Part shown: positions 1 to 64,000 of the stretch, piece by piece | How positions within the stretch are numbered: position 1 is the stretch's first letter | Layout of the letters: each line of letters begins with the position of its first letter | Assembly (NCBI GenBank): GCA_026004535.1 | Contig: BPJI01000001.1 | Location: forward strand, 431,424-495,423 | Direction of reading: 5' to 3' | From: Candidatus Parcubacteria bacterium | GTDB lineage: Bacteria; Patescibacteriota; Minisyncoccia; UBA6257; HR35 | DNA length: 64,000 nt | The notes under the pieces: generated by a model | Seen by the model: the letters and a program-made list of their open reading frames with translations, nothing else | What the model was told of the DNA's origin: nothing | Database searches by the model: none | Translations under genes and position numbers: made by a program

Positions 1-168
1 GAGGCCTATAATAATTTAGGAAATGCTCTTTTTAAACTTAATCGTTACGAAGAAGCAATTGAAGCCTTTGAAAATTTCATTAAATTAGCAGATAGGGAAA
101 AATATAAATCTCTAATAAAAGATGTTATAAAGTTAATTGTACAATTAAGAGAACAATTGAAAAAATAA
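1..168 (+). CDS. C-terminal end of a TPR-repeat protein (partial; start lies outside the window)
   Basis: Frame-1 translation to the stop at 166-168 reads EAYNNLGNALFKLNRYEEAIEAFENFIKLADREKY..., a TPR-like helical repeat. Confidence 0.35.
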   Translation, partial: EAYNNLGNALFKLNRYEEAIEAFENFIKLADREKYKSLIKDVIKLIVQLREQLKK

Positions 169-200
169 AATATCGCTTCTATTTTTAAAAGACTATTTTA

Positions 201-1664
201 TCAAACTTTATATTTTTTCTTTATTTCTTCTTCTTTTTGTCTTTCGATTGATTCTATTTTTTCTTCGCCAATCAAAGCTAATTCTTTTAATTTCTCATCT
301 GGTAAGTCTTTTAATTCTTTAGCTCTTTCAATTAAATATTCCTTGTTATTTTTAGTTGGATCATCAATAACTTCTTCTAATAAAGCTTTCAAGATCCAAC
401 CAATTTTAGGACCATGAGGAACGCCTAGATTCAACAAATCATAACCATTGATATTTAACATTTTCGGAGTGATTGGCTCTAAATGAACTTTTTCAATTAA
501 ATATCTTAAATATCTAAGTCGATAAGGTTCAGCTTTGGGAACTCCAGAACCAATTCTATCAGCGTGTCTTAACTTAAATAAATCCTCCAAATTTTCTTGG
601 CCAACACGTCTAACTAAACGACGAACAGCAGCTGGAGTTACTTTATCAATTTCTAAATAAAACATATGCTGACTTACAAGGTGAGTAACTTTTTTAATAA
701 TTTCATTTGAATATCTCAATCTTTCTAAAATTCTTTTTGTGATTTTAGCTCCTAAAATTTCATGACCATAAAAAGTACAATTAGGTCCTTCGCCTTGTTT
801 AGTTAAAGGTTTGGCAATATCATGGAACAAAACAGCCAATCTTAAATATAAGGGATAATTTTTTTTAACTGCATAATCCAAGGACTTTAAAGAATGAAGA
901 TAGACATCATATTTATGGTGTTTATTTTGGCCAACACCATAACATCTATCTAATTCTGGCAAAATTTCCTTTAATAAATTGGTTTGTCTTAAAAGTTCAA
1001 TGCCAATAACAGCATTTCGACTCATTATAATTCGATTAAATTCATCTCTAATTCTTTCATGAGCTATGTATTGAATTAGATAAGCAAATTTTTGGATTGC
1101 TTTAAAAGTTTTTGTCTCAATTGTAAAATTTAATTCACAAGCTAATCTAATAGCCCTCATTAATCTTAAAGCATCTTCACGAAATCTTTTTTCAGGATCA
1201 CCAACTGTTCTGATGATTTTATTTTTTAAATCTTTAATCCCATCAAAAAGATCAATAATATCTCCATCAATACTTAGAGCTAAAGCATTAATAGTAAAAT
1301 CTCGGCGCTGAAGATCTGTTTCTAAATCTTTAATAAAAATGACCTCTTCTGGCCGACGTAAATCACGATATTCTTTTTCTTGACGAAAGGTTGTAACTTC
1401 AATTACTCTTAGGGTTTCGTCTTCGGAATTAGTTTTAATACCTACAGTACCGAACCTATTTTCGTAGAAAGCATTAGGAAAAATTTTTAAAATTTCCTCA
1501 GGTAAGGCATCAGTTGTAATATCCCAATCTTTTGGCTTACGATCAAGTAAAAGATCACGAACACAACCACCAACAAGAAAAGCCTGATAGTTATGATCAA
1601 TTAATTTTTGCCAGATTTGTAGAACTTCTGAGGGCAGGGAAGAGATTTGGATTTTTTTTAACAT
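201..1664 (-). CDS. cca: CCA-adding tRNA nucleotidyltransferase with HD domain
   Basis: 487 aa. N-terminal GGCVRDLLL..DWD polymerase-beta nucleotidyltransferase motif, plus an HD phosphohydrolase region. Confidence 0.85.
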   Translation of the reverse strand: MLKKIQISSLPSEVLQIWQKLIDHNYQAFLVGGCVRDLLLDRKPKDWDITTDALPEEILKIFPNAFYENRFGTVGIKTNSEDETLRVIEVTTFRQEKEYRDLRRPEEVIFIKDLETDLQRRDFTINALALSIDGDIIDLFDGIKDLKNKIIRTVGDPEKRFREDALRLMRAIRLACELNFTIETKTFKAIQKFAYLIQYIAHERIRDEFNRIIMSRNAVIGIELLRQTNLLKEILPELDRCYGVGQNKHHKYDVYLHSLKSLDYAVKKNYPLYLRLAVLFHDIAKPLTKQGEGPNCTFYGHEILGAKITKRILERLRYSNEIIKKVTHLVSQHMFYLEIDKVTPAAVRRLVRRVGQENLEDLFKLRHADRIGSGVPKAEPYRLRYLRYLIEKVHLEPITPKMLNINGYDLLNLGVPHGPKIGWILKALLEEVIDDPTKNNKEYLIERAKELKDLPDEKLKELALIGEEKIESIERQKEEEIKKKYKV

Positions 1665-1674
1665 TGTTTTGTTA

Positions 1675-1745
1675 AGCGGGATACGGGAATTGAACCCGTG
1701 TCTCCACCATGGGAAGGTGGCGTTGAGCCACTCAACTAATCCCGC
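1675..1745 (-). tRNA. tRNA-Gly (anticodon CCC)
   Basis: The reverse complement folds as a cloverleaf: acceptor GCGGGAT/ATCCCGC, D stem GTTG/CAAC, anticodon stem CCACC/GGTGG with loop TTCCCAT, and a GTTCAATTC T arm. Confidence 0.8.
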
Positions 1746-1918
1746 TTTAATTAGATTATATCATACATTCTTTTACATTATTAACTTTAAATTATCATAA
1801 TATAAATAATATAATTTATTACACTTGATTTTTAAAAAATTTTAGGATAAAATTATAAAAATTTAAAACCTATTTAATTTTGTAAAAAAAAATTAATTTT
1901 GTAAAAAATAAAAAATGG

Positions 1919-2296
1919 ATGGCAAAGAAGATAATAATAGGTACAAATTTGATATTAGATATTATCAATGTAGACTCTGCTGTTTTGAGTAAGAGAAAAA
2001 ATATTTTAGACTTGCTTAAAAAATTAATTAAGGAAACTAAATCAACTCCTGTCTCTAAACCATTCATCAAAAAAATAAAATCACCTAAATACCCTTATGA
2101 AGGTTATTCAGTTATTCAAATTATTCAAGAAAGTCATATTGCTATTCATACTTGGCCTGAATATAATTATCTAGCTATTGACATTTTTTCCTGTAAGAAA
2201 ATTAATGAGAATAAAATAATCTTTATTTTAAAGAAGATATTTAGCAAAAATACAAGAATTAAAGTAAAAATTTATCAAAGAATAGCCGAGTATTAA
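1919..2296 (+). CDS. speH: S-adenosylmethionine decarboxylase proenzyme (class 1, pyruvoyl-dependent)
   Basis: 125 aa. Carries [11 protein letters not shown]...AIDIFSC, the AdoMetDC self-cleavage (ES) and active-site Cys region. Confidence 0.75.
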
Positions 2297-2625
2297 TTTT
2301 AGTTCGTAAAACAATTATTTTGCGAATTTATAAATGTTCTCTCTTAAAAAAAGCTTATTTAATTGGAATTAATTGAATCTCCATCTTTTTACCTACTCTC
2401 AAGTTCTTTCCCAAATTTTTAATCAATCATTTGATCATTTGATATTGATATTTGCGGTTCTCGTAGTAAAAGTTAAACCACAGCAATTTTAATAAAAATT
2501 TTTAGAGACACCAGCTATGATACCACAGTTCTCGTTGGTTCAGAAATTATAGAATAGAAAAGCAATGTTTTGTTAGGCAAAAATTTTAAATTGGTAGTCA
2601 TAACTAACTTCCGAGTTGGTGATGT

Positions 2626-2835
2626 TTATAAAATTTTAGAAGCCCTTAAAAGTTCAATTATTTGATCAATATCTTTTTCTTCAATAGGCAGCTTAATTTC
2701 GGTTGGTTGATGTTGTTTGAAGTAAATTTCATTTCCCTGCCCTATTTTTTGAGCTAAAAAAAATATTGTTAAACCATTAATCAGAATCACAACTGAAATA
2801 TAAATAATCATTATGGCTAATTTTGCTTTTTTCAT
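2626..2835 (-). CDS. hypothetical small membrane protein
   Basis: 69-aa ORF with one TM helix. Its start overlaps the upstream gene's stop (ATGA). Confidence 0.3.
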   Translation of the reverse strand: MKKAKLAIMIIYISVVILINGLTIFFLAQKIGQGNEIYFKQHQPTEIKLPIEEKDIDQIIELLRASKIL

Positions 2836-3356
2836 TTTGTCTGTAAATTTAATTCAATATTCAAATTATTGTTAATTTTATCAATTTTAAAATTGATTGT
2901 TTGCCAAATTAAACCACTTTCAATCATAAAATTGGAAAATTTTTCCAAATCGCTCTCGGGCAACTGAAAAATAAAAGTTAATTTTTTTTCTTGTTGATTA
3001 AAACTTGTTGTTTGAATTGACCAATTCTCTTTTTGTAATTTTTCATTAACCAAATTTTTAGTTGTCTCAAAATCTCGATCTAATTTTTGATTAGCTTCAA
3101 ATAAAATTGTTTTTAATTCCTTACCAGTTTTTTGTTCAATCAAACTAACTATCTTTTTTATTTTATTTTGACTTTCAATTGTCGCTTGGTTTTGAATCAA
3201 TTTTTCTTTTAAATTATTAATCTCGTTTATTTTTGCCAAAGTTTTTTGGGAATAAAAATTAAGTATAAAAAAATAACCAACAGTTATCAGAAGAAAAATA
3301 AGAGTAAAAACAGCTATCTTTAAATAAATTTTATTTAATGTCTGATTATGGCCCAT
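2832..3356 (-). CDS. hypothetical membrane-anchored coiled-coil protein
   Basis: 174 aa with an N-terminal TM helix and a K/E/Q-rich coiled coil. It resembles PilN/PilO-type assembly proteins only in architecture. Confidence 0.35.
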   Translation of the reverse strand: MGHNQTLNKIYLKIAVFTLIFLLITVGYFFILNFYSQKTLAKINEINNLKEKLIQNQATIESQNKIKKIVSLIEQKTGKELKTILFEANQKLDRDFETTKNLVNEKLQKENWSIQTTSFNQQEKKLTFIFQLPESDLEKFSNFMIESGLIWQTINFKIDKINNNLNIELNLQTK

Positions 3357-3360
3357 TAAT

Positions 3361-3530
3361 TATTCATTACCCGGATATGGAACGGATAAATTAACTGGAT
3401 GTAAACCGGATGATATTATTAATTATTTTTACTCGGATTTACACCGGATAAACTACCCTGATTATAACCGGATATATCTGGTATTCATCCGGGTAATTAA
3501 TCAGGTATTTAATCCGGGTAATCTATTTAA
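3361..3530. repeat. ccggat-word repeat element (direct block, then inverted atccggg block)
   Basis: About a dozen (a)cccggat / aaccggat words at ~11-13 nt spacing, followed by the reverse-complement words catccgggtaa / aatccgggtaa. Confidence 0.8.
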
Positions 3531-5432
3531 TTATAACTCTTTTTCTTTAATTTCAACAAAAATTTCTAATTCCTCTTTAGTAATTATCTCTTCTTTAATT
3601 TTACCTAAATGTTCTAAGGGCGTAGCGAAAATTTCCTTGATAATTGCTCGAGGATTAATTTTGTTTTTCTTATTAAATTCCATTTGATATTTTCTTCTTC
3701 TTTGGGTTTCCTTTATGGCAGCTTCTAATGATTTGGTTATTTTATCAGCATACAAAATTACTTTACCTTCTAAATGACGAGCACTTCTCCCGATTGCTTG
3801 GATTAATGTTGTTGTATTTCTTAGAAATCCTTCGCGGTCAGCATCTAAGATAGCTACTAAGGAAACTTCAGGCAAATCTAATCCTTCTCTTAGAAGATTA
3901 ACTCCGACCAAAACCTCAATTTCGCCTGTTCTTAATTTTTTTATAATCTCTGCTCTTTTTAAGGTTTTAATATCTGAATGTAAATAGTTCGCTTTAATTC
4001 CCTGCTCTAATAAAAATTCAGTTAAATTTTCGGCTGATCTTTTAGTTAAAGTTAAAACCAAAACTCTTTGATTTTTATCAAGTCTTTCTTTTATCTCTTT
4101 TAATAAATCTAAAACTTGATTTTTAGTTGGTCGCACTTCAATTTCTGGATCTAAAATACCTGTTGGCCTTACTAGTTGTTCAACGATCTGCGAAGAAATT
4201 TTTCTTTCAAAAGGTCCAGGAGTTGCTGAAACAAAAATAATCTGGAAATTTTTATTGAAAAATTCATCAAATGTTAAAGGCCGATTATCGATTGCTGAAG
4301 GTAATCTCCAGCCATATTCAACTAAAATTTCTTTTCTTTTTCGATCACCATTAGCCATTGCTCTTAATTGAGGAATGGCTAAGTGCGATTCATCAATAAA
4401 CAAAATTGTTTCTGATGGTAAATAATCTAATAAAGTATATGGTGGTTCACCTGGATTTCGAAAAGATAAATGCCTTGAATAATTTTCAATTCCAGAACAA
4501 TAACCATATTTTTCTAAAAGATGAATATCTAACAAGGTTCTTTGTTTAATTCTTTCAGCTTCAACAATTCTTCCCTGCTCCAAAAATTGCCAATATCTTT
4601 CTTTTAATTCTTGTTTGATATTTAAGATAGCAATGTCTAATTTTTCTTTGGGGGTGACAAAAAATTTAGCTGGAAAGATTTTAATATATTCTAATTCTTC
4701 ATAATCTCCAGTTATTTCTAATTTAAAAACATCCTCTCTTGATTTTTTGATTGTAAATTTTTTAATTGATTTTATGATTTTGTTTTGCCATTTAATTTCT
4801 AACATATAACTTCCGTCAGGGTTAAAAATGTAAATTCCTGAATTTTCTCGGTCATAAATATATGTTCCTGATCTGATTGTATTCAAACTTCCTTTTTCAT
4901 ATTGTAATGTTTTTAAATAATCAATAACATCTTTAAGGGAAATTTTTTGGCCAACATTTAAATTTAAACAAATATTTTTATATTCTTCAGGATCACCAAT
5001 GCCATAAATACAACTAATTGAGGAGACAATAATAAAATCTTTTCTAGTTAAAACACTTTCAATGGCAGCATGACGAAGTTGATCTAAAAGCTCATTAATT
5101 CTTGCATCTTTAGCAATATAAATATCTGTTTCAGGTAAATAAGCTTCCGGCTGGTAATAATCATAATAACTAACAAAATAATGAACTGCATTTTCAGGAA
5201 AGAAATATTTAAATTCTTGATAAAGTTGAGCCGCCAAAACTTTATTAGGTGAAAGAACCAAAGCAGGCCTTTGAGTTTTATAAATAACATTAGCCATAGA
5301 AAATGTTTTTCCACTGCCAGTCACTCCTAAAAGTGTTTGAAATCTATAATTTTTATTCAATCCGGCAACTAACTTTCTAATTGCTTGAGGCTGATCTCCA
5401 GATGGTTTGTAATCCGAAATCAATTTGAACAT
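3531..5432 (-). CDS. uvrB: excinuclease ABC subunit B
   Basis: 633 aa. Walker A GVTGSGKTF, UvrB helicase motifs and a C-terminal UVR-like helix. Confidence 0.9.
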   Translation of the reverse strand: MFKLISDYKPSGDQPQAIRKLVAGLNKNYRFQTLLGVTGSGKTFSMANVIYKTQRPALVLSPNKVLAAQLYQEFKYFFPENAVHYFVSYYDYYQPEAYLPETDIYIAKDARINELLDQLRHAAIESVLTRKDFIIVSSISCIYGIGDPEEYKNICLNLNVGQKISLKDVIDYLKTLQYEKGSLNTIRSGTYIYDRENSGIYIFNPDGSYMLEIKWQNKIIKSIKKFTIKKSREDVFKLEITGDYEELEYIKIFPAKFFVTPKEKLDIAILNIKQELKERYWQFLEQGRIVEAERIKQRTLLDIHLLEKYGYCSGIENYSRHLSFRNPGEPPYTLLDYLPSETILFIDESHLAIPQLRAMANGDRKRKEILVEYGWRLPSAIDNRPLTFDEFFNKNFQIIFVSATPGPFERKISSQIVEQLVRPTGILDPEIEVRPTKNQVLDLLKEIKERLDKNQRVLVLTLTKRSAENLTEFLLEQGIKANYLHSDIKTLKRAEIIKKLRTGEIEVLVGVNLLREGLDLPEVSLVAILDADREGFLRNTTTLIQAIGRSARHLEGKVILYADKITKSLEAAIKETQRRRKYQMEFNKKNKINPRAIIKEIFATPLEHLGKIKEEIITKEELEIFVEIKEKEL

Positions 5433-5439
5433 GATATAA

Positions 5440-5530
5440 TTATATCACTGACATTGAACTAACAGAACTGACACTGAAACTTACAGAATTAATATAATCT
5501 AAGTTCCATAAGTTCTGCGTTTGTATATTC
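5440..5530. repeat. cagaac/gttctg-word repeat element in the uvrB / phosphohexomutase divergent intergenic region
   Basis: The words aacagaactgacactgaaacttacagaatt are followed by inverted ttccataagttctgcg. Confidence 0.6.
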
Positions 5531-5534
5531 CAAA

Positions 5535-6947
5535 ATGCTCTTAACTGGTTATGATTTAAGAGGTATTTTTAAAAAAGAATTGACTTTTGATGTTATTTAT
5601 CAAGCAACTAAACAGTTTTTTAAGAAATTAAAAATTAGAAAAGCCATTTTGGCTGTTGATGCAAATAGAAATAATTTTTTAATTAAAGATTTCTTAGAAA
5701 GAAATTTCAATCTTGAGTTTATTGGCGTTCTACCAACGCCAATTTTTTATTATAAAGTCATTAAAATAAAAATTCCTGGAATTATGATTACTGCTTCTCA
5801 TTTGCCTTTAAAATATTCGGGGTTGAAATTTATTTTAGAAAATGGCGAACCGTGGAAACCTTATATTAGCGCGTTGCCTTCGGGTCATACCCCCGAAGCC
5901 CACAGCCCTCGGAGTGCTATCGTACGCACCTCTGCCGGAATGACCCTCAGGCAAACGCGCCGGATAATTAATTTACAAAAGCACCAGATAATTAAGGAAT
6001 ATTTTAAAACTTTATTTTCTATCATCAAACCGAAAAAGAAAATTTTTGTTTGTTTTGATAAGAAAAATTTTTTTCTTAATGCTTCCCTACCCTATTTTGA
6101 AAAATTAAAAATTTTTCATCAAGATAATTCTCCAATTAAGATTAAATCTGATTTAGACAATGACAGAATTTTTGTTTATCTTAAAAAAAGAAAAATTCAT
6201 AATGATTTAATTTTTTATTATTTAGCTCTTTTGCCTCAATATAAGAAATTGGCTGTGCCAATATTTTTCAGTCAAAAACTAAGACAAGAACTTATTAAAA
6301 AAGGTAAGAAGATTTATTTTATTCCAACTGGACACTATTATTTCAAAAAAGCATTCAAAAAATATAATTTAGACTTAGGTTTTGAACCAAGTGGTCATTT
6401 TTATATGTTTAAAGATTTAAAAACAGAATCGCCCTATTTGGCCTTAGGTTTATTTTTACATTTATTAGCAGAACTTACGGACCTAACACAGACAGAACGG
6501 ACCAAACAGAGAATAGCCTTGGAGGAAATTTTAAAATTAAATAATTCACTTCAACTTTATCGTTTTGATATTAAGAAAATACAATCAGAAGAAAATGTTG
6601 TCTCTTTTTTGAAGAAGAGATATAAGTTAAAATTAAAAAAGTTTGACGGTTATTTATTATTTCCAAAGGAAAAAACAGAACTTACAAAACTAACACAGAA
6701 TTTAAATAAAAATACTATCGCAGAACTTACTGAACTAACACAGAACTTACAGAAAAATACTACCTCAGAAATTGCAGAACTAACACAGAACTCGCAGAAA
6801 AATTCAGTGAGTTCTGCGTCAGTTCAGCATGGTTCTGCGTTCTACCTGTATTTAAGGAAAAGCAAAACAGAAAATAAATTAAGAGTATCTTTTGAAGGCG
6901 ACAAAAAAATTCTCAAAGAAATAAAACAATGGCTCATGAAGATTTAA
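5535..6947 (+). CDS. phosphoglucomutase/phosphomannomutase-family protein carrying in-frame repeat insertions
   Basis: TASHLP (active-site Ser, SHNP-like) and GFEPSGH (GEESGH-like) phosphohexomutase motifs. Interrupted by a GC-rich ~100-nt insert and by ELTxLTQN repeat blocks. Confidence 0.6.
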   Translation: MLLTGYDLRGIFKKELTFDVIYQATKQFFKKLKIRKAILAVDANRNNFLIKDFLERNFNLEFIGVLPTPIFYYKVIKIKIPGIMITASHLPLKYSGLKFILENGEPWKPYISALPSGHTPEAHSPRSAIVRTSAGMTLRQTRRIINLQKHQIIKEYFKTLFSIIKPKKKIFVCFDKKNFFLNASLPYFEKLKIFHQDNSPIKIKSDLDNDRIFVYLKKRKIHNDLIFYYLALLPQYKKLAVPIFFSQKLRQELIKKGKKIYFIPTGHYYFKKAFKKYNLDLGFEPSGHFYMFKDLKTESPYLALGLFLHLLAELTDLTQTERTKQRIALEEILKLNNSLQLYRFDIKKIQSEENVVSFLKKRYKLKLKKFDGYLLFPKEKTELTKLTQNLNKNTIAELTELTQNLQKNTTSEIAELTQNSQKNSVSSASVQHGSAFYLYLRKSKTENKLRVSFEGDKKILKEIKQWLMKI

Positions 6948-7933
6948 TGAAAAAAATTTTTAAGCTTTATCCTTTTATTGTTATTTTTGTTTTTATTATT
7001 TTGATTTCGCTTCATTTTGTTTATTCTGTTTTTGTTCCTTTGCTTATTGGTGAGAGAAAAGAAATTTATATTAATCCAGGAACAAAAATCTGGTTTTTAG
7101 CCCAAAATTTAGAAAAAAACGGTATTATTCGTTCTGCTTTTTATTTTAGATTTTTAGTTAATTTAAGAAATTCAAAAATCAAAGCTGGAATATATGAATT
7201 TAGTGGTTATTATAATTTATTAGATGTAATTCAAACTTTAGAAAAAGGAGGCCGAGGTGTAAAGATAACGATTATTGAGGGTTTAACTTTAAAAGAAATT
7301 GAAAAACTTTTAAAAGAAAAAGGATTTAATGTCGATCTGGCTAAATATAAATTAGCAGATTTCTCTGAAATTGATTTAAAAAATTATTTTCCGGCCGAAA
7401 GTAGTCTAGAAGGATTTTTAGCACCCGATACTTACGAATTCTTTCCTAATGATGATGAAAAAACAATTGTTCAAAAAATTTTAAAAAACTTTTCAAGAAA
7501 ATATTTACCTGAAATTTTAAAAGGAATGGATTTTAATTTATATCAAAGATTAATTTTAGCTTCAATAGTTGAAAAAGAGGCGAAGTATCAAGATGATTTT
7601 CCTATAATTGCTGGTATTTTGATTAAGAGACTAAAAAATAATAAACAATTAGAGGTTGATGCAGCTTTGGTTTATGAAAAATGTGGATTTGTTTTCTGTC
7701 AAGATGCTCTAAATAAAAAAGACCTTATTAAAGATTCTCCTTATAATACTTATAAAAAATTAGGCTTAACACCAACTCCGATTTCTAATCCTGGTATTTT
7801 AGCAATTAAATCAGTTAATAATCCCGTTCAGACTGATTATTGGTATTATCTAACTGATTCTGAAGGTCGAGCAATATTTGCTAAAACATTTAAAGAGCAT
7901 CAGGAAAACATTAAAAAATATCTAAAGAGATGA
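6929..7933 (+). CDS. mltG: endolytic murein transglycosylase MltG (YceG family)
   Basis: 334 aa. N-terminal TM helix, YceG fold, conserved LILASIVEKEA motif. Confidence 0.8.
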   Translation: MAHEDLMKKIFKLYPFIVIFVFIILISLHFVYSVFVPLLIGERKEIYINPGTKIWFLAQNLEKNGIIRSAFYFRFLVNLRNSKIKAGIYEFSGYYNLLDVIQTLEKGGRGVKITIIEGLTLKEIEKLLKEKGFNVDLAKYKLADFSEIDLKNYFPAESSLEGFLAPDTYEFFPNDDEKTIVQKILKNFSRKYLPEILKGMDFNLYQRLILASIVEKEAKYQDDFPIIAGILIKRLKNNKQLEVDAALVYEKCGFVFCQDALNKKDLIKDSPYNTYKKLGLTPTPISNPGILAIKSVNNPVQTDYWYYLTDSEGRAIFAKTFKEHQENIKKYLKR

Positions 7934-8775
7934 TTCCCAAGGGTTACTTAATCATCATTATAATCATTTTAGCAATTTTGTCAGTCTTTTCTTTAAGGAA
8001 AACCTACCAAGAGTTTGTTGTACCTAAGATTGGCGTTACTATTTACCCATTTTATGATATTGTTAAAGAAATTGTTGGCGATAAATATGAGGTTGTTTTA
8101 ATTACTCCTCCTGGTGCTGAACCTCATAATTATGAACTGAAAATAGAAGATGTTAAAAGACTTCGTGGTATTAAGATAGTTTTTGCTAATGGTTTAGGGA
8201 TTGATAGCTGGACAGAAAATTTGATTAAAAATTTTAAAGACGTAAAAACGGTTTACTTATATCAAGGTGTTGATTTAATTGAGCAGGATCCTCATTTTTG
8301 GCTTTCTTTAGAAAATATGAAAAAAATTGCGAAGATTGTCGAAAAAGAAATGGAAAACTTTGATAAAAAAAATAGAGAGTATTATCAAGAAAATTTAGAT
8401 AAAGTTTTAGAGAAAATAGAAAATCTACAAACAGAAGCAAAACAAACAGTTTTTTCAAATAAATTCATTATTACCCAACACAATGCTTTTAATTACTTAG
8501 CTAAGGAATTAAATTTAAATGTCGCCGGTTATTTAGAAGGAGAAAACAAAGAATTAACCCCAGCTGAACTTTCACAATTAATTAATAAAATAAGAATCTT
8601 AAATATAAAAGTAATTTTTAAAGAACCGGGCGAAGAAAGTAATCTTCTCAAAACTATTGCTCAGGAATTAAATTTAAAAATTTATGAATTAGACCCAATC
8701 GAAGGCAAAAGTGGTTTAAACTATTTTGACGCTTATAGAAAAAATATAGAAACTCTAAAACAAGCACTTCGATGA
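7930..8775 (+). CDS. znuA: metal (Zn/Mn) ABC transporter substrate-binding protein, ZnuA/TroA family
   Basis: 281 aa. Signal/TM N-terminus, PPGAEPHNYE metal-binding His motif, cluster-9 SBP fold. Confidence 0.75.
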   Translation: MIPKGYLIIIIIILAILSVFSLRKTYQEFVVPKIGVTIYPFYDIVKEIVGDKYEVVLITPPGAEPHNYELKIEDVKRLRGIKIVFANGLGIDSWTENLIKNFKDVKTVYLYQGVDLIEQDPHFWLSLENMKKIAKIVEKEMENFDKKNREYYQENLDKVLEKIENLQTEAKQTVFSNKFIITQHNAFNYLAKELNLNVAGYLEGENKELTPAELSQLINKIRILNIKVIFKEPGEESNLLKTIAQELNLKIYELDPIEGKSGLNYFDAYRKNIETLKQALR

Positions 8776-8776
8776 T

Positions 8777-8826
8777 TTCAACTAACCGTCTAACACGATA
8801 TAGCATCTTAAACAGTCAAATTAATG
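8777..8826. repeat. left copy of a ~46-50 bp direct repeat flanking the pilin cassette
   Basis: caactaaccgtctaacacgAtatagcaTCttaaacagtcaaatTaat, which matches 10675-10724 at roughly 46 of 50 positions. Confidence 0.75.
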
Positions 8827-8977
8827 TTTACGACGTCGTACGTCGTAAAGTAAATATAACGACGTGCGACGTCCAGATATTGAGAAAATAATATTTAGGA
8901 CATCGCACGTCTTAAATTATTTTCCGTGTCCGATTCCGTTCATTTCGCCTTTAAATTTTAGCACAATTTTCCACATC

Positions 8978-9005
8978 TTGACATCATATTTTTTCTATTT
9001 ATAAT
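8978..9005 (+). promoter_or_regulatory. near-consensus sigma70-type promoter for the pilin gene
   Basis: TTGACA (8978-8983), 16-nt spacer, TATAAT (9000-9005), 7 nt upstream of the ATG at 9012. Confidence 0.5.
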
Positions 9006-9011
9006 TAAATT

Positions 9012-9332
9012 ATGAATAAAAAAATGAATAAATCCTTCACTTTAGTTGAACTTTTAGTTGTCTTAGCTCTAATAGCTATCTTAGCTACTGTCTTAATTGT
9101 TGTCATTAAGCCAGCAGATATCTTTAAAAGAGGTAGAGATAGTCAAAGAACTTCAGACCTTAAAAATCTTGAAAAAATATTTGACCTTATTCTTTTTGAA
9201 ACTCAAGGCACCTTTTCTGAACTTCAATATGCTTCCTCAAATGTTGTCTATATCTCTCTTCCTGATACTTCATCAACTTGTGGTCAATGGATAAGTCAAT
9301 TACCACAGCTTCCTTCAGGCTGGTCATATTGA
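9012..9332 (+). CDS. type IV pilin-like protein (prepilin N-terminal methylation domain); the ORF ends at an in-frame TGA
   Basis: N-terminus MNKKMNKSFTLVELLVVLALIAILA is a class III signal with the conserved Glu5. The same frame continues with no further stop into the LamG domain downstream. Confidence 0.7.
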   Translation: MNKKMNKSFTLVELLVVLALIAILATVLIVVIKPADIFKRGRDSQRTSDLKNLEKIFDLILFETQGTFSELQYASSNVVYISLPDTSSTCGQWISQLPQLPSGWSY

Positions 9333-18940: not shown

Positions 18941-19765
18941 TCAGTAAATATCTTCTAGTTCTTCTTTCAAAACAATTGTTGGATTTTCGACTGCTTGATT
19001 TAGATTATCAATAATATTTCTGAATAAATCATCAAATTCTGTTGGTAGTCTTTTTCGTTTATAAGGATTTGCATAAGAAATAATTTGTTGATAAACATAA
19101 GGATGCCATTTGCCTAAATCTTTTAATTTTTGAGCAATCTCTTTAACTAAAGCATTAGCTTCTAAAACTTTCTCTGCTCGGGCTTCTCTAATTTTTAAAG
19201 CTTCGGGTAATTTTTCGTCCAAAAAGAAATCGCATTTTTTCAAAATTGGCTCGAAAGAACTACCTGCCAGTTTTTCTTGTTTTTCATAACTAATTCCTAA
19301 AGTTACATAATAAGCTTGCTCAATTGAATCAACCAGCTCAGGATCTGATTCTAACATTTCTGAATTAGATTGTAAGTATTGACGATAAATAGCAATAGCT
19401 ACGTGAGATTTTTCGCGAATATTTAATTCTTTCTCAATATTAAAGTTCATCATTAATTGAGCTAATCTTTGAGGGACAACAATTGCTGGAATTTCTCTGA
19501 TGCCAAGTTCTTTAGCTGCTAAATATCTGTGCTGACCATCAATAATAGTATAAGTGTCATTATTTTGGACAACAACGACCGGAACAATAAAACCAATTCT
19601 TTCAATTGAATTAGACAAATGTTTAACGTGATAAGAACTTGGTTTTCTTTGATGAGAAATAACTGATAACTTATCAATGGGAATTAATTTAAATTTTAAA
19701 TTTTGATGATGATAGGGATCAGCAAACTCTATCTCTGGTTGTAATTTGGTTTTTCTTGGAGCCAT
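18941..19765 (-). CDS. ParB-like nuclease domain protein
   Basis: The IIDGQHRYLAAKELGIREIPAIVV ParB/Srx N-terminal domain motif. Confidence 0.6.
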   Translation of the reverse strand: MAPRKTKLQPEIEFADPYHHQNLKFKLIPIDKLSVISHQRKPSSYHVKHLSNSIERIGFIVPVVVVQNNDTYTIIDGQHRYLAAKELGIREIPAIVVPQRLAQLMMNFNIEKELNIREKSHVAIAIYRQYLQSNSEMLESDPELVDSIEQAYYVTLGISYEKQEKLAGSSFEPILKKCDFFLDEKLPEALKIREARAEKVLEANALVKEIAQKLKDLGKWHPYVYQQIISYANPYKRKRLPTEFDDLFRNIIDNLNQAVENPTIVLKEELEDIY

Positions 19766-19774
19766 TTTATTATA

Positions 19775-19895
19775 TATTAACCGGATAAGTTACCCGGATT
19801 ATAACTGGATATAACTACCCGGCTTTTTACCGAATTCATTATGACAAAATAATCTAGGTGACTATCCGAGTAATCTATCCGGTAAGTTATCCGGG
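19775..19895. repeat. ccggat-word repeat element
   Basis: aaccggataagttacccggatt..., then inverted tatccgagtaa / atccggtaa / atccgggcaa words. Confidence 0.75.
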
Positions 19896-19942
19896 CAAAT
19901 AGATATCAGCAGCCATCCAACTAATTTATAATTATATTATAA

Positions 19943-21613
19943 ATGGATTTTGAAAATTTTAAAAATAAATTAATCTCGTATAATAATTATGGTCCAGAAG
20001 ATTTAATTTTAATTGAAAGAGCCTTTTATTTTGGCGAAAAAATTTATCAAGGAATTAAAAGAAAAAACGGAGAGCCCTATTTAAATCATTGTTTAAGAAC
20101 CGCTTTGAACCTGGCTGAACTGAAATTATCTAAAGAAATGATCATTGCTGGCATTTTGCATGATGCTTTAAAAGATGGCAATTGTAATGAGGAGAAATTA
20201 AAAACAGAGTTTGGCGAGGAGATTACTTTTTTAGTTAAAGGAGTAAATAAAATAGGTTCTTATCGTTATCAAGAAAAAAACTTAATTCAGGCTGAAAATT
20301 TAAGGAATCTAATTTTAGCTATTATTAAAGATCCAAGAATTGTTGTTATTAAACTTGCTGATCGTTTAGATAATATGAGAACCTTAGAATTTCTATCTGA
20401 TGAAAAAAGAAAAAGAATCTCTCTTGAAACAGCTGATATTTATGCCCCATTAGCTTTAAGACTAGGCATTAACAATTGGGCAGGTGAGCTTGATGATTTA
20501 GCTTTAAAATTTTTAGATCCAGAAAATTATAATGCTCTTAAATTAGAAATTGAAAAAAGAGTTGCTGATGGAAAAAGTTATTTAGAAAAATTAAAGACGT
20601 CTATTGAACGAGAACTTAAAAATAAGAATATTAATTTAATTAAGATCGACTATCGAGTTAAAAGAATCTCAAGTGTTTACAAAAAATTGCCTCGAAAAAA
20701 TTTTGATCTTGATCAAATCTACGATCTCTTAGCTTTTAGAATTATCGTTAATTCGGTTGAAAATTGTTATTTAGCTTTAGGAGTAATTCATTCTTTGTTT
20801 AAACCACTGATGCATGAATTTGATGATTATATCGCCTTTCCTAAACCTAATGGTTATCGTTCTTTACATACAACAGTTATTACGGAAGAAAATAAATATA
20901 TTGAATTTCAAATACGCACAGAAGAAATGCATCTTTTTAATGAATACGGATTGGCTGCCTATTTAGCTTACGCTAAAGCTAAACAAACAAAAATATATCA
21001 AAAAAACAAGACTGTTTTTGCTGACGAGAAAGAATTAAAAATAATTAATAATTTAAAAAACTGGCAAGAAAATTTTCAAGAAATTTTTTCTGAAAAGATT
21101 TATGTTTTAACTCCTAAAGGTGACGTTATCGAGCTTCCTGCTGGCAGTACGCCTTTAGATTTTGCTTATAAAATTCATACAGATTTAGGTAATCATTTTG
21201 TTGGTGCTCGAGTTAATCAAAAAATTGTTCCAATCAATTATAAGCTTCAAAATGGAGATGTTATTGAAATAATCGTTAATAAAAATAGGAAACCATCTCC
21301 TGATTGGTTATCAATTGTTAAATCGGCTAATGCTAGAAAGAAAATCAAGGCTGAAGTTAAAAAAGAAAACATAATCTTTGTTCCTAAAATAATCCAACCA
21401 ATAAAAATTATTGCTCAAGATCGAATTGGTATTTTAAAGGATATTACTAATTTAATTTCCTCAAAAGGTATTAACATTATTGGTAGTAAAAATAAATCTA
21501 AAAAGGGATTGGTTTATATTTATTTCGATGTTCAGGTTAATGAAAAAAAAGAAATTATCGCTTTAAAAGATTTAATTAAAAATAAAATTAAAGAAGTGGT
21601 TGAGGTAGAATAA
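19943..21613 (+). CDS. RelA/SpoT-family (p)ppGpp synthetase/hydrolase
   Basis: 556 aa with HD domain (HDALKDG), RelA_SpoT synthetase domain, TGS domain (YVLTPKGDVIELPAGSTPLDFAY) and a C-terminal ACT-like domain. Confidence 0.85.
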   Translation: MDFENFKNKLISYNNYGPEDLILIERAFYFGEKIYQGIKRKNGEPYLNHCLRTALNLAELKLSKEMIIAGILHDALKDGNCNEEKLKTEFGEEITFLVKGVNKIGSYRYQEKNLIQAENLRNLILAIIKDPRIVVIKLADRLDNMRTLEFLSDEKRKRISLETADIYAPLALRLGINNWAGELDDLALKFLDPENYNALKLEIEKRVADGKSYLEKLKTSIERELKNKNINLIKIDYRVKRISSVYKKLPRKNFDLDQIYDLLAFRIIVNSVENCYLALGVIHSLFKPLMHEFDDYIAFPKPNGYRSLHTTVITEENKYIEFQIRTEEMHLFNEYGLAAYLAYAKAKQTKIYQKNKTVFADEKELKIINNLKNWQENFQEIFSEKIYVLTPKGDVIELPAGSTPLDFAYKIHTDLGNHFVGARVNQKIVPINYKLQNGDVIEIIVNKNRKPSPDWLSIVKSANARKKIKAEVKKENIIFVPKIIQPIKIIAQDRIGILKDITNLISSKGINIIGSKNKSKKGLVYIYFDVQVNEKKEIIALKDLIKNKIKEVVEVE

Positions 21614-23689
21614 TTAACGAATTGTTATTCCATATCTACTTTTTAAATTTTCTTCAATTTTCCGCATTTCTAAGTTAACATCTTCATCAGTTAAACTTCG
21701 TTGGGGGTGGAAAAAAATAAACCTGATTGTCATTGATTTTAAATTTGAAACCTCAGAATTTTGAGGAAAATAAACGTCAATTAATTTTATTTCCTGAAGA
21801 TAATTTATTTTTAATCTCTCAATTTCCATCTTTAATTGACTAAATTTAATTTTTTCATCAATAAAGAATGATAGATCTCTGATAATTTGAGGAAAAATTG
21901 GCCAAGGATGAAAAACTTTTTTCATCACAGATCTTTTTTTTAATGTATTTGTATCTAATTCAATTACACCAACATTTAAATCAATGTCCAGTTCGCTTAA
22001 AATTTTTTTCTTAATTAAACCCAAAATGCCGACATTATCAATTTTTATTCCTGCGGTTAAAAATTCGTTTTTAATTTCTTCTAATTTCAAATTCAAGCAT
22101 AATTCTGAAGCAATAAAATTTAAAACACCCTTTAATTCCTTTAAAATTTCTTCGGGTGTTAATTTACTGGCATAAACGATTCCCAAATGATATTTCTCAA
22201 CCACGGATTCACGCGGATTTAAAACGGATTTGCGCGGATTATATTGAGCCACGGATTCACGCGGATTTACACTGATCTCTTTATAAGCTACTTTACTTAT
22301 TTCAAAAATTTTGATTTCCTTAAAATTAAATTGATTAAGATAAACAGATTTTAATAAATTAGGAATTAAACTCGATTGAAAATATTTATAATTTTCACTA
22401 ATTGGATTTAAAACCTCGACCACGGATTTTCGCGGATTTAAAATATCAACCACGGATTCACGTGGATTTTCTATACGCATAACATCATTTAATCTATATA
22501 ATCCTTGCAGTTCTTTCTCTCCATAAAAACTATAATTATGACCTTCATCATAACCAGCTTTGGTTAATATTTTTCTTAAAAAATTATTAAAAACAATATC
22601 TTCTTCAATGAAAATTTCTCTTAAGGGTGATTCATAAATTGGTTTAATTTTATTTAAATCATATATCCTTATAATTTCTTCAACAATATCTGTTTCCGTT
22701 TGTAAATCTAATCTCTCCAAAGGTACAATTAATTGATCATTTTTAATTTTGATGCCTAATTTTTTAAAAATTTTCAAAATTTCTTTTTTATTAATTTCTA
22801 AACCGGTGATTTTTTTAACTTTGTCAAAATTAAATTTTATTTTAGTCTCCCTTAATTTTTTCTCTCCAAAAATTTTTCTTAAAACATCTCCGCCTAAATT
22901 TCTATTAATTAAATAAGAAACCCTATTTAAGGCTTGCAAAGCTCTTATTGGCGCTACTTTTCTTTCAAAACGAAAACTTGCTTCTGTTTTCAAATTTAAC
23001 TTTCTTGAAGTTTGATAAATTTTAGTCGGGTCAAAAACTGCCGCTTCAATAAAAATATTTTTTGTTTTTAAATCAATTTCTGCTGTTTTGCTTCCTTTAA
23101 TTCCAGCTAAACCTAAAATTTTTTCTTTATCAGCAATAACAATTTCATCACCTTGAAGCTCATATTCTTTCCCCTCTAAAGAAATAAATTTTTCTCCTTT
23201 TTTAGCTAAACGAACATAGATATTGCCTTTAATTTTGTCCAAATCAAAAATATGAAGTGGTGCCCCATATTCAATCATCACAAAATTAGATAAATCAACT
23301 AAAAAGTTAATTGAATTAAAACCGTAAAATTCAACAAATTCTTTTAACCAACCCGGAGAAGGTTTATTTTCAACATTTAAAATTATTCTGCCAAAATAAT
23401 AAGGCGCTAATTTTGAATTAACAATCACTTTGAAGTTTAAACTTTTTGCTTTAGATTGTAGATTGTTAATTTTTAATTCTTTTGAGATTAAATTTTTTAT
23501 TATTGCTACTTCTTTAGCTAAACCAATTAAACTCGCTGCATCAGGATAACGATTAGGCAAAATATCAACCTCTAAAATTCCATCATTATAAACAGTCTCG
23601 AAACTTTTCATTGTCAATTCACTAGCAATTTTTTCCCAGTCTAATTTTTTATTTAAATATTTTTCTAAATCTTTTATTCTAAATTTCAT
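21614..23689 (-). CDS. pheT: phenylalanine--tRNA ligase beta subunit, carrying in-frame cacggat repeat insertions
   Basis: B3/B4, B5 and C-terminal FDX-ACB domains. NPRESVV..NPRKSVV peptide repeats are encoded by cggatt word arrays at 22196-22270 and 22425-22478. Confidence 0.8.
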   Translation of the reverse strand: MKFRIKDLEKYLNKKLDWEKIASELTMKSFETVYNDGILEVDILPNRYPDAASLIGLAKEVAIIKNLISKELKINNLQSKAKSLNFKVIVNSKLAPYYFGRIILNVENKPSPGWLKEFVEFYGFNSINFLVDLSNFVMIEYGAPLHIFDLDKIKGNIYVRLAKKGEKFISLEGKEYELQGDEIVIADKEKILGLAGIKGSKTAEIDLKTKNIFIEAAVFDPTKIYQTSRKLNLKTEASFRFERKVAPIRALQALNRVSYLINRNLGGDVLRKIFGEKKLRETKIKFNFDKVKKITGLEINKKEILKIFKKLGIKIKNDQLIVPLERLDLQTETDIVEEIIRIYDLNKIKPIYESPLREIFIEEDIVFNNFLRKILTKAGYDEGHNYSFYGEKELQGLYRLNDVMRIENPRESVVDILNPRKSVVEVLNPISENYKYFQSSLIPNLLKSVYLNQFNFKEIKIFEISKVAYKEISVNPRESVAQYNPRKSVLNPRESVVEKYHLGIVYASKLTPEEILKELKGVLNFIASELCLNLKLEEIKNEFLTAGIKIDNVGILGLIKKKILSELDIDLNVGVIELDTNTLKKRSVMKKVFHPWPIFPQIIRDLSFFIDEKIKFSQLKMEIERLKINYLQEIKLIDVYFPQNSEVSNLKSMTIRFIFFHPQRSLTDEDVNLEMRKIEENLKSRYGITIR

Positions 23690-23700
23690 TGTTATGTATT

Positions 23701-23800
23701 ACCCGGATAACCAACCGGATTATTTTACCCGGATGATTACCGGATAAATCCGGTTTATATCCAGGTAGTATTATCCGGTTAATATCCGGGTAAAAATATT
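23701..23800. repeat. ccggat-word repeat element
   Basis: acccggataaccaaccggatt..., then atccaggta / atccggtta / atccgggtaa. Confidence 0.75.
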
Positions 23801-23823
23801 TTCTGCTGCTGTCTAAGGTATTA

Positions 23824-24831
23824 TTAAAATTGTCTTATAAATCTCAAATCTGAAGAATGTAAAATTCTAATGTCATCAATACCATGCTCTAACATTATTA
23901 ACCTATCAACACCAAAACCAAAGGCATAGCCTTGATATTTCTTATAATCAATCCCAGCTGACTTTAAGACAAAATCATGAACCATGCCAGCACCAGCGAC
24001 TTCAATAAAACCAGTTTTTTTACAAATTATACATCCTCTTTGTTTACAAAAAATACAACCAATGTCAATTTCTAATCCAGGTTCAACAAAAGGAAAATAT
24101 CCTGGTCTAAATCGAACAGGTAAATTTTCTTTAAAAAATCTTTCAAAAAATTTCTCAACCACATATTTTAAATGACCTAAATTGCTATTTTCGCTAATTG
24201 AAATTCCGTCAAGTTGATAAAATTCAAAATCATGGGTTTTGTCAATTGCTTCGTAACGAAAAACTTTACCAGCAATTATTGCTCTTATCGGAACTCCATA
24301 TTTCTTTAAAACAGGAACTTGAAAACAAGAAGTATGAGTTCTAAATAATAATTCTCTATTTTTTACCCATAAAGTGTCCCAAAGATCCCTGGCTGGATGA
24401 TGCGGAGGAATGTTTAAGTAATCAAAGTTTTCTTTTTCATCAACGATTTGAGCATAATCAACGACACTAAAACCTAACTGAATAAAAATATCAAAAATTT
24501 TATTAATTGTTTGGGAAATCAAATGTTCTTTACCAACTTTAATTTCTCTACCCGGATGTTCAAAATCAAATTTAATATTAGTCTCTAGTAAAAATTCTTT
24601 TTTTTGCCGATAAAGATTTTCAATTTTTCTTTTAAGTTCGTTATAAAGACTGCCAATTTTTCTTTTTTCTTCAATTTCTAATTTTTTTATTAATGATGGA
24701 AAATTAGCTAAATAACTTTTTCGACCTAAATATTTTATTAACAAATTTTCCAATTCACTTAAACTCTTAACACTAGTAAATTCTTTTTCTGCTTCTTGCC
24801 AAATTTTATTTAAAGTTTCTTCAAGAGACAT
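23824..24831 (-). CDS. pheS: phenylalanine--tRNA ligase alpha subunit
   Basis: Class II aaRS motifs, including FRPGYFPFVEPGLEID. Confidence 0.9.
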   Translation of the reverse strand: MSLEETLNKIWQEAEKEFTSVKSLSELENLLIKYLGRKSYLANFPSLIKKLEIEEKRKIGSLYNELKRKIENLYRQKKEFLLETNIKFDFEHPGREIKVGKEHLISQTINKIFDIFIQLGFSVVDYAQIVDEKENFDYLNIPPHHPARDLWDTLWVKNRELLFRTHTSCFQVPVLKKYGVPIRAIIAGKVFRYEAIDKTHDFEFYQLDGISISENSNLGHLKYVVEKFFERFFKENLPVRFRPGYFPFVEPGLEIDIGCIFCKQRGCIICKKTGFIEVAGAGMVHDFVLKSAGIDYKKYQGYAFGFGVDRLIMLEHGIDDIRILHSSDLRFIRQF

Positions 24832-25087
24832 TGCTTTCTATCTGTAAAATCACCTCGCCTTGTCCAATTTTTTTAACTAATTCTTGTTCAGAAAAATTTG
24901 CTGGACTAAAAATAACCAAAATGTTTACTTCAGGATAATAATCAAATTTTTCCAAAACAAATTCCTCTAAAATTTTTTCTCCAAACTCAGGCTTATTATT
25001 TTTAATTTCGTAATTTCTAACTAAAACCCTGACTTTATCTCCTGGTTTAATTTTGGTCTCTTCAGTTTGAAATACGAAATATCTCAT
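24821..25087 (-). CDS. hypothetical protein
   Basis: 88-aa ORF, operonic with its neighbours. Confidence 0.3.
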   Translation of the reverse strand: MRYFVFQTEETKIKPGDKVRVLVRNYEIKNNKPEFGEKILEEFVLEKFDYYPEVNILVIFSPANFSEQELVKKIGQGEVILQIESNVS

Positions 25088-25989
25088 TTGAAATTGGGGA
25101 CAACCATAAAAACATTTGACTGATAAACCCTTTGCCCTATTGCTTTTTTAAGTAAATTTTTAAGATTATCAAAGGCATCAGTTATAGCTTCTAAAATAGC
25201 CAAATCTCTATCTATGGACATTATTGTCGGACCAACTTTATGTGGTACACCAAATCCCCTTAATATTAATGATTCATGAGTTTCTAAGTCTTTTATCTCA
25301 ATCTCTACTGTAGCAAAGGCATTCAATCTAAGTGACAATCTGTCTAAAATTTCATATATAATATCTCGTCTTGATCCTCTTTTCTCAGCTTCTCTTAAAA
25401 TAATATCTCTTAAAAATTCGATCATTATATTCCTTCGCTCCTCTGTCTCCACTTTAACAAAAACTTTTGAAATCTCATATTTTTTTCCTTCCAGTCTTCT
25501 TAATGCATCCACATCAGGTATCCATTTCGTTTTGGCTGTCTCAATAAAAAGATCTTGAACCTTGTTTCTAACAAATTGTTCGAAATTATGTCTACTCGGA
25601 ACATTGATTGTTAAAGCATAAAACCAAGAAATTCCTATTGGCTTTTCTGGAACTAAAAATTTTCCTATCATTTCTATATTATTAAATTTCTCAGTAAGTT
25701 CTCTAACATCAATTTGAAATTGAGCAATTTCTTTAGTTTGTTGAACATAAGAAGTTGAAGCAATTAATTCAACTAATTCTTTTTGGGATTGTGCAATTGT
25801 TAATTCGATTTCTGTTGGTGGTTTAAGCGCTTTCATTACTTCTTCGTTGAAATTTCGAGAATCTGCAGGTTTTTGAGCTAAACTTAAAAATAAAAATGGC
25901 ACTAAGGCATTGGCTACCTCTCCTCTGAATCTAACCAATTTATTTATTACTCCTCTTGCCGCTTCTTTTTCAGTAACTTTTTCAACCAT
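25084..25989 (-). CDS. hypothetical protein
   Basis: 301-aa ORF at coding density typical of the window. No family recognised. Confidence 0.4.
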   Translation of the reverse strand: MVEKVTEKEAARGVINKLVRFRGEVANALVPFLFLSLAQKPADSRNFNEEVMKALKPPTEIELTIAQSQKELVELIASTSYVQQTKEIAQFQIDVRELTEKFNNIEMIGKFLVPEKPIGISWFYALTINVPSRHNFEQFVRNKVQDLFIETAKTKWIPDVDALRRLEGKKYEISKVFVKVETEERRNIMIEFLRDIILREAEKRGSRRDIIYEILDRLSLRLNAFATVEIEIKDLETHESLILRGFGVPHKVGPTIMSIDRDLAILEAITDAFDNLKNLLKKAIGQRVYQSNVFMVVPNFK

Positions 25990-25998
25990 ATTTTAATT

Positions 25999-26634
25999 TT
26001 ACACTACCTTTGTTAAGGGACAATTTTGATGATTATGCTTTTTGGCTGGACAATATTCTCTTCCATATTGAATCAATCTTAAGGGAAAATCGCGCCATTC
26101 TGGACCTTTGGGTATTATTTCCATTAAATCTTTTTCTATTTTTTCTGGCTTAGTTTCATTAGTTAAACCTAAAATTTTTGTTAATCTTTTTACATGAGTA
26201 TCAACAACAATCCCTTCATATTTATTATAAGCAATAGATAAAACTACATTAGCAGTTTTTCGAGCTACACCTCTAAGCTGAAGAAGTTCTGCCATTGTTT
26301 TTGGCACTTCACCTCCAAATTTTTCTTTAATTATCTTGGCATTTTCTAAAATAAACTTTGCTTTGTTTTTATAATAATTAACTCCTTTAATATCCTGTTG
26401 GAATTCTTTCAAGTTAGCTTTAGCATAATCATCAATTGTTTTATATTTTTTAAAAAGCTTTGCTGTTATTTCGTTTACTTTTTTGTCAGTTGTTTGAGCA
26501 GATAAAATTGCCGCCACTAAAAGTTCCCAGGGATTAGAAAAATTTAAAGCAATCCTTGCTTGAGGATAAATTTTTTTTAATTCTTTATTAATTTTTTCAA
26601 AAATTTTTTTTCTTTTCTGAATATCGTTTGCCAT
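25999..26634 (-). CDS. nth: endonuclease III-like DNA glycosylase (HhH-GPD family)
   Basis: HhH motif LLQLRGVARKTANVV and a GPD region. The C-terminal Cys cluster is only partial. Confidence 0.7.
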   Translation of the reverse strand: MANDIQKRKKIFEKINKELKKIYPQARIALNFSNPWELLVAAILSAQTTDKKVNEITAKLFKKYKTIDDYAKANLKEFQQDIKGVNYYKNKAKFILENAKIIKEKFGGEVPKTMAELLQLRGVARKTANVVLSIAYNKYEGIVVDTHVKRLTKILGLTNETKPEKIEKDLMEIIPKGPEWRDFPLRLIQYGREYCPAKKHNHQNCPLTKVV

Positions 26635-26640
26635 ATTTAA

Positions 26641-26780
26641 AATACTACCCGGATGATTACCTGATAAAAATATCTACCTGGATAAATACCGGATTATTTT
26701 ACCCGAATGCTTACCAGATAAATCCGGTTTGAATCCGGGTAACTATATCCGGCTAATATCAGGGTAACTAGTTTCTTTAT
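26641..26780. repeat. ccggat-word repeat element
   Basis: tacccggatgattacctgataaaa..., then atccggtt / atccgggtaa words. Confidence 0.75.
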
Positions 26781-27152
26781 CTATTTAATACCCGGCGATG
26801 ACACAATCAACACCCAACTTTTTTTAACTAAATCTGCTTCTTCTAAAATGGGGTCAATAACTCTTGAAACCTTGGCACAGTCTTCGATATTTACTCCTCC
26901 TTCTTTATCAATTTTAATTATTAAAGCAAATCTACCATTTTCACTACCGAATTGAATATCAAACAATTTATAACCCATATCCTCGATTACTTCTTCAATC
27001 AATTCTCTGACTTTTTCTTTTAGGTCCATTAGATAAGCCCGCTGACAGCTGAAGAAAATTTTTTCAGGGCGATGATAGCTGCGACATTTATCATATACAG
27101 CCGACAGCTGCTGAAATTTTTCAACCGCGGGCAGCTGCAGATATATATTCAT
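26781..27152 (-). CDS. rimP: ribosome maturation factor RimP, N-domain only; the ORF's first ~40 codons are a cagctgc repeat element
   Basis: MDLKEKVRELIEEVIEDMGYKLFDIQF...VLIVSSPGI matches the RimP N-terminal domain. The upstream in-frame extension (27030-27152) lies inside the cagctgc array. The usual C-terminal domain is absent. Confidence 0.55.
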   Translation of the reverse strand: MNIYLQLPAVEKFQQLSAVYDKCRSYHRPEKIFFSCQRAYLMDLKEKVRELIEEVIEDMGYKLFDIQFGSENGRFALIIKIDKEGGVNIEDCAKVSRVIDPILEEADLVKKSWVLIVSSPGIK

Positions 27153-27535
27153 TAGGCAGACAGCAGCGGAAAATCTTAAAACGCAGACAGCTGCGGAAAT
27201 GCTTTAACTACCCGGATGGTCTATCGGATATAATTACCCGGATAGCTTATCGGATAATGTTTATCCAGATGAATACCGGATTATTTTATCCGGATGATTA
27301 CCGGATATTTATCTAACCGGATAACTTACCGGATATAGTTACCCGGATAAACTAACGGATATAATTACCCGGATTAATAACCGGATAAAAATACTCTATA
27401 TATCATCCGGTCTATATCCGGGTAGTTCTATCCGGTTCATAGCCGGGTAGTATTATACGATTATAATCCGGGCAGAAAATATTTTCAGCTGCTGTCTGCG
27501 GTAAATACTCTGACCACTGCTGTCCATATTAATAA
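27040..27535. repeat. composite repeat hotspot: cagctgc block, ccggat direct+inverted block, ctgctgtc block
   Basis: 27040-27200 holds gacagctg / cagctgc words. 27205-27480 holds ccggat and atccgg words. 27481-27535 holds cagctgctgtctgcg. Confidence 0.8.
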
Positions 27536-27556
27536 TTTTACTATAATTATAATATA

Positions 27557-28171
27557 ATGAAAAAATCAGCGGGAATTTTAATTTATAGAATAAAGCGGAA
27601 TCACACAGAACCAACACATAACTTACAGAAAAATTATGTCAATTCCGCGTCCGTTCTACATAGCTCAGCGTCTAAAAATAATTCAACGAGCTCAGCGTCG
27701 GTTCTGCGTAATTCTGCGGAAATAGAAGTTCTTTTAGTTCATCCTGGTGGACCATTTTATAAAAATAAAGATCTTTGGGATATACCAAAAGGTGAAATAG
27801 AAGAAAACGAAGAACCACTTCAGGCAGCCGTAAGAGAATTCAAAGAAGAAACGGGCTTGGTTTTTTCTTCCGATGATTTAAATAAAATTATTTTCTTTGA
27901 CAAATTTTTAAGACATACTGATAAAAAAACTATCTATATCTTTCTAATTGAAAAAAATTTTGGAAATAATTTAGTACCGAAAAGCAATTTTATCGAAATA
28001 GAATTTCCAGCTAAAAGTAAAAGATTTATAAAAATACCGGAAATTGATAAAATGGATTATTTTAATCTAAAAGAAGCTAAAGAAAAAGTTTTTCCCTGGT
28101 TAAAAGAATTGTTAGAAAAGTTTGAAAAATTTATTAATCAAGTTGATTTTGATCAAAAAATAAAAAATTAA
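27557..28171 (+). CDS. NUDIX hydrolase with an in-frame cagaac/gttctgcg repeat insertion near the N-terminus
   Basis: Nudix box GEIEENEEPLQAAVREFKEETG. The insert at 27597-27730 encodes NHTEPTHNLQKN...SASVLHSSAS..SASVLRNSAE. Confidence 0.75.
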   Translation: MKKSAGILIYRIKRNHTEPTHNLQKNYVNSASVLHSSASKNNSTSSASVLRNSAEIEVLLVHPGGPFYKNKDLWDIPKGEIEENEEPLQAAVREFKEETGLVFSSDDLNKIIFFDKFLRHTDKKTIYIFLIEKNFGNNLVPKSNFIEIEFPAKSKRFIKIPEIDKMDYFNLKEAKEKVFPWLKELLEKFEKFINQVDFDQKIKN

Positions 28172-28305
28172 AATTGTTAGTTAAAAAGTAAAAAAAATAA
28201 ATCTAGAAAAAGAATTTAATATTTATTTTTTAATTAAAAGATATTTAATTTTGCATAATAAATAATTCTAGTTTCTGAATTAAAATTATTCTACTTTTAT
28301 TAATT

Positions 28306-29580
28306 TTATTTATTTTTAGTTAAAATAAGAAGACTCTCTAAATGAGGAGTATTTGGATAAAAATCAAAACCATAGACTCCTTTAATTTTATAGTCATTTT
28401 TTAAAAAATTAAAATCTCGAGCTTGAGTTATAGGATTGCAAGAAAGATAAAAAATATTTTGAGGTTTGGTTTTTAAAATTAAATTAATTAATTTTTTGTG
28501 AAGTCCTACCCGGGGAGGATCCAAAATTAATAAGTCAGTTTTTTCTAATAAATCAGAAGGAATCTTTTCTGAAGGCAAAAGGAGGGTTTTAAAATTTTTT
28601 ACCCCATTAATCTCAGCATTAATCTTTGCGTAACTTATTGAATTTTTATCAACATCAACAGCTAAAATTTCCTTAGCTTTTTCTTTTAAACTCAAACCAA
28701 TAACGCCGACTCCAGAATATAAATCAACAATCTTTTTAAAATCTTCACTATTTTCAATCATAATCTTTAAAGCTTCTTCAAAAAGTTCGATGTTATTTTG
28801 AAAAAAAGAATTATAATGATAAAAAAATTCAAGATTTAAAATTTTCTCCTTCAAATATTCCCTACCCCAAGAATTTAAAACTTCATCAAACCGACTAGCT
28901 GGGCTTTTAGGATTAGAAAAAGCAAAAACAAAACCGGAAATTTTTTTATTTCGGTAAATAAAAGATTGATTTCTGTTTTTAGTTAATAAAGAGAGATGAA
29001 TATCATTAGTCCTTTTAGCTTTTCTGATAATTAAACTTTTCAAGTCTTTTAATCTTTCAAAATCTATTTTCTCTAAAAGGTCCAAAGCTAATTTATTTGC
29101 TTCTTCGTCAATTAATAAACAGCCATTTTCTAGTTTTAATTTCTCTTTATAATTGCCTCTTTTATAAAAAGCTAAAAAATGTTTTTCTCCTTCTTCTAAA
29201 AAGCTATATTCAATTTTAGTTCGATAACCAAAAATCTCTTTTGCTGGATAAAAATTGTCTAAATTGACTTGGCAATCGGCAAATTTTAGATAGATTTCTT
29301 TGAGTATATTTTTTTTAATTTTTATTTGAAAGTCATAAGAAAAAGTTTGCCAAGGTGAGCAAGAAAGATAATGATTTTCTTTAGCTTCAATTCTATAAGG
29401 TGACTTATTCAAAACTTTCAAAAGTTCGGCTTCAATAAATTCCTTTCTATTTTTAATTATCTTAACTAATGCTTTCTCTCCTGGTAAAATCCCGTAAGCA
29501 AAAACAATTCTGTTCCCAAATTTTCCAACACTTACACCATTATGTTCTATATTTTCAAAATTTAATTTAATTGTTTCCAT
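28306..29580 (-). CDS. 23S rRNA (uracil-5-)-methyltransferase RlmD/RumA-like (TRAM plus class I SAM MTase)
   Basis: N-terminal TRAM-like domain, SAM motif DLYSGVGVIGLSL, and LLILDPPRVG. Confidence 0.65.
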   Translation of the reverse strand: METIKLNFENIEHNGVSVGKFGNRIVFAYGILPGEKALVKIIKNRKEFIEAELLKVLNKSPYRIEAKENHYLSCSPWQTFSYDFQIKIKKNILKEIYLKFADCQVNLDNFYPAKEIFGYRTKIEYSFLEEGEKHFLAFYKRGNYKEKLKLENGCLLIDEEANKLALDLLEKIDFERLKDLKSLIIRKAKRTNDIHLSLLTKNRNQSFIYRNKKISGFVFAFSNPKSPASRFDEVLNSWGREYLKEKILNLEFFYHYNSFFQNNIELFEEALKIMIENSEDFKKIVDLYSGVGVIGLSLKEKAKEILAVDVDKNSISYAKINAEINGVKNFKTLLLPSEKIPSDLLEKTDLLILDPPRVGLHKKLINLILKTKPQNIFYLSCNPITQARDFNFLKNDYKIKGVYGFDFYPNTPHLESLLILTKNK

Positions 29581-30262
29581 TTCCTAAATAACGCCAATGC
29601 CAGGGTTCAAAGATATAATATTTATTATTTTTAGGAAAACTTTGATAAAAACCAAATTTATTAGCATTTTTAACTAACCATAGGTATTCATCTGTTTTGA
29701 GAAAAATTTTTGATTCTTTTTCATTTAAAGGGATGCCGTTTTGGGTAATAATATCTATTGCGGTCTTAAAATAATCATTATGTTCACTAAATCCAGGCAA
29801 AGCTATTTTTTTAAGAGTTTTCTCTAAATTGAATTTATTATTAATTAATTCTTGAATTAAAATTAAAAGTTGATAGCCTATTGATCTATATCCCGATTCT
29901 AAAACTATCGTTTTTTTAATCTCTTTTTGCATAGTTTTTCTCATTGAATTAAAAGCCTTATAAACATGGAACGGCAAGTATTGAGAATAAAGTTTTATTT
30001 TTTTTCCATCTCGATAATAAATTTCATTTTTTAAAACAACGAATTTAAAATTTTTCCTTACGTCTCCAAAATAAGTTAGTTTATTTTTTGGTTTTAATTT
30101 TAAAAATTTTCTTAAAATTTCTTTTTCTTTTTTATTAAAATAATATAAAATCTTTTTAATAGGTAAAATAACCAGAAAATTTTTTTTAGAACTTGTTTGC
30201 AGAAATTTAAATTTCTTATCAATATTAAGCAAAACGATTTTGATTTCTTTATTAATTTGCAT
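29567..30262 (-). CDS. D-alanyl-D-alanine carboxypeptidase-like peptidase M15 (VanY family)
   Basis: ESGYRSIGYQ, PGFSEHNDYFKTAIDI and EPWHWRY, the Zn-ligand motifs of M15B/VanY. Confidence 0.65.
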   Translation of the reverse strand: MQINKEIKIVLLNIDKKFKFLQTSSKKNFLVILPIKKILYYFNKKEKEILRKFLKLKPKNKLTYFGDVRKNFKFVVLKNEIYYRDGKKIKLYSQYLPFHVYKAFNSMRKTMQKEIKKTIVLESGYRSIGYQLLILIQELINNKFNLEKTLKKIALPGFSEHNDYFKTAIDIITQNGIPLNEKESKIFLKTDEYLWLVKNANKFGFYQSFPKNNKYYIFEPWHWRYLGNGNN

Positions 30263-31280
30263 TTAAAAACTCATAAACAGCCCTTTTTACTGCTTCTTTA
30301 TTCATTCCATATTTTTGAATTAATTCATCAGGGTTGCCTGATTCAGCAAAAGTATTTTGAAGTCCTAAAAATTTTATTGGTGGAATAGAAAAAAATCCAT
30401 ATTGTCTTTGAAAATCAATATTCATTAAAGCTTCACCAATAGCACTTCCCATTCCACCTTGAACTTGATGATCTTCTAAAGTAATGATTCCTTTAACTTT
30501 TTTAGTAATTTCAAAAATTTTTTCAACATCAAGTGGTTTGATTGTATGAACATTTAAAACATAAACATCTATTCCCTCCTCTTCCAAGTCTTTAGCAGCT
30601 AAAAGTGCTTGATAGACTAAATGGCCAGTTGCAAACACTGCAACTAAATTTTTGTCTGCGTTAGTCTGTGGTACCCAGAATTCTTCAATCTTACCGAATC
30701 TAAAAGGAGTCTCTTCTGTTGTTATTATTGGTGTTTTATCTCTTACATATCTGATATAAAACGGACCATAAACTTCTGCTGAATATAATGTTGCTTTTTT
30801 TGCTTCCCAATAGTCACAAGGAGAAATAACCCTTATATTTGGCCAGCATCTGGTAATAGCAATATCTTCAGTTGCTTGATGAGTAGCACCATCAGGACCA
30901 GTGACAATACCTGAATGATGACCAGCAATTTTTACATTGGAATCATTATAAACTATTGTTGTTCTGATTGTTTCCCAATTTTTACCAGGAGAAAAAGCTG
31001 CATAAGAAGAAATAAAAGCAATTTTTCCACTTACACCTAAACCAGCAGCAATTCCAGCCATATTTTGTTCAGCTACGCCACATTCAATAAATCTTTGGGG
31101 AAATTTTTCAGCAAATTTATTAGATCGAGTTGATTCAGTTAAGTCAGCAGTTAAAACAACAACATTAGGATTTTTTTCACCAAGTTCAACTAAAGCATCA
31201 CCATAACCATCTCTGATTGGTTTTTGTTCAACCTCTTGATCAAAAATTTTGGGATTTAATTTTAGTTTGGGATTAAGCAT
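30252..31280 (-). CDS. transketolase, C-terminal (pyrimidine-binding) subunit
   Basis: Split-type transketolase. Its start overlaps the N-subunit stop (TAATG). Confidence 0.85.
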   Translation of the reverse strand: MLNPKLKLNPKIFDQEVEQKPIRDGYGDALVELGEKNPNVVVLTADLTESTRSNKFAEKFPQRFIECGVAEQNMAGIAAGLGVSGKIAFISSYAAFSPGKNWETIRTTIVYNDSNVKIAGHHSGIVTGPDGATHQATEDIAITRCWPNIRVISPCDYWEAKKATLYSAEVYGPFYIRYVRDKTPIITTEETPFRFGKIEEFWVPQTNADKNLVAVFATGHLVYQALLAAKDLEEEGIDVYVLNVHTIKPLDVEKIFEITKKVKGIITLEDHQVQGGMGSAIGEALMNIDFQRQYGFFSIPPIKFLGLQNTFAESGNPDELIQKYGMNKEAVKRAVYEFLNAN

Positions 31281-32143
31281 TACTGATGCTCACTAATTAT
31301 TTTTCCTCCTAATGTTCTTAATTCATCTAAAGCTTTTTTGGCTTCTTCTTTGTTTGGTGGCTTACCGTGCCATTCAAATTTCTTTTCCATAAAACTTACT
31401 CCTTTTCCTGGAATTGTATAAGCAATAATAACTGAAGTTCTTCTCCATTCTGATTTAGTTTCTCTAATTGCATCAACAAAAGAACGAATATTATGACCAT
31501 CAACTTCTAAAACATGGAGTCCAAAAGATTCTAGTTTTTGTTTTAATGGTTCAAGGGGCATAACATCTTCAGTTACTCCATCAATTTGAATGTAGTTTCG
31601 ATCAATTATTATTGTTAAATTAGGTAAAGGATTTTTGCCAAGCCACATATAGGCTTCCCAGGTATTTCCCTCTTGATGCTCACCATCAGAAGTAAGACAA
31701 TAAACATGATAATCTTTTTTATCTAAAATTCCAGCATAAGCAATACCAATTGCTTGAGAAATTCCTTCGCCTAATGGACCTGAACTGGTTTCTACTCCTG
31801 GAAGTGTTGTTCGATGAGGATGACCTTGAAGACGAGAATCTATTTTTCTTAAAGTTTTTAATTCTTCAATCGGAAAATAACCAGCAAGTGCCATTGCTGC
31901 ATAGCGAACAGGACAAATATGACCATTAGATAAAATTAATCTATCTCTATCAGGCCAATCAGGATTTTGAGGATCATGACGCAAAATATGAAAATAAAAA
32001 GCTGAAAAAATATCAGCCATTCCTAATGGTCCAGCAGAATGACCAGAACCAGCCTCTAAAAGCATTTCAATTATCAATTGTCTTATTTCATTTGCTTTCT
32101 CTTCTAAAAATTTCACCTTTTCATCATGAAGTTCCTCGATCAT
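31280..32143 (-). CDS. transketolase, N-terminal (TPP-binding) subunit
   Basis: GHSAGPLGMADI and TSDGEHQEG TPP-binding motifs. Confidence 0.85.
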   Translation of the reverse strand: MIEELHDEKVKFLEEKANEIRQLIIEMLLEAGSGHSAGPLGMADIFSAFYFHILRHDPQNPDWPDRDRLILSNGHICPVRYAAMALAGYFPIEELKTLRKIDSRLQGHPHRTTLPGVETSSGPLGEGISQAIGIAYAGILDKKDYHVYCLTSDGEHQEGNTWEAYMWLGKNPLPNLTIIIDRNYIQIDGVTEDVMPLEPLKQKLESFGLHVLEVDGHNIRSFVDAIRETKSEWRRTSVIIAYTIPGKGVSFMEKKFEWHGKPPNKEEAKKALDELRTLGGKIISEHQ

Positions 32144-32164
32144 TGTTTAAATTATAAGATTATT

Positions 32165-33142
32165 TTAAAAAGTTTCAAAATAAGAAAATCTATTTTTTGC
32201 TTTTCGCCAAATAATTTCTATTTTTTCAACCTTAGCTAATATTGGTCCTCGTTTTATTTTTTCTAAAAATTCTTGTAAATTCTTTTCTTTACCTTGAGCT
32301 AAAACCTCAATACTGCCATCTGTTAAATTTTTAGCATAACCAAAAATTCCTAAATTTTGTGCCCAATTACGGCAAAATAATCTAAAACCAACTCTCTGTA
32401 CTCTGCCATAAACTTTGACGTAAAATTCTAAATAATCTTTCTCTATATCTTCAAAACTTAATGCTTCTTCCAAGGTAAATTCATTTATTTTAGTTCTAAC
32501 TAAAGATTTTAAATAAGCACCACAACCTAATTTTTGACCAATATCATGAGCTAAACTTCTAATATAAGTTCCTGATGAAACTTCAACTTCAATTTTAAGG
32601 ATCTTTTCTTTTAAATCTAAAATTTTAATATTATAAATTTTTACTTTTCTTGGTTTTAAATCAACCTTTAAGCCTTTCCTTGCTAATTTATATGCTCTTT
32701 TGCCTTTTATTTTTATAGCTGAATAAGGTGGAGGAATTTGTTCTATCTCGCCAATAAAACCTGCTAATATTTTTTCTATCTCTGATATATTTAGGTTCGT
32801 ATCAGTTCGCGTTAAGCCATGAACCAGAGCAGAGCTCGGTTCATGGTCCTGAACCCTTCGTGGTTCAGGATTCGCATCGGTTCGCACTATGTTTCCGGTT
32901 ATATCATAAGTATCAGAGATAGCACCTAATTCAATTTCAGCAATATAAGTTTTTCTACTTTCTTTTAAAAATTTTGTTAGTTCTTTTGTATAGTCATCAA
33001 TTCCCAAAATTAAAAGTCCTTCAGCAAAAGGATCTAATGTTCCTCCATGCCCAACTTTTTTCTTAGTTAATTTTTTAAAATAATTAACAATCTGAACAGA
33101 AGTATAATTTTGGGGTTTATTAAACAGAACTAATCCTTCCAT
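32165..33142 (-). CDS. truB: tRNA pseudouridine(55) synthase TruB fused to a C-terminal acylphosphatase-like domain; contains an in-frame ggttc-word insert
   Basis: N-terminal TruB (HGGTLDPFAEGLLILGI). C-terminal VYGRVQRVGFR ... GYAKNLTDGSIEVLAQG acylphosphatase signatures. GC-rich insert at 32795-32905. Confidence 0.7.
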   Translation of the reverse strand: MEGLVLFNKPQNYTSVQIVNYFKKLTKKKVGHGGTLDPFAEGLLILGIDDYTKELTKFLKESRKTYIAEIELGAISDTYDITGNIVRTDANPEPRRVQDHEPSSALVHGLTRTDTNLNISEIEKILAGFIGEIEQIPPPYSAIKIKGKRAYKLARKGLKVDLKPRKVKIYNIKILDLKEKILKIEVEVSSGTYIRSLAHDIGQKLGCGAYLKSLVRTKINEFTLEEALSFEDIEKDYLEFYVKVYGRVQRVGFRLFCRNWAQNLGIFGYAKNLTDGSIEVLAQGKEKNLQEFLEKIKRGPILAKVEKIEIIWRKAKNRFSYFETF

Positions 33143-33214
33143 AGAGATTAATAAACTTAAAAGTTGAACTATTGAATTTAAATTGATCGAGGGGTAAATA
33201 ATCGTTAAAATTTA

Positions 33215-33397
33215 TTAAATAAAAAATTTGTATAAATCCTTAGTATTTTTATAAACATTAAATCTACCATCAAGAATCTCTTTTTTACTTAGTAGAACAT
33301 CTAATTCTAATCTTTTCCTTTTGATATCTCTATATATTTTATTAGATTTAGATATTTCTTTCTTCGATAAACTTTGTTTATAATTTTCTTTAGTCAT
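33215..33397 (-). CDS. hypothetical small basic protein
   Basis: 60-aa ORF, weak. Confidence 0.2.
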   Translation of the reverse strand: MTKENYKQSLSKKEISKSNKIYRDIKRKRLELDVLLSKKEILDGRFNVYKNTKDLYKFFI

Positions 33398-33438
33398 ATT
33401 AATGTAATGTTATTAGGTTTCTAAATTATTTTTAAATT

Positions 33439-33942
33439 TTAATAAATAAAAAGAAAATAATATAAAAATGGCAGTGATACCCAATAAAGAAAATTAGTTA
33501 TAAATTCTATAAAAACTCTGGATTTTGATTTTTTTACTTCATAACCCATTTTTTGTAAAAATCTCTCTCTTCTGAAAATAAATAATGTGCTTTCACCTGT
33601 TTTTATTTCTAGTAATAAATCGGGAATTCTCGTTAACATCAAAATTATAGCGACTGTAGTGACGCCTATATTAGTAAAATAAAAAATAATGTACAGATAT
33701 CCCAGGATTAAAAACAGTGATACAATACTAAGCACCTTAGCTGATTGCTCATTTTTTTTGATCTCCTGTTCAATTACAGAATGGACTTCTTTTTTTAACT
33801 CCTTAATATTTTTTGTCTGCCCATATAAAAGAGATCTCATAAACAGTCCTATTAAATTAGTACCTATAAATATCAAAACTATCCAAATTATTATTGTAAG
33901 TAATATATTAAAAATAATCATTTTGAAAGTAATAAAATTCAC
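33439..33942 (-). CDS. hypothetical membrane protein
   Basis: 167 aa with 4 predicted TM helices. Confidence 0.4.
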   Translation of the reverse strand: MNFITFKMIIFNILLTIIIWIVLIFIGTNLIGLFMRSLLYGQTKNIKELKKEVHSVIEQEIKKNEQSAKVLSIVSLFLILGYLYIIFYFTNIGVTTVAIILMLTRIPDLLLEIKTGESTLFIFRRERFLQKMGYEVKKSKSRVFIEFITNFLYWVSLPFLYYFLFIY

Positions 33943-34045
33943 TATAATTATATTATATTTTAAAAATTAACTTTAAAATAATTTTCTACCCTTATTTTTA
34001 TAGTCTCTTCGTTAAAATATGTTCTCTTTAATATACACAGCTTGT

Positions 34046-34663
34046 TTATTTAAATCTGCTTAGGTAAGTATCAATTTTCCAAAGAAGAACAACGATCCAA
34101 AAATACGCTAAGAAATTAACGATTTTGGTTATGTTAGTGAAAATAATTATTAAACTTCCGTCTGGGGGTAAAGTAACTTCTTGTATGAATTGAAAAACAA
34201 AAAGAAGAATAGAAGAAAATAAAAGCAACATTGATTCAAATTTAAATTTAAATTTCCAAGTGTATTTTATTGCCAATACAAGAAAAACTATATAGAAAAT
34301 TTGCGATAATAAAATGAACCACAATGGCATAAGTAAAATTCCTTTTAAGTTTTCTACTGACGTAATATTTGATAAAACATAAGTAGCTATCCCTAGAATT
34401 GATAGTGTTTTAGGTCTAATTACGCCATTATTTTTATAAAAATCAAAATTATATAAACGAGCATCCCTTAATATGGAATCATAAAATAATTTTTTTTCTT
34501 TACTAGATAAACTTTGATAAGCCTCTAAGATTTCTTTAAACTTTTCGGGATCACCACCTCTGTCTGGATGATATTTTTTAACTAATTCTCTAAATTTCTT
34601 TTTTATTTCCTCTTCTGATGAGTATTCTGGTATCCCTAGAATTTCATAATAGTTTTTATTCAT
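34046..34663 (-). CDS. DnaJ (J-domain) membrane protein
   Basis: N-terminal J domain YYEILGI...HPD. C-terminal half has TM helices. Confidence 0.7.
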
Positions 34664-34720
34664 CTTTAACTATTTTATATATTTATTTATAAAATAATTA
34701 TCTTCATTAAATCTTAAAAT

Positions 34721-37501
34721 TTAATATTTCATTTGCAACCTTATTTTTCTATTAATTTTTGCTTTTTCTAAAATAACATTCTTTGTTTTTTCAAATCGCT
34801 TAAAGTTTTCTTGGTTCAAAAATTCTTCAAGTTCTTTTTCCTCAACAAAAGCACCGATATAAGGAATTGTTGATTTTAATATTTTAATTAAAACAAAATC
34901 ACTTTTACCTGGCCCACCACCTTTTTCTTCTAATTTTTGCCAATTTTCTTTTAACCAATTAAAAGTGAATTTTGCTGCATTTGAATTTAAAGAAACTGAA
35001 TTGAAAAAGAAAATAGTCTGATTAAATCTAACTTGTGAAGAAAGAATAAATTCAAAAATAGAACTTAACTTTTCTAAATTTTGTAAATTACCAAAAGCAA
35101 TTAAACATTTATTTTGTTCTTCAATCAAATTAGTCTGATGATAATAATTCAAAAGTTTTTCTAAATAGTTATCATTAGCAATTAAAGCATTATTAAAGAT
35201 TGCTTGTTTAATATCAGGATGAAGTTTTTCTTTGTCTTTTAAAAATTCTTCAAATTTTTCTTGGCTGAAATCTAAAATCTCTTTATTCTTCAAAATTCCC
35301 AAAGAAAATAGAGTTTTTTGCCTTAAAACTGTTTCATAAGGTTGTTCACCTTCCCTCGGCTCTTTTCCTAAAATATCCAAAACTTTTAAAGAAAATTTTT
35401 CTAATAAAGCGGAAAGGTCAGAAACGGACGCGGAACGAACGGAATAAGCGGAACTGGTTTTTCCGTCTGTTCCATTTTTTCCGTGTCCGTTTCCGTCTGT
35501 TCTGCTTTGATCTGTATCAATTCTGCGCAGTTCCGCGTTTAGTCTGCGTTGGTCTACGTCTATCCTGCGTTGGTCTGCGTTTAGTAAATAATAATAAAAA
35601 TTTAAATAAGAAATAATTTCACTAAAAACAAAGGGTTTAGAATTATTGATAAAATATTTTTCTAAAATTTCTAAAAAGTTTTCAAAATTTTTCTCACCCT
35701 TTCTAACTAACATATCATAATCATGAACTAAATGAACCTGATCAATTTCATTTAATTTTTCTAAATTCTCTAAATTTCTTTTTAGAATTTCTTCATCATA
35801 ATCACTAACAAAAAAACTTGAATAGTTTTTATTAAGAATAAAAGTTGAAAAATTAGATTCAGGAATTGGGGCGATTTCTTCTTTTTCTTTTAATATTTTT
35901 CTTTCTTCTTTATTATCAATTTCAATCACAAAAGGAATTTTCCAATAATCTTCTCTGTCTTCTAAAAATAAGAATCTCCTTTGTCTTAAACAGTATCTGC
36001 CTTGCTCTTTTTTAAAACTTACCAAAGGATAGCCAACTTTTTCAATATAATCTTTCATAATCTCAACCACTGGCACACTCGAAACTTCTTCTAAGCATTG
36101 CCACAAATCTTCTGCTTTAGCATTTTGATAAGTAAATTTTTTAATATACAGCCTCAATCCTTCTCTAAATTTTTCTTCACCTAAATAATTCTCAATCATC
36201 CTTAAAACACTGCCACCTTTTTCATAAGATATCTCATCAAAAATTTCAACTGACTCATTTGGATCTTTAACCTCAACTTTAATCGGGTGAGAAGCAATCA
36301 AACCATCAGCATTCAAAGCACTAAAAACTTCATCCAAAACATATTTTTCTAAAATTCTCCAATTAGGATAAAAATTATTAACAGCTTTATAAGCTAAATA
36401 AGTGGCAAAGCTTTCATTTAACCATAAATCGTCCCACCACTTCATTGTTACTAAATTACCAAACCACATATGAACTAATTCATGAGCAATAACTTCAGCA
36501 ATTCTTTCTTGGGTAGATTTTGGTGTTATGCCTTCGAAAACTAAAAGTAAATTCTCGCGAAAAGTAATTGCTCCCCAATTTTCCATTGCTCCAGCAGCAA
36601 AATCAGGAACAGCGATTAGATCTAATTTTTTTAAGGGATAAGGGGAATCAAAATATTCTTCTAAATAATTTAAAAATTTTTTAGCATTTTCTAAAGCAAA
36701 TCTTACTCCTTCTAATTTTTCCTTTGGCGTAACTGCCACTCGAATAATAACTTCTTTATATTTATCTTCAACAAAATACCAATCACCAATTCCAATATAC
36801 AAAAGATAAGTTGACATCTTGGGAGTTGTTTCAAAAATCACTTTTTTCTTTTCATTAACAATTTCTTCTTTAATTGGCAAAGTATTGGAAATTGCTTTTA
36901 ATTCTTTAGGAAAAATTAAAGTTAAATCAAACGTTGCTTTTTTATCTGGGTCATCAAAACAAGGAAAAGCTTTGCGTGCTTCAATTGGTTCAAATTGAGT
37001 TGTGATTAAACATTTTTCTTGTTCTTTGTCTTTATATTTACTTAAATAAATTCCTCCTAAAACCTCTTTTAATTCTCCTTCAAAATCAATAAAAATAGTA
37101 TTATCTTTTTCAGAAAAATTATTTTTAATCAAAATTCCATCTTTTTGAACTTCAAAATCTACATCTTGGTCATTCACTTTTAGCTGATTAATTTTTAAAT
37201 CAACAGCATCAATTTTTAGAAAATTACCCCGATGATCACCTGATAGATTACCCGGATAATTGTCTGGCATATTACCCGGATAATCACTGGATAAATCCGG
37301 TTCATATTCGGGTAGTATTATCCGGTTAATATCCGGGTGGTTCCATCCGGTTTGAATCCGGGTAGCTGTATCTGGTTTTAATCCGGGTAAACTAATTCTT
37401 ATCTCTTCTCTGCCTCGATAAATATTCTTCTCTAAATCAAAGTCTAATTCAATTTTATAATTTCTAACTTCCATTATTTTTCCTTGATAAATTTTCAACA
37501 A
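34721..37501 (-). CDS. pepN: aminopeptidase N (M1 family) with in-frame repeat insertions
   Basis: GAMENWG exopeptidase motif and HELVHMWFGNLVT...WLNESFA zinc motif. The acggaa/ctgcg element at 35395-35580 and the ccggat element at 37228-37392 sit inside the ORF. Confidence 0.85.
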   Translation of the reverse strand: MLKIYQGKIMEVRNYKIELDFDLEKNIYRGREEIRISLPGLKPDTATRIQTGWNHPDINRIILPEYEPDLSSDYPGNMPDNYPGNLSGDHRGNFLKIDAVDLKINQLKVNDQDVDFEVQKDGILIKNNFSEKDNTIFIDFEGELKEVLGGIYLSKYKDKEQEKCLITTQFEPIEARKAFPCFDDPDKKATFDLTLIFPKELKAISNTLPIKEEIVNEKKKVIFETTPKMSTYLLYIGIGDWYFVEDKYKEVIIRVAVTPKEKLEGVRFALENAKKFLNYLEEYFDSPYPLKKLDLIAVPDFAAGAMENWGAITFRENLLLVFEGITPKSTQERIAEVIAHELVHMWFGNLVTMKWWDDLWLNESFATYLAYKAVNNFYPNWRILEKYVLDEVFSALNADGLIASHPIKVEVKDPNESVEIFDEISYEKGGSVLRMIENYLGEEKFREGLRLYIKKFTYQNAKAEDLWQCLEEVSSVPVVEIMKDYIEKVGYPLVSFKKEQGRYCLRQRRFLFLEDREDYWKIPFVIEIDNKEERKILKEKEEIAPIPESNFSTFILNKNYSSFFVSDYDEEILKRNLENLEKLNEIDQVHLVHDYDMLVRKGEKNFENFLEILEKYFINNSKPFVFSEIISYLNFYYYLLNADQRRIDVDQRRLNAELRRIDTDQSRTDGNGHGKNGTDGKTSSAYSVRSASVSDLSALLEKFSLKVLDILGKEPREGEQPYETVLRQKTLFSLGILKNKEILDFSQEKFEEFLKDKEKLHPDIKQAIFNNALIANDNYLEKLLNYYHQTNLIEEQNKCLIAFGNLQNLEKLSSIFEFILSSQVRFNQTIFFFNSVSLNSNAAKFTFNWLKENWQKLEEKGGGPGKSDFVLIKILKSTIPYIGAFVEEKELEEFLNQENFKRFEKTKNVILEKAKINRKIRLQMKY

Positions 37502-38000
37502 TATTTATTTGACTAAATGGAATAAAAACTTTAGACCCATTTTCTGTTTCTAAAATTAAATAACGAGAGGTAAAATCAATAACCTTACCTTTAAAACTAT
37601 TATTAATTATAATTTCTTCATTCTTTCTAAAAACATCCTCAAAAACAAAAAGCCAACCAGTAAAAACATCACGCAGATTATTTTGAAAAATTAAAACCAA
37701 AACCGCACCTAAAGCACCAGCTCCAGTCAAAATAGCATTAACATTAAGTTTAAATTGTTTCAAAACAAAAATAAAAAAAATAAAAAGCAAAATAAATCTT
37801 AAAATCATCTTCACTGTCTTAATAATAGTAACAACTCTTTCTAAATGAAATAATTTGGCACTTGCCTTGAATGCTAAAGATAAAATTTTGGCTATTAAAA
37901 AATAGATCAAAACCAAAAACAAAGTAAAAATTAAAATTGACTGTATCTCGTCTTTAAACTGACTTAATAAATTAAAAATTAAACTATAATATACCTGCAT
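37464..38000 (-). CDS. small-conductance mechanosensitive channel (MscS family, short form)
   Basis: TM helices followed by the MscS beta domain (GKVIDFTSRYLILETENGSKVFIPFSQI). Confidence 0.55.
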   Translation of the reverse strand: MQVYYSLIFNLLSQFKDEIQSILIFTLFLVLIYFLIAKILSLAFKASAKLFHLERVVTIIKTVKMILRFILLFIFFIFVLKQFKLNVNAILTGAGALGAVLVLIFQNNLRDVFTGWLFVFEDVFRKNEEIIINNSFKGKVIDFTSRYLILETENGSKVFIPFSQINIVENLSRKNNGS

Positions 38001-38011
38001 CTTTTAAATCA

Positions 38012-38794
38012 TTATATTTCTCCTCTTAAAAATTTCCTAACTCCTTCCTCTGGATTTTTATACCTTATGGCAAGAAAAATTTTAAAGGATAGAGTATATA
38101 ATTTTTTATAAATTGGATCTTTCCTTAAATTTTCTGCCTCTTCTATGGTAAAACCTTCACTTATTGCTATATTTGTTATGTTTTCATCTGTTAAGGTATG
38201 TTCTAAGTGATATTTAACTCTTTGTAGGGCTTCAAGAGGATTGGATATGTTATAAATAGCAAAATGAATTTTTCTACTCCGAGTAAATATCTCTCTTACT
38301 TCTTCAAGTGGAATATTGAGTTGTTGAGAGATAAATTCATCTGAGTTTATGAATTTATTTATAAATTCATAGTCTTGATAAACAGCAATTTTTTTAGCGT
38401 TTTCTAATATTTTTGGAGGAAGTGGTAATTTTTTAGATAAAGCAGATGCTATTTCTTCTAAATTAATTATTAACATCTCAGCTAGGAGTCTAAGTTTATC
38501 TTTATTATTAAAAATTGATTCTTCTAAAATATTTTGTCTTTTTAGTTCAGCAGCAATTTTTTCCAAAGCTACTCTGAGAAATTGTTTAAATTCTTGTCTA
38601 TACTCAGGTAAAATCCCAATTAATTGAGAATTTTCAGGATAGTCAATTACTTCATTAATAACATCTTTAATGTTATTAAGAAATTTTTCGGGCAATTCAG
38701 GTTTTCTTCCTCCCTTAAAACTCCTTCTTGCTATTTGTTGAATATTACTTAATAAATCTTCTGCTTCTTTTCTTATATTTTCAATACTTCTCAT
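38012..38794 (-). CDS. hypothetical protein
   Basis: 260-aa alpha-helical ORF. No family recognised. Confidence 0.4.
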   Translation of the reverse strand: MRSIENIRKEAEDLLSNIQQIARRSFKGGRKPELPEKFLNNIKDVINEVIDYPENSQLIGILPEYRQEFKQFLRVALEKIAAELKRQNILEESIFNNKDKLRLLAEMLIINLEEIASALSKKLPLPPKILENAKKIAVYQDYEFINKFINSDEFISQQLNIPLEEVREIFTRSRKIHFAIYNISNPLEALQRVKYHLEHTLTDENITNIAISEGFTIEEAENLRKDPIYKKLYTLSFKIFLAIRYKNPEEGVRKFLRGEI

Positions 38795-38799
38795 TTTCG

Positions 38800-38870
38800 T
38801 TGCGGGGGCAGGATTTGCACCTGCGTCTCGGGCTTATGAGACCCGCGTGGTCCTACTCCACCACCCCGCG
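38800..38870 (-). tRNA. initiator tRNA-fMet (anticodon CAT)
   Basis: Reverse complement reads CGCGGGGTGGTGGAGTAGGACCACGCGGGTCTCATAAGCCCGAGACGCAGGTGCAAATCCTGCCCCCGCAA. It has the C1:A72 mismatch and three G:C pairs in the anticodon stem, hallmarks of bacterial initiator tRNA. Confidence 0.8.
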
Positions 38871-38890
38871 ATCTTATTATTTTTATTATA

Positions 38891-39694
38891 TCATTTTTTT
38901 TGACAATTAATGCAATAAAAAGCACTTCTTCCTCCTAAAATTACTCTTTTTATCTTTTCATAACATCGCCGACATTTTTCATCTTCTCTCTGATAAACTA
39001 AAAATTTTTCTTGATATTTTCCTTTTGATTCATCTGGTTTGAAATAGAATCTAAAACTTGTTCCTTCATATTTAATTGCTTTTTTCAAGATTTTTTTAAT
39101 TGCATTTAATAGTTTTTTTATTTTATCGTCAGTTAATTTATTTGCTGGAATTTGAGGATGAATCTTAGCTAAAAATAATGACTCATTAGCATAAATGTTT
39201 CCAATTCCAGCAATTTTTGCTTGATCCATCAGAACTAATTTTATTGGTCTTTTGGTCTTATTTAAAATATTTTTTAAATCATCAAAAGTTAAATTTAAAG
39301 CATCAATACCCAGTTTTTTTATCTCTTTATTTAAATTTTGCTCATCAACGACCTTTACCCAACCAAACCTGCGAACATCATTAAAAACAAGATAACCTCT
39401 ATCTAAAACAAACACAACCCTTATTGAATTACTGATTTCTGAATTTCTTAAGAAATTTAGAAATAAAATTTGCCCGGTCATCTTTAAATGAAACATCAAA
39501 TTATAACCATTACTTAAAACAAAGATCAAAATTTTACCTTTTCTTTCAAGACTTAGAACTTTCGATCCCTCAATCTTTTTCTTTTCACCTTTAAAACTTC
39601 TCTTATCAAAAATTTCAACATTTTTTATTTTTTGTCCTATAATTTCTTTTTCTAAGTATCTCTTAATCGTTTCTACTTCAGGAAGTTCAGGCAT
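38891..39694 (-). CDS. fpg: formamidopyrimidine-DNA glycosylase (Fpg/Nei family)
   Basis: N-terminal MPELPEVE and a C-terminal C4 zinc finger, CRRC...CINC. Confidence 0.85.
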   Translation of the reverse strand: MPELPEVETIKRYLEKEIIGQKIKNVEIFDKRSFKGEKKKIEGSKVLSLERKGKILIFVLSNGYNLMFHLKMTGQILFLNFLRNSEISNSIRVVFVLDRGYLVFNDVRRFGWVKVVDEQNLNKEIKKLGIDALNLTFDDLKNILNKTKRPIKLVLMDQAKIAGIGNIYANESLFLAKIHPQIPANKLTDDKIKKLLNAIKKILKKAIKYEGTSFRFYFKPDESKGKYQEKFLVYQREDEKCRRCYEKIKRVILGGRSAFYCINCQKK

Positions 39695-39840
39695 TATTAT
39701 GTAATTTTATATAAGCTTTCATGGTCCTTTGAAATATAAAAATTATTTCATTTTATTCTCTATTCTATTTTAGATTATAATTTAATAATAGTGCAGAGAG
39801 TGCAAACATAATTTTCTACTGGCGATAGTAGCAGAAAAAT

Positions 39841-39990
39841 ATTTTTACCCAGATTATAACCAGATAATACTACCCGGATATTAACCGGATATAACTACTC
39901 GGATTCAAACCGGATACAAATACCCGGATATAAACCGGTATTCATCCGGGTAATCTATCCGGTATTAATCCGGGCATATTAATAAAATCT
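39841..39990. repeat. ccggat-word repeat element
   Basis: taacccagat / aaccagat / acccggat words, then catccgggtaa / atccggtatt / aatccgggca words. Confidence 0.8.
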
Positions 39991-39993
39991 AAT

Positions 39994-40383
39994 ATGAATA
40001 GTTTAGTTATTAAAACAAAAAAGAAAAAAGAAATAATTGATATTACTGAAAAAATAAATGAGATTTTATCAAAACAAGAAAAAGATTCTGGACTAGTTTT
40101 TCTTTTTGCTTTGCATACAACCTGCGCTTTAACAACTGCCGACCTAGATCCTGGAGCTGAAAAAGATTATATTAATGCCTTTGAGAAAATAAGTCCTCAA
40201 GCAAACTTTATTCATCCTCATAATCCCGAACATTTTCCTGATCATTTTTTATCTTCAATTATTGGCACTTCCCTTCTTCTTCCTTTTGAAAACAAAAACT
40301 TAATTTTAGGCACATGGCAAAGAGTAATTCTAATTGAATTTGATGGACCGAGAGAAAGGAAAATCATAGTCAGGTTAATATAA
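39994..40383 (+). CDS. yjbQ: YjbQ/UPF0047 family protein (secondary thiamine-phosphate synthase-like)
   Basis: LHTTCALTTADLDPGAEKD and LGTWQRVILIEFDGPRERKIIVR, matching UPF0047. Confidence 0.7.
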   Translation: MNSLVIKTKKKKEIIDITEKINEILSKQEKDSGLVFLFALHTTCALTTADLDPGAEKDYINAFEKISPQANFIHPHNPEHFPDHFLSSIIGTSLLLPFENKNLILGTWQRVILIEFDGPRERKIIVRLI

Positions 40384-40401
40384 TTTTAGATTTTAAGCCA
40401 A

Positions 40402-41832
40402 CTATCTCAGATTTTGTTTATATCTTTTTTCTAATTCTCTAAATCTATACCAAAGAAAAGCTAATAGGAAAATAATCAAAAACAAAAGAAATAACCAAAA
40501 AATATTTACTCCCCCAAAAGCTCCGATAAAACCTAACAGACTTGTATTTATACCTTTAATTTGCAAATCAGAGGAGAATGAATAATTAGCTCCAGGCGTT
40601 GAGACTTTAAAATCAATATTATAATTTTTAGTCTTTACTACACCCGAACAAGGAACATCTACTATCCAATCAACAAGACGACTTGAATTTGGTTCTAAGA
40701 CAAAATCTCTTTCGCTAGGTTTAAACCAATTACCAACTTCTCCATTTGCTTTAATGGTTATTTTTCTATTTACAGAAGTATTATTTATTAAGGTTAATTG
40801 AATTGTATTTTGAGCACAAACATTCACAGAATAGGTAGGTTCCACAAGTAAATCAATTAATTTATTATTATTTGTTTTTTGAATAGGTGTCGGCACCTCA
40901 ATACTACGGGTTACTGTTCGAGTTACTGTCCGAGTCAAATAAGTAGTTCGACCAACTGAAATTAATATTTCCTTAGACGACTGGCTGCCTTGATTATCGG
41001 TAACAATTAACTTAACCCTATAAGCACCGGAGGCTAAAGCACGATTAAAAGTTTTAAGATTAGAAACCGTTTCGTTGTTAATTATCCATTCATAAGAAAT
41101 AATAAAACCATCTGGATCATAAGATTGAGAAGCATCAAAAGTGACAATGGTGCCTGGCCGAATATCCTCGGGAGTAAAAGCAATAACAGCTATGGGTAAT
41201 TGATTTATTATTGACGAATTTTGCCCAGAAGAAATATTAACCGAACAAGAGGCTGATTTAGTTTCATTACCAGAGGTAACAGTAATATTAGCTGTATAAG
41301 TACCAGCCGAAGAGAAAGACCTAGAGCAAGTTGAGGAAGAACCACTGCAAGCACCCGACCAAGAATAAGAATAAGATCCATTGCCACCGCTTACATTAGC
41401 TGTAAAAACAACTGTTTGATTTACATTAGCTGGGTTAGGCGAAGCAGAACAAGAAACTTGAAGATTTGAAAAGACACAATTCGTTCTAAAAGAATAAATA
41501 TTACCATAATTTGTACCTCCGCTATTTCTGGAAGCAGCTCGATAAAAGTAAGTAGTACAAGGTTGAAGACCTGTAATAGTTTGGCAAAATCCTTGAGGAG
41601 GATTAGGAATAAAAAGAAATTGATCAGGCGTTCTGTTAGTCAAAGAAAAGCTCGATGTTCCCCATTCAAACCAAGCAGTTATATTAGGATCACCACCATT
41701 GTCTTGAATTTCACCAACCAAAGTAGCCCAAGTATTACCATAAGTTGTTTGAGCTGGACAAGTTTGAGCAAAAACATTGCTTCCCTCTAAGATTATAAAT
41801 ACTATCAAGATTATTAAAAATCTTCTTAACAT
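40402..41832 (-). CDS. cell-surface protein: signal peptide, FN3-like domain, two PKD domains, C-terminal TM anchor
   Basis: WFEWGTS...GLQPCTTYFYRAASRN FN3-like signature. Two PKD-like blocks (VVFTANVSGGNGSYSYSWSG... and IVTFDASQSYDPDGFIISYEW). C-terminal hydrophobic helix plus a basic tail. Confidence 0.7.
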   Translation of the reverse strand: MLRRFLIILIVFIILEGSNVFAQTCPAQTTYGNTWATLVGEIQDNGGDPNITAWFEWGTSSFSLTNRTPDQFLFIPNPPQGFCQTITGLQPCTTYFYRAASRNSGGTNYGNIYSFRTNCVFSNLQVSCSASPNPANVNQTVVFTANVSGGNGSYSYSWSGACSGSSSTCSRSFSSAGTYTANITVTSGNETKSASCSVNISSGQNSSIINQLPIAVIAFTPEDIRPGTIVTFDASQSYDPDGFIISYEWIINNETVSNLKTFNRALASGAYRVKLIVTDNQGSQSSKEILISVGRTTYLTRTVTRTVTRSIEVPTPIQKTNNNKLIDLLVEPTYSVNVCAQNTIQLTLINNTSVNRKITIKANGEVGNWFKPSERDFVLEPNSSRLVDWIVDVPCSGVVKTKNYNIDFKVSTPGANYSFSSDLQIKGINTSLLGFIGAFGGVNIFWLFLLFLIIFLLAFLWYRFRELEKRYKQNLR

Positions 41833-41876
41833 TTTTACTTAAATTCTAACATATTTTTTTATTTTGTCAATACTAA

Positions 41877-42293
41877 TTAAAAAATAATCCAATTTGACTT
41901 TTTATCTGGATAACTATTTTGAATTGGATTGGTTTTGTTTTTAAATTTTTGACATAAAGTTTTGATCTCTTTTATTTCGCCATAATTTATACCTGCAGTA
42001 TTTTGGGCAACGGCTCGATAATAGTAAGTAGTACAAGGCTTAACGCCTCTTTCTCTTAAACAAAAAATCTGAGAATCTCTCAAAATTAATTCTTTGGTTT
42101 TTTTATCTAGCTTATCTTTATTTAGTCCGTATTCAAACCAAACTTTAACTTCCTTATCACCACCAAGTCCATCTAACCTGCCGACAAAAGTTATAAAACG
42201 AAAACTCGTAGCAGTTTTACTAGGACAACTGACAGCAAAACTAAAATTAACTAAAATTAAAATGTTTAAAATTAATAATAATTCTTTTTTCAT
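41877..42293 (-). CDS. secreted FN3-like domain protein (divergent paralog of the N-domain of 40402-41832)
   Basis: VWFEYGLNKDKL...GVKPCTTYYYRAVAQNTAGINYGEIKEIKTLC, the same signature as its neighbours. Confidence 0.55.
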   Translation of the reverse strand: MKKELLLILNILILVNFSFAVSCPSKTATSFRFITFVGRLDGLGGDKEVKVWFEYGLNKDKLDKKTKELILRDSQIFCLRERGVKPCTTYYYRAVAQNTAGINYGEIKEIKTLCQKFKNKTNPIQNSYPDKKSNWIIF

Positions 42294-42307
42294 TTCCTAA
42301 ATTTCGT

Positions 42308-42991
42308 TTATAAAGTTATAACAGGTGGTAAGGTGATAACAGCTGGTGGTCTTACCGGTTGATTAACGGTTACCGAACAAGAGGCTGATTTAGTTTCATT
42401 ACCAGAGGTAACAGTAATATTAGCTGTATAAGTACCAGCCGAAGAGAAAGACCTAGAGCAAGTTGAGGAAGAACCACTGCAAGCACCCGACCAAGAATAA
42501 GAATAAGATCCATTGCCACCGCTTACATTAGCTGTAAAAATAACTGTTTGATTTACATTAGCTGGGTTAGGCGAAGCAGAACAAGAAACTTGTAAAGGAG
42601 CACATTGAGTAGTAAAGGAGTAAATAGATCCTCTTGAAGTTCCAGCAGAATTTCTAGCAACGGCTCGATAAAAGTAAGTAGTACAAGGTTGAAGACCTGT
42701 AATAGTTTGGCAAAATCCTTGAGGAGGATTAGGAATAAAAAGAAATTGATCAGGCGTTCTGTTAGTCAAAGAAAAGCTCGATGTTCCCCATTCAAACCAA
42801 GCAGTTATATTAGGATCACCACCATTGTCTTGAATTTCACCAACCAAAGTAGCCCAAGTATTACCATAAGTTGTTTGAGCTGGACAAACCCTTTGAACAC
42901 TAGTTTGAGCAATAGCTTGTTTTTTTGAAAAAATATATTGACCTAAAAAAACTAATCCAATGATTAGAAACAAGAAAGATGTTTTTTTCAT
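42308..42991 (-). CDS. truncated tandem paralog of the surface protein (signal, FN3-like, one PKD) ending in a VITLPPVITL tail
   Basis: About 540 nt nearly identical to 41230-41800 except for a ~75-nt divergent patch. Confidence 0.65.
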   Translation of the reverse strand: MKKTSFLFLIIGLVFLGQYIFSKKQAIAQTSVQRVCPAQTTYGNTWATLVGEIQDNGGDPNITAWFEWGTSSFSLTNRTPDQFLFIPNPPQGFCQTITGLQPCTTYFYRAVARNSAGTSRGSIYSFTTQCAPLQVSCSASPNPANVNQTVIFTANVSGGNGSYSYSWSGACSGSSSTCSRSFSSAGTYTANITVTSGNETKSASCSVTVNQPVRPPAVITLPPVITL

Positions 42992-43009
42992 ATTTTTTAA
43001 TTAGATTCT

Positions 43010-43489
43010 TTAATAAGTAACGACCGCCGGTAAAGTAATAACTACAGGGAGCCTAATAACTTTTGTCCCCGACCACCAAACAATATAACCCACCAAGTTT
43101 GAATCATTACAAATCCAACCTTCGTCTGAATTACAAAATTTATCAAAAACATCAATTTGAATTGTTTTATTAGAACCAACCGAAGAGAATGATGTTAAAC
43201 GTTGTCTACCTTGTAATGGGCCTATCATGTTTCTTACGCATTCGGGCATTTTCCCATCACATACAAAAACATATATCCATTCGTTATTATTCCTTGTTTC
43301 ACACCAACCTTCATTTATATTGCATTTAGCTTGACAATTATAAAAATTAGCATCATGACCACTACCGCAAATATTAGTGTACTCTCCTCCAAATGGCGGA
43401 ATATAACCAGCAATAGCTTTTAAGGCTAAAAACAAATTAACAAACGAAATTATACTAATTATTAAAAATAATCTCTTTTTCATGGCCAA
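43010..43489 (-). CDS. cysteine-rich secreted protein ending in a RLPVVITLPAVVTY tail
   Basis: 159 aa with a signal peptide and 10 or more Cys. Shares the C-terminal ITLP motif with 42308-42991. Confidence 0.55.
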   Translation of the reverse strand: MAMKKRLFLIISIISFVNLFLALKAIAGYIPPFGGEYTNICGSGHDANFYNCQAKCNINEGWCETRNNNEWIYVFVCDGKMPECVRNMIGPLQGRQRLTSFSSVGSNKTIQIDVFDKFCNSDEGWICNDSNLVGYIVWWSGTKVIRLPVVITLPAVVTY

Positions 43490-43617
43490 ATATTGATAAC
43501 TCCAATTTATAGATCAATATAAAAATTTTATCACAAAAAAGGTAATTTGTCAAGATCTAAAAATGCAAGAAAATAAGTATTTTTTAAGCTAGTTTATTTA
43601 GTATATATTTTAAGATT

Positions 43618-44340
43618 TCACCTAATTTCAAAAGTTATATTTATTTGTACTTTTATTTCTTGAGAACCAGGTTCGATTTGAGGAATTGTTTCTCCTTCAT
43701 CTCCACTCGTGCCAACATACTTTGAATATAAAGGAATTGAAGGAAAAGAAGAATATTCACTAATACTTACAATTTTTCCTAGTTTAAAGCCAGCTATCTT
43801 GGCAATTATTTCGGCTTTTTCCTTAGCATTTAAAATTGCCTTCTCTCTTGCTTTAGCTAAATAACTTTCTGATTCATCAATAGTAAAGTTAGGACCAGAA
43901 ACATTGTTAGCACCACGCTTCACCACTCCATCAAGTATTTCACCAATTTTAGTTAAATCTCTAATTTTAACAACTAAATTTTGGCTTATTGTATAACCAA
44001 CAATTTGATAAGAAGAGGTCCTATAATCATACTTAGGCGTGATTGAATAATTTTCAGTTTTAATATCTTTGTCCACGATTCCCTGCTCTTTAAGAAAATT
44101 TATAATTTTATTCATCTTGTTTGAGTTTTCTTGTTGAAGGTTTTTCAAATCTTTACCATCAGTAATAACACCGATTCTTATTTCAGCAATATTGGGGACA
44201 GCGACTTCTTTCCCTTCGCCAGTAACTGAAAAAGTTCTTTGCGGTTGATTTATGTTTTTGTATTCATAAACAAACCAAAAAATGGCTATAACAAACAAAA
44301 ACAAACTAATAATTATTGAATTTTTTAAATTTTGATCCAT
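43618..44340 (-). CDS. SIMPL-domain (DUF541) periplasmic protein
   Basis: N-terminal TM helix and the DUF541 pattern (ISVTGEGKEVAVPNIAEIRIGV...). Confidence 0.6.
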   Translation of the reverse strand: MDQNLKNSIIISLFLFVIAIFWFVYEYKNINQPQRTFSVTGEGKEVAVPNIAEIRIGVITDGKDLKNLQQENSNKMNKIINFLKEQGIVDKDIKTENYSITPKYDYRTSSYQIVGYTISQNLVVKIRDLTKIGEILDGVVKRGANNVSGPNFTIDESESYLAKAREKAILNAKEKAEIIAKIAGFKLGKIVSISEYSSFPSIPLYSKYVGTSGDEGETIPQIEPGSQEIKVQINITFEIR

Positions 44341-44435
44341 TAATTTAATTATACTATGTTTTAATATTATTTAAAATATAAAAATCATTAATTTTTAAAG
44401 TTTTTTCCACAACATTTTATAATTTTATTAATCGA

Positions 44436-45161
44436 ATGGACTTTTTAAAAATAATTACAAAATATAAAAACAGACCAATACCTGAAAGAAAGTTTGATCA
44501 ATTCTATGCTACGGCCGATACTGTTATTAAAAGAAGCAACCTATTATTGAGATATCAAAAAAAATTCAAATTTTCTAAAATTATTTTTCTTGGTGATGAT
44601 GATTTAACTTCAATTGCTTTGGCTTTAACTAAAAAATTTGATGAAATTATTGTTTTAGATATTGATGAAAGAATTTTAAATTTTATTAATGAAGTTACTG
44701 AAAAGGAAAAATTAAATGTAAAAATATTTAAACATAATATTTGCAACCCTTTATCAAAAGATTTACTTAAAACCCAAACCAATTTTATTTTCTTTGATCC
44801 ACCTTATAATCCTTCGGCAGTTAAAATTTGGCTGATTAGGGCATTGGAAATTCTTTTAGGTTTAGGAAGTAATAAAAAAAGAAAAAATATAGAATTTTTA
44901 AAAAACAAATTTATTTTTATGTGTTATGGTTATACAGATAAAAGTTTTGAAAGAGGTTTAAAGATTCAAGAAATAATTCATAATTTAGGTTTAATCATTC
45001 AAGAAAAATTTAGAAAGTTTAATAAATATACCGGAGCCGAGACAATTAATAATGAAAGTGATTTTTATATTATTCAACCAACGCCTTTGGTTAAATTAGA
45101 AACAATAGATAAGTTTAAAAACAAAAGTTTTGAAGAAAAAATTTATACTTGGCAAAATTGA
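44436..45161 (+). CDS. BpsA-like aminopropyltransferase (DUF43; N4-bis(aminopropyl)spermidine synthase family)
   Basis: IIFLGDDDLTSIALAL and FFDPPYN, the signature motifs of DUF43/BpsA. Confidence 0.6.
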   Translation: MDFLKIITKYKNRPIPERKFDQFYATADTVIKRSNLLLRYQKKFKFSKIIFLGDDDLTSIALALTKKFDEIIVLDIDERILNFINEVTEKEKLNVKIFKHNICNPLSKDLLKTQTNFIFFDPPYNPSAVKIWLIRALEILLGLGSNKKRKNIEFLKNKFIFMCYGYTDKSFERGLKIQEIIHNLGLIIQEKFRKFNKYTGAETINNESDFYIIQPTPLVKLETIDKFKNKSFEEKIYTWQN

Positions 45162-45308
45162 TTAACATAAAATTCCTAATCCCAAAATCAAAACTTTTTT
45201 ATTTTTTAAATTTATCATCTTAATTTTTTATAAAAATATATTATTCAATATCTATTCCCCAATCCTACAAACTGGATTAATTCTTCACTGCTACGTAGCA
45301 ATAGACTT

Positions 45309-45818
45309 TTATACTAATTTTGATAGTTTTTTATATAACTTTGATTTTCTATCTAATTTGCTTAGTACTTGATACAGTTTTTTCTTTTGCTTTTTGTTCA
45401 TAATTTTTATAATCTCTTCTATTAAAAGTTCTGGCCAAAACATAGATGGCATTCTTCTTTTTATTTTTCTCCAATCTTTCTCTATATAATCTAAAATAGT
45501 CGGTTGTTTTATTTCTTTCTTGATTCTTTCCTGAATCAATCTGAAACCTTCCCCACTTTCGTATAACCACACAGCAACTTTGGCTATAGTCCCATGGCTT
45601 ACTTTAACAACTTTTTCTATTTCTCTATAACTTAAACCTTTTAGTAATAATTTGGCAATTTTAATTCTTTTGGCTAACATAATTACTTCTTGTTTTGTCA
45701 AAAGATCAGTAATGAAATGCATAATTTCTTGACGATTTTTTAAAACAGAAATTGCTTCGCAAAATTCCTCTAGAAGCTCTGCTTTCTCCTGATCTGAAAT
45801 TGATTTGTATTTAGGCAT
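45309..45818 (-). CDS. TrpR-like YerC/YecD-family HTH regulator
   Basis: LLTKQEVIMLAKRIKIAKLLLKGLSYREIEKVVKVSHGTIAKV, the YerC/YecD pattern. Confidence 0.6.
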   Translation of the reverse strand: MPKYKSISDQEKAELLEEFCEAISVLKNRQEIMHFITDLLTKQEVIMLAKRIKIAKLLLKGLSYREIEKVVKVSHGTIAKVAVWLYESGEGFRLIQERIKKEIKQPTILDYIEKDWRKIKRRMPSMFWPELLIEEIIKIMNKKQKKKLYQVLSKLDRKSKLYKKLSKLV

Positions 45819-45914
45819 TTTTAAAACATGAAATCTAAATAATATAAAATATCTAAATTTTATGTAAAAATAACCAAATTAAATATAACACAAAATAAAC
45901 AAAAAAACCAAAAT

Positions 45915-45956
45915 GGTCAATTTTTCTATTGCTACGTAGCAATAGAAAAATTGACC
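45915..45956. promoter_or_regulatory. perfect 42-nt palindrome (candidate operator or terminator) upstream of the yerC-like gene
   Basis: ggtcaatttttctattgctacgtagcaatagaaaaattgacc equals its own reverse complement. Its core TGCTACGTAGCAATAG recurs at 45289-45304 and 10592-10607. Confidence 0.6.
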
Positions 45957-46009
45957 AAATTAGGGATAATTAAAGATGAGTTTTTGATTTATAATTTAAT
46001 TAAACACAA

Positions 46010-46691
46010 ATGAAAATTTATATTGGTACTTCAGGTTGGCAATATTGGCATTGGAGATGAAAATTTTACCCAGAAAATTCAACTTCTAAAGATTTTTTAA
46101 AATTTTATTCAAAACATTTCAATACTGTTGAAATTAATACAAGTTTTTATCATTTAACAAAAAAGACAACATTATCGTCTTTTTACTCATTTTAGAAGAT
46201 TAAAATTAAATAAAGAAGATAAAAAATTACTATTAGAAACTATCCAAATTTATAAAGTTTTAAAAGAAAAATTAGGACCAATTTTAATTCAACTTCCTCC
46301 AGGATTAAAATATGATTTAAAATTATTCAAATCATTTATAAATGTTATTAAAAAATTTAAAAAAGTAAAATTTGCTATTGAATTTCGTCATAAAACTTGG
46401 CTAAATAAAAAAATTTATACTCTATTAAAAAAATACAAAATAGCGTTCGTAATATCTGATTCACCAAGATGGCCAACTGATTTTGTTAAAACAACTGATG
46501 TGATTTATGTTAGATTTCATGGCAAACCAATTCTTTTTGCTTCAAAATACTCAAAAGAAGAATTAAAAGAATATGCTGAAAGAATTAAAAAACTAAAACC
46601 AAAAATTTTATTTGCTTATTTTAACAATGATGCTGAAGGTTATGCTATTGACAATGCTTTAGAATTTAAAAATTTATTTAATTTATCATAA
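46010..46691 (+). pseudogene. DUF72 (UPF0759) family gene, disrupted
   Basis: MKIYIGTSGWQYWHWR, then an in-frame TGA at 46058-46060, then KFYPE... A frame switch near 46180 and a missing mid-section follow. The C-terminal part (ending ...YVRFHGKPILFASKYSKEEL...AYFNNDAEGYAIDNA) is intact in another frame. Confidence 0.6.
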
Positions 46692-47449
46692 TCAGCTCCT
46701 CTTCTTATTATTTTTATTTCTTTTTGAGTTAAATCAATTAAAGTTGAAGGTTGACCAGCGAGCCTTCCTCTATCTAAATAAAATACTTGGTTATTAAAAT
46801 ATTTCTTTGCTTCATTTATAGTTTTTGCTGGTTCGTATCCTTCCCAATTAGCCGATGGAGCAATTAATGGCCCAGAAATTTTTAAAATTTTTAAGATAAA
46901 TTTATCTTTGGGGGATCTAAAAGCTAAAGTTATTGTTCCACGATGAAGATAAGTAAATTTTTCCGATTTACAAGGAAAAATGACGCTTATCCTGCTTGGC
47001 CAAATTTTCTTTAAAATTTCTTTTTGCCAATCTTGAAGTTGAATTTTGAAAAGTTTTAATTCTCTGATATCTGAAATCAAAATTATACAAGGCTTTTTAG
47101 GGTTTCTTTTTCTTAATTTATAAACTTTTTCAACTGATTTTTTATTAAAAGCAGATGTACAAATGCCGTAAATTGTATCAGTCGGAATAACTCCAATCGC
47201 TCCTTCTTTTAAAAGCAGAGCTGCTTTTAACCAATCGAAGTCTTTTCTTCCCAGATATTCACCAACAGTATAATCACTTTTAATTACTCGATGACAAGGA
47301 ATATTTTTGTCTTTGTTTTTCATCATCAAATTTCCAACAACTCTAAAAGCTTTTTCATTACCAACTAATCTAGCAACTTGTTTATATGTCAAAAATTTAC
47401 CAACCGAGATTTTGCTTACAATTTTTAAAACTTTTTCCTTAAAACTCAT
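46640..47449 (-). CDS. fusion protein: N-terminal MGMT/Ogt-like DNA-binding domain plus C-terminal YrdC/Sua5 (TsaC-like) domain
   Basis: N-terminus has KNIPCHRVIKSDYTVGEY (the PCHRV alkyl-acceptor Cys motif). C-terminus has GVIPTDTIYGICTSAFNKKSVEKVYKLRKRNPKKPCIILISD (YrdC/Sua5 signature). Confidence 0.6.
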   Translation of the reverse strand: MSFKEKVLKIVSKISVGKFLTYKQVARLVGNEKAFRVVGNLMMKNKDKNIPCHRVIKSDYTVGEYLGRKDFDWLKAALLLKEGAIGVIPTDTIYGICTSAFNKKSVEKVYKLRKRNPKKPCIILISDIRELKLFKIQLQDWQKEILKKIWPSRISVIFPCKSEKFTYLHRGTITLAFRSPKDKFILKILKISGPLIAPSANWEGYEPAKTINEAKKYFNNQVFYLDRGRLAGQPSTLIDLTQKEIKIIRRGADYDKLNKFLNSKALSIA

Positions 47450-47454
47450 ATATC

Positions 47455-47512
47455 TTAGTATAGTCTGCGTAGTTCTGCGTTAGTTCTGCATAAGTCTGCG
47501 GTTTATTTTAGA
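47455..47512. repeat. ctgcg-word repeat element
   Basis: tagtctgcgtagttctgcgttagttctgcataagtctgcgg. Confidence 0.6.
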
Positions 47513-48027
47513 ATTTTGTATTTTTGAACTAATTTTGTATTTTGCCACCAATTGCCTAAACCTAAATAATTACCTGAATTGCTCAAACAAAGAATGGCCA
47601 TTAAAATTATGTAAATAATATGCTCATCAATTAATGGATTGTGGACTGGAGGTAAAAACCCAGCTAGGTACATTAAAGCAAGTATTAATCCGCCAAAGAA
47701 TGTTGAAAGTTTCACAAAAATTCCCAACATCAATCCCAAACCAACTCCTAAAAGACCTAACATAAAAAGCCAATCAACAGCTGGATTGCCTGCCATTGCT
47801 CTAAAAATTTCAGCAAACGGTCCCTTAACTGCAAATTTCAAAAAACCAAAAGTTGGTGAACCACCATAAAGCCAAGCATCTTTACAAAAATAATTCACAA
47901 CCTGAGTTTGAGCATCGCGACAAGTAGAAAATCCTAAACCAAAAAGCTTGTCTAAAAAAGCCCAAAGAAATATCCAACCTAATGAAAGACGCAAAATTCC
48001 TAAAATTAATTGTAAATTTTTATTCAT
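47503..48027 (-). CDS. DoxX-family membrane protein
   Basis: 174 aa with 4 TM helices and a DoxX-like pattern. Noticeably GC-richer than its surroundings. Confidence 0.5.
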   Translation of the reverse strand: MNKNLQLILGILRLSLGWIFLWAFLDKLFGLGFSTCRDAQTQVVNYFCKDAWLYGGSPTFGFLKFAVKGPFAEIFRAMAGNPAVDWLFMLGLLGVGLGLMLGIFVKLSTFFGGLILALMYLAGFLPPVHNPLIDEHIIYIILMAILCLSNSGNYLGLGNWWQNTKLVQKYKILK

Positions 48028-48059
48028 TGTATTTAACTAGAACTAACATAAGAGATTAA

Positions 48060-48116
48060 ATAATTTATTGATTTCTGTAGGTTCTGTATTAGTTCTGTTA
48101 GTTCTGTGTGTTTAAT
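48060..48116. repeat. gttctgt-word repeat element
   Basis: ttctgtaggttctgtattagttctgttagttctgtgtg. Confidence 0.6.
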
Positions 48117-49614
48117 TTTTAACAACGACCTTTTTAATAATTGACCCTTGTTTAGTATCTTCAATTTTATAACCAGCTTCCAATACTTCTTCTCTAATTT
48201 TATCAGCTTCCTGCCACTTCCCTTCTTTTCTTAATCTTTCTCTTAATAAAACTTTCTTTTTAATTTCAGCTGGTAATTTTTGTTTTGCTAAAAATTCTTT
48301 GAATCCTAACCCCAAAATTTTATCAGCCTCTAAAACAAAAATTTTTTTAAATTTTAAATCTTCATCTGACTTTAAAATTTCCCATAATTTAGCAATTAAT
48401 CGAGGAGTATCAAGATCATAATTAACAATATTTAATATTTCTTTAAAAGCAGAATTATGCAGAACTAAATCAGAACTACCCAGAGCCGAGACTCGCTTGT
48501 CGCCAAATAGTGATTTATACAAATTAATAGAAAGATTAAAGCTGGAGATCGTCTCTAAAAGTAAGTTATATGCATTTTGAGCTGATTCCATTGCTTGCCA
48601 AGTAAAATTCATTTCTGAACGATAATGTGAGGTTAAAACTAAATATCTAAAAGCAAGCGGTTGAAAACCTTTTTTCTCAATATCTTCTAAAGTAATAATA
48701 TTTCCTAAACTTTTCGCCATTTTCTCTCCCTCAACTTTTAAAAAATTTACATGAAGCCAATAATTAACAAATTTTTTACCAGTTGCTGCTTCTGATTGAG
48801 CAATTTCATTAGTATGATGAATATCAATGTGATCAATACCGCCAGTATGAATATCGATTGTTTTACCTAAATATTTCATTGACATTGCTGAACATTCAAT
48901 ATGCCAACCAGGAAAACCAATGCCCCAAGGACTTCTCCATTCCATTTGTCTTTTCACATCTTTAGGTGAAAATTTCCATAGAGCAAAATCATACGGATTT
49001 CTTTTTTCAGGATTTATCTCAACTCTCGCGCCAGCTAATAATTTTTTCCTTTTAATTTGGGCCAATATACCATAATTTTTAAACTTAGAAGTGTCAAAAT
49101 AAATGCCATCTGAAATTTTGTAAGTATAGCCCTTTTTTTCTAAAATCTTTATAAGCTCAATCATTTCTTTTATATGCTGAGTTGCTCGAGGAAACTTAAA
49201 AGGAGTTTTGATATTTAATTTTTTAATATCTTCCTTGAAAATTTTTTCAAAATAACGTGCAATTTCCCAAGCAGTTTTTCTTTTTTCTCTGGCACTTTTT
49301 TCAATTTTATCTTCACCAGTATCAGCATCAGAGGTTAAATGTCCAACATCAGTAATGTTAATAATTTGTTTTACTTTATAGCCATTATACTCAAGTGTTC
49401 TTCTTAAGGTATCGGCAAAAATATAAGCTCTTAAATTACCAATATGAGGTCTTTCATAAACAGTTGGCCCACAATTATACATCGTTACTATCTTATCTTT
49501 CAAAGGTTTAAATTTTTCTTTTCTTCGAGTTAAGGTATTAAATAGATAAAGAGGCTCCATTAATTTAATTATAATTCGGTAATATCTCTTGGTAAAAATA
49601 AATTCAAAATCCAA
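48112..49614 (-). CDS. cysS: cysteine--tRNA ligase
   Basis: HIGNLRAY (HIGH motif) and KMAKSLGN (KMSKS motif). Confidence 0.9.
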
Positions 49615-51002
49615 TCAATAAATGTTTTAACTTGATCTCGAAAAGAAATCATTTTGCTTAAATAAACTCCTTTCCAAATAAACCAACTAATTAAACCAGA
49701 AAATTCAATTCCTTTAATTTCACCTAAGGCATAAAACCTACCAACTGAAATCAAATCGCCAGCATGTTTATAAATAAATTTCTGCAATGGTTTATTTTCA
49801 ATTAAATTTTTAATATTTAAAGCAACTAATTTTGCTTGTCTAACTGCAACTTGAGCTAATTGTGGTAATGGTTTTTGATCTTGAATAAAACAACAAACAT
49901 CACCAATTGCAAAAACATTATCATATACAGAACTACTCAGAACTGATGCAGGACTGACTGAATTATCTTTGGTTGCAGAACTATACTGAACTGACACTGA
50001 ACTAACAGAATTATTCTGTGAGTTCTGTATTGGTTCTGTATGTTCTGCATTATTCTGCAAATTCTGTGTAAGTTCAGCTCTTTCTGCGTCTATTTTCTTT
50101 TTCACCTGCAAATATTCATTTAAAACTAGTCTTCCTTTATTATCTTTTTCAACGTTACCAATAATTTCTGGTAAATTTGGTTCAACTCCTGCTGTCCAAA
50201 TAACTGTTTTTGTTTCAATAACATTACCGTCATCAAGTTTAATAAAATCTTCACCAACCTCAATTACTCCTTTTTCTAGTCTAACATCAACTTTTAATTT
50301 TTTTAACCTTTCAAGTGCTTTTTGTCTTAATTTTGGAGAAAATTGAGGAATTAATTCTTTGCCTTTTTCGATTAGAATTATTTTAACTTGTGAAATTAAA
50401 TCTGATGAATATAATTTACTAAATGTTTTATAAAACAAATCACTCATTTCACCAGCCAATTCAACTCCTGTTGCTCCACCTCCAACAATGACAAAAGTGA
50501 GATATTTATTTACCTTTTCTGGATATAAACTTCCTATTTCAAACATATGAACAAATCTATTTTTCAATCTTATAGCGTCATCAATTGTTTTTAAGGAAAA
50601 ACTATATTCTTTAGCCCCAGGAATATTGTAATAATTTGTTTTCGAACCTAAGGCAATAACTAGATAATCATAATTAACATTATAATCTTCTCTTTCTTTA
50701 TTTATGTAAACAATTTTGTTCTCTAAATCAATTTTTTCAACTTCTCCATGAACAAAATCAAAATCACAACATCTAATAATTTCTCTTATGGGTTCTAGGG
50801 CATTATCAATCGAAACTCCGCCAGTAGCAACTTCATGAAGTAAAGGCGTAAAAATAAAATAATTCTTTTTATTCACCAATACTAATTTTACTTTCTTATT
50901 ATGAAAAAGTTTATGTAAATGTTTTAAAGCATAAACACCACCAAATCCTCCACCTAAGATTACTATCTTCATTAAATAATCGGAAATAACGGAAACAAAC
51001 AC
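49569..51002 (-). CDS. ndh: type II NADH dehydrogenase / pyridine nucleotide-disulfide oxidoreductase with an in-frame cagaac/gttctg repeat insertion
   Basis: [12 protein letters not shown] motif and a second Rossmann motif [11 protein letters not shown]. The insert at 49925-50100 encodes [34 protein letters not shown]... Confidence 0.75.
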
Positions 51003-51110
51003 GGAATGAGCGGAAGAAACGGAAAAAACTCCGTTAATTCCGATAGTCAGCTTCTTCCGTGTTATGTCGTTCTTTCCGTTAATTCCGTGTTAAGTTCCGC
51101 AAGTTCTGTT
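50980..51110. repeat. acggaa-word repeat element (direct block, then inverted ttccgt block)
   Basis: aatcggaaataacggaaacaaacacggaatgagcggaagaaacggaaaa, then ctccgttaattccg...ttccgtg...ttccgtt...ttccgtg. Confidence 0.8.
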
Positions 51111-51113
51111 AAT

Positions 51114-51512
51114 TTAGAACAAACTAAGACTGAATGGCCAAGGCTGAGGAACAAAGAGTAAGGCTAAAACTCCTGCCCAGATAGCCATATTCTTCATGAA
51201 ATTAATCATTTCCATCATTTTCACTTGTGGATCTTGGACCGTCCAAAAATTATGAATCATAAATGTAACAGGCAAAAAGAAAAGCGTTAGAGCTAAAACT
51301 CCGACTTGAATATAAGCACCAAATAAAATTGAAAATCCACCAATTAAAAGTAAAAGACCTGTAACAATGACAGACAATTTAGGAGCTGGTACATTTTTAG
51401 TTTGAGCATACTGAGACATCATATTCAGATTTTTAAAATGATTAAAACCACTAAACAAAAAATAAAAACCCAAAATTACTCTTGAAAGTAGCAGAATGTA
51501 ATCTGAAATCAT
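51114..51512 (-). CDS. DoxX-like small membrane protein
   Basis: 132 aa with 4 TM helices. Confidence 0.45.
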   Translation of the reverse strand: MISDYILLLSRVILGFYFLFSGFNHFKNLNMMSQYAQTKNVPAPKLSVIVTGLLLLIGGFSILFGAYIQVGVLALTLFFLPVTFMIHNFWTVQDPQVKMMEMINFMKNMAIWAGVLALLFVPQPWPFSLSLF

Positions 51513-51540
51513 CTTTTTTAATTTTTTTAATTCGACCTAA

Positions 51541-52845
51541 TTAAATTTTAGCACAAATTTCTAATAATCTATTATATTTTACTACTCTTTCACCTTGTAA
51601 AGGAACACCGATTTTAAAATAATCTGCACCAAAAGCAATTCCTAAATCAATTAGCCAATTATCATTTGTTTCGCCACTACGATGTGAAAAAATAGTAAAT
51701 AAATTATTTTCTTTGGCTAATTTAACAAAATTAAATGTTTCAGTTATGGTGCCGATTTGATTAGGTTTGACAATTACACCATCAACAGAATTTTTCTCTA
51801 AAGCAATTTTTAATCTTTCAATATTGGTCACTGTTAAATCATCGCCAATTACTTTAAATCCTTCTTTACGAAGTTCAGCAAATTTTTCAAATTCATTTTC
51901 TTTATATGGATCTTCTAAATATTTAACACCCAAAATTTTTAATTTTCGATAAACATTCTTCCAATTAACTATATTTGTTATTTGATTAGCAGCAATATCA
52001 GCTCCAAGCTCAAAATAAAAATTATTACCCGGATGATTACCGGATAAATCCGGTTTATATCCGGGTAAATTATCCGTATCCGGTTTAAATCCGGGCAACT
52101 TATCCGGTTGTAATCCGGGTAAATTATCCGGTTCATATCCGGATAAATTACTAGTTACTTCTTTTAAATATAAAAAAGGTTCATAATTATCACTAAAGTT
52201 TGTACAAAATGCTCCTTCATCGTTTCTTCCTAATGGTTTAGGCAATTTTTTTTCAATCTGATTAATAATACTAATGATCTTAGCGATTAAAAGTTCAAAA
52301 TATGCAGCATTGAAAGAATTTTTCCGTAAGTTCTGCGTCAGTTCCGTGTAGTGCTGTGTTATTAACCAATATTCCTGAAAATCTAAATTATTAAAAGAAT
52401 GCACTCCTCCACCAATAATATTTAAAATTAATCTTAGCATTCGTGTAGACTCGTCCTTATTTATTCGTGTAGATTCGTTTTTTAAATATTCAAACAACTC
52501 CAAATTTTTACTTTTAGCTAGAGCTCGAGCAAAACTGATTGAAACTCCTAAAGTAAAATTACCTCCTAATTTTTCTTTATTCTTCCCTGCTCTTTCAATT
52601 AAAAATTCATCTAATTCATTAAGATTTTGAAAATCTTTATTTTTTATATCTTTCAAAAATTCGCTTAAATTCTTTTTAATTTTTTCACAATCTAAACAAA
52701 CAACCTCATGAGAACCGATACTTTTCCCAGAAGGAATTGACGCTTTTTCTTTTATTCCTTCACTTTCAATCTCAACCTCGATTGTCCATTCTCCTCTTGA
52801 GTCTAAAATTTTATTTACTTTTATATCATTTATTTTCATCTTCAA
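51541..52845 (-). CDS. eno: enolase (phosphopyruvate hydratase) carrying three in-frame repeat-element insertions
   Basis: ILDSRGEWTIEVEI N-terminus, NDEGAF, YLEDP, IGDDLTVTN, KPNQIG, SHRSGETND and KYNRLLEI catalytic motifs. Inserts at 52024-52150 (ccggat), 52325-52360 (cagaac/ctgcg) and 52436-52480 (cgtgtagac). Confidence 0.85.
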   Translation of the reverse strand: MKMKINDIKVNKILDSRGEWTIEVEIESEGIKEKASIPSGKSIGSHEVVCLDCEKIKKNLSEFLKDIKNKDFQNLNELDEFLIERAGKNKEKLGGNFTLGVSISFARALAKSKNLELFEYLKNESTRINKDESTRMLRLILNIIGGGVHSFNNLDFQEYWLITQHYTELTQNLRKNSFNAAYFELLIAKIISIINQIEKKLPKPLGRNDEGAFCTNFSDNYEPFLYLKEVTSNLSGYEPDNLPGLQPDKLPGFKPDTDNLPGYKPDLSGNHPGNNFYFELGADIAANQITNIVNWKNVYRKLKILGVKYLEDPYKENEFEKFAELRKEGFKVIGDDLTVTNIERLKIALEKNSVDGVIVKPNQIGTITETFNFVKLAKENNLFTIFSHRSGETNDNWLIDLGIAFGADYFKIGVPLQGERVVKYNRLLEICAKI

Positions 52846-55198
52846 ATTTTTTAACTATCTCAATTGTCTTTATCACTACATCACTATTAACACTTATACT
52901 TTCAATTCCTTCTTTAACTAAAAGTTCAACGATTTCTGGAAAATCACTCGGTGCCTGTCCGCAAATTCCTACATATTTCTTCTTTTCTTTACATTTTTTA
53001 ATTACTTCACTAATTAATTTTTTGACTGATTCATTTCTTTCATCTGCTAAGCTCTGTAAAATTTCATTATCTCGATCAATTCCTAAAGTAAGTTGGGTTA
53101 GATCATTCGAACCAATTGACATTCCGTCAAAAAATTCTAAAAATTCATCTACTTGTAGAATATTTGAAGGTATTTCAGCCATTACATAAACTTTATAATT
53201 TTTTTCTTTTTTTTGACCTAAAATATTTTCGATTATTTCCATAACTTTTCTTCCTTCTTCAGGTGTTCGGCAAAACGGTACCATCATTGCTAAGTTTGAA
53301 ATCCTCATTTCCTCTCTAACTTTTTTCATTGCTAATACTTCAAGCTCAAAAGCTTGCTTAAATTTTGGATGATAATATCTACTTGCTCCTCGCCAACCGA
53401 TCATTGGATTTTCTTCTTCTGGTTCATAAAGATCTCCGCCAATTAAATTTCGATACTCATTGGTTTTAAAATCAGAAAACCTAACAATTACTTCATAGGG
53501 CCAATAAGCAACACAGATTTTAGCAATTCCTTCGGCTAATTTGTCAATAAAATATTGTTTTTTATTTTTATAGCCTCTGGTTAATTCATCAATTTTTTCT
53601 TTTATTTCCTCAGATAAATTAGGATAATCAATTAAAGCATTGGGATGAATTTTTATTTCTTCAGCAATAATAAATTCTTCTCGGGCAAGTCCAACGCCTT
53701 TAACTGGTAAGTACCACTTCTCCCAAGCTTCATCAGGAAGTCCAATATTGACATATATTTTTGTTTTTGTTTCTGGTAAATTTTCTAAATTATGCTCAAT
53801 AACTTCGTAATCAAGATTTCCTTTATAAACATAACCTGTAATTCCGGTAGAACAATCAATTGTCACTTCATCGCCTGTTTTTAAAACTTCTGTTGCCTTT
53901 TGAGTGCCAACAATTGCTGGAATGCCTAATTCACGAGATACTATTGCCGCATGACAAGTTCTTCCTCCTTTATCAGTAATTATTCCCTTGGCAATTTTCA
54001 TTATCGGCACCCAATCTGGGTCAGTCATTTCAGTAACTAAAATTTCTCCTTCTTGAAATTCATTTATTTTAGAAACATCTTTAATAACTCTTACTTTACC
54101 CGAAGCTATTTTTGAGCCAATAGCGATGCCTTTTAAAATAATTTCACCTTTTTCTTTTAATTTATATTCTTCATAAACATTATATTTTTTAGTTGAATGA
54201 ACTGTTTCAGCTCTTGCTTGAACAATATAGAGCTTGCCATCAATTCCATCTTTGGCCCATTCAATATCCATTGCTCTTCCATAATGTTTTTCGATAATTA
54301 ATCCCATCTTAGCCAACTCTAAAACTTCGTCATCATTCAAAGAATAATTTGTTTTTTCTTCTTCTTTTGTCTCTATTTCTTTTACACCTCTTTCTTCAGC
54401 ATAAATAATTTTTTTCACTTTCTCGCCTAATCTTTTACAAATAATACTTCCAAATCCTCTTTCTAAGCCCTCTTTAAAAACTATCCATTCATCAGGAATT
54501 ACTTTTCCTTGAACAATCAGCTCACCTAATCCCCAGACTCCATTAATAACAATAACTTTATTTAAACCAGAATCGGAATCAATCGTAAACATTACTCCAG
54601 AACTAGCCAAATCAGATCTTATCATTTTTTGAACACCAACAGAAAACTTAACCTGAAAATGATCAAATCCTTTTTCTTGTCTGTAAAAAATAGCTCTATC
54701 AGTAAACAAAGAAGCAAAACAATATTTTATTTTTTCTAAAAGATCTTTTTCAGTTACATTTAAATAAGTTTCTTGCTGCCCAGCAAATGATGCATCAGGA
54801 AGATCTTCGGCTGAGGCGCTACTTCTTACGGCAACTTGTAAATCTTCTCCATATTCTTCTTTTAGTTTCTCAAAAGCACCTAATATTTCCTTTTTAAAAT
54901 CTTCAGGAAATTCACCTTGTTTAATTAAATTTCTAATTATTTCTCCTGCTTTTTGTAATTTTTCAACATTATAGACATCTAAATTTTTTAAAGTTTCTTT
55001 AATTTTTTCTTCTAAGTTGTTATATTTTATAAAATAGTCATAAGCTTTAGTTGTAATTGCAAAACCGTTAGGAACCCTAACTCCTAAATCTGACAATTTC
55101 TGATACATCTCACCTAAATTAGCATTTTTTCCACCAACTATGCCAACGTCTTCTTTTTCAATCTCATTAAACCACAAAATATATTTTTCTTCCTTCAT
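52826..55198 (-). CDS. ppsA: phosphoenolpyruvate synthase (pyruvate, water dikinase)
   Basis: 790 aa. N-terminal WFNEIEKEDVGIVGGKNANLGEM, phospho-His motif GGRTCHAAIVSRELGIPAIVG, C-terminal PEP-utilising TIM barrel. Confidence 0.85.
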   Translation of the reverse strand: MKEEKYILWFNEIEKEDVGIVGGKNANLGEMYQKLSDLGVRVPNGFAITTKAYDYFIKYNNLEEKIKETLKNLDVYNVEKLQKAGEIIRNLIKQGEFPEDFKKEILGAFEKLKEEYGEDLQVAVRSSASAEDLPDASFAGQQETYLNVTEKDLLEKIKYCFASLFTDRAIFYRQEKGFDHFQVKFSVGVQKMIRSDLASSGVMFTIDSDSGLNKVIVINGVWGLGELIVQGKVIPDEWIVFKEGLERGFGSIICKRLGEKVKKIIYAEERGVKEIETKEEEKTNYSLNDDEVLELAKMGLIIEKHYGRAMDIEWAKDGIDGKLYIVQARAETVHSTKKYNVYEEYKLKEKGEIILKGIAIGSKIASGKVRVIKDVSKINEFQEGEILVTEMTDPDWVPIMKIAKGIITDKGGRTCHAAIVSRELGIPAIVGTQKATEVLKTGDEVTIDCSTGITGYVYKGNLDYEVIEHNLENLPETKTKIYVNIGLPDEAWEKWYLPVKGVGLAREEFIIAEEIKIHPNALIDYPNLSEEIKEKIDELTRGYKNKKQYFIDKLAEGIAKICVAYWPYEVIVRFSDFKTNEYRNLIGGDLYEPEEENPMIGWRGASRYYHPKFKQAFELEVLAMKKVREEMRISNLAMMVPFCRTPEEGRKVMEIIENILGQKKEKNYKVYVMAEIPSNILQVDEFLEFFDGMSIGSNDLTQLTLGIDRDNEILQSLADERNESVKKLISEVIKKCKEKKKYVGICGQAPSDFPEIVELLVKEGIESISVNSDVVIKTIEIVKKFEDENK

Positions 55199-56202
55199 TA
55201 ATTTACTAAATTTATTGGTTTTCCTTTGATGAATCCTTTAATATTCTCAATTGTTGTTTTTAAAATTCTTTCAATTGCTTCTTTTGAATTAAAAGCATTA
55301 TGTGGAGTAACCAAGACATTTGGCATTTTCATTAAAATATGATTTTGCCATAAAGTCTTTATATCTTTAGCTTCGATATCTTTTTTCGTTAAAAGCTCTA
55401 ATTCTTCTTTAATTTCTGTTTCTTCTTCTAAAACATCTAAAGCGGCTCCATTTAAAATTCCTTCTTTCAAAGCATAAACCAAAGCCTCTGTTTCAACGAT
55501 ACCACCACGAGCAGTATTAATTAAATAAGAACCTCTTTTTATAAGTTTGATATTTTCTTTGTTGATTAAATGATAGGTTGAAAGATTTAAATTAACATGA
55601 ATTGTAATAACATCTGAATTTTTTAAAAGTTCTTCTAAACTTACATATTTAATTCCATACTCTTTAGCAAAATTTTCATCAGGATAAACATCATAAGCCA
55701 AAATATCCATCCCCAAAGCTTTGGCTAATTTAATAACTTGCTTGCCGATTTTACCAGTTCCAATTACTCCCAAAATCTTTCCATCAACTTCTTCACCTCT
55801 TAAATTTTTTAAATCAAAACTTTCAGCTTCTTTTATTTGATCAATAGCATAATAAATTTTTCTCATCAAACTAAGCATAAGTCCAATTGTCCATTCGGCA
55901 ACAGTTTTTGTACCATATTCAGGTACATTACTCACTAAAATTCCTTTTTGTTTACAATACTGAGTATCTATATGATCAAAACCAGTTGATCTTGTAGTAA
56001 TGAATTTTAATTTAGGCAAAGAATCAATTATTTCTCTATCAATCTGAGAACAAATAAAAATACTTAAAATTTCTAAATCTTTGAAATTATGTACATTTTC
56101 TTTGGTTAGCCATTCAGAAGTAAAAACTAAATTATGTCTTTCGAGTTCTCTTTCTAAAATTTCTTTTTCCCAACCTTCTCCTTCAAAAAATCCTATATTC
56201 AT
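55198..56202 (-). CDS. D-isomer-specific 2-hydroxyacid dehydrogenase (phosphoglycerate/D-lactate dehydrogenase family)
   Basis: NAD-binding GVIGTGKIGKQV and a catalytic His/Glu/Arg region. Confidence 0.75.
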   Translation of the reverse strand: MNIGFFEGEGWEKEILERELERHNLVFTSEWLTKENVHNFKDLEILSIFICSQIDREIIDSLPKLKFITTRSTGFDHIDTQYCKQKGILVSNVPEYGTKTVAEWTIGLMLSLMRKIYYAIDQIKEAESFDLKNLRGEEVDGKILGVIGTGKIGKQVIKLAKALGMDILAYDVYPDENFAKEYGIKYVSLEELLKNSDVITIHVNLNLSTYHLINKENIKLIKRGSYLINTARGGIVETEALVYALKEGILNGAALDVLEEETEIKEELELLTKKDIEAKDIKTLWQNHILMKMPNVLVTPHNAFNSKEAIERILKTTIENIKGFIKGKPINLVN

Positions 56203-56240
56203 TGGTAAATCTAGGTTTTTATTATGTTCTTAAACTATTT

Positions 56241-57164
56241 TCATTTAATCCTATTTTTAAGGAAAAAATATCCCAAAATCATTAAAATTATACTTAAAAT
56301 TGATATAATAATAGTTGATAAAATACTCTCTTGAAGTGGTAGGGGTATGTTCATTCCATAATAACTGAAAATAATGGTTGGGATAAACAAAATTATTGTA
56401 ATAATGGTTAGATTTAAAATTCTTTTATTAATTGATCTATCCATAATCATTCTATAATTATCTTTTATAATTTTCAATCTTTTAATGTTGGAGTTAATTA
56501 TTTCTATAAGTTCTAACATCTCAAAAGAAAGATCGTCAACATTACTCTTTTCCTCTTGTAAAAATTCCAGATATTTTTTAAATAATAACTTTTCGTAGAC
56601 TTTATAAATAGTAATCAACGTAGAAAGGGTTGTGCTTAATAAAACTTCTAATTTTGAAAATTCAATTATTTTTTTATCATCAAGTTCAGAATATATACTA
56701 CTATAGAATTCTTCCGAACCTTTTATCAATTTATCAACTAAATTTCTATAGGATTTATTTATTAAATTTAATTTTAAAAGAAAAAATTTAGTTTTTTGAG
56801 TAGTAAAAAAATTAATTTGATCGTTGGTAAGCAAATTAAAAATAGCGGTTTTTTTATTAAAAATAGTAAAAATGTATTTAGGTGTCAAAATAATTAAAAT
56901 CGGCAAAAGTTTTATTTCATTATTTTCAAAGTGAGGTATTTTTAAAAAAATATACAAAAAGTTTTTTACGATTTCTAAGCGTGGTTGGGTAAATTCATCA
57001 ATAACATCTTCTAAGGAATTTCTATTAATTTTAAAATTCTTAGCTAAAACGGTAATATCATCTTTATTAAAATTTTCGACAAAAATCCACGATCCAGGAG
57101 TTGGCTTTTCCAATTTTAATAAATTTCTATCTTTTAAAGATTTTTTATAAATATTTATTTCCAT
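56241..57164 (-). CDS. corA: CorA-family magnesium transporter
   Basis: C-terminal two TM helices with the YGMNIPLP (GMN) motif. Confidence 0.7.
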   Translation of the reverse strand: MEINIYKKSLKDRNLLKLEKPTPGSWIFVENFNKDDITVLAKNFKINRNSLEDVIDEFTQPRLEIVKNFLYIFLKIPHFENNEIKLLPILIILTPKYIFTIFNKKTAIFNLLTNDQINFFTTQKTKFFLLKLNLINKSYRNLVDKLIKGSEEFYSSIYSELDDKKIIEFSKLEVLLSTTLSTLITIYKVYEKLLFKKYLEFLQEEKSNVDDLSFEMLELIEIINSNIKRLKIIKDNYRMIMDRSINKRILNLTIITIILFIPTIIFSYYGMNIPLPLQESILSTIIISILSIILMILGYFFLKNRIK

Positions 57165-57576
57165 ATTTAAAATAACTAACTAAATTCTTTAAAAAATTAT
57201 CTAAAAACAAAACTAAAAAAATAATAATTGATGAACCATCAGCTATTAAACAATAAATGCAAAAAGATTTTAAAACAAAAGCCTGAAGATAAATTAAATA
57301 AAGAGCAAAAATAAATCCTAAAGAGGAAACAACCTTTAATAAAACCTTAGGCTTTTCAAAAAAATTCAAAATCAAGATACTTCCAAAATAAAAGACTCCC
57401 CATAAAGCAACTGGCAATCCCAAAAATTTACTATATTCACTTTTCAAAACAAAATCACAACCTACATCAGGCAAACAGAAAGGCGAGTCGTTTTTAATAC
57501 CAAGGTAAAATAAATAACTCGCAACCAAAAATCCAATCAACCCTAAAATAAAAATCAAATTTTTCTGTTTTAGCAT
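57145..57576 (-). CDS. vitamin K epoxide reductase (VKOR) family protein
   Basis: TM helices with CLPDVGC and CIYC cysteine pairs. Confidence 0.6.
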   Translation of the reverse strand: MLKQKNLIFILGLIGFLVASYLFYLGIKNDSPFCLPDVGCDFVLKSEYSKFLGLPVALWGVFYFGSILILNFFEKPKVLLKVVSSLGFIFALYLIYLQAFVLKSFCIYCLIADGSSIIIFLVLFLDNFLKNLVSYFKYGNKYL

Positions 57577-57584
57577 CTAATAAT

Positions 57585-58271
57585 TTAATACCACTTAGCT
57601 AAAATTACTTCAATGTTTTTATTTTCTTTCTCAACTAATTCCTTAAATTTATTAACATCACTAAAACCATTTTCACCTCGATAATGATAAGGGTAAATTT
57701 TTTTCGGCTGAAATTCTAAAACTACTGAAACTGCCTGCTCAACATCCATTGTATAAGGTAAATTCATTGGCACAAAAGCAAGATCAATATTTTTTAAATT
57801 TTTCATTTCAGGAATATCTTCAGTATCACCGGCAATATAAACTCGAAAATCATCTTTCTCAATTAAATAACCATTACCTCTTCCTTTAGGATGAAATTGT
57901 GATCTTTCAGGAGTTAGATTATACATTGGTAAAGCTGTAACTTTAAAATCATTCCAATTCATTTCTTCTTCGTTATTTAAAATTTTTGCTTTAGGCTTTA
58001 ATTTTTCTAAAAGATCATCATAAACTGCTTTTGGTACAATCAGATCAAAATCACCTTTTTGGCTTAAACTTTCCAAAACATTATTATCTAAATGATCGAA
58101 ATGAATATCAGTAATTAAAACTAAATCAGGTTTTGGTTTATCTTCATATAATTTTTTATCCCAAGCAGGATCAACATAAATAATCTTTCCGCCCCAATCT
58201 AAAATAAAAGAAGCATGATAAATTGGAATAATTTTTGGTTCCATAAATAAATTATAAACAAAAAGGAACAA
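57585..58271 (-). CDS. MBL-fold metallo-hydrolase
   Basis: ITDIHFDHLD, the HxHxDH zinc motif. Confidence 0.7.
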   Translation of the reverse strand: MFLFVYNLFMEPKIIPIYHASFILDWGGKIIYVDPAWDKKLYEDKPKPDLVLITDIHFDHLDNNVLESLSQKGDFDLIVPKAVYDDLLEKLKPKAKILNNEEEMNWNDFKVTALPMYNLTPERSQFHPKGRGNGYLIEKDDFRVYIAGDTEDIPEMKNLKNIDLAFVPMNLPYTMDVEQAVSVVLEFQPKKIYPYHYRGENGFSDVNKFKELVEKENKNIEVILAKWY

Positions 58272-58330
58272 AAATAAAGTAGTTCAATTTTATTTTGATT
58301 TGAAAAGAAATCACTTTTAAAGATGACAAT

Positions 58331-59305
58331 CTATAAGTGATCCTCTTTAATCAAATTTTTAAATTCTTCAATTAGAATAACTCTTTCAGGATCTTGAGAA
58401 TAATAAAGAGCTAAATAATAACTTGTCCAATCTGCTAAAATTAATGAATTAAAAATTTTATGAAAAACAGAGACTCCCTCGAGATTTATAATTTCTATCT
58501 TAAAACCGTGTTCAGTAAATATTTTCTCAAAAACCTCCATTCTTTTTTGAATTTTTGGCTGATCATCTTTATCTTTTAAAATAATAAAATAAAATTTTTC
58601 AATTAGTTCTTTGATCTCAAAACCAGCCATTTCGTTATGATTTAATTCTGGAAAAACATTATAAAAAGAAGGAATCTTACTAGTTTCATTAAATTTAATT
58701 TTCCAATTATAAGCAAGACAGATATTTTCAGTTGAAGAATAAATTATTGGAATATAACCCTTAATTTTCTCTGCTAATTCCTTCCCCTTCTCTTTATATT
58801 CTTCTGGTTTAAGTAAATCTTTTAATTCATCTAATTCTTTTGATAGATCATCGCGACCAATTAATTTAACAATAGCTTTCAAATTAAATCCTAGAGCAGA
58901 ACGTGGTTGAAGTCCTATATCTGGCATTTGAATATAAGGCAAATTATATTCTTTAGCAAGTTCAATCAATTTACCATTAGTCGAAACAACTGCCACAGTT
59001 AATTTTTTTGCAATTGCTTCTAAAAGAAAATCTATTGTTTCTTCAGTATTACCAGAATAAGAATTAGCAATTAAAAGTCTTTCTTTTAAATCTTCTTCAT
59101 TTATTTTAGGCAAACCGTAGTCTCGATGAATGAGTATATCAAGATAAGGATCTCTAATTTTAAGTAAATCAGCAGCTAAATTAGAACCACCCATCCCAGC
59201 AATAACAAATTTAGAAAATTTAGTTCTTATTTTATCTTCATTTTCAATTTTTGGTTCGTAATAAAACTGTTGATTAAAATTTTTTATTACCTCATAAAAA
59301 TTCAT
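58331..59305 (-). CDS. bifunctional phosphoglucose/phosphomannose isomerase (archaeal-type SIS-domain PGI/PMI)
   Basis: GMGGSNLAADLL SIS motif and PGI/PMI family length. Confidence 0.7.
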   Translation of the reverse strand: MNFYEVIKNFNQQFYYEPKIENEDKIRTKFSKFVIAGMGGSNLAADLLKIRDPYLDILIHRDYGLPKINEEDLKERLLIANSYSGNTEETIDFLLEAIAKKLTVAVVSTNGKLIELAKEYNLPYIQMPDIGLQPRSALGFNLKAIVKLIGRDDLSKELDELKDLLKPEEYKEKGKELAEKIKGYIPIIYSSTENICLAYNWKIKFNETSKIPSFYNVFPELNHNEMAGFEIKELIEKFYFIILKDKDDQPKIQKRMEVFEKIFTEHGFKIEIINLEGVSVFHKIFNSLILADWTSYYLALYYSQDPERVILIEEFKNLIKEDHL

Positions 59306-61921
59306 TTATTTAATTTTAATTTTAATAAACTTATAAATTTCTCCAATTATTAAAACTATTGAGCTTAAAGCTAAAATTATAAAAAATTCAAACATGGTTA
59401 TTTCTGAAAAACCTAAAATTAGACGAGCCGTTGGGTTAAAGATAATAAAATATTGTAAAAATAAAGAAAGTAGTACTCCCAAAACTACGTATGGATTTAA
59501 TTTAAAGCTTAGCTTAAAAATACTTTGATTAAACGATCTTAAATTTAAAGCATTATAAATTTGGGTTAAGCTCATTATTAAAAAAGCATACGTTCTTGCT
59601 TTGTCTAAATCTATTAAATATTCACTGCTAAAAATTAAGACAGTGAGTATCATCATTATTGAAGCCATCATTAAAAGAAATGGTAATAAGTCAAAGGTTA
59701 TTAATGATTCTTTAGGATTTCTAGATTTTGACTGAAGTTCATAACCATGTTCTTTTTCGAATGCTAGAGTTGTTCCAACTAAAGTATCGGTGACAAAATT
59801 TAAAAATAAAATATGAGTTGGTTTTAAAATAAAAGGAAAGCCCAAAATAAAAGATGTTAAAATTGTTAAACTCTCAGCAACATTAGTTGTAATTAAAAAG
59901 AAAACAACCCTTTTGAGATTATTGAATATTTTCCTTCCTTCGATTATACCTGAAAGTAAACTTTCCAAATTATCATCCACTAAAATAATATCGCTAGCCG
60001 ATTTAGCAATTTCTGAACCGCGCCTACCCATACAAACTCCCACTTCAGCTTTTTTCAAACTTAAAACATCATTAACGCCATCGCCAATATAAGTAACTGA
60101 ATAACCTAATTTTTGATAAAGTTCTAAAATTTTAAGTTTAGTTTCAGGAGTTATTCGAGCAAAAATATAAGTATCCTTTAAGATTTCTTTTAATTTTTCA
60201 TCTGACAGGTTCTTAATTTCCTCTTCATCAACTGCATTTACTTTTTCAAAGCCGATTTCTTTGGCAATATAAACTGCTGTGGCTTTATGATCCCCAGTTA
60301 AAATTCTAATATCAATTCCAGCAGATTTTAATTTTTGAATAGTCTCCTTAACTCCCTCTTTAGGAGGGTCATATAAACCAATTAAACCAACAAAAATTAA
60401 ATTTTCTTCTCTTTCTCCTTCGTTGTAAGCAGCAGCTAGGATACTAAAACCATTATTAGCATATTCAACAGCCTTATTTAATATTTCCTCTTTATTTTCA
60501 AATTCCTTTACTCCTTCATAAGTTAAAACGTAATTACATTGATTAATTATTTTTTCGAAAGCACCTAAATAGTAAGATTCAATTCTTTCATGTTCCACTA
60601 TAACTCTTTTATGTTTTTTAATTCTCGAAAATGGTTCTCTTTTTTTGATCTTTTCTTTAGCCAAAATCTCTTCTCGCTTGAGTCCTGATTTTTCTAATAA
60701 AACAAGCAAAGCAATATCCCTGGGGTTTCCCTTAAATTTTACCTCATCATCTTTAACAATTTCACCTTCACTAACAATAGCGCAAATATTTAAAAGTTTT
60801 ATTAAAGGATAATTTTCAAAAATATTTATTTCCCTTTCGTCTTTTAAAAATTTTCCTTCTAAACTATGCCCCTCACCAGTAATTTCAATTTCTTCATTAT
60901 TAACAAAAATCTTTCTTGCAGTCATGACATTTTCAGTTAAAGTACCAGTTTTATCGGAAAGAAGAAGATTAATAACTGATAAATTTTCAGTTGCTTGTAA
61001 ATTTTTTACTAAAACATTTTTCTTATATAAAGCATAAGCGCTAACAACAAGTAAAACAGTAATTATTACTGGTAAGCCTTCTGGAATTGAAGAAACAAAG
61101 GATGACAAAACAAAAAGCAAACTTTCTGACCAAAGATAATGTCTTTGAAAAGCAAAATAAAAAATTAAAATCGAAGTTGAAAGCGCAATCAAAATCATTC
61201 TTAAAATCAAATCTTTAGAAAGTTTTTCAAAGTGAGGAGCAAATTGTTCTATTTTCTTAAATTTTTCATAAATTTTACCAATATAAGTTTTAAGACCTGT
61301 TGCTACTACAATTCCTTTCCCCTTTCCTTCGACAACATAACTTCCCATAAAACCGATATTCTTCATTTCAGAAATTGGAGTATTTTCAGACAAAACTTTA
61401 ATATCTTTTTCAACTGGCAAGGACTCACCAGTTAAAATTGATTCATCAACCTTTAAATTTTCCACTTCAAATAATCTTAAATCAGCTGGGATAATATCTC
61501 CTTCTTCAATATAAACAACATCACCAGGAACTAAATTTTCAGCTTCAATTTCAACTAATTCCTTATTGCGTAAAACTTTTGCTTTTGGTTTTAAAAGATC
61601 TTTTAATTTCCCCAAAGTTTTTTCTGTTCGAAGTTCAAAAAAGAAACCAATAAAAGCATTGACTAAAATTATTAAAACAATCACAAAAGAATCAGTAAAT
61701 TTACCCAAATACAAAGTTAAAATTAGAGCAAAAAATAAAACTATATTAAAAATATTTTTAAATTGCTTTAAGAAAATATTGAATAAAGATTTCTTTTCTT
61801 CAGGTAAAATATTTTTGCCATATTTATTTAATCTTTCTTTTACTCTTTCACTACTTAAACCATCAAATTCGGAATCAAATTCATCTATGACTTTTTCAAT
61901 TTCCCACGAATGGTAAATCAT
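59306..61921 (-). CDS. cation-transporting P-type ATPase (type II, Ca2+/Mg2+-like)
   Basis: DKTGTLT phosphorylation motif, TGDHKATA, GDGVNDVLSLKKAEVGVCMG, and 8-10 TM helices. Confidence 0.85.
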   Translation of the reverse strand: MIYHSWEIEKVIDEFDSEFDGLSSERVKERLNKYGKNILPEEKKSLFNIFLKQFKNIFNIVLFFALILTLYLGKFTDSFVIVLIILVNAFIGFFFELRTEKTLGKLKDLLKPKAKVLRNKELVEIEAENLVPGDVVYIEEGDIIPADLRLFEVENLKVDESILTGESLPVEKDIKVLSENTPISEMKNIGFMGSYVVEGKGKGIVVATGLKTYIGKIYEKFKKIEQFAPHFEKLSKDLILRMILIALSTSILIFYFAFQRHYLWSESLLFVLSSFVSSIPEGLPVIITVLLVVSAYALYKKNVLVKNLQATENLSVINLLLSDKTGTLTENVMTARKIFVNNEEIEITGEGHSLEGKFLKDEREINIFENYPLIKLLNICAIVSEGEIVKDDEVKFKGNPRDIALLVLLEKSGLKREEILAKEKIKKREPFSRIKKHKRVIVEHERIESYYLGAFEKIINQCNYVLTYEGVKEFENKEEILNKAVEYANNGFSILAAAYNEGEREENLIFVGLIGLYDPPKEGVKETIQKLKSAGIDIRILTGDHKATAVYIAKEIGFEKVNAVDEEEIKNLSDEKLKEILKDTYIFARITPETKLKILELYQKLGYSVTYIGDGVNDVLSLKKAEVGVCMGRRGSEIAKSASDIILVDDNLESLLSGIIEGRKIFNNLKRVVFFLITTNVAESLTILTSFILGFPFILKPTHILFLNFVTDTLVGTTLAFEKEHGYELQSKSRNPKESLITFDLLPFLLMMASIMMILTVLIFSSEYLIDLDKARTYAFLIMSLTQIYNALNLRSFNQSIFKLSFKLNPYVVLGVLLSLFLQYFIIFNPTARLILGFSEITMFEFFIILALSSIVLIIGEIYKFIKIKIK

Positions 61922-62047
61922 AAAATTATTATAACTAATATTAATAATTATAATATTAGGATAATCTAATTGAAATTTTTAGTGAAGTTTGAATCTTTCC
62001 AAATAAAAATTTTCTCTGGAGTGAAAGCCAATGATTTCTTTGTATTT

Positions 62048-62353
62048 TCACTTTATTGCCTCTTTCAACCACTTCAAGTATTTTTCATTAACTTTATCAA
62101 TTTTAATTTTCAAAATACATGGCACTGAATAAGGATGAATTTTTTCAACAACTTTCTTTATTTTTTTATAATTTTTCTCCAAAGTTTTAACGATTAAAAT
62201 ATATTCTTTATCTTTAACAATTTTTCTTTGCCACCAATATAAACTTTCAATCGGAAAAATATTAGCGCAACCAATAAGTCTTAACCTCAAAAGCTCTTGA
62301 GAAATTCTCAAAGCAGTTTTTCGATTGGGATTAGTTATATAAACAAATATCAT
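62048..62353 (-). CDS. cutA: divalent-cation tolerance protein CutA
   Basis: 101 aa matching the CutA1 pattern (IFPIESLYWWQRKI ... HPYSVPCILKI ... YLKWL). Confidence 0.7.
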   Translation of the reverse strand: MIFVYITNPNRKTALRISQELLRLRLIGCANIFPIESLYWWQRKIVKDKEYILIVKTLEKNYKKIKKVVEKIHPYSVPCILKIKIDKVNEKYLKWLKEAIK

Positions 62354-63274
62354 CTAAGTTTATTTAAAACTTGTTCAATTATTCCTATCAATGATCTTAC
62401 TGCGCTTCCACAATTTACAACAAAAACATTTTTATCATATTCATAGATCAAGGGTTTTTTATTAGTTGCATCATAGCCCCAAAGAATTTTTTCAACCTCT
62501 GCTTTTTTCAAAAATGGCAAAACATCGCCTAGGCCCATCGAAAGTAAATCGTTAAAATAATCTTCAGGTTTTGGTTCTAAACTATGTTCAATAATTTCTT
62601 CTTGGCCCAAAACTATTCTATAGCCATAATCAAATTTTTTTAAAAAGTAATAGATAATGCCGTCCTTAAATCTTATTATTGTATGTGGTATTTTAAGTTG
62701 CTCCTCTTTAACTTCTAAATTTAAAACAAAAAGCTGTCTTTTCTCGATTTCAATTGGAACATCAAGATATTCTTTATTTTTATAACCCATGGCAAAGATA
62801 ACTTTATCAGCTAAAAATTCTCCGTTGTTCGTAATTATTTTATAAATTTCACCATCTTTTTCAATCTTTTGAAATTCAGTCGAATTAAAAATTTCAACAC
62901 CGTTTTCTTTAGCTACTTTTTTAAAATAATTCACTAACTTGCCTCCAGCAATATTTATACTCGGCACAAAAACTCCTTTATGAACAAAGAAATAATTATC
63001 TTCAATCAAATTTAAATCAACTTTATCTTTAAGGCTCAAAATAAATTCAGCAGTTTTTCTTGTATTTTCTCTTATTTCTTCATCTTCAAAATACCATCTA
63101 ATACTTCCACCAGCATTAATATAAGCAAGTCCATCATCAATCTCTGGTTCTTTTTGCAATAAGAGCAATTTTGTTTAAATTAAATTTATTTTTATCTTGA
63201 GAAATAAAATAAGCAACACCTGAACCAATTGGACCACCGCCAACTATTATTAAGTCATATTTTAAATTTGTCAT
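62350..63274 (-). pseudogene. FAD-dependent oxidoreductase (DAO-like), frameshifted near its N-terminus
   Basis: The ATG at 63274 gives MTNLKYDLIIVGGGPIGSGVAYFIS (GxGxxG), which runs into TGATGA after ~45 codons. The remaining 272 aa continue in another frame (ORF 62350-63168, which starts at TTG). Confidence 0.5.
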
Positions 63275-64000
63275 ATTTTATTAGAACTTTATTTATTGAT
63301 CCGAATTTTTTAAAATCACTAATTAATATTTTACTAAAATTCCATTTTTTCTTTAAAACTTCAAATAGATATTTTAAATATTTTCTTTCTTCATTGTTTT
63401 TAATAATTTTATAACAGGTAGATAAAACCTCATAAGCACCATCATAAATTAAATTATCATCAAAACCATATTTAGCTGATAACTCCATTAATTTTTCATC
63501 TGACCATTCTGCTCTACCCTTTAAATTATTTTCTAAAATCAGACCCTTTAAAAGAACCAAAAGACCTTTATAAATTTTGATATCCCAAATAGTATCAATA
63601 GCCTTAAATTCAACTCTGCCTCTTTCAGCATCTATTCTATTTTTGCCTAAAATCCATTTATCAGAATATCTTGAGATTAAATTATTATCACTGACGAAAC
63701 CAACTGCTGATGGCCTTAATTTTGAACGAAAATAAATTCTAACCGAATAACCATCCCATAATTTACCTTTATAAAATGGCGAAGAAAAAGTAAAAGGCAC
63801 AATAAAAGGAGCATAATAATTAAGTTTCAAAACAATATCTAGAATGTCTTTGTCATTTAATTCAGGAAAAGAAATGTTTAAATCAGGCCCAAAAGTAAGT
63901 AAAGCAAAAGGCGCAGTTTTTCTTCCTGGATCTTCTTTTCTTAATTTTTTCTCATAAGAATGGAGTTTAATTTTTATACCCACTCTATCTAAATACGGAT
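63255..64000 (-). CDS. carboxylate-amine ligase, GCS2/YbdK-like (partial; continues beyond the window end)
   Basis: RVEFKAIDT resembles the GCS2 RxEfRxxD motif. The ORF is still open at the window edge. Confidence 0.45.
   Translation of the reverse strand, partial: PYLDRVGIKIKLHSYEKKLRKEDPGRKTAPFALLTFGPDLNISFPELNDKDILDIVLKLNYYAPFIVPFTFSSPFYKGKLWDGYSVRIYFRSKLRPSAVGFVSDNNLISRYSDKWILGKNRIDAERGRVEFKAIDTIWDIKIYKGLLVLLKGLILENNLKGRAEWSDEKLMELSAKYGFDDNLIYDGAYEVLSTCYKIIKNNEERKYLKYLFEVLKKKWNFSKILISDFKKFGSINKVLIKYDKFKI

Follow-up and report, generated by a model that had tools for sequence, protein, structure and literature searches.

Because the same arms bracket a GxxExxY gene in relatives, and a family of such flanks extends across phyla, we read the short-word repeat arrays described here as selfish inverted-repeat elements, the copies in the window (the whole 64-kb stretch of DNA analysed) probably being nuclease-less, MITE-like derivatives of GxxExxY cassettes. 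The host, Candidatus Parcubacteria KatS3mg096, is a hot-spring bacterium with a genome of 557 kb (a contig of 556,583 nt). The earlier note had proposed an undescribed class of selfish or structural DNA, or phased binding-site arrays, and had drawn an analogy with the Rickettsia palindromic elements (RPEs; Ogata et al. 2000). The selfish-DNA reading and the RPE analogy hold, as the elements are lineage-specific, hairpin-forming, translated in frame, and present as near-identical copies across genes and genomes. That they are undescribed is consistent with our literature searches, in which no description of such elements was found; the arms around a GxxExxY gene in relatives suggest, however, that they derive from a larger cassette and are not a free-standing new class. 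In-frame copies that differ from one close relative to another are not accounted for by a structural or phased binding-site array.

Word arrays in the window

The arrays are real, enriched and hairpin-forming. CCGGAT or its complement ATCCGG occurs 90 times in the window, compared with about 6.6 times expected from base composition, and TACCCGGA occurs 21 times, compared with 0.2. Defining a strong array as any G+C-containing 6-mer present in at least 4 copies within 60-nt steps, we found 18 arrays between positions 3371 and 52145, as against 0-1 (mean about 0.1) per order-3 Markov simulation (n = 20); a looser cut-off of at least 3 copies yielded 27 arrays, as against 3-8 (mean about 6) in the simulations, and the previous count of at least 25 loci was thus roughly right.

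Most arrays have two arms, the direct words coming first and their complements after them; every two-armed array showed this polarity, and the reverse order never occurred. Because its two arms are reverse complements of each other, such an element can form a hairpin, and the two-armed elements did fold far better than their dinucleotide shuffles (z = -3.3 to -9.9; control stretches gave 0 +/- 1.2), which upholds the hairpins that had been proposed. A one-armed layout was seen in others (10332-10527, both pheT arrays, and eno site 1), and these fold no better than chance. The intergenic elements are the following:

3355-3522: CCGGAT-family hairpin in which direct TACCCGGAT/AACCGGAT words precede ATCCGG(G)TA words (z = -3.3)
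10332-10527: one-armed array whose ATCCGGGTA-type words all have the complement orientation (z = -1.6, no better than chance)
12295-12625: the largest of the CCGGAT hairpins, following the ABC-3 permease gene and made of 13 direct and 5 inverted words (z = -7.9)
16378-16634: CACGGAT-family hairpin between rmuC and the GAPDH gene (z = -8.2)
18256-18360: ACGGAA-family hairpin (z = -6.5)
19862-19894: small one-armed array, three CTATCCGG-type words (weak)
23703-23795: CCGGAT hairpin between pheT and pheS (z = -6.5)
26639-26794: CCGGAT hairpin (z = -3.4)
27030-27525: nested composite upstream of the NUDIX ORF (z = -9.9)
39846-39974: CCGGAT hairpin (z = -4.5)
47464-47500: small one-armed (G)TCTGCG array (weak)
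48081-48107: small one-armed GTTCTG array upstream of cysS (weak)
50973-51116: ACGGAA-family hairpin in the DoxX-ndh spacer (z = -6.2)

The composite has outer arms of GACAGCTGC words (about 27040-27205 and 27475-27520) with a CCGGAT hairpin (27205-27472) in their loop; it had been placed within the NUDIX gene, and lies upstream of that ORF. Among the intergenic gaps, 12 of the 24 that measure 100 nt or more and 7 of the 13 that measure 200 nt or more hold an array, and the description "nearly every longer intergenic region" was therefore overstated. The spacing of one helical turn does not generalise either: word spacing alternates between 11 and 14 nt in the CCGGAT family and is 8-11 nt in cassettes of other phyla, so helical phasing is not a general property. 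The claim that unit lengths are multiples of 3 applies to eno (21, 24 and 30 nt), but not to pepN (25 nt) or to the intergenic copies (25-27 nt).

Several copies are closely related to one another. The distal part of the 12295-12625 element (12470-12598) is 91-95% identical, loop included, to 27327-27455 on the minus strand; the hairpin tip ACCGGATAAATCCGGT is common to the copies at 23703 and 26680 and to those in pepN and eno; the truB insert (32794-32883) shows about 96% DNA identity to an ndh insert of another genome (L002); and a 25-nt unit, TTACCCGGAT-n4-ACCGGATA, recurs in 11 hot-spring metagenome contigs. Over stretches of 67-111 nt that take in the spacers and the loop, copies at unlinked loci, and copies in different genes of different genomes, are 91-96% identical, which indicates that the elements spread by copying.

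In-frame inserts and their orthologues

In agreement with what had been claimed for phosphohexomutase, pheT, truB, pepN, ndh and eno, eight arrays were found in frame and stop-free in these six genes; no rimP gene was identified that could carry the insert claimed there. The features concerned, with two further short ones in eno, are:

6676-6838, plus strand: CAGAAC-family hairpin in the phosphohexomutase gene (5535-6947), reading ...ELTQN...SVSSASV (z = -5.4)
22204-22267, minus strand: one-armed CGGAT array in pheT, reading NPRESV repeats
22404-22469, minus strand: second one-armed CGGAT array in pheT
32794-32883, minus strand: core element with two small hairpins and flanking GCGAAC/CGAAT words, in truB (z = -4.2)
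35406-35581, minus strand: in pepN, CGGAA-family hairpin (35406-35510) adjoining a direct ACGCAGAC array (35520-35581) (z = -6.8)
37249-37389, minus strand: CCGGAT hairpin in the N-terminal domain of pepN (z = -7.0)
49928-50066, minus strand: CAGAAC-family hairpin in ndh (type-II NADH dehydrogenase) (z = -6.7)
52028-52145, minus strand: CCGGAT hairpin at eno insertion site 3, in a predicted disordered loop (z = -5.8)
52327-52359, minus strand: short CAGAAC-type direct words at eno site 2 (TQHYTELTQNL)
52438-52479, minus strand: two CTACACGAAT words at eno site 1 (ESTRI...ESTRM)

Every genic copy is open in the frame of its host gene; stop codons interrupt all six frames of the five intergenic copies that exceed 190 nt, while some shorter ones retain an open frame. 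The consistent peptide reading of the words was also borne out (ELTQN.../SVSSASV and LPGYKPD.../SGNHPGN).

Alignment of orthologues revealed three insertion sites each in eno and pepN; the HR35 orthologue of eno (369 aa) is devoid of any insert, and most pepN orthologues have about 815 aa. The pepN CCGGAT insert (37249-37389) follows a conserved 29-aa N-terminus and is missing from all 10 aligned orthologues, and at the 35406-35581 site relatives carry inserts too. The ndh inserts likewise vary among relatives, L001 and L002 holding related inserts at the 49928-50066 site. Insert-free orthologues of eno and pepN therefore exist, as had been anticipated, and, judging from these alignments, the gene inserts are lineage-specific and located at recurrent permissive sites. 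The expected location in surface loops also fits the predicted structure of enolase, where the inserts were modelled as coil (pLDDT 27-50) between well-modelled secondary-structure elements, and the gene inserts are accordingly predicted to be disordered loops. Orthologous spots hold different word families in different relatives: in the DoxX-ndh spacer, the hairpins of L001 and L002 are built from different words, and in the HR35 relative L005 ndh is absent and the corresponding DoxX-cysS spacer is without an array. Such differences could mean in-situ turnover instead of repeated insertion, which counts against the cassette reading.

The GxxExxY nuclease family and a probable origin of the elements

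GxxExxY proteins (PF13366/TIGR04256) belong to the PD-(D/E)XK nuclease family. In the ndh gene of L001, an in-frame GxxExxY ORF is preceded by a direct GCAGAC array and followed by an inverted GTCTGC array, and in the eno gene of L003 a GxxExxY ORF is likewise preceded by TACCCGGAT/AACCGGAT words and followed by ATCCGG words; eno site 1 is also where relatives hold a GxxExxY cassette. The sequences P0029 and P0014, of which only the first has the ORF, agree in site and in left-arm peptide and come from hosts that are near-identical around the site. When matched to TIGR04256, for which the cut-off is 35 bits, the in-frame copies reach 103-121 bits, and the D...ExK and G/E/Y residues are retained in them. 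In other CPR lineages, in-frame cassettes were found in gatB, valS, recJ, a transketolase-like gene and an asnB-like gene, and the best 150 GxxExxY matches (1.84 billion protein-cluster representatives searched) include several internal fusions (369-906 aa).

At 77 free-standing genomic GxxExxY loci from many phyla, comparison of the upstream flank with the reverse-complemented downstream flank mostly scored 35-89, and a direct comparison as control scored 16-25. At least 3 copies of a 5-mer upstream with its complement downstream were present at 24 of the 77 loci and at none of 138 displaced controls. The flanks carry direct C-N-R-A-T words upstream (CGAAT, CTAAT, CGGAT and CAAAT across phyla) and their complements downstream, in Chloroflexota, Bacteroidota and CPR among others, and many of these cassettes have perfect arms of only 35-58 nt.

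Each arm repeats a purine-rich word of 5-9 nt, built on a C-N-R-A-type core (CCGGAT, CACGGAT, CGGAA, CAGAAC, GCAGAC or CGAAT), 3-13 times. We propose that the complete form is a cassette of about 0.5 kb with arms around a GxxExxY PD-(D/E)XK nuclease gene of about 125 aa, and that the window holds only nuclease-less versions with directly abutting arms. By analogy with multi-copy subterminal transposon sites, the predicted nuclease may recognise the repeated words, or their fold-back or cruciform, and may mobilise its own cassette and, in trans, nuclease-less copies, whether by cut-and-paste or copy, or by homing into hairpin loops already present, through double-strand-break repair. Where genes are packed as densely as in this 557-kb genome, surviving insertions would lie in short spacers, in protein surface loops and in the loops of older elements, the latter producing nesting; in proteins, only stop-free in-frame copies would persist, translated as disordered hydrophilic linkers.

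Some observations count against the cassette reading. No GxxExxY gene is present within the 64-kb window, and, apart from a possible TA that itself belongs to the repeat unit, no sign of a target-site duplication was seen. Word type tracks nuclease sequence only weakly, mean identity being 0.432 for same-word and 0.415 for different-word pairs (p ~0.03), and GxxExxY proteins 97% identical can differ in their dominant word (CGAAT or CAAAT). Nor does a simple MITE model account for the one-armed arrays.

It also counts against this reading that the relationship may run the other way, the hairpins having come first and the nuclease gene having invaded them later. On that account, to which we give a small but real chance, the hairpins are independent, GxxExxY is a homing-endonuclease-like parasite that targets their loops, and the short elements are empty homing sites and not decayed cassettes. 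It is favoured by the position of both the nuclease ORF and the nested hairpins exactly in loops, by the short elements, whose arms abut (tip ACCGGAT-AA-ATCCGGT) with no ORF remnant, by the CCGGAT family, where nuclease-less copies far outnumber nuclease-bearing ones, and by the P0029/P0014 pair, which suits insertion as well as deletion. The occurrence of C-N-R-A-T words around GxxExxY from Chloroflexota to Bacteroidota to CPR is easier to understand, however, if arms and gene form one unit, and the many free-standing cassettes with perfect, evidently young arms speak against it as well.

We think it quite unlikely that the elements serve the host in a REP/BIME-like manner, as terminators, mRNA stabilisers or phased nucleoid-protein sites. 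Although half of the gaps of at least 100 nt hold an array, stable stems are formed and the 25-nt unit is conserved across related genomes, the in-frame copies in six housekeeping genes are missing from close orthologues, orthologous spacers hold different words or none, word spacing is non-uniform, an Rfam search gave no match, and G.U mismatches on the sense strand (29) are no more numerous than A.C mismatches (44), hence no RNA-structure signature. A local origin, by replication slippage and fold-back synthesis of low-complexity sequence with no transfer between loci, would accommodate the change of word family from site to site and between orthologous sites, the variable copy number and the one-armed arrays; it is very unlikely given the cross-locus identities between unlinked loci and different genes and genomes, and the tie of the arrays to one specific gene family across phyla. 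To an assembly or chimera artefact, or to ancient protein features present in all orthologues, we assign practically no probability, having found nothing in favour: both are already refuted, the former by preserved reading frames, by identical loci in independent samples and assemblies (L003 and L004; L005 and L006) and by the NCBI annotation of the insert-bearing pepN protein of KatS3mg096, the latter by the insert-free HR35 enolase and the usual length of pepN.

Comparison with known systems

Taken as probable nuclease-less derivatives of GxxExxY cassettes, the window elements resemble several known systems in part. RPEs are hairpin-forming repeats of a fixed consensus of about 100-150 bp, dispersed in intergenic DNA and in frame in housekeeping genes of a reduced genome, and we know of no enzyme-bearing full-length form. 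Both are short hairpin repeats, intergenic as well as genic and in frame, translated as tolerated surface insertions; the arms here are short-word arrays instead of a fixed consensus, however, the same arms enclose a nuclease ORF in relatives, and the host phylum differs. As with MITEs, we are dealing with small non-coding derivatives that have the inverted ends of a larger element, far outnumber the coding form and can sit in ORFs, Coxiella MITEs being inserted in frame (PMC5896051). In contrast, the parent here would encode a PD-(D/E)XK GxxExxY nuclease of about 125 aa in place of a DDE, HUH or serine transposase, multi-copy word arrays form the ends, and no clear target-site duplication was found.

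The REP/BIME-RAYT system (REPtron) similarly has a single small enzyme gene between inverted repeats and many enzyme-less clusters across intergenic DNA, but each REP is in itself a palindrome of 20-40 nt headed by GTAG/CGTC (PMC3733652), and RAYT is an HUH Y1 transposase, whereas here the words are non-palindromic and of 5-9 nt, entire arrays pair to give the hairpin, the enzyme belongs to TIGR04256, and copies enter coding sequence. Nematomorpha mitochondrial genes contain long near-perfect coding palindromes with both arms translated (PMC6649704), and share with our elements long inverted repeats within protein-coding genes; they differ in being organellar and near-perfect, not word arrays, with no associated nuclease cassette reported. 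Like homing endonucleases and inteins, the nuclease ORF lies in frame at recurrent sites of eno, ndh, gatB and valS, and its presence varies among close relatives; unlike them, it has flanking arms that are translated as well, and it occupies many target sites. A Hint splicing domain is absent from the precomputed Pfam listing, which shows host domains and PF13366 only, and in relatives the neighbouring PEP synthase contains a true intein, which the same pipeline does flag. In the subterminal arrays of transposons (the AAACGG hexamers of Ac/Ds, En/Spm, Mu and the Tn7 ends), binding by a known transposase has been demonstrated. These arrays and ours have in common several copies of a short word in one orientation at one end and inverted at the other; here, in contrast, word binding is predicted, and the arms make up nearly the whole of the short element.

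Word arrays and fold-back elements of the window

The window has a G+C content of about 28%, and ORFs of at least 80 aa cover about 89% of it. The source is a Patescibacteria/CPR genome of 556,583 nt (locus tag KatS3mg096), whose nearest relatives are the Katase hot-spring MAGs L001 (GCA_026004495.1) and L002 (GCA_026004515.1), bacterium HR35 (L005) and JGI hot-spring contigs; repeats go unmentioned in the publication on the Katase MAGs. The enolase and aminopeptidase N of the window share 100% identity with proteins of that KatS3mg096 genome. The word CCGGAT and its complement occur 90 times in the window, as compared with about 6.6 expected occurrences, and 8-mers such as TACCCGGA were found 21 times against an expectation of 0.2. 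Using a word-agnostic scan, which scored any 6-mer with at least three G/C that was present in at least 4 copies, at steps of no more than 60 nt and on either strand, we detected 18 loci between 3371 and 52145, as opposed to 0 to 1 in 20 order-3 Markov simulations; with at least 3 copies, 27 loci were found, the simulations giving 3 to 8. The earlier note had counted at least 25 array-bearing loci, and both our figures exceed the simulations. In all two-armed arrays the block of direct words comes first and the block of complements second, the opposite order being found in none, and folding of these elements yielded z-scores of -3.3 to -9.9 relative to dinucleotide shuffles (40 control windows: 0 +/- 1.2), which confirms the direct-then-inverted, hairpin-forming layout previously proposed.

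The elements are 93-330 nt in size, begin with TACCCGGAT and end with ATCCGGGTA, the complementary arms constituting terminal inverted repeats; together, those listed span about 3.0 kb, which is about 4.7% of the window. Their words are non-palindromic, 5-9 nt long and 8-15 nt apart, and the CCGGAT family is built on a 25-nt unit, TTACCCGGAT-n4-ACCGGATA-n4/5, whose conservation extends from the window to related metagenome contigs. Three generalizations made earlier had to be narrowed or abandoned: word spacing varies instead of being uniformly helical at about 11-13 nt; unit lengths in multiples of 3 hold for eno, but not for pepN (25 nt) or between genes (25-27 nt); and arrays, said to occupy nearly every longer intergenic region, were found in only 12 of the 24 gaps of at least 100 nt. 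Inspection of the element borders revealed no convincing target-site duplication, the one possible candidate being a TA that is itself part of the repeat unit. Sense-strand mismatches comprised 29 G.U and 44 A.C; as G.U does not exceed A.C, a DNA-level constraint is favoured over an RNA-level one. At gathering thresholds, Rfam recognized two tRNAs only in the window, and no rRNA.

Other features of the window were recorded alongside. A perfect 44-nt palindrome, TGGTCAATTTTTCTATTGCTAC|GTAGCAATAGAAAAATTGACCA, lies at 45914-45957 among A-rich tandem repeats, within an 821-nt gap (45819-46639), the longest AT-rich non-coding run in the window; it is not related to the word arrays and might serve as an operator, as a terminator or as an origin-like site. 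A second small family of palindromic repeats, TTACGACGTC(R)TACGTCGTAA, occurs at 8825-8875 and 10535-10560, and relatives carry paired TTAACGACATCWGATGTCGTTAA (contigs or genomes L088, 9558-9642; L089, 1077-1161; L096, 6474-6559); this family is REP- or terminator-like and likewise separate from the arrays. The ORF at 12976-15414 (812 aa), which adjoins the largest CCGGAT hairpin, gave weak matches to TraD/VirD4-like coupling proteins.

In-frame copies and their variation among orthologues

Arrays were found inside the following genes, named by NCBIfam and Pfam. The element previously placed inside a NUDIX gene sits upstream of that ORF, and no rimP was identified.

Arrays inside genes of the window, all in frame and stop-free
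Phosphohexomutase gene: 6676-6838
pheT: two one-armed arrays
truB: 32794-32883
pepN: 35406-35581 and 37249-37389
ndh: 49928-50066
eno: 52028-52145, plus two short sites

All genic copies are open in the frame of their host, whereas the intergenic copies longer than 190 nt (n = 5) have stops in all six frames, and some of the shorter ones possess an open frame. The genic copies therefore represent a selected subset, which is an argument for their translation. The peptide readings given in the earlier note were reproduced, CAGAAC encoding ELTQN and its complement SVSSASV, and CCGGAT encoding LPGYKPD and its complement SGNHPGN; such consistency arises because the elements are symmetric. The note had also proposed to show that the inserts are lineage-specific and located in surface loops. 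Presence varies by lineage in the eno and pepN alignments described below, and in the AlphaFold model of the window enolase the inserts are predicted as coil of low confidence (pLDDT 27-50) between well-modelled secondary-structure elements. The truB ORF itself (32165-33142, - strand) ends in an acylphosphatase domain (residues ~240-325), an unusual fusion.

Alignment of 14 enolases revealed three insertion sites. None of the inserts is present in the HR35 enolase (369 aa) or in other short orthologues, and further enolases carry, at these three sites, inserts of differing length and word family. The CCGGAT insert of the window pepN, which comes after a conserved 29-aa N-terminus, is missing from 10 of 10 aligned orthologues, and at two further pepN sites varied inserts, several of them nested, occur in varied relatives. 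The ndh inserts likewise vary among relatives, and the DoxX-ndh spacer harbors hairpins in the window, L001 and L002, each with different words; HR35 is devoid of ndh, and no array was found in its corresponding DoxX-cysS spacer. In the L002 enolase gene, direct CGAAT words form an array at site 1 (10362-10464) and inverted ATTCG words form another at site 3 (10805-10882), about 450 nt away, with conserved enolase sequence and a CAGAAC hairpin between them, which looks like a split arm pair around host coding sequence. The gene neighbourhood is also polymorphic for a second, classical mobile insert: a LAGLIDADG intein is present in the PEP synthase of L002 (6130-10014; 1294 aa) and L005 (6328-10014; 1228 aa) and absent from that of the window (52826-55198; 790 aa) and L001 (797 aa). 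Close homologues of the enolase and pepN (proteins P0042, P0046, P0384 and P0459) were also found in MAGs labelled Aenigmatarchaeota, which points either to mis-binning or to horizontal gene transfer between bacteria of the CPR and DPANN archaea.

Copies at different loci are closely related. Part of the 12295-12625 element shares 91-95% identity over 111-130 nt, spacers and loop included, with the reverse strand of 27327-27455, and a common centre, ...TTACCCGGATGATTACCGGAT-AA-ATCCGGTTTATATCCGGGTA..., is found in the intergenic copies at 23703 and 26680, in the pepN copy and in the eno copy. Between genomes, the truB insert and an insert at the N-terminus of the L002 ndh (16655-16740) are about 96% identical in DNA, while the L002 enolase is only 70% identical in protein to that of the window. 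In this truB/ndh insert, two small hairpins (TGAACC-ACGAAG-GGTTCA and CCATGAACC-n11-GGTTCATGG) make up a conserved core that is set within GCGAAC/CGAAT direct words; the core had no Rfam match. CCGGAT hairpins are nested in the loops of other hairpins at 27030-27525 and in pepN homologues, and hairpin loops appear to be favoured insertion targets.

These data bear on three other origins. Orthologues lack the inserts or carry different ones at the same sites, which refutes the reading as low-complexity peptides inherited as an ancient feature of the host proteins. Independently sampled and assembled sequences contain identical loci (L003 with L004; L005 with L006), which rules out an artefact of assembly. 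Slippage would generate repeated words on the spot; given the high identities between loci, however, a purely local origin of this kind is insufficient.

GxxExxY nuclease genes between matching arms

In relatives, arms of this kind bracket an ORF. The ndh gene of L001 is interrupted in frame by a direct ACGCAGAC array, a 125-aa ORF and an inverted GTCTGC array. The nuclease domain PF13366 is present in many enolase homologues, and in the enolase DNA of L003, another relative, CTACCCGGATATAAACCGGAT... is followed by a GxxExxY ORF and then by ...CCATCCGGTAATCATCCGGGCAAT, the words being those of the window's own CCGGAT family; further homologues have the same arm-ORF-arm layout with other words. 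Enolases P0029 and P0014 share the insertion site, the left-arm peptide and near-identical flanks, and differ in the presence of the GxxExxY ORF. The bracketed ORFs match TIGR04256 ('GxxExxY protein') only, at 103 and 121 bits for a cut-off of 35, and retain the D...ExK motif of PD-(D/E)XK nucleases, with D68, E78 and K80 invariant. The fold is nearest to Cas4 and restriction enzymes, and a PDB search with the nuclease sequence returned no match. Window-type elements have, in relatives, a partner with the same ends that encodes a predicted GxxExxY PD-(D/E)XK nuclease. No such ORF was found in the 64-kb window by tblastn, or in 11 metagenome contigs with CCGGAT arrays, which indicates that nuclease-less copies predominate. 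The literature yielded a single statement on function, in which PDDEXK_3 is entered as 'unknown' (PMC3424549).

A scan restricted to one genome per species yielded 80 GxxExxY loci, from Patescibacteria, Chloroflexota, Planctomycetota, Bacteroidota, Acidobacteriota and other phyla. Comparison of the 250 nt upstream with the reverse complement of the 250 nt downstream gave scores of mostly 35-89, as against 16-25 for the direct-orientation control. The matching arms are arrays of short words, such as CGCGAATGAAGCGAATGGGCGAATGAGGCGAATGGA, matched by an exact complement, in a MAG of Chloroflexota and CATCGAATAACGAATATTACGAATAACGAATCTG in one of Bacteroidetes. At 24 of 77 loci, and at none of 138 displaced controls, a 5-mer occurs three or more times upstream and its complement three or more times downstream; the words were CGAAT (21), CTAAT (11), CGGAT (6) and CAAAT (4), i.e. 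C-N-R-A-T in the 5' arm. Arms made of word arrays characterize the GxxExxY genes as a family. Viral contigs contained distant relatives only (27-38% identity), which lack flanking arrays; they can serve as a negative control and do not indicate a vector. Word type and nuclease sequence were weakly associated (P ~0.03) and counter-examples exist, so that word-specific co-evolution with the nuclease is not established.

Six of the scanned loci are in-frame insertions within larger ORFs, and the flanks of four of these we take to be gatB (two), valS and a transketolase-like gene. C-terminal fusions account for three further loci, with a recJ-like ORF as the partner in two. A word-indexed protein search with the nuclease domain returned free-standing proteins only and missed the fusions, which were recovered by an exhaustive HMM search: this yielded 28,553 GxxExxY clusters at E<=1e-3, several of the top matches being internal fusions of 369-906 aa. 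Many of the top representatives (P0204-P0351) are tandem two-domain proteins of about 260-275 aa, which suggests read-through of cassettes that adjoin one another or are nested.

Proposed mobility and comparison with known systems

Overall, the window elements form hairpins, have been copied between loci, are variably present among orthologues and share their arms with nuclease-bearing cassettes; we classed them as a 'non-autonomous palindromic mobile element'. The nuclease, which may be the founder of the hairpins or a later invader of them, may recognize the repeated words, or the fold-back or cruciform that these adopt, in the way that transposases bind subterminal repeats present in multiple copies. 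It would mobilize its own cassette and, in trans, the nuclease-less hairpins, either by transposition or by homing, through break repair, into the loops of hairpins. Where genes are densely packed, copies would survive only in spacers, in older elements and in surface loops of proteins, in the last case only when open in frame. One-armed arrays and the turnover of words at orthologous sites do not follow from this model.

A wider proposal, to which we attach slightly less than even confidence, is that the GxxExxY genes (about 28,000 protein clusters at 50% identity) encode the enzyme of a new class of autonomous mobile cassettes with inverted C-N-R-A-T arrays as ends, and that in Patescibacteria these cassettes and nuclease-less hairpins colonize essential genes in frame, like non-splicing 'inteins', creating lineage-specific disordered loops in core enzymes. 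If true, this would provide the first functional context for a very large family of nucleases whose annotation goes no further than 'GxxExxY protein', and would extend the known range of prokaryotic mobile DNA by an element that is based on PD-(D/E)XK and ends in word arrays. The length variation of core enzymes in ultra-small CPR bacteria (enolase, 369-659 aa; pepN, 807-957 aa) would be accounted for as well. Selfish hairpin DNA would make up about 5% of a 64-kb stretch in a streamlined 557-kb genome, and, in CPR genomes, the inserts disturb the calling of genes, the annotation of domains and phylogenies built from alignments. We found no prior description in the non-subscription literature covered, on GxxExxY/PF13366, palindromic in-frame elements, CPR insertions and the Katase hot-spring MAGs.

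Established classes of repeats or of inserted ORFs offer other readings. Regularly repeated words recall a CRISPR array, but this was rejected because CRISPR repeats are 23-50 nt long with unique spacers of similar length, whereas here words of 5-9 nt, at intervals of 8-15 nt, give way to an inverted block. An ORF inside an insertion also recalls the ORF-bearing intervening sequences of rRNA genes, a reading rejected since neither the window nor 20 cassette loci contained an rRNA recognized by Rfam. Also considered for the arrays, and rejected, were iterons and a replication origin.

The nearest systems in behaviour to these probable nuclease-less derivatives of GxxExxY cassettes are the Rickettsia palindromic elements (RPEs) and the MITE/REP systems, with a flavour of homing endonucleases, although defining features of each are lacking. 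The RPE-like behaviour put forward in the earlier note was found in both respects: these are short dispersed repeats folding into stable hairpins, and they lie in frame and stop-free in coding genes at sites variable among orthologues. Unlike RPEs, they have an enzyme-bearing version with the same arms in relatives, and their arms are word arrays instead of a fixed consensus; the host is a Parcubacteria MAG. With MITEs they share terminal inverted repeats, small size, lack of coding capacity and multiple copies, 91-95% identical between loci, and, as in MITE and REP systems, the ends of an enzyme-bearing unit also exist in many copies that lack the enzyme; in contrast to those systems, no DDE or HUH enzyme, palindromic unit or clear target-site duplication is present. 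The REP/BIME unit is an imperfect palindrome of 20-40 nt with a GTAG/CGTC head, whereas here non-palindromic words of 5-9 nt recur with a 25-nt period, and the gene associated with RAYT systems encodes an HUH Y1 transposase, whereas only TIGR04256 GxxExxY is found here. Inteins differ in possessing a Hint domain: the Pfam listing of nuclease-bearing enolases comprises enolase domains and PF13366 only, and the same source flags true inteins in the neighbouring PEP synthase genes. Shared with inteins and homing endonucleases are the presence/absence polymorphism at a fixed site of a conserved gene (P0029 versus P0014; eno and pepN) and, with the latter, an in-frame nuclease at recurrent sites of core genes.

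Follow-up and report, generated by a model that had tools for sequence, protein, structure and literature searches.

We find that the most GC-rich 92-nt segment of the 64-kb stretch of DNA analysed here (hereafter the window) is a palindromic unit, translated in frame inside a phosphohexomutase gene (Table 1). It is best read as an extreme, in its GC richness, of something common across the lineage: housekeeping enzymes carry in-frame hairpin DNA at hypervariable sites, the hairpin differs from lineage to lineage, and the products are disordered loops. With a probability of about one half, the unit itself would be a singleton, translated "coding palindrome", an inverted-repeat DNA structure lodged in the hypervariable and dispensable linker with which domain I of the enzyme ends.

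Table 1. The mutase gene, its GC-rich linker unit and associated repeats, in window coordinates
Feature	Position	Strand	Basis
Host gene, PMM/PGM family (phosphomannomutase/phosphoglucomutase), diverged, 470 aa, GIW67576.1	5535..6947	+	Pfam, Foldseek, motifs
Hypervariable linker between WKP and YF motifs, 46 aa here	5862..5999	+	Homolog alignment
Palindromic GC-rich unit, 92 nt, 65.2% GC, translated in frame	5869..5960	.	Composition, folding, reading frame
5' arm: GCGCGTTGCC, TTC internal loop, GGGTCAT	5869..5888	.	Inverted copy of 3' arm; reverse-strand self-match
Centre, 51 nt, 66.7% GC, two or three small hairpins including GTGC...GCAC	5889..5939	.	Folding, composition
3' arm: ATGACCC, TCA internal loop, GGCAAACGCGC	5940..5960	.	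Orthologous to GAATCATCTTTAGCCAAACGCGCC of the closest relative (L001)
Direct duplication, 24-nt spacing: CAAACGCGCCGGATAATTAA (5952-5971) and CAAAAGCACCAGATAATTAA (5976-5995)	5952..5995	+	Repeat search, L001 comparison
Second in-frame hairpin insert, same mutase gene	6660..6860	+	Three 45-nt tandem CAGAACT-type word units, then inverted arms

Across the 64 kb (mean 28.5%, sd 6.6%) no other 92-nt stretch exceeds the unit in GC content; the unit lies above both tRNA genes, and the flanking parts of the mutase gene have 26-27% GC. The original prediction had drawn attention to this contrast on the basis of an 88-mer, which maps to 5876-5963, and of a span (5858-5962) with 61.0% GC. Its emphasis on composition and structure is supported, and these rather than the protein drive the segment: GC3 is 0.66, compared with 0.16 genome-wide, the rare codons CGG, CGC, GCG, CTC and ACG are used, and the residues K, N, F, Y and D are absent. 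Folded as RNA, the unit reaches -43.1 kcal/mol on the plus strand (z -4.9) and -52.7 kcal/mol on the minus strand (z -4.8), with 0 of 200 shuffles folding as well; folded as DNA, it has z scores of -4.0 and -4.3. The main structure is a long-range closing helix of GCGCGTTGCC (5869-5878) with GGCAAACGCGC (5950-5960), inside which a second helix, GGGTCAT (5882-5888) with ATGACCC (5940-5946), encloses the centre and its small hairpins. The arms form 17 pairs, interrupted by a 3x3 internal loop and a single bulged A. A clean stem-loop had been proposed here, and the fold is indeed strong, but the local GCCTTCGGG/CCCGAAGCC stem named for it is not dominant: 8 of 9 positions pair as read from the sequence, a 7-bp stem of -6.4 kcal/mol is predicted as DNA, and the long-range closing helix outweighs it.

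The host ORF matches the Pfam families PGM_PMM_I, III and IV, aligns to solved PGMs in Foldseek (E 7e-18), and contains the TASHLP motif (residues 86-91), the DLDNDR metal loop and the EPSGH sugar loop, in agreement with its earlier assignment as a phosphohexomutase. The segment is stop-free and in frame within this ORF, also as proposed. The codons covering the unit (5868-5963) specify residues S112-R143, with the peptide ...KPYISALPSGHTPEAHSPRSAIVRTSAGMTLRQTRRIIN... and the stretch SAIVRTSAGMTLR, and so the segment begins 20 residues downstream of TASHLP and not, as had been thought, directly after it. Because frame and ORF are preserved, the ribosome would be expected to read through the segment. 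Matching in-frame ATT codons lie on either side (5865 and 5967), as for take-off and landing in a programmed bypass of the T4 gene 60 or byp type, but the gap between them is stop-free and a multiple of three; therefore no translational bypass is required. AlphaFold pLDDT values are below 50 at residues 115-140 and above 90 across most of the mutase, and in the model the encoded 26-32 residues form a disordered loop, with the fold of the mutase intact. Residues 380-432, which correspond to the second hairpin insert of the same gene, are likewise modelled as disordered.

Comparison with relatives places the unit in a linker that is variable in length and content. Basal homologs have linkers of 27-30 aa, whereas those of the close clade span 32-61 aa and are non-homologous. 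Excising codons 5868-5963 leaves a linker of 14 aa, while no homolog has fewer than 27 aa. In L001, the closest relative, GAATCATCTTTAGCCAAACGCGCC matches the window sequence GAATGACCCTCAGGCAAACGCGCC at 19 of 24 nt (p<0.002 against shuffles), and since the 3' arm is orthologous to the L001 linker, it is native or ancestral, and not foreign. By this homolog comparison the segment is not the pure insertion that had been proposed, and a foreign origin is unsupported. Of the two direct duplicates, the one beyond the stem carries three substitutions, each of G or C by A, and L001 has one copy, in the GC form. The L001 linker does not fold at this site (z +1.3), but strong linker hairpins of differing sequence (z -5.2 to -8.6) are found in L002, L018, L019, L020, L021 and L022; hairpin-bearing linkers thus occur at 6 of 7 related loci and fall into about four independent sequence types. 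For the single pair compared (L020 and L021), the outer arms are common and the centres differ, indicating turnover at the hairpin apex. These orthologous linker hairpins have 34-50% GC, compared with 65% here. Homology of the unit to GC-rich inserts of the relatives (L002/L018 site 4, the L021 centre and the L019 mini-palindrome) was rejected, the alignments being no better than shuffles.

Hairpins are frequent beyond this linker. The window contains 17 strongly folding segments, and in-frame hairpin inserts are also found in its genes for TruB, enolase, NDH-2 and aminopeptidase N (PepN). In 12 of 15 cases an intragenic hairpin folds worse as the sense strand, by 10.7 kcal/mol for the unit, which argues against an mRNA structure. 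Word repetition within the unit is not above that of dinucleotide shuffles (p 0.10-0.62), and the rest of the window shows no enrichment of its 7-mers. At the sequence level we therefore reject the unit as another word array, since the word statistic is not significant and the words are not shared. The original prediction had set it apart from the word arrays; this holds for sequence but not for position and architecture, as the linker of the relatives holds word-array hairpins. Because the unit has no periodic or common words, it is by position and architecture only that we place it with the other hairpin inserts. At 70 °C all the hairpins tested, GC-rich or not, are still predicted to fold with negative energy, and on thermal grounds the GC-rich unit therefore does not stand out.

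The linker is a hot spot, where most related lineages bear long hairpin DNA of unrelated sequence. The 3' arm is ancestral linker and the 5' arm an inverted copy of it. We suggest that the palindrome was born or enlarged at this site, either through copying by fold-back or template switch or through nested insertion at a hairpin apex. Such an origin in place would take precedence over transposition of a ready-made foreign element, and the palindrome would presumably have no catalytic role. Its extreme GC content, in a genome with 16% GC at third positions, could reflect a recent origin, arm-to-arm correction or selection for stem stability. The composition is nevertheless a difficulty for this reading: a neutral 65% GC segment should have decayed, given that the 3' arm is older than a split at 67% protein identity and that mutation is AT-biased. 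The retained GC hints at constraint or maintenance. A further point against the reading is that both lineages retain the rare codons ACG CGC, L001 included.

The unit could instead be a mobile, GC-rich, MITE-like palindromic element, an analogue of Rickettsia palindromic elements (RPEs) or GC clusters, which transposed into the linker and has copies elsewhere in the genome. We consider this unlikely. It would account for the terminal inverted repeats (5869-5888 against 5940-5960, 19/21 positions, one bulge), for a codon use and composition foreign to the genome, and for the +0 and -0 frames both being open across the segment, as expected of elements that genes tolerate whichever way round they lie; moreover, the clade has dispersed hairpin families, with CCGGAT-word hairpins at six or more window sites and the GC-rich mini-palindrome CCTGCCTGCCGGCAGGCAGG in three relatives, each time at a different locus or site. 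Yet exact searches with up to 3 mismatches, blastn-short, nhmmer and a covariance model found no second copy in the 64-kb window (of a 556-kb genome), and none was found in the 75 kb of relatives' DNA searched. When the peptides of both open frames were compared by phmmer with 1.84e9 representative proteins, the host protein alone was recovered (E 4e-13), apart from two weak matches judged spurious, and the element peptide was not found in unrelated proteins of this set. A homolog search with a concatenated six-frame peptide gave 0 matches and also missed the host protein itself. The 15 single matches of a degenerate arm pattern in a genome-contig collection, which does not hold the source genome, are chance hits, as all come from GC-rich, unrelated taxa. 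The orthology of the 3' arm to native L001 sequence also speaks against a mobile element, as does the too-short linker left by excision, and by inspection there is no convincing target-site duplication around the unit beyond AT-rich TTA/TAA. Of the RPE-like mini-element that had been envisaged, the inverted arms and in-frame translation are supported, but a copy family was not found in the DNA and proteins searched. Within the searchable data (64 kb of the genome) we see neither other copies nor a conserved structure, the combination that the original prediction had itself set against its element. Readings of the unit as attC-like or as a REP (GTAG/CGTC-tagged) were rejected on inspection, the end motifs being absent.

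Somewhat less probable is an undescribed DNA-level process of this lineage that builds or inserts hairpins at hairpin apices, in frame, in essential enzyme genes (PGM, enolase, TruB, NDH-2 and PepN), with the GC-rich segment actively maintained. What keeps its GC content up, against strong AT mutation pressure, would then be correction of one arm by the other, or selection for a hairpin, in DNA or RNA, that is thermostable at this position. If this were true, the linker hairpins in about five sequence types (four in relatives and that of the window) would represent structure conserved without sequence.

We regard as improbable a functional structured RNA within the coding sequence, acting either as a cis mRNA element (pausing, stability or processing) or as a minus-strand small RNA or ribozyme. 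The GC content and per-nucleotide stability equal those of the genome's tRNA genes, the fold is multi-branched with z near -4.9, and the minus strand folds better by 9.6-10.7 kcal/mol and places a tandem G.A in a UGA/GAA internal loop. In addition, the rare codons ACG CGC are conserved between the window and L001, although L001 has no pairing partner for them. The Rfam comparison does not bear out the small structured RNA or ribozyme that had been suggested: cmscan of 5700-6100 at E<=10, on both strands, gave over the unit only a 19-nt chance match (E 9.8), and the Rfam 15 gathering thresholds yielded two tRNAs in the whole window and nothing at the unit. ARAGORN found no tRNA or tmRNA at the unit, and no promoter-like signal or intrinsic terminator is attached to it. 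There is no homologous structure at the site in relatives (L001 z +1.3), the weakness of the sense strand is common to other intragenic hairpins, as an A-rich coding bias would yield, and the case comes from a single sequence. A hammerhead-like CUGA...GAA on the minus strand was considered and rejected; its core is not that of a hammerhead, and Rfam is silent.

Slightly more doubtful again is that the central ~50-70 nt are filler DNA from a GC-richer genome, captured during break repair at a fragile palindrome, with only the 3' arm native. DNA is known to break at palindromes, and a dependence on imported DNA has been proposed for CPR bacteria; both would favour such a capture. The centre has no similarity in any accessible sequence, including the window, and turnover in the relatives is concentrated at hairpin centres. 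The 5' arm, however, precisely repeats the native 3' arm in inverted orientation, unlike random filler, and no donor was detected in the collections searched. Blastn of the 111-nt segment against phages and plasmids gave no match, nor did the arm pattern in viral contigs. The central 24-mer had 0 matches in metagenome contigs, a weak negative because a control 21-mer (from L002/L018, JGI contigs) also gave 0 and the collection is incomplete. A chimeric join, an adapter or another artefact of assembly or sequencing might be suspected, since composition breaks sharply at this one locus of a metagenome-assembled genome, but is highly improbable. The same 470-aa protein, without any difference, is encoded by contig L024 of an independent Logan assembly (run DRR290133), and another Logan contig, L023, is 100% identical to window positions 637-4493; moreover, the segment keeps the frame, and its 3' arm has an ortholog in a relative. 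Proteins at the window edges led to no sequence beyond it, only to a Logan contig within it.

Taken as a single locus, the coding palindrome is a curiosity; it is of value for leading to the wider pattern of in-frame hairpins, which we did not find described for CPR/Patescibacteria in a full-text literature search. If general, the pattern would bear on how palindromes are tolerated in ultra-small genomes, on the birth of disordered protein segments at the nucleotide level, and on annotation, because such inserts inflate and disguise conserved enzymes. It also cautions that GC islands of AT-rich genomes are not always RNA genes.

Among the closest counterparts of the unit are the word arrays of its own clade (CCGGAT, CGGAA and CAGAACT in the window; ACCCGAAT and GACGCGGAC in relatives), which occupy the same linker site in relatives. 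Both are long imperfect hairpins at hypervariable, in-frame sites of housekeeping genes, both have outer arms around a variable centre, and both encode a disordered peptide. Unlike the arrays, the unit has no periodic words and no common 7-mers, and within the DNA searched it is a singleton rather than dispersed.

Among systems described elsewhere, RPEs are MITE-like repeats found in frame inside protein genes (PMC10969869). They share with the unit a length of about 100-150 bp, a palindromic structure and an in-frame position in a housekeeping enzyme gene, an extra translated peptide at a structurally permissive place, and a small, AT-rich, reduced host genome. They differ in forming families of tens of copies with a conserved peptide, whereas the unit has no copy or peptide relative in the searched data and one of its arms is native sequence. 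RPEs are not known to be compositional outliers. The GC clusters of yeast mitochondria include the optional in-frame clusters of var1 and the bypassed "byps" of Magnusiomyces (PMC8811140). Like the unit, they are short GC-rich palindromes of a very AT-rich genome that can lengthen a protein in frame, and they are linked to local sequence turnover and recombination. They are, however, multi-copy and mostly intergenic, with terminal AG/TAG repeats read as target duplications; the unit ends in GCGCG/CGCGC, and a common short terminal repeat of this type is absent. Byps are skipped by the ribosome, in contrast to the open frame of the unit. By analogy, the unit resembles RPEs and yeast GC clusters in behaving as a selfish or neutral palindrome tolerated in a permissive loop, a likeness that we do not take as membership of either.

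Two further systems are comparable. Mitochondrial genes of Nematomorpha contain perfect coding palindromes of up to 284 bp (PMC6649704). The unit differs from these in being imperfect (92 nt with 20-nt arms), bacterial rather than animal mitochondrial, and a GC outlier; as here, inverted repeats lie in protein genes with both arms translated, and they are reported as a genome-wide habit and not one family of identical copies. The tandem repeats of Borgs create intrinsically disordered regions in proteins (PMC9879509). These are direct tandem repeats of archaeal extrachromosomal elements, whereas the unit is an inverted repeat of a bacterial chromosome, but both are fast-evolving, nucleotide-level structures that add disordered segments to proteins in frame.

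At roughly even odds, the GC-rich segment inside the PMM/PGM-family mutase gene is a translated coding palindrome, a singleton that arose or expanded where it stands, in a palindrome-prone, dispensable linker, and has no catalytic role. As the original prediction had it, the segment is GC-rich, forms a hairpin and keeps the reading frame. At 65.2% GC, compared with 26–27% elsewhere in the gene and 28.5% across the window, it is the most GC-rich 92-nt stretch in the 64 kb, exceeding both tRNA genes. The element folds as RNA with −43.1 kcal/mol on the plus strand (z −4.9 against dinucleotide shuffles) and −52.7 kcal/mol on the minus strand (z −4.8), and as DNA with z-scores of −4.0 and −4.3; its stability per nucleotide equals that of the window's tRNAs. 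The main fold consists of a closing helix (GCGCGTTGCC/GGCAAACGCGC plus GGGTCAT/ATGACCC) enclosing 51 central nt that form small hairpins. The 88-mer picked out earlier maps to 5876–5963, and the clean stem-loop described within it exists (8/9 positions pair) but competes with the long-range closing helix, which dominates. The segment was said to lie right after TASHLP (residues 86–91) but starts at residue 112, 20 residues later. The mutase frame is stop-free across the element, and the antisense −0 frame is open too. GC3 is 0.66 in the 32 codons at 5868–5963 and 0.16 in a reference of 9,934 codons from the window; these codons include CGG, CGC, GCG, CTC and ACG, each 2–4% of its synonymous family, and their product lacks K, N, F, Y and D, all of them common in AT-rich proteomes. 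The element is nucleotide-driven yet translated.

The host ORF has Pfam matches to PGM_PMM_I, III and IV, matches solved PMM/PGM enzymes by sequence, and yields an AlphaFold model that resembles them (Foldseek E 7e-18, TM ∼0.65). An identical protein, GIW67576.1 (‘MAG: phosphomannomutase/phosphoglucomutase [Candidatus Parcubacteria bacterium]’), is encoded on a 556,583-bp contig. Because pLDDT is <50 at residues 115–140 and >90 over most of the enzyme, the model has the element's peptide as a disordered loop attached to an otherwise intact mutase; residues 380–432, in the gene's second insert, also fall below 50. Inside the coding sequence of the mutase, at 5721–5743, a terminator-like hairpin (ATTGGCGTT...AACGCCAAT, then a T run) overlaps the codons for the conserved IGVLPTPIFYY motif.

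We found no second copy with a 25-mer allowing up to 3 mismatches, nor with blastn-short and nhmmer in the rest of the window, and a covariance model derived from the element had no match in 139 kb (window plus relatives) other than the element itself, on either strand. Both open-frame peptides, searched against 1.84 billion representative proteins, returned the host protein, which served as positive control, and two spurious matches. Phage, plasmid and viral collections gave no match to the element, and a genome-contig collection without the source genome gave 15, all chance matches in GC-rich taxa. A metagenome-contig collection gave none, a weak negative since a 21-mer control from JGI contigs of two relatives (L002, L018) was also missed; a word-indexed peptide search without match is discounted, the host protein having been missed likewise. 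Rfam returned nothing at the element at gathering thresholds and, at E ≤ 10, only an overlapping 19-nt chance match (E 9.8), which speaks against the small structured RNA or ribozyme once proposed; no promoter-like or terminator-like signal was found there. The element is neither a known RNA nor a detectable repeat. The suggested likeness to Rickettsia palindromic elements (RPEs) holds for its behavior as a translated palindrome and not for copy number or peptide, no second copy or shared peptide being found in the DNA and proteins searched. A mobile, GC-rich MITE-like family to which the element belongs, with further members elsewhere in the genome, is unlikely; the source-genome copy searches covered the 64-kb window of the 556,583-bp contig, and ∼88% of the genome lies outside it.

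A GC-corrected folding scan of the 64 kb picked out 17 segments as outliers. They consist of forward words, a loop and inverted words that together make long imperfect hairpins, with families including CCGGAT, CGGAA and CAGAACT; many occupy gaps between ORFs and several lie in frame within genes. In the CCGGAT-type family, ACCCGGAT and ACCGGAT words alternate up to a loop, beyond which come ATCCGGGT/ATCCGGT words. CAGAACT-type words occur three times in or around the mutase gene (upstream intergenic, mid-gene and C-terminal). Arrays in the core enzymes enolase, NDH-2 and aminopeptidase encode low-complexity peptides such as LPGLQPDKLPGFKPDTDNLPGYKPD, and the TruB insert adds ∼27 residues without counterpart in T. 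maritima TruB (1r3e). All intragenic inserts are stop-free, over 130–215 nt in the AT-rich arrays, which is strong evidence that these arrays are translated. Two nearly identical ∼100-nt stretches, 41280–41380 and 42410–42510, lie 1.1 kb apart in adjacent minus-strand ORFs, a sign of tandem paralogues or of recent duplication. The TruB ORF is a fusion with a C-terminal acylphosphatase domain.

Features of the window and of related contigs
Feature	Location	Description
Mutase ORF	5535–6947	+ strand; 470 aa
Element (palindromic unit)	5869–5960	92 nt; 65.2% GC
Second mutase insert, tandem units and inverted arms	6676–6829	C-terminal part; three tandem 45-nt units (15 aa each), then inverted arms
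Second mutase insert, whole	6660–6860	in frame
CCGGAT-type family	3391–3545, 12451–12620, 23671–23840, 37231–37400, 39871–40010, 51961–52160	between genes and in frame
CGGAA/TTCCG and CAGAACT/AGTTCTG families	18241–18380, 35386–35525, 50971–51095; also 5440–5500, 6470–6510, 6660–6860, 49936–50075	
TruB insert	32790–32906	gene 32165–33142, − strand; GC-rich (∼57%) hairpin, in frame
Aminopeptidase N (M1 aminopeptidase), two inserts	35386–35600, 37231–37400	in frame, stop-free
NDH-2 insert	49936–50075	hairpin array, in frame, stop-free
Enolase insert	51961–52160	in frame, stop-free; solved-enolase alignments break around it
Linker hairpin type	L002, L018	ACCCGAAT/ATTCGGGT words
Linker hairpin type	L020, L021	GACGCGGAC/GTCTGCGT words
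Linker hairpin types, two others	L019 and L022	
Mini-palindrome CCTGCC(T)TGCCGG(C/T)A(A)GGCAGG	L019 13317–13340; L021 2200–2220; L018 1887–1907	

The element was thought to be distinct from these word arrays. In sequence it is: its internal word periodicity is not significant, it has no enriched 7-mers in common with the remaining window, and its GC content is far above that of the other hairpin segments. Its grouping with them therefore rests on position and architecture, which are alike, and it is part of a genome-wide habit of in-frame hairpins, departing from it in sequence and GC. Of 15 intragenic hairpins from the window and relatives, 12 are less stable as mRNA than as antisense; the difference reaches 22 kcal/mol (10.7 kcal/mol for the element), and G.U pairs are more numerous in the antisense fold. 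Hairpins between genes show no strand bias. This asymmetry argues against selection for mRNA structure and is what DNA-level palindromes would show if A-rich coding bias wore them down. A functional structured RNA, sense or antisense, is a distinctly improbable account of the element.

Our preferred reading, a palindrome that would arise or enlarge in place, draws on the linker itself (5862–5999). Mutase homologs form one family of roughly 380–400 aa, in which the W[KR]P-to-YF stretch spans 27–30 aa in basal members, 32–61 unalignable aa in the close clade and 46 aa here. Without the GC codons 14 aa would be left, and every homolog is longer. The closest relative (P0002 on contig L001; 67% protein identity, same sequencing run) has 79 nt of 30% GC at the element's site that do not fold (z +1.3). 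The 3′ part of this stretch, GAATCATCTTTAGCCAAACGCGCC, matches the element's 3′ arm, GAATGACCCTCAGGCAAACGCGCC, at 19/24 positions, the sole comparison exceeding shuffles (p < 0.002). Because of this alignment, the 3′ arm is ancestral linker sequence and the 5′ arm (5869–5888) its inverted copy. The element is no clean foreign insertion, contrary to the original prediction, and aligning the homologs did not confirm one. A direct duplicate downstream (5976–5995, 24-nt spacing) differs from the stem copy (5952–5971) by three changes, each G or C to A; L001 has one copy, in the GC form. The pattern is as expected if the unpaired copy decayed and the paired one was retained, though three sites are no proof. 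It is puzzling that the element has stayed at 65% GC, with at least its 3′ arm older than a deep split, and that both lineages have kept the rare codons ACG CGC. L001 also carries a diverged ortholog of the C-terminal mutase insert.

We compared the orthologous gene in seven related contigs with conserved synteny. The linker is a hot spot for hairpins: six of these contigs have a strongly folding one there (z −5.2 to −8.6; GC 34% to 50%), of about four independent sequence types, and in L020 the linker is filled by the words of the CCGGAT-type family. L020 and L021 have common outer arms and differing centres, one a CCGGAT-word hairpin and the other a GC-rich mini-palindrome, which places sequence turnover, in this pair, at the hairpin apex. 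The element has the same layout of an older arm and a unique centre; that this centre (5889–5939) is captured filler DNA seems to us very unlikely. GC-rich hairpin inserts (57–60% GC) occur elsewhere in the mutase gene of L002 and L018, and the mini-palindrome CCTGCCTGCCGGCAGGCAGG turns up in three genomes, each time at another place, once perfect and intergenic and twice in frame at two different mutase-gene sites. It is not present in the window, and neither it nor the L002/L018 inserts show similarity to the element. On the preferred reading the linker would be dispensable and the palindrome within it would have no catalytic role. An artefact is extremely unlikely, as an independent Logan assembly encodes the identical protein. 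Contigs of the source genome (L023 and L024, 100% identical) and of L001, its closest known relative (67%, mutase), come from one Logan run, DRR290133, which we take to be a long-read hot-spring metagenome; the two lineages thus live together in the community sampled.

We found no description of coding hairpins of this kind in CPR bacteria in the full-text literature, whose partial coverage leaves novelty unproven. Membership in the RPEs or in the yeast mitochondrial GC clusters calls for several copies, duplicated target sites and a peptide in common; in the DNA and proteins searched the element gave no second copy, no clear target duplication and no such peptide, but it works like both the RPEs (PMC10969869) and the GC clusters in var1 (PMC8811140).

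Follow-up and report, generated by a model that had tools for sequence, protein, structure and literature searches.

Short cagaac/gttctg(cg) word arrays recur inside and between the genes of a Candidatus Parcubacteria genome, and we consider them likely to be copies of a single selfish DNA element that is dispersed and imperfectly palindromic and whose arms are built from words of 9 to 11 nt. The window, meaning the whole stretch of DNA analyzed, covers 64 kb of a 556-kb genome (∼0.56 Mb), and all copy counts given below cover these 64 kb. At least nine copies or remnants in the window align to one consensus, six of the nine inside open reading frames (ORFs). All copies align as one imperfect palindrome of 80 to 170 nt made of such words, and eight of them share the common core CAGAAC.TACAGAACTAACACAGAACTTACAGAAAAAT followed by AGTTCTGCGTCAGTTC. 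The genes affected encode core enzymes, namely a phosphohexomutase (PGM), enolase, NDH-2, a NUDIX hydrolase, and CysRS, with up to three inserts each.

The PGM/PMM-like phosphohexomutase gene (5535..6947, + strand) matches Pfam domains I and III and, weakly, domain IV, and an NCBI protein from a Candidatus Parcubacteria MAG (P0001) has the same sequence as its product. Its catalytic motifs (TASHLP with Ser88, DLDNDR, EPSGH, and RKSKTEN) are intact and lie in invariant columns of a 20-sequence alignment with 19 homologs. Two word arrays interrupt the gene, at the positions given in a preliminary description of this DNA. Insert a, or block 1 (6469..6519, + strand), is a half element with left-arm words only (gcagaacttacggacctaacacagacagaacgg...) and reads AELTDLTQTERTKQRIA. 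Insert b, or block 2 (6675-6842), reads TELTKLTQNLNKNTIAELTELTQNLQKNTTSEIAELTQNSQKNSVSSASVQHGSAF and has two arms. Its left arm (6675..6803, + strand) consists of ACAGAACTNAC-type words, reads (A)ELT(E/K)LTQNLxKNT, and resolves into a 45-nt (15-codon) tandem unit present in 2.8 copies with 85% matches (TRF); its right arm (6804..6842, + strand) carries the inverted words AGTTCTGCGTCAGTTCAGCATGGTTCTGCG and reads SVSSASVQHGSA. The inserts amount to about 70 residues, not the 75 of the preliminary description. The two arms of insert b pair as a long hairpin (inverted repeat I22, 27 nt, 81% complementary, 3-nt loop), with an RNA fold z score of −5.1.

The alignment with the 19 homologs shows both blocks as insertions, of 56 residues for block 2 and of 13 to 17 residues for block 1. 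Most homologs have neither insert, the insertion site is empty in the KatS3mg095 genome, and in other lineages these loops are occupied by palindromic word peptides of unrelated sequence. In the AlphaFold2 model, residues 317 to 327 (insert a) and 380 to 433 (insert b) have pLDDT values below 50 and lie between confidently predicted strands. Between orthologs, the inserts have pN/pS ratios of 0.95 (insert a, measured against the L001 ortholog) and 0.87, versus 0.21 in the remainder of the gene.

Further full copies lie in two other genes. One occupies positions 27596..27724 (+ strand) of the NUDIX hydrolase gene (27557..28171) and reads RNHTEPTHNLQKNYVNSASVLHSSASKNNSTSSASVLRNSAEI; its fold z score is −2.8, and the Pfam NUDIX match begins only past the insert. 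The other, in the NDH-2 gene (49569..51002), spans 49932..50093 (− strand) and encodes a 49-residue peptide immediately ahead of the AIGD motif. Its fold z score is −7.2, and residues 293 to 359 of the NDH-2 query cover a gap that lies between residues 300 and 311 of the chain in PDB entry 9mqy. An orthologous NDH-2 copy is found in a related genome, L168. The full copies in PGM, NUDIX, and NDH-2 are colinear at the peptide level.

The enolase gene (51541..52845) contains a truncated left-arm copy at about 52318..52365 (− strand) that reads TELTQNLRKNS, so that this copy and PGM block 1 are both half elements made of left-arm words only. An alignment with PDB sequences had suggested that the enolase copy replaces native sequence of the same length, a reading overturned by the clade alignment: minimal clade enolases have nothing at the site of the copy, and because they are shorter there, the copy is an insertion. 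In the enolase of a related genome (P0103), the same site holds a full two-arm version, TELTQNSQNKTELTRNSQKNSESSASSASVLYSSAS. In the CysRS gene (48112..49614), a short remnant of the right arm at about 48455..48490 (− strand) reads as an 11-residue peptide, and the insert is about 11 residues longer than the L168 ortholog. The PGM, NUDIX, NDH-2, and enolase proteins had no Pfam match to a Hint or intein domain.

Three copies lie between genes, with no strand assigned. The first (5447..5525), between the divergent uvrB and PGM genes, forms a weak hairpin (z = −0.6). The second (47455..47502), recognized by word matches and consensus alignment, mixes GTTCTGCG with GTCTGCG words and so connects the cagaac family with the (c)gcagac family. 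The third (48040..48111), identified by consensus alignment downstream of CysRS, combines gttctgtattagttctgttagttctgtg with a degenerate opposite arm. These three and the CysRS remnant are additional to the copies listed in the preliminary description.

Word counts in the window far exceed those in shuffled controls. ACAGAACT has 10 matches (1.5 expected), the 21-mer ACACAGAACTTACAGAAAAAT has 7 with up to 3 mismatches (0.01 expected), and AGTTCTGCGTCAGTTC has 11 at the same tolerance (0.17 expected). All seven matches to the 21-mer are genic, on the sense strand, and read TQNLQKN. Words are spaced roughly 9 to 12 bp apart, about one helical turn.

At least five housekeeping genes, unrelated to one another, contain copies, all of them in the sense orientation and all reading (A)ELTQNLQKN...SVSSASV; the preliminary description had reported the same words in the same frame in the NUDIX, NDH-2, and enolase genes, and this was borne out. 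Each genic copy has a length that is a multiple of three and leaves the host frame without stops, the other frames being stop rich. We looked among the genic copies for differing frames or stops that were not avoided and saw neither. When the PGM-b and NDH-2 copies were translated in six frames, the gene frame was the single stop-free one. Since only one frame of six is open in these long copies, a shared frame is what would be expected of any genic copies that survive. Judging from the open frames, the insert peptides are presumably present in the proteins.

Searches for the peptide elsewhere returned little. A profile of the insert peptide, run against 1.84 billion representative proteins, gave the query's own protein as the only strong match; five further matches were unrelated tandem-repeat proteins and not convincing carriers. 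The library keeps a single representative for each 50%-identity cluster, which hides real carriers such as P0103 from such a search. When the 56-residue insert peptide was used in a word-indexed protein search, no candidate shared three 5-residue words with it, a result that is uninformative. Scans for the 21-mer core in genome (62 loci) and metagenome (101 loci) contig collections, neither of which includes the source genome, yielded mostly isolated single matches. Hairpins and tandem repeats with CACAGAA-type words in three contigs (L083, L046, and L028), apparently from Bacteroidota or Bacteroidales, were treated as coincidence.

The similarity among copies does not track the orthology of their sites. 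The window PGM-b copy and the L168 NDH-2 copy, at nonorthologous sites, are identical at 105 of 117 positions (90%), and the NDH-2 and enolase copies within L168 are identical at 97 of 106; these identities between copies are somewhat inflated, being taken from local alignments of repetitive words. Orthologous copies are 83% identical in NDH-2 and 69% identical in PGM. In TruB there is a second element, which shares 93% identity with an element in a different L168 gene. Given that host genes of the compared genomes have pS values of 0.40 to 0.49, nonorthologous copies that are 90% identical point to a DNA element that was active or exchanged recently. The pN/pS ratio is 0.44 at the orthologous NDH-2 insert and 0.4 to 1.0 between copies, values that would be compatible with some constraint, be it on peptide, hairpin, or words. 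Reading the flanks of the copies revealed no obvious target-site duplication, and the relatives (pS of 0.4 to 0.5) are too diverged for an empty-site comparison at the DNA level.

The PGM gene has an exact match in an independent Logan assembly (L064), which, together with the orthologous copies in other genomes, rules out an assembly artifact. The two Logan contigs examined are each only ∼2 kb long.

Beyond the cagaac family, 10 of the 15 dyad word arrays in the window fall within the 12% of it that lies outside ORFs of at least 100 amino acids, and element families fill most of the intergenic space. Several unrelated word families with the same architecture coexist in the genome, and a syntenic JGI genome has this architecture built from other word families again.

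The preliminary description called the repeat a reusable in-frame module. One unit does occur in at least five unrelated genes in the same sense and frame, and a stronger version of the idea would be that ELTQNLQKN...SVSSASV is a selected linker or surface interaction patch recruited by several enzymes. The orientation and frame shared by all genic copies, the colinearity of the full copies as peptides, pN/pS ratios below 1 (0.42 to 0.72) for some pairs of copies as well as for the orthologous NDH-2 insert, and the high similarity across genomes would all be in keeping with such a role. However, selection against broken genes also predicts the agreement in frame, so this agreement does not discriminate between a module and a selfish element, and with a single open frame the sharing is forced. 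A function for the peptide was otherwise unsupported: three copies are intergenic, half copies are tolerated, and the PGM inserts evolve nearly neutrally (pN/pS of 0.87 to 0.95) and are modeled with pLDDT values below 50. The inserts are also missing from most homologs, a sister genome has nothing at the PGM site, unrelated word peptides occupy the same loops in other lineages, and the 1.84 billion representatives contained no convincing carrier except the query's own protein. We consider it unlikely that selection for the peptide explains the arrays.

If the words instead served at the DNA level, as multisite platforms for a host protein acting in nucleoid organization, replication or segregation, or transcription termination, the genic copies would be tolerated by-products. 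The spacing of about one helical turn, the intergenic location of most dyad arrays, and a conservation of the DNA between genomes beyond neutral expectation fit this explanation, which we nevertheless find improbable. A host binding site is hard to reconcile with several unrelated word families of one architecture in the same genome, with copy number and arm length that vary freely, or with presence and absence that differ between sister genomes. Promoters, gene ends, and enzyme interiors are all used, with no consistent context, and some family members have their own nuclease ORF, as is typical of selfish elements. Independent slippage, by which similar simple repeats would have arisen separately in each gene of an AT-rich genome, is contradicted by the shared consensus. 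Different loci align over 45 to 120 nt and have in common an exact 16-mer as well as the 21-mer with up to 3 mismatches (7 matches versus 0.01 expected), all copies have a dyad symmetry that slippage alone does not make, and near-identical copies sit in different genes of different genomes. The 2.8-fold tandem array of the 45-nt unit in PGM, the low GC content (24 to 33% across 2-kb windows), and the low-complexity, hydrophilic character of the inserts, for which the low-complexity inserts of Plasmodium proteins offer a parallel, do fit slippage, but we regard it as very improbable. Equally improbable is the idea that the hairpins are intervening sequences, either cut out of the mRNA or skipped by the ribosome, and that the peptides are therefore never made. 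Strong mRNA hairpins and an intein in the L168 PPDK gene, which demonstrates that other intervening elements exist in these genomes, would agree with it, yet neither excision nor bypass requires a stop-free host frame or a length that is a multiple of three. Searches of Rfam gave no intron or ribozyme match for the hairpins and nothing for the GC-rich insert, and there is no Hint domain.

On the selfish-element reading that we consider likely, the family is, or was until recently, mobile, or else it is homogenized by gene conversion or exchange between co-occurring Parcubacteria, and selection would purge all genic insertions that break the frame or fold. The genic copies present lie in variable loops and are read as hydrophilic, low-complexity segments predicted to be unstructured. 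Elements can grow by in-frame tandem duplication, as the 45-nt units of PGM show, and shrink to half elements such as those in PGM block 1, enolase, and CysRS.

A selfish element with arms of short words leaves the question of what moves it, and related genomes offer a candidate. Elements there contain a PD-(D/E)XK nuclease domain of the GxxExxY family (TIGR04256/PF13366; E = 4e-35). Of 120 enolases, 13 have this domain in frame within them. All 13 have word-array peptide flanks, with PN/PG/HELNTN on the left and FG/SG/IRDKF on the right, and the NDH-2 gene of L169 also contains the domain. At the DNA level, the arms flanking the nuclease had 23, 30, and 14 inverted 6-mers in three cases, versus 2, 2, and 3 direct ones. 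Four other word families form arms around the nuclease, namely (c)gcagac, which is a close variant of cagaac, and three more. P0113, with arms only, and P0128, with arms plus nuclease, have the same left arm at the same site. Arms-only and arms-plus-nuclease versions at one loop, together with near-identical copies across genes and genomes, make the nuclease a testable candidate for the mobilizing enzyme; lying in frame at the center of inverted word arrays in related genomes, it may drive the movement of the elements.

No copy in the window has its own ORF. Pfam scans of the 64 kb detected neither a transposase nor a RAYT, integrase, or GxxExxY gene, and tblastn likewise detected no GxxExxY domain. 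The scans covered 59 of the 61 window ORFs of at least 100 amino acids, the other two being nested in larger genes on the opposite strand, and returned only housekeeping families. As the window lacks the nuclease, we infer its link to the cagaac copies from a sister word family elsewhere; no genome compared had a nuclease between cagaac arms. In a PDB profile search, the nuclease matched T7 endonuclease I alone (E = 0.42), a lead that is not significant. It matched one PHROGs family of unknown function and gave no PADLOC match. The literature we searched has almost nothing on GxxExxY or PF13366, and the function of the family is given as "Unknown" (PMC3424549).

We speculate that the word-array hairpins, the cagaac family included, are arms-only derivatives of an undescribed class of mobile elements, a proposal to which we give somewhat less than an even chance. 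Such an element would comprise a 125-residue GxxExxY nuclease flanked by inverted short binding words, inserted in frame in essential genes and translated with the host protein, with the arms as flexible linkers and nuclease-triggered repair as the means of spreading or homogenization. The window copies would then be miniature derivatives of nuclease-bearing elements, and the repeated words would serve as multisite protein-binding ends resembling the subterminal repeats of transposons.

In-frame palindromic repeats in Rickettsia genes have been known since 2000, and to our knowledge their movement and their importance for proteins are unsettled. [quoted passage not shown] RPEs (Ogata et al. 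2000, as summarized in PMC10969869) are dispersed palindromes of ∼100 to 150 bp, many of them lying in frame in unrelated housekeeping genes, each family encoding a conserved peptide at fold-compatible positions with no transposase in the element. The cagaac repeat is likewise dispersed (at least nine copies) in a small genome, hairpin forming (I22; z scores of −5.1, −7.2, and −2.8), in frame in PGM, NUDIX, NDH-2, enolase, and CysRS (in PGM, within low-pLDDT loops between confident strands), and without an encoded transposase. The likeness is one of described architecture, and because the host belongs to Candidatus Parcubacteria (CPR) and not to the Rickettsiales, the repeat is not an RPE by taxon. 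It also differs in its arms, which are variable-number arrays of 9- to 11-nt words with several word families per genome, and in having relatives with an in-frame GxxExxY PD-(D/E)XK nuclease at the apex. We know of no comparable nuclease partner of RPEs.

Other repeat classes share some of these properties. [quoted passage not shown] No flanking direct repeat that would mark a target-site duplication was seen at the junctions. Unlike in MITEs, the whole short element is a hairpin with no unique center between short terminal repeats, and the candidate parent is a PD-(D/E)XK domain of 125 residues translated with the host gene and not a stand-alone transposase. REP/BIME and REPIN-RAYT systems are extragenic, with GTAG/CGTC tags and a Y1 (HUH) transposase partner (PMC3116915, PMC3733652). 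They too consist of many short hairpin repeats that fill intergenic regions, cluster in arrays, and are thought to be moved in trans, but six of the nine cagaac copies are inside ORFs, and no RAYT was found in the 59 of 61 window ORFs scanned. PARCELs resemble the repeat in being dyad-symmetric coding DNA that encodes similar peptides, is tandemly variable, and is apparently mobile between genomes. They can be set apart by description, as PARCELs are 25-residue amphipathic domains making up the bulk of unannotated, often membrane-targeted ORFs, whereas the cagaac unit has 15 residues, is hydrophilic, and lies in loops of conserved enzymes.

Yeast mitochondrial genes contain mobile GC clusters. 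Nematomorpha mitochondrial genes have perfect, gene-specific coding palindromes (PMC6649704). Both recall the present case in having long inverted repeats that follow the reading frame of essential genes, in a genome that is reduced and AT rich, and that are translated across both arms; those systems are organellar, whereas cagaac is a dispersed family of word arrays. With inteins and homing endonucleases, finally, the elements share selfish in-frame insertion into conserved genes at recurrent permissive sites and, in related genomes, an encoded nuclease. They differ in lacking a Hint domain and in the type of nuclease, which is PD-(D/E)XK (GxxExxY) and not LAGLIDADG, HNH, or GIY-YIG. Within the window, there is neither an ORF belonging to the element nor a GxxExxY domain detectable by tblastn, and the insert, flanked by repeat-encoded linkers, is apparently kept in the mature protein, unlike an intein. 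A literature search found no report of such elements in CPR/Patescibacteria. What is new here is the CPR host, the construction of the arms from short-word arrays, and the existence of related elements with an in-frame GxxExxY nuclease.

We know of no enzyme that mobilizes RPE-like coding palindromes; if the proposed nuclease link is true, these palindromes would gain a mechanism and the GxxExxY family a function. For CPR genomes, the practical consequences are predicted proteins made longer and distorted by the inserts, structure models with extra segments of low confidence, more difficult homology-based annotation, and perhaps fragmented short-read assemblies. The inserts also provide a natural system in which to study the tolerance of essential proteins for large disordered or domain-sized insertions.

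The PGM/PMM-family gene (5535..6947, + strand) encodes 470 residues that match Pfam domains I and III and, weakly, domain IV. Both arrays of cagaac/gttctg(cg) words reported for it in the preliminary description were recovered, at 6469-6519 (block 1, insert a; translated AELTDLTQTERTKQRIA) and 6675-6842 (block 2, insert b; translated TELTKLTQNLNKNTIAELTELTQNLQKNTTSEIAELTQNSQKNSVSSASVQHGSAF). Tandem Repeats Finder resolved part of block 2 (6676-6803) into 2.8 copies of a 45-nt (15-codon) unit, after which come the inverted words AGTTCTGCGTCAGTTCAGCATGGTTCTGCG. The window is AT rich (24 to 33% GC in 2-kb windows). The gene is reproduced exactly in an independent Logan assembly, and its protein is identical to that of an NCBI MAG (P0001, annotated as Candidatus Parcubacteria, 556,583-bp contig). 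Alignment with 19 homologues indicated a base protein of about 385 to 392 residues and six recurrent hot-spot loops, in which other lineages carry different palindromic word peptides (for example, PGYKPD...SGNHPGN, PN...FG, and TRTNAD...LSLRKSA); the block 2 insert is entirely missing from 17 of the 19. AlphaFold2, run on this alignment, gave pLDDT values below 50 at exactly three inserts (residues 117-136, 317-327, and 380-433) and predicted the strands flanking the inserts with confidence. Because the catalytic motifs are invariant across the homologues, the enzyme is probably functional.

The same gene holds a 104-nt insert at 5865-5968 (+) with 61% GC, versus about 28% for the genome. It has a closing stem (GCGCGTTGCCT...AGGCAAACGCGC), a branched fold (z = -5.1), and an in-frame translation, SALPSGHTPEAHSPRSAIVRTSAGMTLRQTRR, with pLDDT below 50. 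There was no second copy in the window and no Rfam match, and the insert is missing from the orthologue on Logan contig L001.

Identical words in an identical frame also occur, as previously described, in genes for a NUDIX protein (27596-27724, +), NDH-2 (49932-50093, -), and enolase (about 52318-52365, -). To these we add intergenic copies at 5447-5525, 47455-47502, and 48040-48111 and a short remnant within CysRS (about 48455-48490). The word ACAGAACT occurs 10 times in the window (1.5 expected), and AGTTCTGCGTCAGTTC has 11 occurrences with at most 3 mismatches (0.17 expected). The 21-mer ACACAGAACTTACAGAAAAAT, at the same tolerance, occurs 7 times (0.01 expected), every time in a gene, on the sense strand, and translated TQNLQKN. 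A chance origin of the shared words is excluded. The peptides of the three full genic copies are colinear, and long copies form long hairpins (fold z = -5.1, -7.2, and -2.8 versus shuffles). Since the eight larger copies can all be aligned to a common core, CAGAAC.TACAGAACTAACACAGAACTTACAGAAAAAT and then inverted AGTTCTGCGTCAGTTC, the cagaac element is a dispersed imperfect palindrome of about 80 to 170 nt with arms of 9- to 11-nt words. A scan of genome and metagenome contig collections with the 21-mer returned L083:570-665, L046, and L028:6390-6536, seemingly from Bacteroidota/Bacteroidales; these are hairpins or tandem repeats of CACAGAA/TTCTGTG words, probably chance matches of independent origin.

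The arrays themselves thus stand as first observed. They had been interpreted as a reusable in-frame peptide module, to be refuted if frames differed among copies and stops were not avoided. For PGM block 2 and the NDH-2 copy, only the gene frame, of the six possible, is free of stops; each of the others contains 1 to 8. A genic insertion can therefore outlast selection only in that frame, so the proposed test cannot tell a module from a selfish element. The unit is indeed reused in frame, but a function for the peptide was not borne out. The L001 PGM orthologue (67% identical, same sample) has decayed inserts at both sites. Between window and L001, pN/pS was 0.21 for the host core (80% amino acid and 83% nucleotide identity), versus 0.95 for insert a (44% and 74%) and 0.87 for insert b (36% and 55%); between cagaac copies it was 0.4 to 1.0. 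By these comparisons, the peptide appears not to be conserved as a peptide and to evolve almost neutrally. A profile search of 1.84 billion representative proteins found no further convincing carrier of the insert peptide, in a library that merges close homologues and can therefore hide real carriers. L001 and L064 are contigs of two Parcubacteria that co-occur in one sample (run DRR290133), with PGM genes 67% identical; each contig is only about 2 kb, which may reflect breakage of short-read assemblies at repeat arrays.

The cagaac copies are insertions in permissive loops. Residues 293-359 of the window NDH-2 align to a gap in a solved NDH-2, between its chain residues 300 and 311, directly before the AIGD motif. 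That the enolase peptide ELTQNLRKNS replaces native sequence was ruled out by a clade alignment in which minimal enolases are empty there; at the same site, the P0103 enolase (GCA_026004515.1) has a full two-arm element. In the related genome KatS3mg095 (locus L168), cagaac-family copies likewise occupy the NDH-2 and enolase sites; the PGM site of that genome is empty. Similarity between copies does not track orthology of sites: identity was 105/117 (90%) for the nonorthologous pair window PGM-b and L168 NDH-2 and 97/106 (92%) for the paralogous L168 NDH-2 and enolase copies, versus 83% for the orthologous NDH-2 copies of window and L168 and 69% for the orthologous PGM-b copies of window and L001, values that are somewhat inflated by local alignment of repetitive words, although the contrast holds among pairs scored alike. 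Host synonymous divergence between window and L168 was 0.40 to 0.49. A second, GC-cored hairpin element in TruB (gene 32165..33142; element 32795-32885, -), flanked by ACGCGAAC-type words and translated RTDANPEPRRVQDHEPSSALVHGLTRTDTN, is identical at 85 of 91 nt (93%) to an insert in the N terminus of L168 NDH-2, a different host gene. From these patterns we infer that the DNA was recently mobile, that its copies underwent gene conversion, or that co-occurring genomes exchanged it. The L168 PPDK gene (L168:6130-10014, 1,294 residues) carries a Hint plus LAGLIDADG intein, another selfish insertion in this gene neighborhood; the window PPDK (52826..55198, 790 residues) has none.

A candidate driver is the GxxExxY PD-(D/E)XK nuclease domain (TIGR04256/PF13366), present in 13 of 120 enolase homologues (E = 4e-35 and 8e-30), in frame, at hot-spot loop 1 or 3. 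In all 13, left-arm words are translated ahead of the domain and inverted right-arm words after it. In four cases examined closely at the DNA or peptide level, it lies between a left word array and an inverted right array of the GCAGAC, CCGGAT, CCGAAT, or ACGAAT family. The arms were mutually inverted in all three cases checked at the DNA level: shared 6-mers were 23 inverted versus 2 direct in the L170 enolase (3001-4920, CCGGAT), 30 versus 2 in the L171 enolase (3001-4893, CCGAAT), and 14 versus 3 in the L169 NDH-2 (L169:12303-12895, in frame between (C)GCAGAC/GTCTGCG arms), all from related genomes. Two enolases share a near-identical left arm at the same site, P0113 with arms only and P0128 with arms plus nuclease. 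GCAGAC and cagaac words differ by one base, share the frame A[DE][YL]TQ[NT], and are mixed at 47455-47502 and in the P0102 enolase insert. The link to cagaac is inferential, because no GxxExxY domain was found in the window, L166, or L168, and no transposase-like gene in the window. Literature and family database searches returned no assigned function for the nuclease family, and in the PDB the closest match to it, T7 endonuclease I, was not significant (E = 0.42). We regard this nuclease as a promising but tentative extension, somewhat less likely than not to drive the cagaac family.

Among known systems, the Rickettsia palindromic element (PMC10969869) comes closest: it shares size, palindromy, in-frame insertion in unrelated housekeeping genes, and a conserved peptide, but belongs to a different phylum, lacks word-array arms, and is not known to have nuclease-bearing relatives. 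Coding palindromes of Nematomorpha (PMC6649704) are an additional analogue. The resemblance to MITEs is partial: the ends are inverted, there is a putative parent element, and no target-site duplication was seen at cagaac copies. The element differs from REP/REPIN sequences (PMC3116915, PMC3733652) in not being confined to extragenic DNA and in having no RAYT gene in the window, from PARCEL (PMC2996958) in lacking the 25-residue amphipathic domain and in host ORF type, and from inteins in lacking a Hint domain. No account of elements of this kind from CPR bacteria turned up in our literature search. We consider it quite likely that the cagaac arrays are a selfish palindromic word-array element, which would be tolerated within loops in its sole open frame.

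The window also has dyad word arrays on CCGGAT, CACGGAT, CGGAA, and ACGTCG; ORFs of at least 100 amino acids leave 12% of the window uncovered, and this fraction holds 10 of 15 arrays, with others inside enolase and an M1 peptidase. The CCGGAT/ATCCGG family (period of about 25 nt) occurs in enolase (52025-52146, -; translated SGYEPDNLPGLQPDKLPGFKPDTDNLPGYKPDLSGNHPGNN) and the M1 peptidase (37295-37389, -) and fills many intergenic regions (3355-3522, 10332-10527, 12295-12606, 23713-23795, 27205-27472, and 39846-39973); other genomes have it, in the same frame, in their PGM and enolase homologues. CGGAA/TTCCG, GTCTGCG, CACGGAT/ATCCGTG, and ACGTCG arrays are located at 35406-35585 (-, M1 peptidase gene), 18256-18353, 50973-51116, 16378-16634, and 8828-8911, one of them translated within the 926-residue M1 aminopeptidase (...RRLNAELRRIDTDQSRTDGNGHGKNGTDGKTSSAYSVRSASVSD...). 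Between rimP (26781..27152, -) and the NUDIX gene, a nested composite array (27105-27520) has cagacagc(a/t)gcgg-type outer arms around a CCGGAT-family dyad array; its left arm overlaps rimP codons 1-16, and the RimP Pfam match begins only at residue 51. Unrelated to the word arrays is a perfect, loopless 22+22-nt palindrome (TGGTCAATTTTTCTATTGCTAC/GTAGCAATAGAAAAATTGACCA) at 45914-45957, intergenic and adjoining a Trp-repressor-like gene. A syntenic JGI genome has the same pattern with the words CCGGAT, ACGGAT, and ATTCGG. The phenomenon extends across the clade, the cagaac element being one family among several.

Follow-up and report, generated by a model that had tools for sequence, protein, structure and literature searches.

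Two in-frame repeat blocks in a parcubacterial pheT gene, probable one-arm copies of a dispersed repeat that also borders GxxExxY nuclease cassettes

The pheT gene of the Parcubacteria metagenome-assembled genome studied here holds five copies of a two-word unit of about 20 nt, CCACGGATTCACGCGGATT, all in a single orientation and gathered in two blocks. We consider it likely that these blocks are in-frame, translated one-arm copies of a dispersed GC-rich word repeat that elsewhere forms the inverted ends of small cassettes encoding a GxxExxY nuclease. Positions throughout refer to the window, the whole 64,000-nt stretch of DNA that was analysed, and the features are collected in Table 1.

The five units lie on the plus strand and are therefore translated from the minus strand, in the frame of pheT, as peptides of the NPRESVV/NPRKSVV type. 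A first-pass annotation had already described direct-orientation arrays of CGGATT-type words that encode NPR(E/K)SV peptides, and the sequence bears this out, with every word in one orientation. The 19-mer CCACGGATTCACGCGGATT occurs exactly at 22201 and 22249, with one mismatch at 22450 and with two at 22420; the units are 62-90% identical to one another and are also present at other loci. Words within a unit stand 10 nt apart (CCACGGATT-CACGCGGATT). Block 1 consists of two 30-nt units directly N-terminal of the conserved LNPISE strand, and Tandem Repeats Finder reports a 30-nt period at 22404-22469, while block 2 carries three units spaced by 27 and 21 nt at the tip of a beta-hairpin (strands 458-472 and 494-508). 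The window contains 12 copies of the word CACGGATT where 0.68 would be expected, a number that no shuffle attained, and CGCGGATT is found four times against 0.34 expected, with all four copies in pheT. GC content within the gene peaks at the two blocks (0.47 and 0.42 vs 0.15-0.35 elsewhere in it), and every insert is stop-free and a multiple of 3 nt in length.

Table 1. Positions of pheT, its repeat units and the other word arrays of the window
Feature	Position	Strand	Residues or arms	Sequence, product or remarks
pheT	21614..23689	minus	691 aa	ORF; Pfam; PDB sequence matches; AF2 model; Foldseek
Block 1 (site 1)	22409..22468	minus	408-427	NPRESVVDIL-NPRKSVVEVL; sequence, alignment, AF2
Unit in block 1	22448-22468	minus	408-414	AATCCACGTGAATCCGTGGTT; NPRESVV
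Unit in block 1	22418-22438	minus	418-424	AATCCGCGAAAATCCGTGGTC; NPRKSVV
Block 2 (site 2)	22199..22267	minus	475-497	NPRESVA-QY-NPRKSV-L-NPRESVV; sequence, alignment, AF2
Unit in block 2	22247-22267	minus	475-481	AATCCGCGTGAATCCGTGGCT; NPRESVA
Unit in block 2	22220-22240	minus	484-490	AATCCGCGCAAATCCGTTTTA; NPRKSVL
Unit in block 2	22199-22219	minus	491-497	AATCCGCGTGAATCCGTGGTT; NPRESVV
Intergenic element	16382..16620	none	plus arm 16382-16484, minus arm 16500-16620	CCACTGATTTACACGGATA words and complement
pheS/pheT intergenic hairpin element	23700..23795	none		main family (TACCCGGAT / AACCGGAT and complements)
Enolase, in-frame main-family array	52021..52155	minus	229-273	TSNLSGYEPDNLPGLQPDKLPGFKPDTDNLPGYKPDLSGNHPGNN; fold z -5.6
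Aminopeptidase N (M1), in-frame main-family array	37223..37387	minus	30-84	missing from L003 and L125 orthologues
Aminopeptidase N, second in-frame array	35408..35581	minus	632-689; plus and minus arms	ACGCAGAC-type words; missing from L003 orthologue
Phosphoglucomutase-like gene, in-frame array	6672..6839	plus	380-435	CAGAAC / CGCAGAA
Phosphoglucomutase-like gene, additional shorter array	6468-6518
NDH-2 (Pyr_redox_2), in-frame hairpin-type array	49929..50090	minus	305-358	CAGAAC / GTTCTG; missing from L003 orthologue
Largest intergenic main-family array	12295..12606	none	~15 plus words, then ~5 minus words	period 25
Remaining intergenic arrays	3372-3516, 5447-5488, 10343-10486, 19782-19893, 26650-26751, 27213-27470, 39875-39972, 47464-47500, 48081-48107

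The blocks had been thought to lie between the B3/B4 region and the catalytic-like domain, and on this point the annotation was wrong. Pfam assigns residues 95-263 of PheT to B3_4, 284-343 to B5, 367-579 to CLM (B6/B7; PF17759) and 597-691 to FDX-ACB, and both blocks fall inside CLM; the protein has no B2 domain, which solved bacterial PheRS beta chains do have. Its estimate of some 40 added residues was sound, the product being 691 residues long vs about 650 in orthologues, or ~41 extra from the two blocks. The AF2 model has a mean pLDDT of 88.2 and matches bacterial PheRS beta chains in Foldseek with TM-scores of 0.72-0.78; its segments below 50 are confined to residues 400-409, 411-414 and 475-492, so that both blocks sit in low-confidence loops of an otherwise confident CLM domain and model.

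Comparison with other PheT proteins locates the inserts in evolutionary terms. The closest homologue is 62% identical, and most orthologues lack both blocks (alignments A1 and A2). The question of whether an NPR(E/K)SV region is shared among orthologues received a mixed answer. Nothing stands at either site in the more distant orthologues P0002, P0036, P0038, P0047, P0051, P0055, P0062, P0070, P0091 and P0095, which speaks for insertion, and site 2 is also empty in many others and in the relative L002, where a codon-level comparison reads WEKEKINEG. Against insertion, several orthologues of 57-62% identity (P0003, P0006, P0009, P0011, P0013-P0015 and P0017) have a single N(P/Q)R(K/E)S(V/A) unit in common directly before VEVLNPIS. 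The peptide NPRKSVVEVL is the same in the window PheT and in L002, with five synonymous differences in 10 codons. In block 1 the LNPIS-adjacent unit is common to relatives and the other unit is a tandem duplicate. Judging from these comparisons, the LNPIS-adjacent unit has survived as part of the protein from the time when the lineages of relatives with only ~60% identity diverged.

Such conservation of the peptide over synonymously diverged codons is what one would expect if the repeats were a native, functionally selected part of PheT, for example a loop contacting tRNA or a partner, and not foreign DNA. We nevertheless regard that reading as very unlikely, given the empty sites just described, the pLDDT below 50 in both loops and the occurrence of the pheT 19-mer at no fewer than 120 unrelated loci (see below). 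A further argument against it comes from relatives in which the two PheT sites hold unrelated peptides, derived from other reading frames and from the opposite strand. These relatives use words of their own (ACGGAT in L001, CGCAGAC/CGCGGAC in L003 and CCGAAT in L124), and arrays of their variants fill the identical sites in either orientation. The insertion sites thus recur across PheT homologues, a pattern that selection alone could produce, without targeting. In PheT the peptide is probably of little functional importance, if any, although the conservation of NPRKSV at site 1 could point to an acquired function. As separate matters, arrays are not the cause of the pheS frameshifts in L001 or of the in-frame stop in PepM1 of L125.

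The same relatives bear on a technical explanation. Assemblers are known to stumble over repeats, and this genome was itself assembled from a metagenome, so the blocks might be an assembly or binning artefact arising from repeat-induced misassembly within pheT. With every insert in frame and stop-free, the flanking domains intact, the model confident outside the loops, and analogous inserts at the PheT sites in independent JGI, ENA, NCBI and Logan assemblies, we consider an artefact extremely improbable.

A purely local origin would also account for part of the pattern. Strand slippage that duplicated native pheT sequence, starting from the AATCC of Asn-Pro codons and without relation to any dispersed repeat, is suggested by the clean 30-nt tandem period of block 1 and by the native NP codons (AAT CCA) of LNPIS, which match the start of the unit. 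It leaves unexplained why 19-mers ranging from exact to one mismatch recur at two pheT sites about 200 nt apart, why a related unit stands in intergenic DNA of the window, why the unit is found in at least 120 foreign contigs and why arrays of sister word families occur in four other genes. For these reasons we give slippage by itself little credence.

The pheT blocks belong to a larger, genome-wide population. The 64 kb contain ~20 GC-rich word arrays, most of them intergenic hairpins of plus and minus words. CGGAT is found 72 times on one strand and 57 times on the other vs about 20.5 expected per strand, and there are 13 clusters with at least three words. In-frame arrays are present in at least four further genes, those for enolase, aminopeptidase N, a phosphoglucomutase and NDH-2, and for PepN and NDH-2 the presence and absence of arrays is reciprocal between the window and the L003 orthologues. 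The intergenic element at 16382-16620, whose words had been called identical to those of pheT, is related, but identity does not hold: its best matches to the pheT 19-mer carry 3-4 mismatches, it uses both orientations and it lacks CGCGGATT. It is ORF-free, with a 27-nt period and a left part that folds with a z-score of -3.3. The hairpin between pheS and pheT is the more striking structure (RNA fold of -53.1 kcal/mol, z -6.95), whereas the pheT blocks show no RNA structure above that of shuffled sequence (z 0.01 and -0.51). We found no link of the main word family (TACCCGGAT / AACCGGAT) to any gene. Its minus words often, though inconsistently, end in GGGTAG or GGGTAA.

Across these arrays the words are kept and the spacers vary, with a word spacing of 10-12 nt, or about one helical turn. 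This regularity raises the possibility that the arrays are DNA- or RNA-level binding sites for a nucleoid, segregation, regulatory or DNA-uptake protein, selected for their density along the chromosome and intragenic where intergenic space is short. In keeping with this idea, all nine arrays of the compact L003 locus are intragenic, and in Acidobacteria solo arms often lie directly upstream of start codons. Array density, however, differs widely among relatives, with L002 and L125 almost array-free, and this speaks against any essential function. The pheT blocks lack RNA structure, uptake sequences build up as single words by point mutation and not as inserted arrays, and no candidate binding protein was present among the window ORFs run through Pfam. 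We therefore judge a binding-site function unlikely.

Several named classes were set aside. Spacers of 3-8 nt are too short for TIGR or CRISPR-like arrays, and the arrays are intragenic; sister word families lack the GGA of CsrA-type arrays; and the pheT inserts are far too small for inteins or introns and have no catalytic features. The words bear what we take to be a partial likeness to DnaA boxes and parS, and their sites are far too numerous for either. Rfam returned no family at the arrays, in the window or at 12 element-bearing loci. Pfam identified no nuclease or transposase in the small window ORFs adjacent to arrays and no Y1 transposase (RAYT) among the selected window ORFs.

A clue to the origin of the pheT unit comes from outside the phylum. 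A scan for the exact 19-mer yielded at least 120 loci, on metagenome contigs from other, unrelated phyla, mostly of high-GC bacteria. In L138, L142 and L210 the exact 19-mer AATCCGCGTGAATCCGTGG lies immediately downstream of GxxExxY ORFs and overlaps their ends. These ORFs encode a PD-(D/E)XK nuclease (TIGR04256; Pfam PDDEXK_3, PF13366) and are preceded by three plus words (C[AG]CGGAT, 10-nt spacing) and followed by three minus words (ATCCG[CT]G). They extend into the minus words and end ...NPRESVAK, which is the frame read in PheT, so that the downstream terminal repeat is identical to the pheT unit in both sequence and frame. The pheT unit has the layout of the cassette repeat, with C[AG]CGGAT / ATCCG[CT]G heptamers in direct succession 10-11 nt apart; the cassettes contain gene and repeat, and pheT contains the repeat only. 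In a protein-based sample, all of the best 120 GxxExxY homologues carry a word-encoded tail, of the NP(R/C)ESV, DPRESA or NQRKSV type, and 51 of them have an HGFxRI start.

At the DNA level, one cassette lies between ispD and ispF and another between a mutase gene and meaB. Full cassettes are far outnumbered by ORF-less hairpins and solo arms among the matches listed, where 87 distinct copies comprise 56 solo arms, 21 hairpins, four ORF-containing cassettes and six copies with other spacings. A copy can join a coding sequence outside Parcubacteria as well, as in the MnmG of an acidobacterium (...IRANPRESVAS...). A degenerate 17-mer scan of a genome collection revealed local word clusters in many phyla, with no Parcubacteria among the matches listed; the suspicion that its hits were mere noise of large GC-rich genomes was dropped when re-analysis revealed the clusters. 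BLAST of a MITE-like copy against plasmids gave no match. A phage link of the main-family dimer was likewise abandoned, a viral-contig scan having returned 13 isolated matches and no arrays, which we took as chance. An HMM search of the 64-kb window and of L001-L003, L124 and L125 (about 90 kb) found no GxxExxY gene at E < 0.1, and a local driver is therefore conjectural.

The GxxExxY family has been listed as one of unknown function with multiple horizontal transfers (PMC3424549). The searchable literature yielded no account of the repeats that flank it, GxxExxY and PF13366 being mentioned only incidentally, and nothing on repeats in the coding genes of Parcubacteria or CPR bacteria.

Among known systems, the window arrays most resemble Rickettsia RPE and intragenic GTAG/CGTC REPs, the latter described with tRNA synthetase genes among their hosts (PMC3733652; Di Nocera et al. 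2013). All are short dispersed repeats of small AT-rich genomes that enter housekeeping genes, including tRNA synthetase genes, in frame, add 20-80 residues, often as dimers or clusters (PMC3733652), and are thought to be tolerated at permissive protein positions. The pheT blocks, too, are in-frame insertions in a conserved gene at permissive positions. RPE nevertheless differ in being palindromic Rickettsia families of about 100-150 bp, whereas the pheT copies are 60-69-nt single arms without dyad symmetry in a Parcubacteria genome, a separation made by description. REPs are imperfect palindromes of 20-40 bp that form a stem-loop and bear a GTAG/CGTC end tag; the pheT unit AATCCGCGTGAATCCGTGG is a direct pair of 9-10-nt words without hairpin potential and without either tag or its complement. 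REPs are also usually species- or genus-specific, whereas the pheT 19-mer is common to several phyla. Relative to both RPE and REPs, the window arrays have a highly expanded copy number, with several word variants coexisting.

The GxxExxY cassettes find their nearest parallel in the REP/REPIN-RAYT systems (REPtrons), in which a small enzyme gene likewise lies between inverted repeat copies, most copies elsewhere in the genome lack an ORF and the sequences differ by lineage. The enzyme there is an HUH/Y1 transposase instead of a PD-(D/E)XK nuclease (PF13366), and the ends are stem-loops, whereas cassette ends are triplets of direct words 10 nt apart with the start and stop of the ORF inside the repeats. 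In-frame MITEs, for example those of Coxiella burnetii (PMC5896051), share with the window arrays a non-autonomous, GC-richer nature, a home in compact or AT-rich genomes and the ability to join coding sequence. MITEs have a defined length, terminal inverted repeats and target-site duplications, in contrast to the variable copy number of the window arrays, at which no duplication was detectable. Neisserial Correia elements and the mobile GC clusters of yeast mitochondria offer further likenesses. PARCEL elements are, like the window arrays, intragenic coding repeats with DNA-level dyad symmetry in organisms with minimal genomes; they differ as tandem 25-residue amphipathic domains of surface or accessory ORFs, whereas the pheT units are 7-10 residues of predicted coil in a housekeeping enzyme. 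DUS/USS, finally, are single words of 9-12 nt born by substitution and adding no length, whereas the window words form inserted arrays that lengthen proteins.

How the repeat might have reached pheT can be sketched from these comparisons. We suspect that arrays spread as non-autonomous derivatives of the cassette, by nuclease-dependent copying or by recombination or gene conversion between copies; the GxxExxY nuclease would be the putative mobilizing enzyme and might bind or cut the words. Alternatively, the word triplets could serve the cassette as signals for its expression or regulation. Once in place, arrays may grow by tandem duplication, as the periods of 21, 27 and 30 nt suggest, and their survival inside genes would follow from two circumstances: five of the unit's six reading frames are open, and selection retains only those copies that lie in surface loops able to tolerate them. 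Within this clade of Parcubacteria the arrays have expanded greatly, with lineage-specific word variants; they lie in intergenic DNA and also, in frame, within many housekeeping genes, and the sites recur. One might go further, though only tentatively and at somewhat less than even odds, and propose that GxxExxY genes bracketed by 10-nt-spaced word triplets form a type of selfish cassette that has so far escaped recognition and is spread very widely among bacteria, reaching some archaea as well. On this view, ORF-less arms and hairpins would correspond to REPINs in a system built on another enzyme. In some Parcubacteria the repeats would have diversified into several kinds of word, multiplied to a density of about one array in every 3 kb and colonized pheT, eno, pepN, pgm and ndh in frame, so that repeat expansion would reshape the proteins of a minimal genome.

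CPR bacteria are regarded as having highly streamlined genomes. The window nevertheless shows such a genome tolerating repeats, with no fewer than five conserved genes in 64 kb carrying in-frame arrays, including that for an essential aminoacyl-tRNA synthetase subunit. The cassette link gives a very large family of proteins without assigned function a possible role that can be tested, and it points to a REP/RAYT-like system that uses another enzyme. On the practical side, the arrays lengthen proteins, produce apparent lineage-specific insertions in marker genes and can split gene calls, and they may confuse the assembly and phylogenomics of CPR genomes. The recurrent insertion sites also chart insertion-tolerant positions in conserved enzymes, and the conserved unit at site 1 of PheT may exemplify a selfish repeat fixed as protein sequence. 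Junction-spanning peptides predicted from PheT are ESVVDILNPR, SVVEVLNPISENYK and ESVAQYNPR.

The repeats in pheT are confirmed. Five two-word units, CCACGGATT-CACGCGGATT on the plus strand, are read in the pheT frame as NPRESVV, NPRKSVV and close variants (Table), and all five have the same orientation, as the first-pass annotation had claimed. The 19-mer that makes up a unit is perfect at 22201 and 22249; the copy at 22450 departs from it at one base and the copy at 22420 at two. In the window, 12 copies of CACGGATT were counted where 0.68 would be expected, and four of CGCGGATT where 0.34 would be, all four of the latter inside pheT. The GC maxima of the gene coincide with block 1 (residues 408-427) and block 2 (residues 475-497), in a window of 28.5% GC. 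No RNA structure was detected in these one-arm arrays (z 0.0 and -0.5). Their words, thought at first to be identical to those of the element at 16382-16620 (a CACGGAT/CACTGAT variant with a 27-nt period), are related to them but differ by three to four mismatches per 19-mer.

Comparison with orthologues shows that the blocks are translated insertions. The PheT record is a Candidatus Parcubacteria MAG protein on a 556,583-bp contig, and its nearest other homologues are 60-62% identical, most of them 647-655 aa long; no closely related strain that could reveal recent gain or loss of arrays is present in the databases. Both blocks are missing from more distant orthologues in alignments of 26 and 116 homologues. 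The codon-by-codon comparison places site 2 between FEISKVAY and E.YHLGI; the relative L002 is empty there (WEKEKINEG), the window is 21 residues longer and all three units are lineage-specific. Site 1 holds ~18-20 extra residues directly before VEVLNPIS, its second unit being a 30-nt tandem duplicate. The proposed addition of about 40 residues stands. Insert lengths are always multiples of 3 nt, with no stop codons. The unit adjacent to LNPIS is shared with several clade members at 57-62% identity. The window and L002 encode the same peptide, NPRKSVVEVL, with five synonymous differences in ten codons, and other members carry variants such as NQRESAVEV and NPRKSVVEV; this unit is therefore older than the split of these lineages and has evolved as protein sequence. 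The initial interpretation is partly supported.

Where the first-pass annotation had placed the insertions between B3/B4 and the catalytic-like domain, the Pfam bounds put both blocks within the CLM domain, and therefore within the B6/B7 catalytic-like module. In an AlphaFold2 model built from the 116-sequence alignment (mean pLDDT 88.2; TM-scores of 0.72-0.78 to bacterial PheRS beta chains), pLDDT falls below 50 only at residues 400-409, 411-414 and 475-492. Block 1 is modeled as a coil linking helix 391-398 to the LNPIS strand, and block 2 as the tip of a hairpin whose two strands are 458-472 and 494-508. Across the 116 homologues, PheT inserts recur at about six positions (reference residues ~66-85, 154, 316, 400-423, 471-495 and 551). 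Alignment of this protein and its Parcubacteria homologues (~650 aa) to solved bacterial beta chains begins only at about residue 155 of the latter, which suggests that the Parcubacteria proteins lack the B2 (EMAP-like tRNA-binding) domain.

Coordinates of pheT features, in-frame arrays and repeat-bearing loci in other genomes
Feature	Location	Strand, ORF or frame	Details
pheT	21614-23689	minus	691-codon ORF
pheS	23824-24831		pheT lies downstream
Unit 1	PheT residues 408-414	pheT frame	NPRESVV
Unit 2	PheT residues 418-424	pheT frame	NPRKSVV
Unit 3	PheT residues 475-481	pheT frame	NPRESVA
Unit 4	PheT residues 484-490	pheT frame	NPRKSVL
Unit 5	PheT residues 491-497	pheT frame	NPRESVV
B3_4	PheT residues 95-263		Pfam
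B5	PheT residues 284-343		Pfam
CLM domain	PheT residues 367-579		Pfam
FDX-ACB	PheT residues 597-691		Pfam
Enolase array	52021-52155	minus, ORF 51541-52839	in frame, 45 residues, main family, …YEPDNLPGLQPDKLPGFKPDTDNLPGYKPDLSGNHPGNN…
Aminopeptidase N arrays	37223-37387 and 35408-35581	minus, ORF 34721-37474	in frame, 55 and 58 residues
PGM-like gene arrays	6468-6518 and 6672-6839	ORF 5535-6947	in frame
NDH-2 array	49929-50090	minus, ORF 49569-51002	in frame
GxxExxY cassette	L259 1453-1941 or L260 1476-1961		between ispD and ispF; CGCGGAT x3 / ATCCGCG x3
GxxExxY cassette	L259 1453-1941 or L260 1476-1961		between methylmalonyl-CoA mutase gene and meaB; variant CACAGAT / ATCAGCG
MnmG with in-frame unit	L147 1563-3710		orthologous loci L043, L093, L132, L150, L170, L179, L188, L191

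The pheT gene is not special in this respect, for word arrays form a genome-wide family. CGGAT has 72 copies on one strand of the window and 57 on the other, against ~20.5 expected per strand, and these words form 13 clusters of at least three. In the dominant family, whose unit of 25-26 nt is TACCCGGAT-N-AACCGGAT-N, several consecutive plus copies precede several consecutive minus copies, and the arrays form long hairpins; CGCAGAC and CAGAAC words form other families. The pheS-pheT spacer is filled by a near-perfect 96-nt hairpin of main-family words (23700-23795; -53 kcal/mol, z -6.95), presumably inside one transcript. Arrays also lie in frame within four other genes. That of enolase sits in the C-terminal TIM-barrel domain (Pfam Enolase_C), and alignments to solved enolases are interrupted across it. 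The two arrays of aminopeptidase N come from two different word families; the orthologue in the relative L003 (62% identity) is without both and has two different array inserts instead. The PGM-like and NDH-2 arrays are built of CAGAAC / CGCAGAA words and encode peptides including AELTELTQNLQKN…; the NDH-2 insert is not found in L003 (55% identity). Pairwise comparison of aminopeptidase N and NDH-2 with their L003 orthologues reveals reciprocal array-shaped indels. The PGM-like gene also contains an 81-nt segment at 63% GC (5886-5966, encoding HTPEAHSPRSAIVRTSAGMTLRQTRRI) with no word families in its make-up.

Synteny is conserved at the pheT loci of five relatives, and the over-represented words differ among them: ACGGAT/ATCCGCG in L001, CGCAGAC/CGCGGAC in L003, TACCCGAAT in L124 and almost none in L002 and L125. 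All nine arrays of the compact 13-kb L003 locus (1-13182) are intragenic: three in PheT, two each in PepM1 and TruB, and one each in CysRS and NUDIX. Highly regular modules of four words, at spacings of 10, 11 and 10 nt, make up most of them. PheT site 2 in L001, L003 and L124 holds a full hairpin-type element, plus arm then minus arm, of each lineage's own words, and site 1 in L003 a four-word module in the opposite orientation. Such wide differences in density argue against an essential chromosomal function and fit lineage-specific bursts.

The exact 19-mer was found at a minimum of 120 metagenome loci, and 114 of the 125 matches listed lie in contigs of ~57-60% GC. A looser genome scan, in which local word clusters were frequent, matched Terriglobia and other Acidobacteriota, Planctomycetota, Bacteroidota, Verrucomicrobiota, Chloroflexota, Poribacteria, Defluviitaleaceae, Luteimonas and two archaeal MAGs. 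In several Acidobacteria, MnmG/GidA carries an in-frame pheT-type unit (…EEIRANPRESVASISS…) in its C-terminal helical domain, along with a second repeat-like insert (…SEERSDEACPERSRREP…). Clustering of ORFs near the matches uncovered a small protein recurring across different phyla, which matches Pfam PDDEXK_3 (PF13366; E 1e-37 to 1e-39) and also NCBIfam TIGR04256, "GxxExxY protein". At the DNA level, three plus words stand before the ORF and three minus words after it, the words being spaced by 10 nt, and the start and stop of the ORF fall inside words. Among the 87 distinct evaluable matches listed, 56 are solo minus arms, 21 short hairpins, 4 such cassettes and 6 of other spacings; ORF-less arms are thus far more numerous than cassettes. 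One ~270-bp MITE-like copy (L143 1786-2055) ends in TGAACCACGGATTCACGCGGATT…AATCCGCGTGAATCCGTGGTTCA and has a ~190-bp interior with no GxxExxY ORF.

To remove the ascertainment bias of the 19-mer sample, a protein-profile search was used, which returned 8000 candidates, all below 1e-5. A word-encoded C-terminal tail of the KKIRENP(R/C)ESVAK, IRVDPRESAA or ISDNQRKSVA type is present in 120/120 listed homologues, and 51 of these begin with the plus-word peptide MSHGFxRI. Two profile-found proteins were also examined as DNA. The L259 and L260 cassettes each fit exactly between two operon partners, their word triplets touching the neighboring genes. The pheT blocks consist of the unit that forms the downstream terminal repeat of the cassettes, and they are read in the frame used there. 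An insert in P0054, a CPR PheT (ARMNTNLIHKD), resembles the cassette 5' junction (RMNTNLKHKD), a likeness that is suggestive only. The ~150 kb of Parcubacteria DNA examined yielded no GxxExxY gene, and no gene was linked to the CCGGAT words of the main family.

In this clade, arrays of several word variants are found both between genes and in loops of many conserved proteins. They may be non-autonomous derivatives, dispersed by the nuclease or by recombination among copies, that then grow by tandem duplication; their persistence in genes would follow from five of the six unit reading frames being open and from selection letting through only insertions in loops. Translated selfish repeats within genes are a known kind of feature, in-frame REPs and RPEs being documented in housekeeping genes that include those of tRNA synthetases (PMC3733652). 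The pheT unit is not itself a REP, as it is not palindromic and lacks both the GTAG and the CGTC tag, and it differs from the 25-residue PARCEL domain. The cassette resembles a REPtron in that a gene is bracketed by its own repeat, but the bracketed gene is that of a PD-(D/E)XK nuclease. The function of PF13366 is given as unknown, and multiple horizontal transfers are noted for it (PMC3424549); a limited literature search returned no description of its flanking words, which is absence of evidence. A widespread nuclease-associated repeat system behind the pheT blocks is the more interesting reading, and the less certain one.

Several neighboring features were also recorded. The array at 19782-19893 lies next to a protein (18941-19765) that has a ParB_N domain and matches GmrSD_N weakly, and a TrwB/TraG-like coupling ATPase and RmuC (12976-16381) lie upstream of the 16382-16620 element. 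Among the relatives, L001 pheS (8802-9834) has two frameshifts beside an (AAAGTC)n tract and L125 PepM1 (940-3402) one in-frame TAA; word arrays were ruled out as the cause of both, and either may represent a sequencing error, a pseudogene or recoding.
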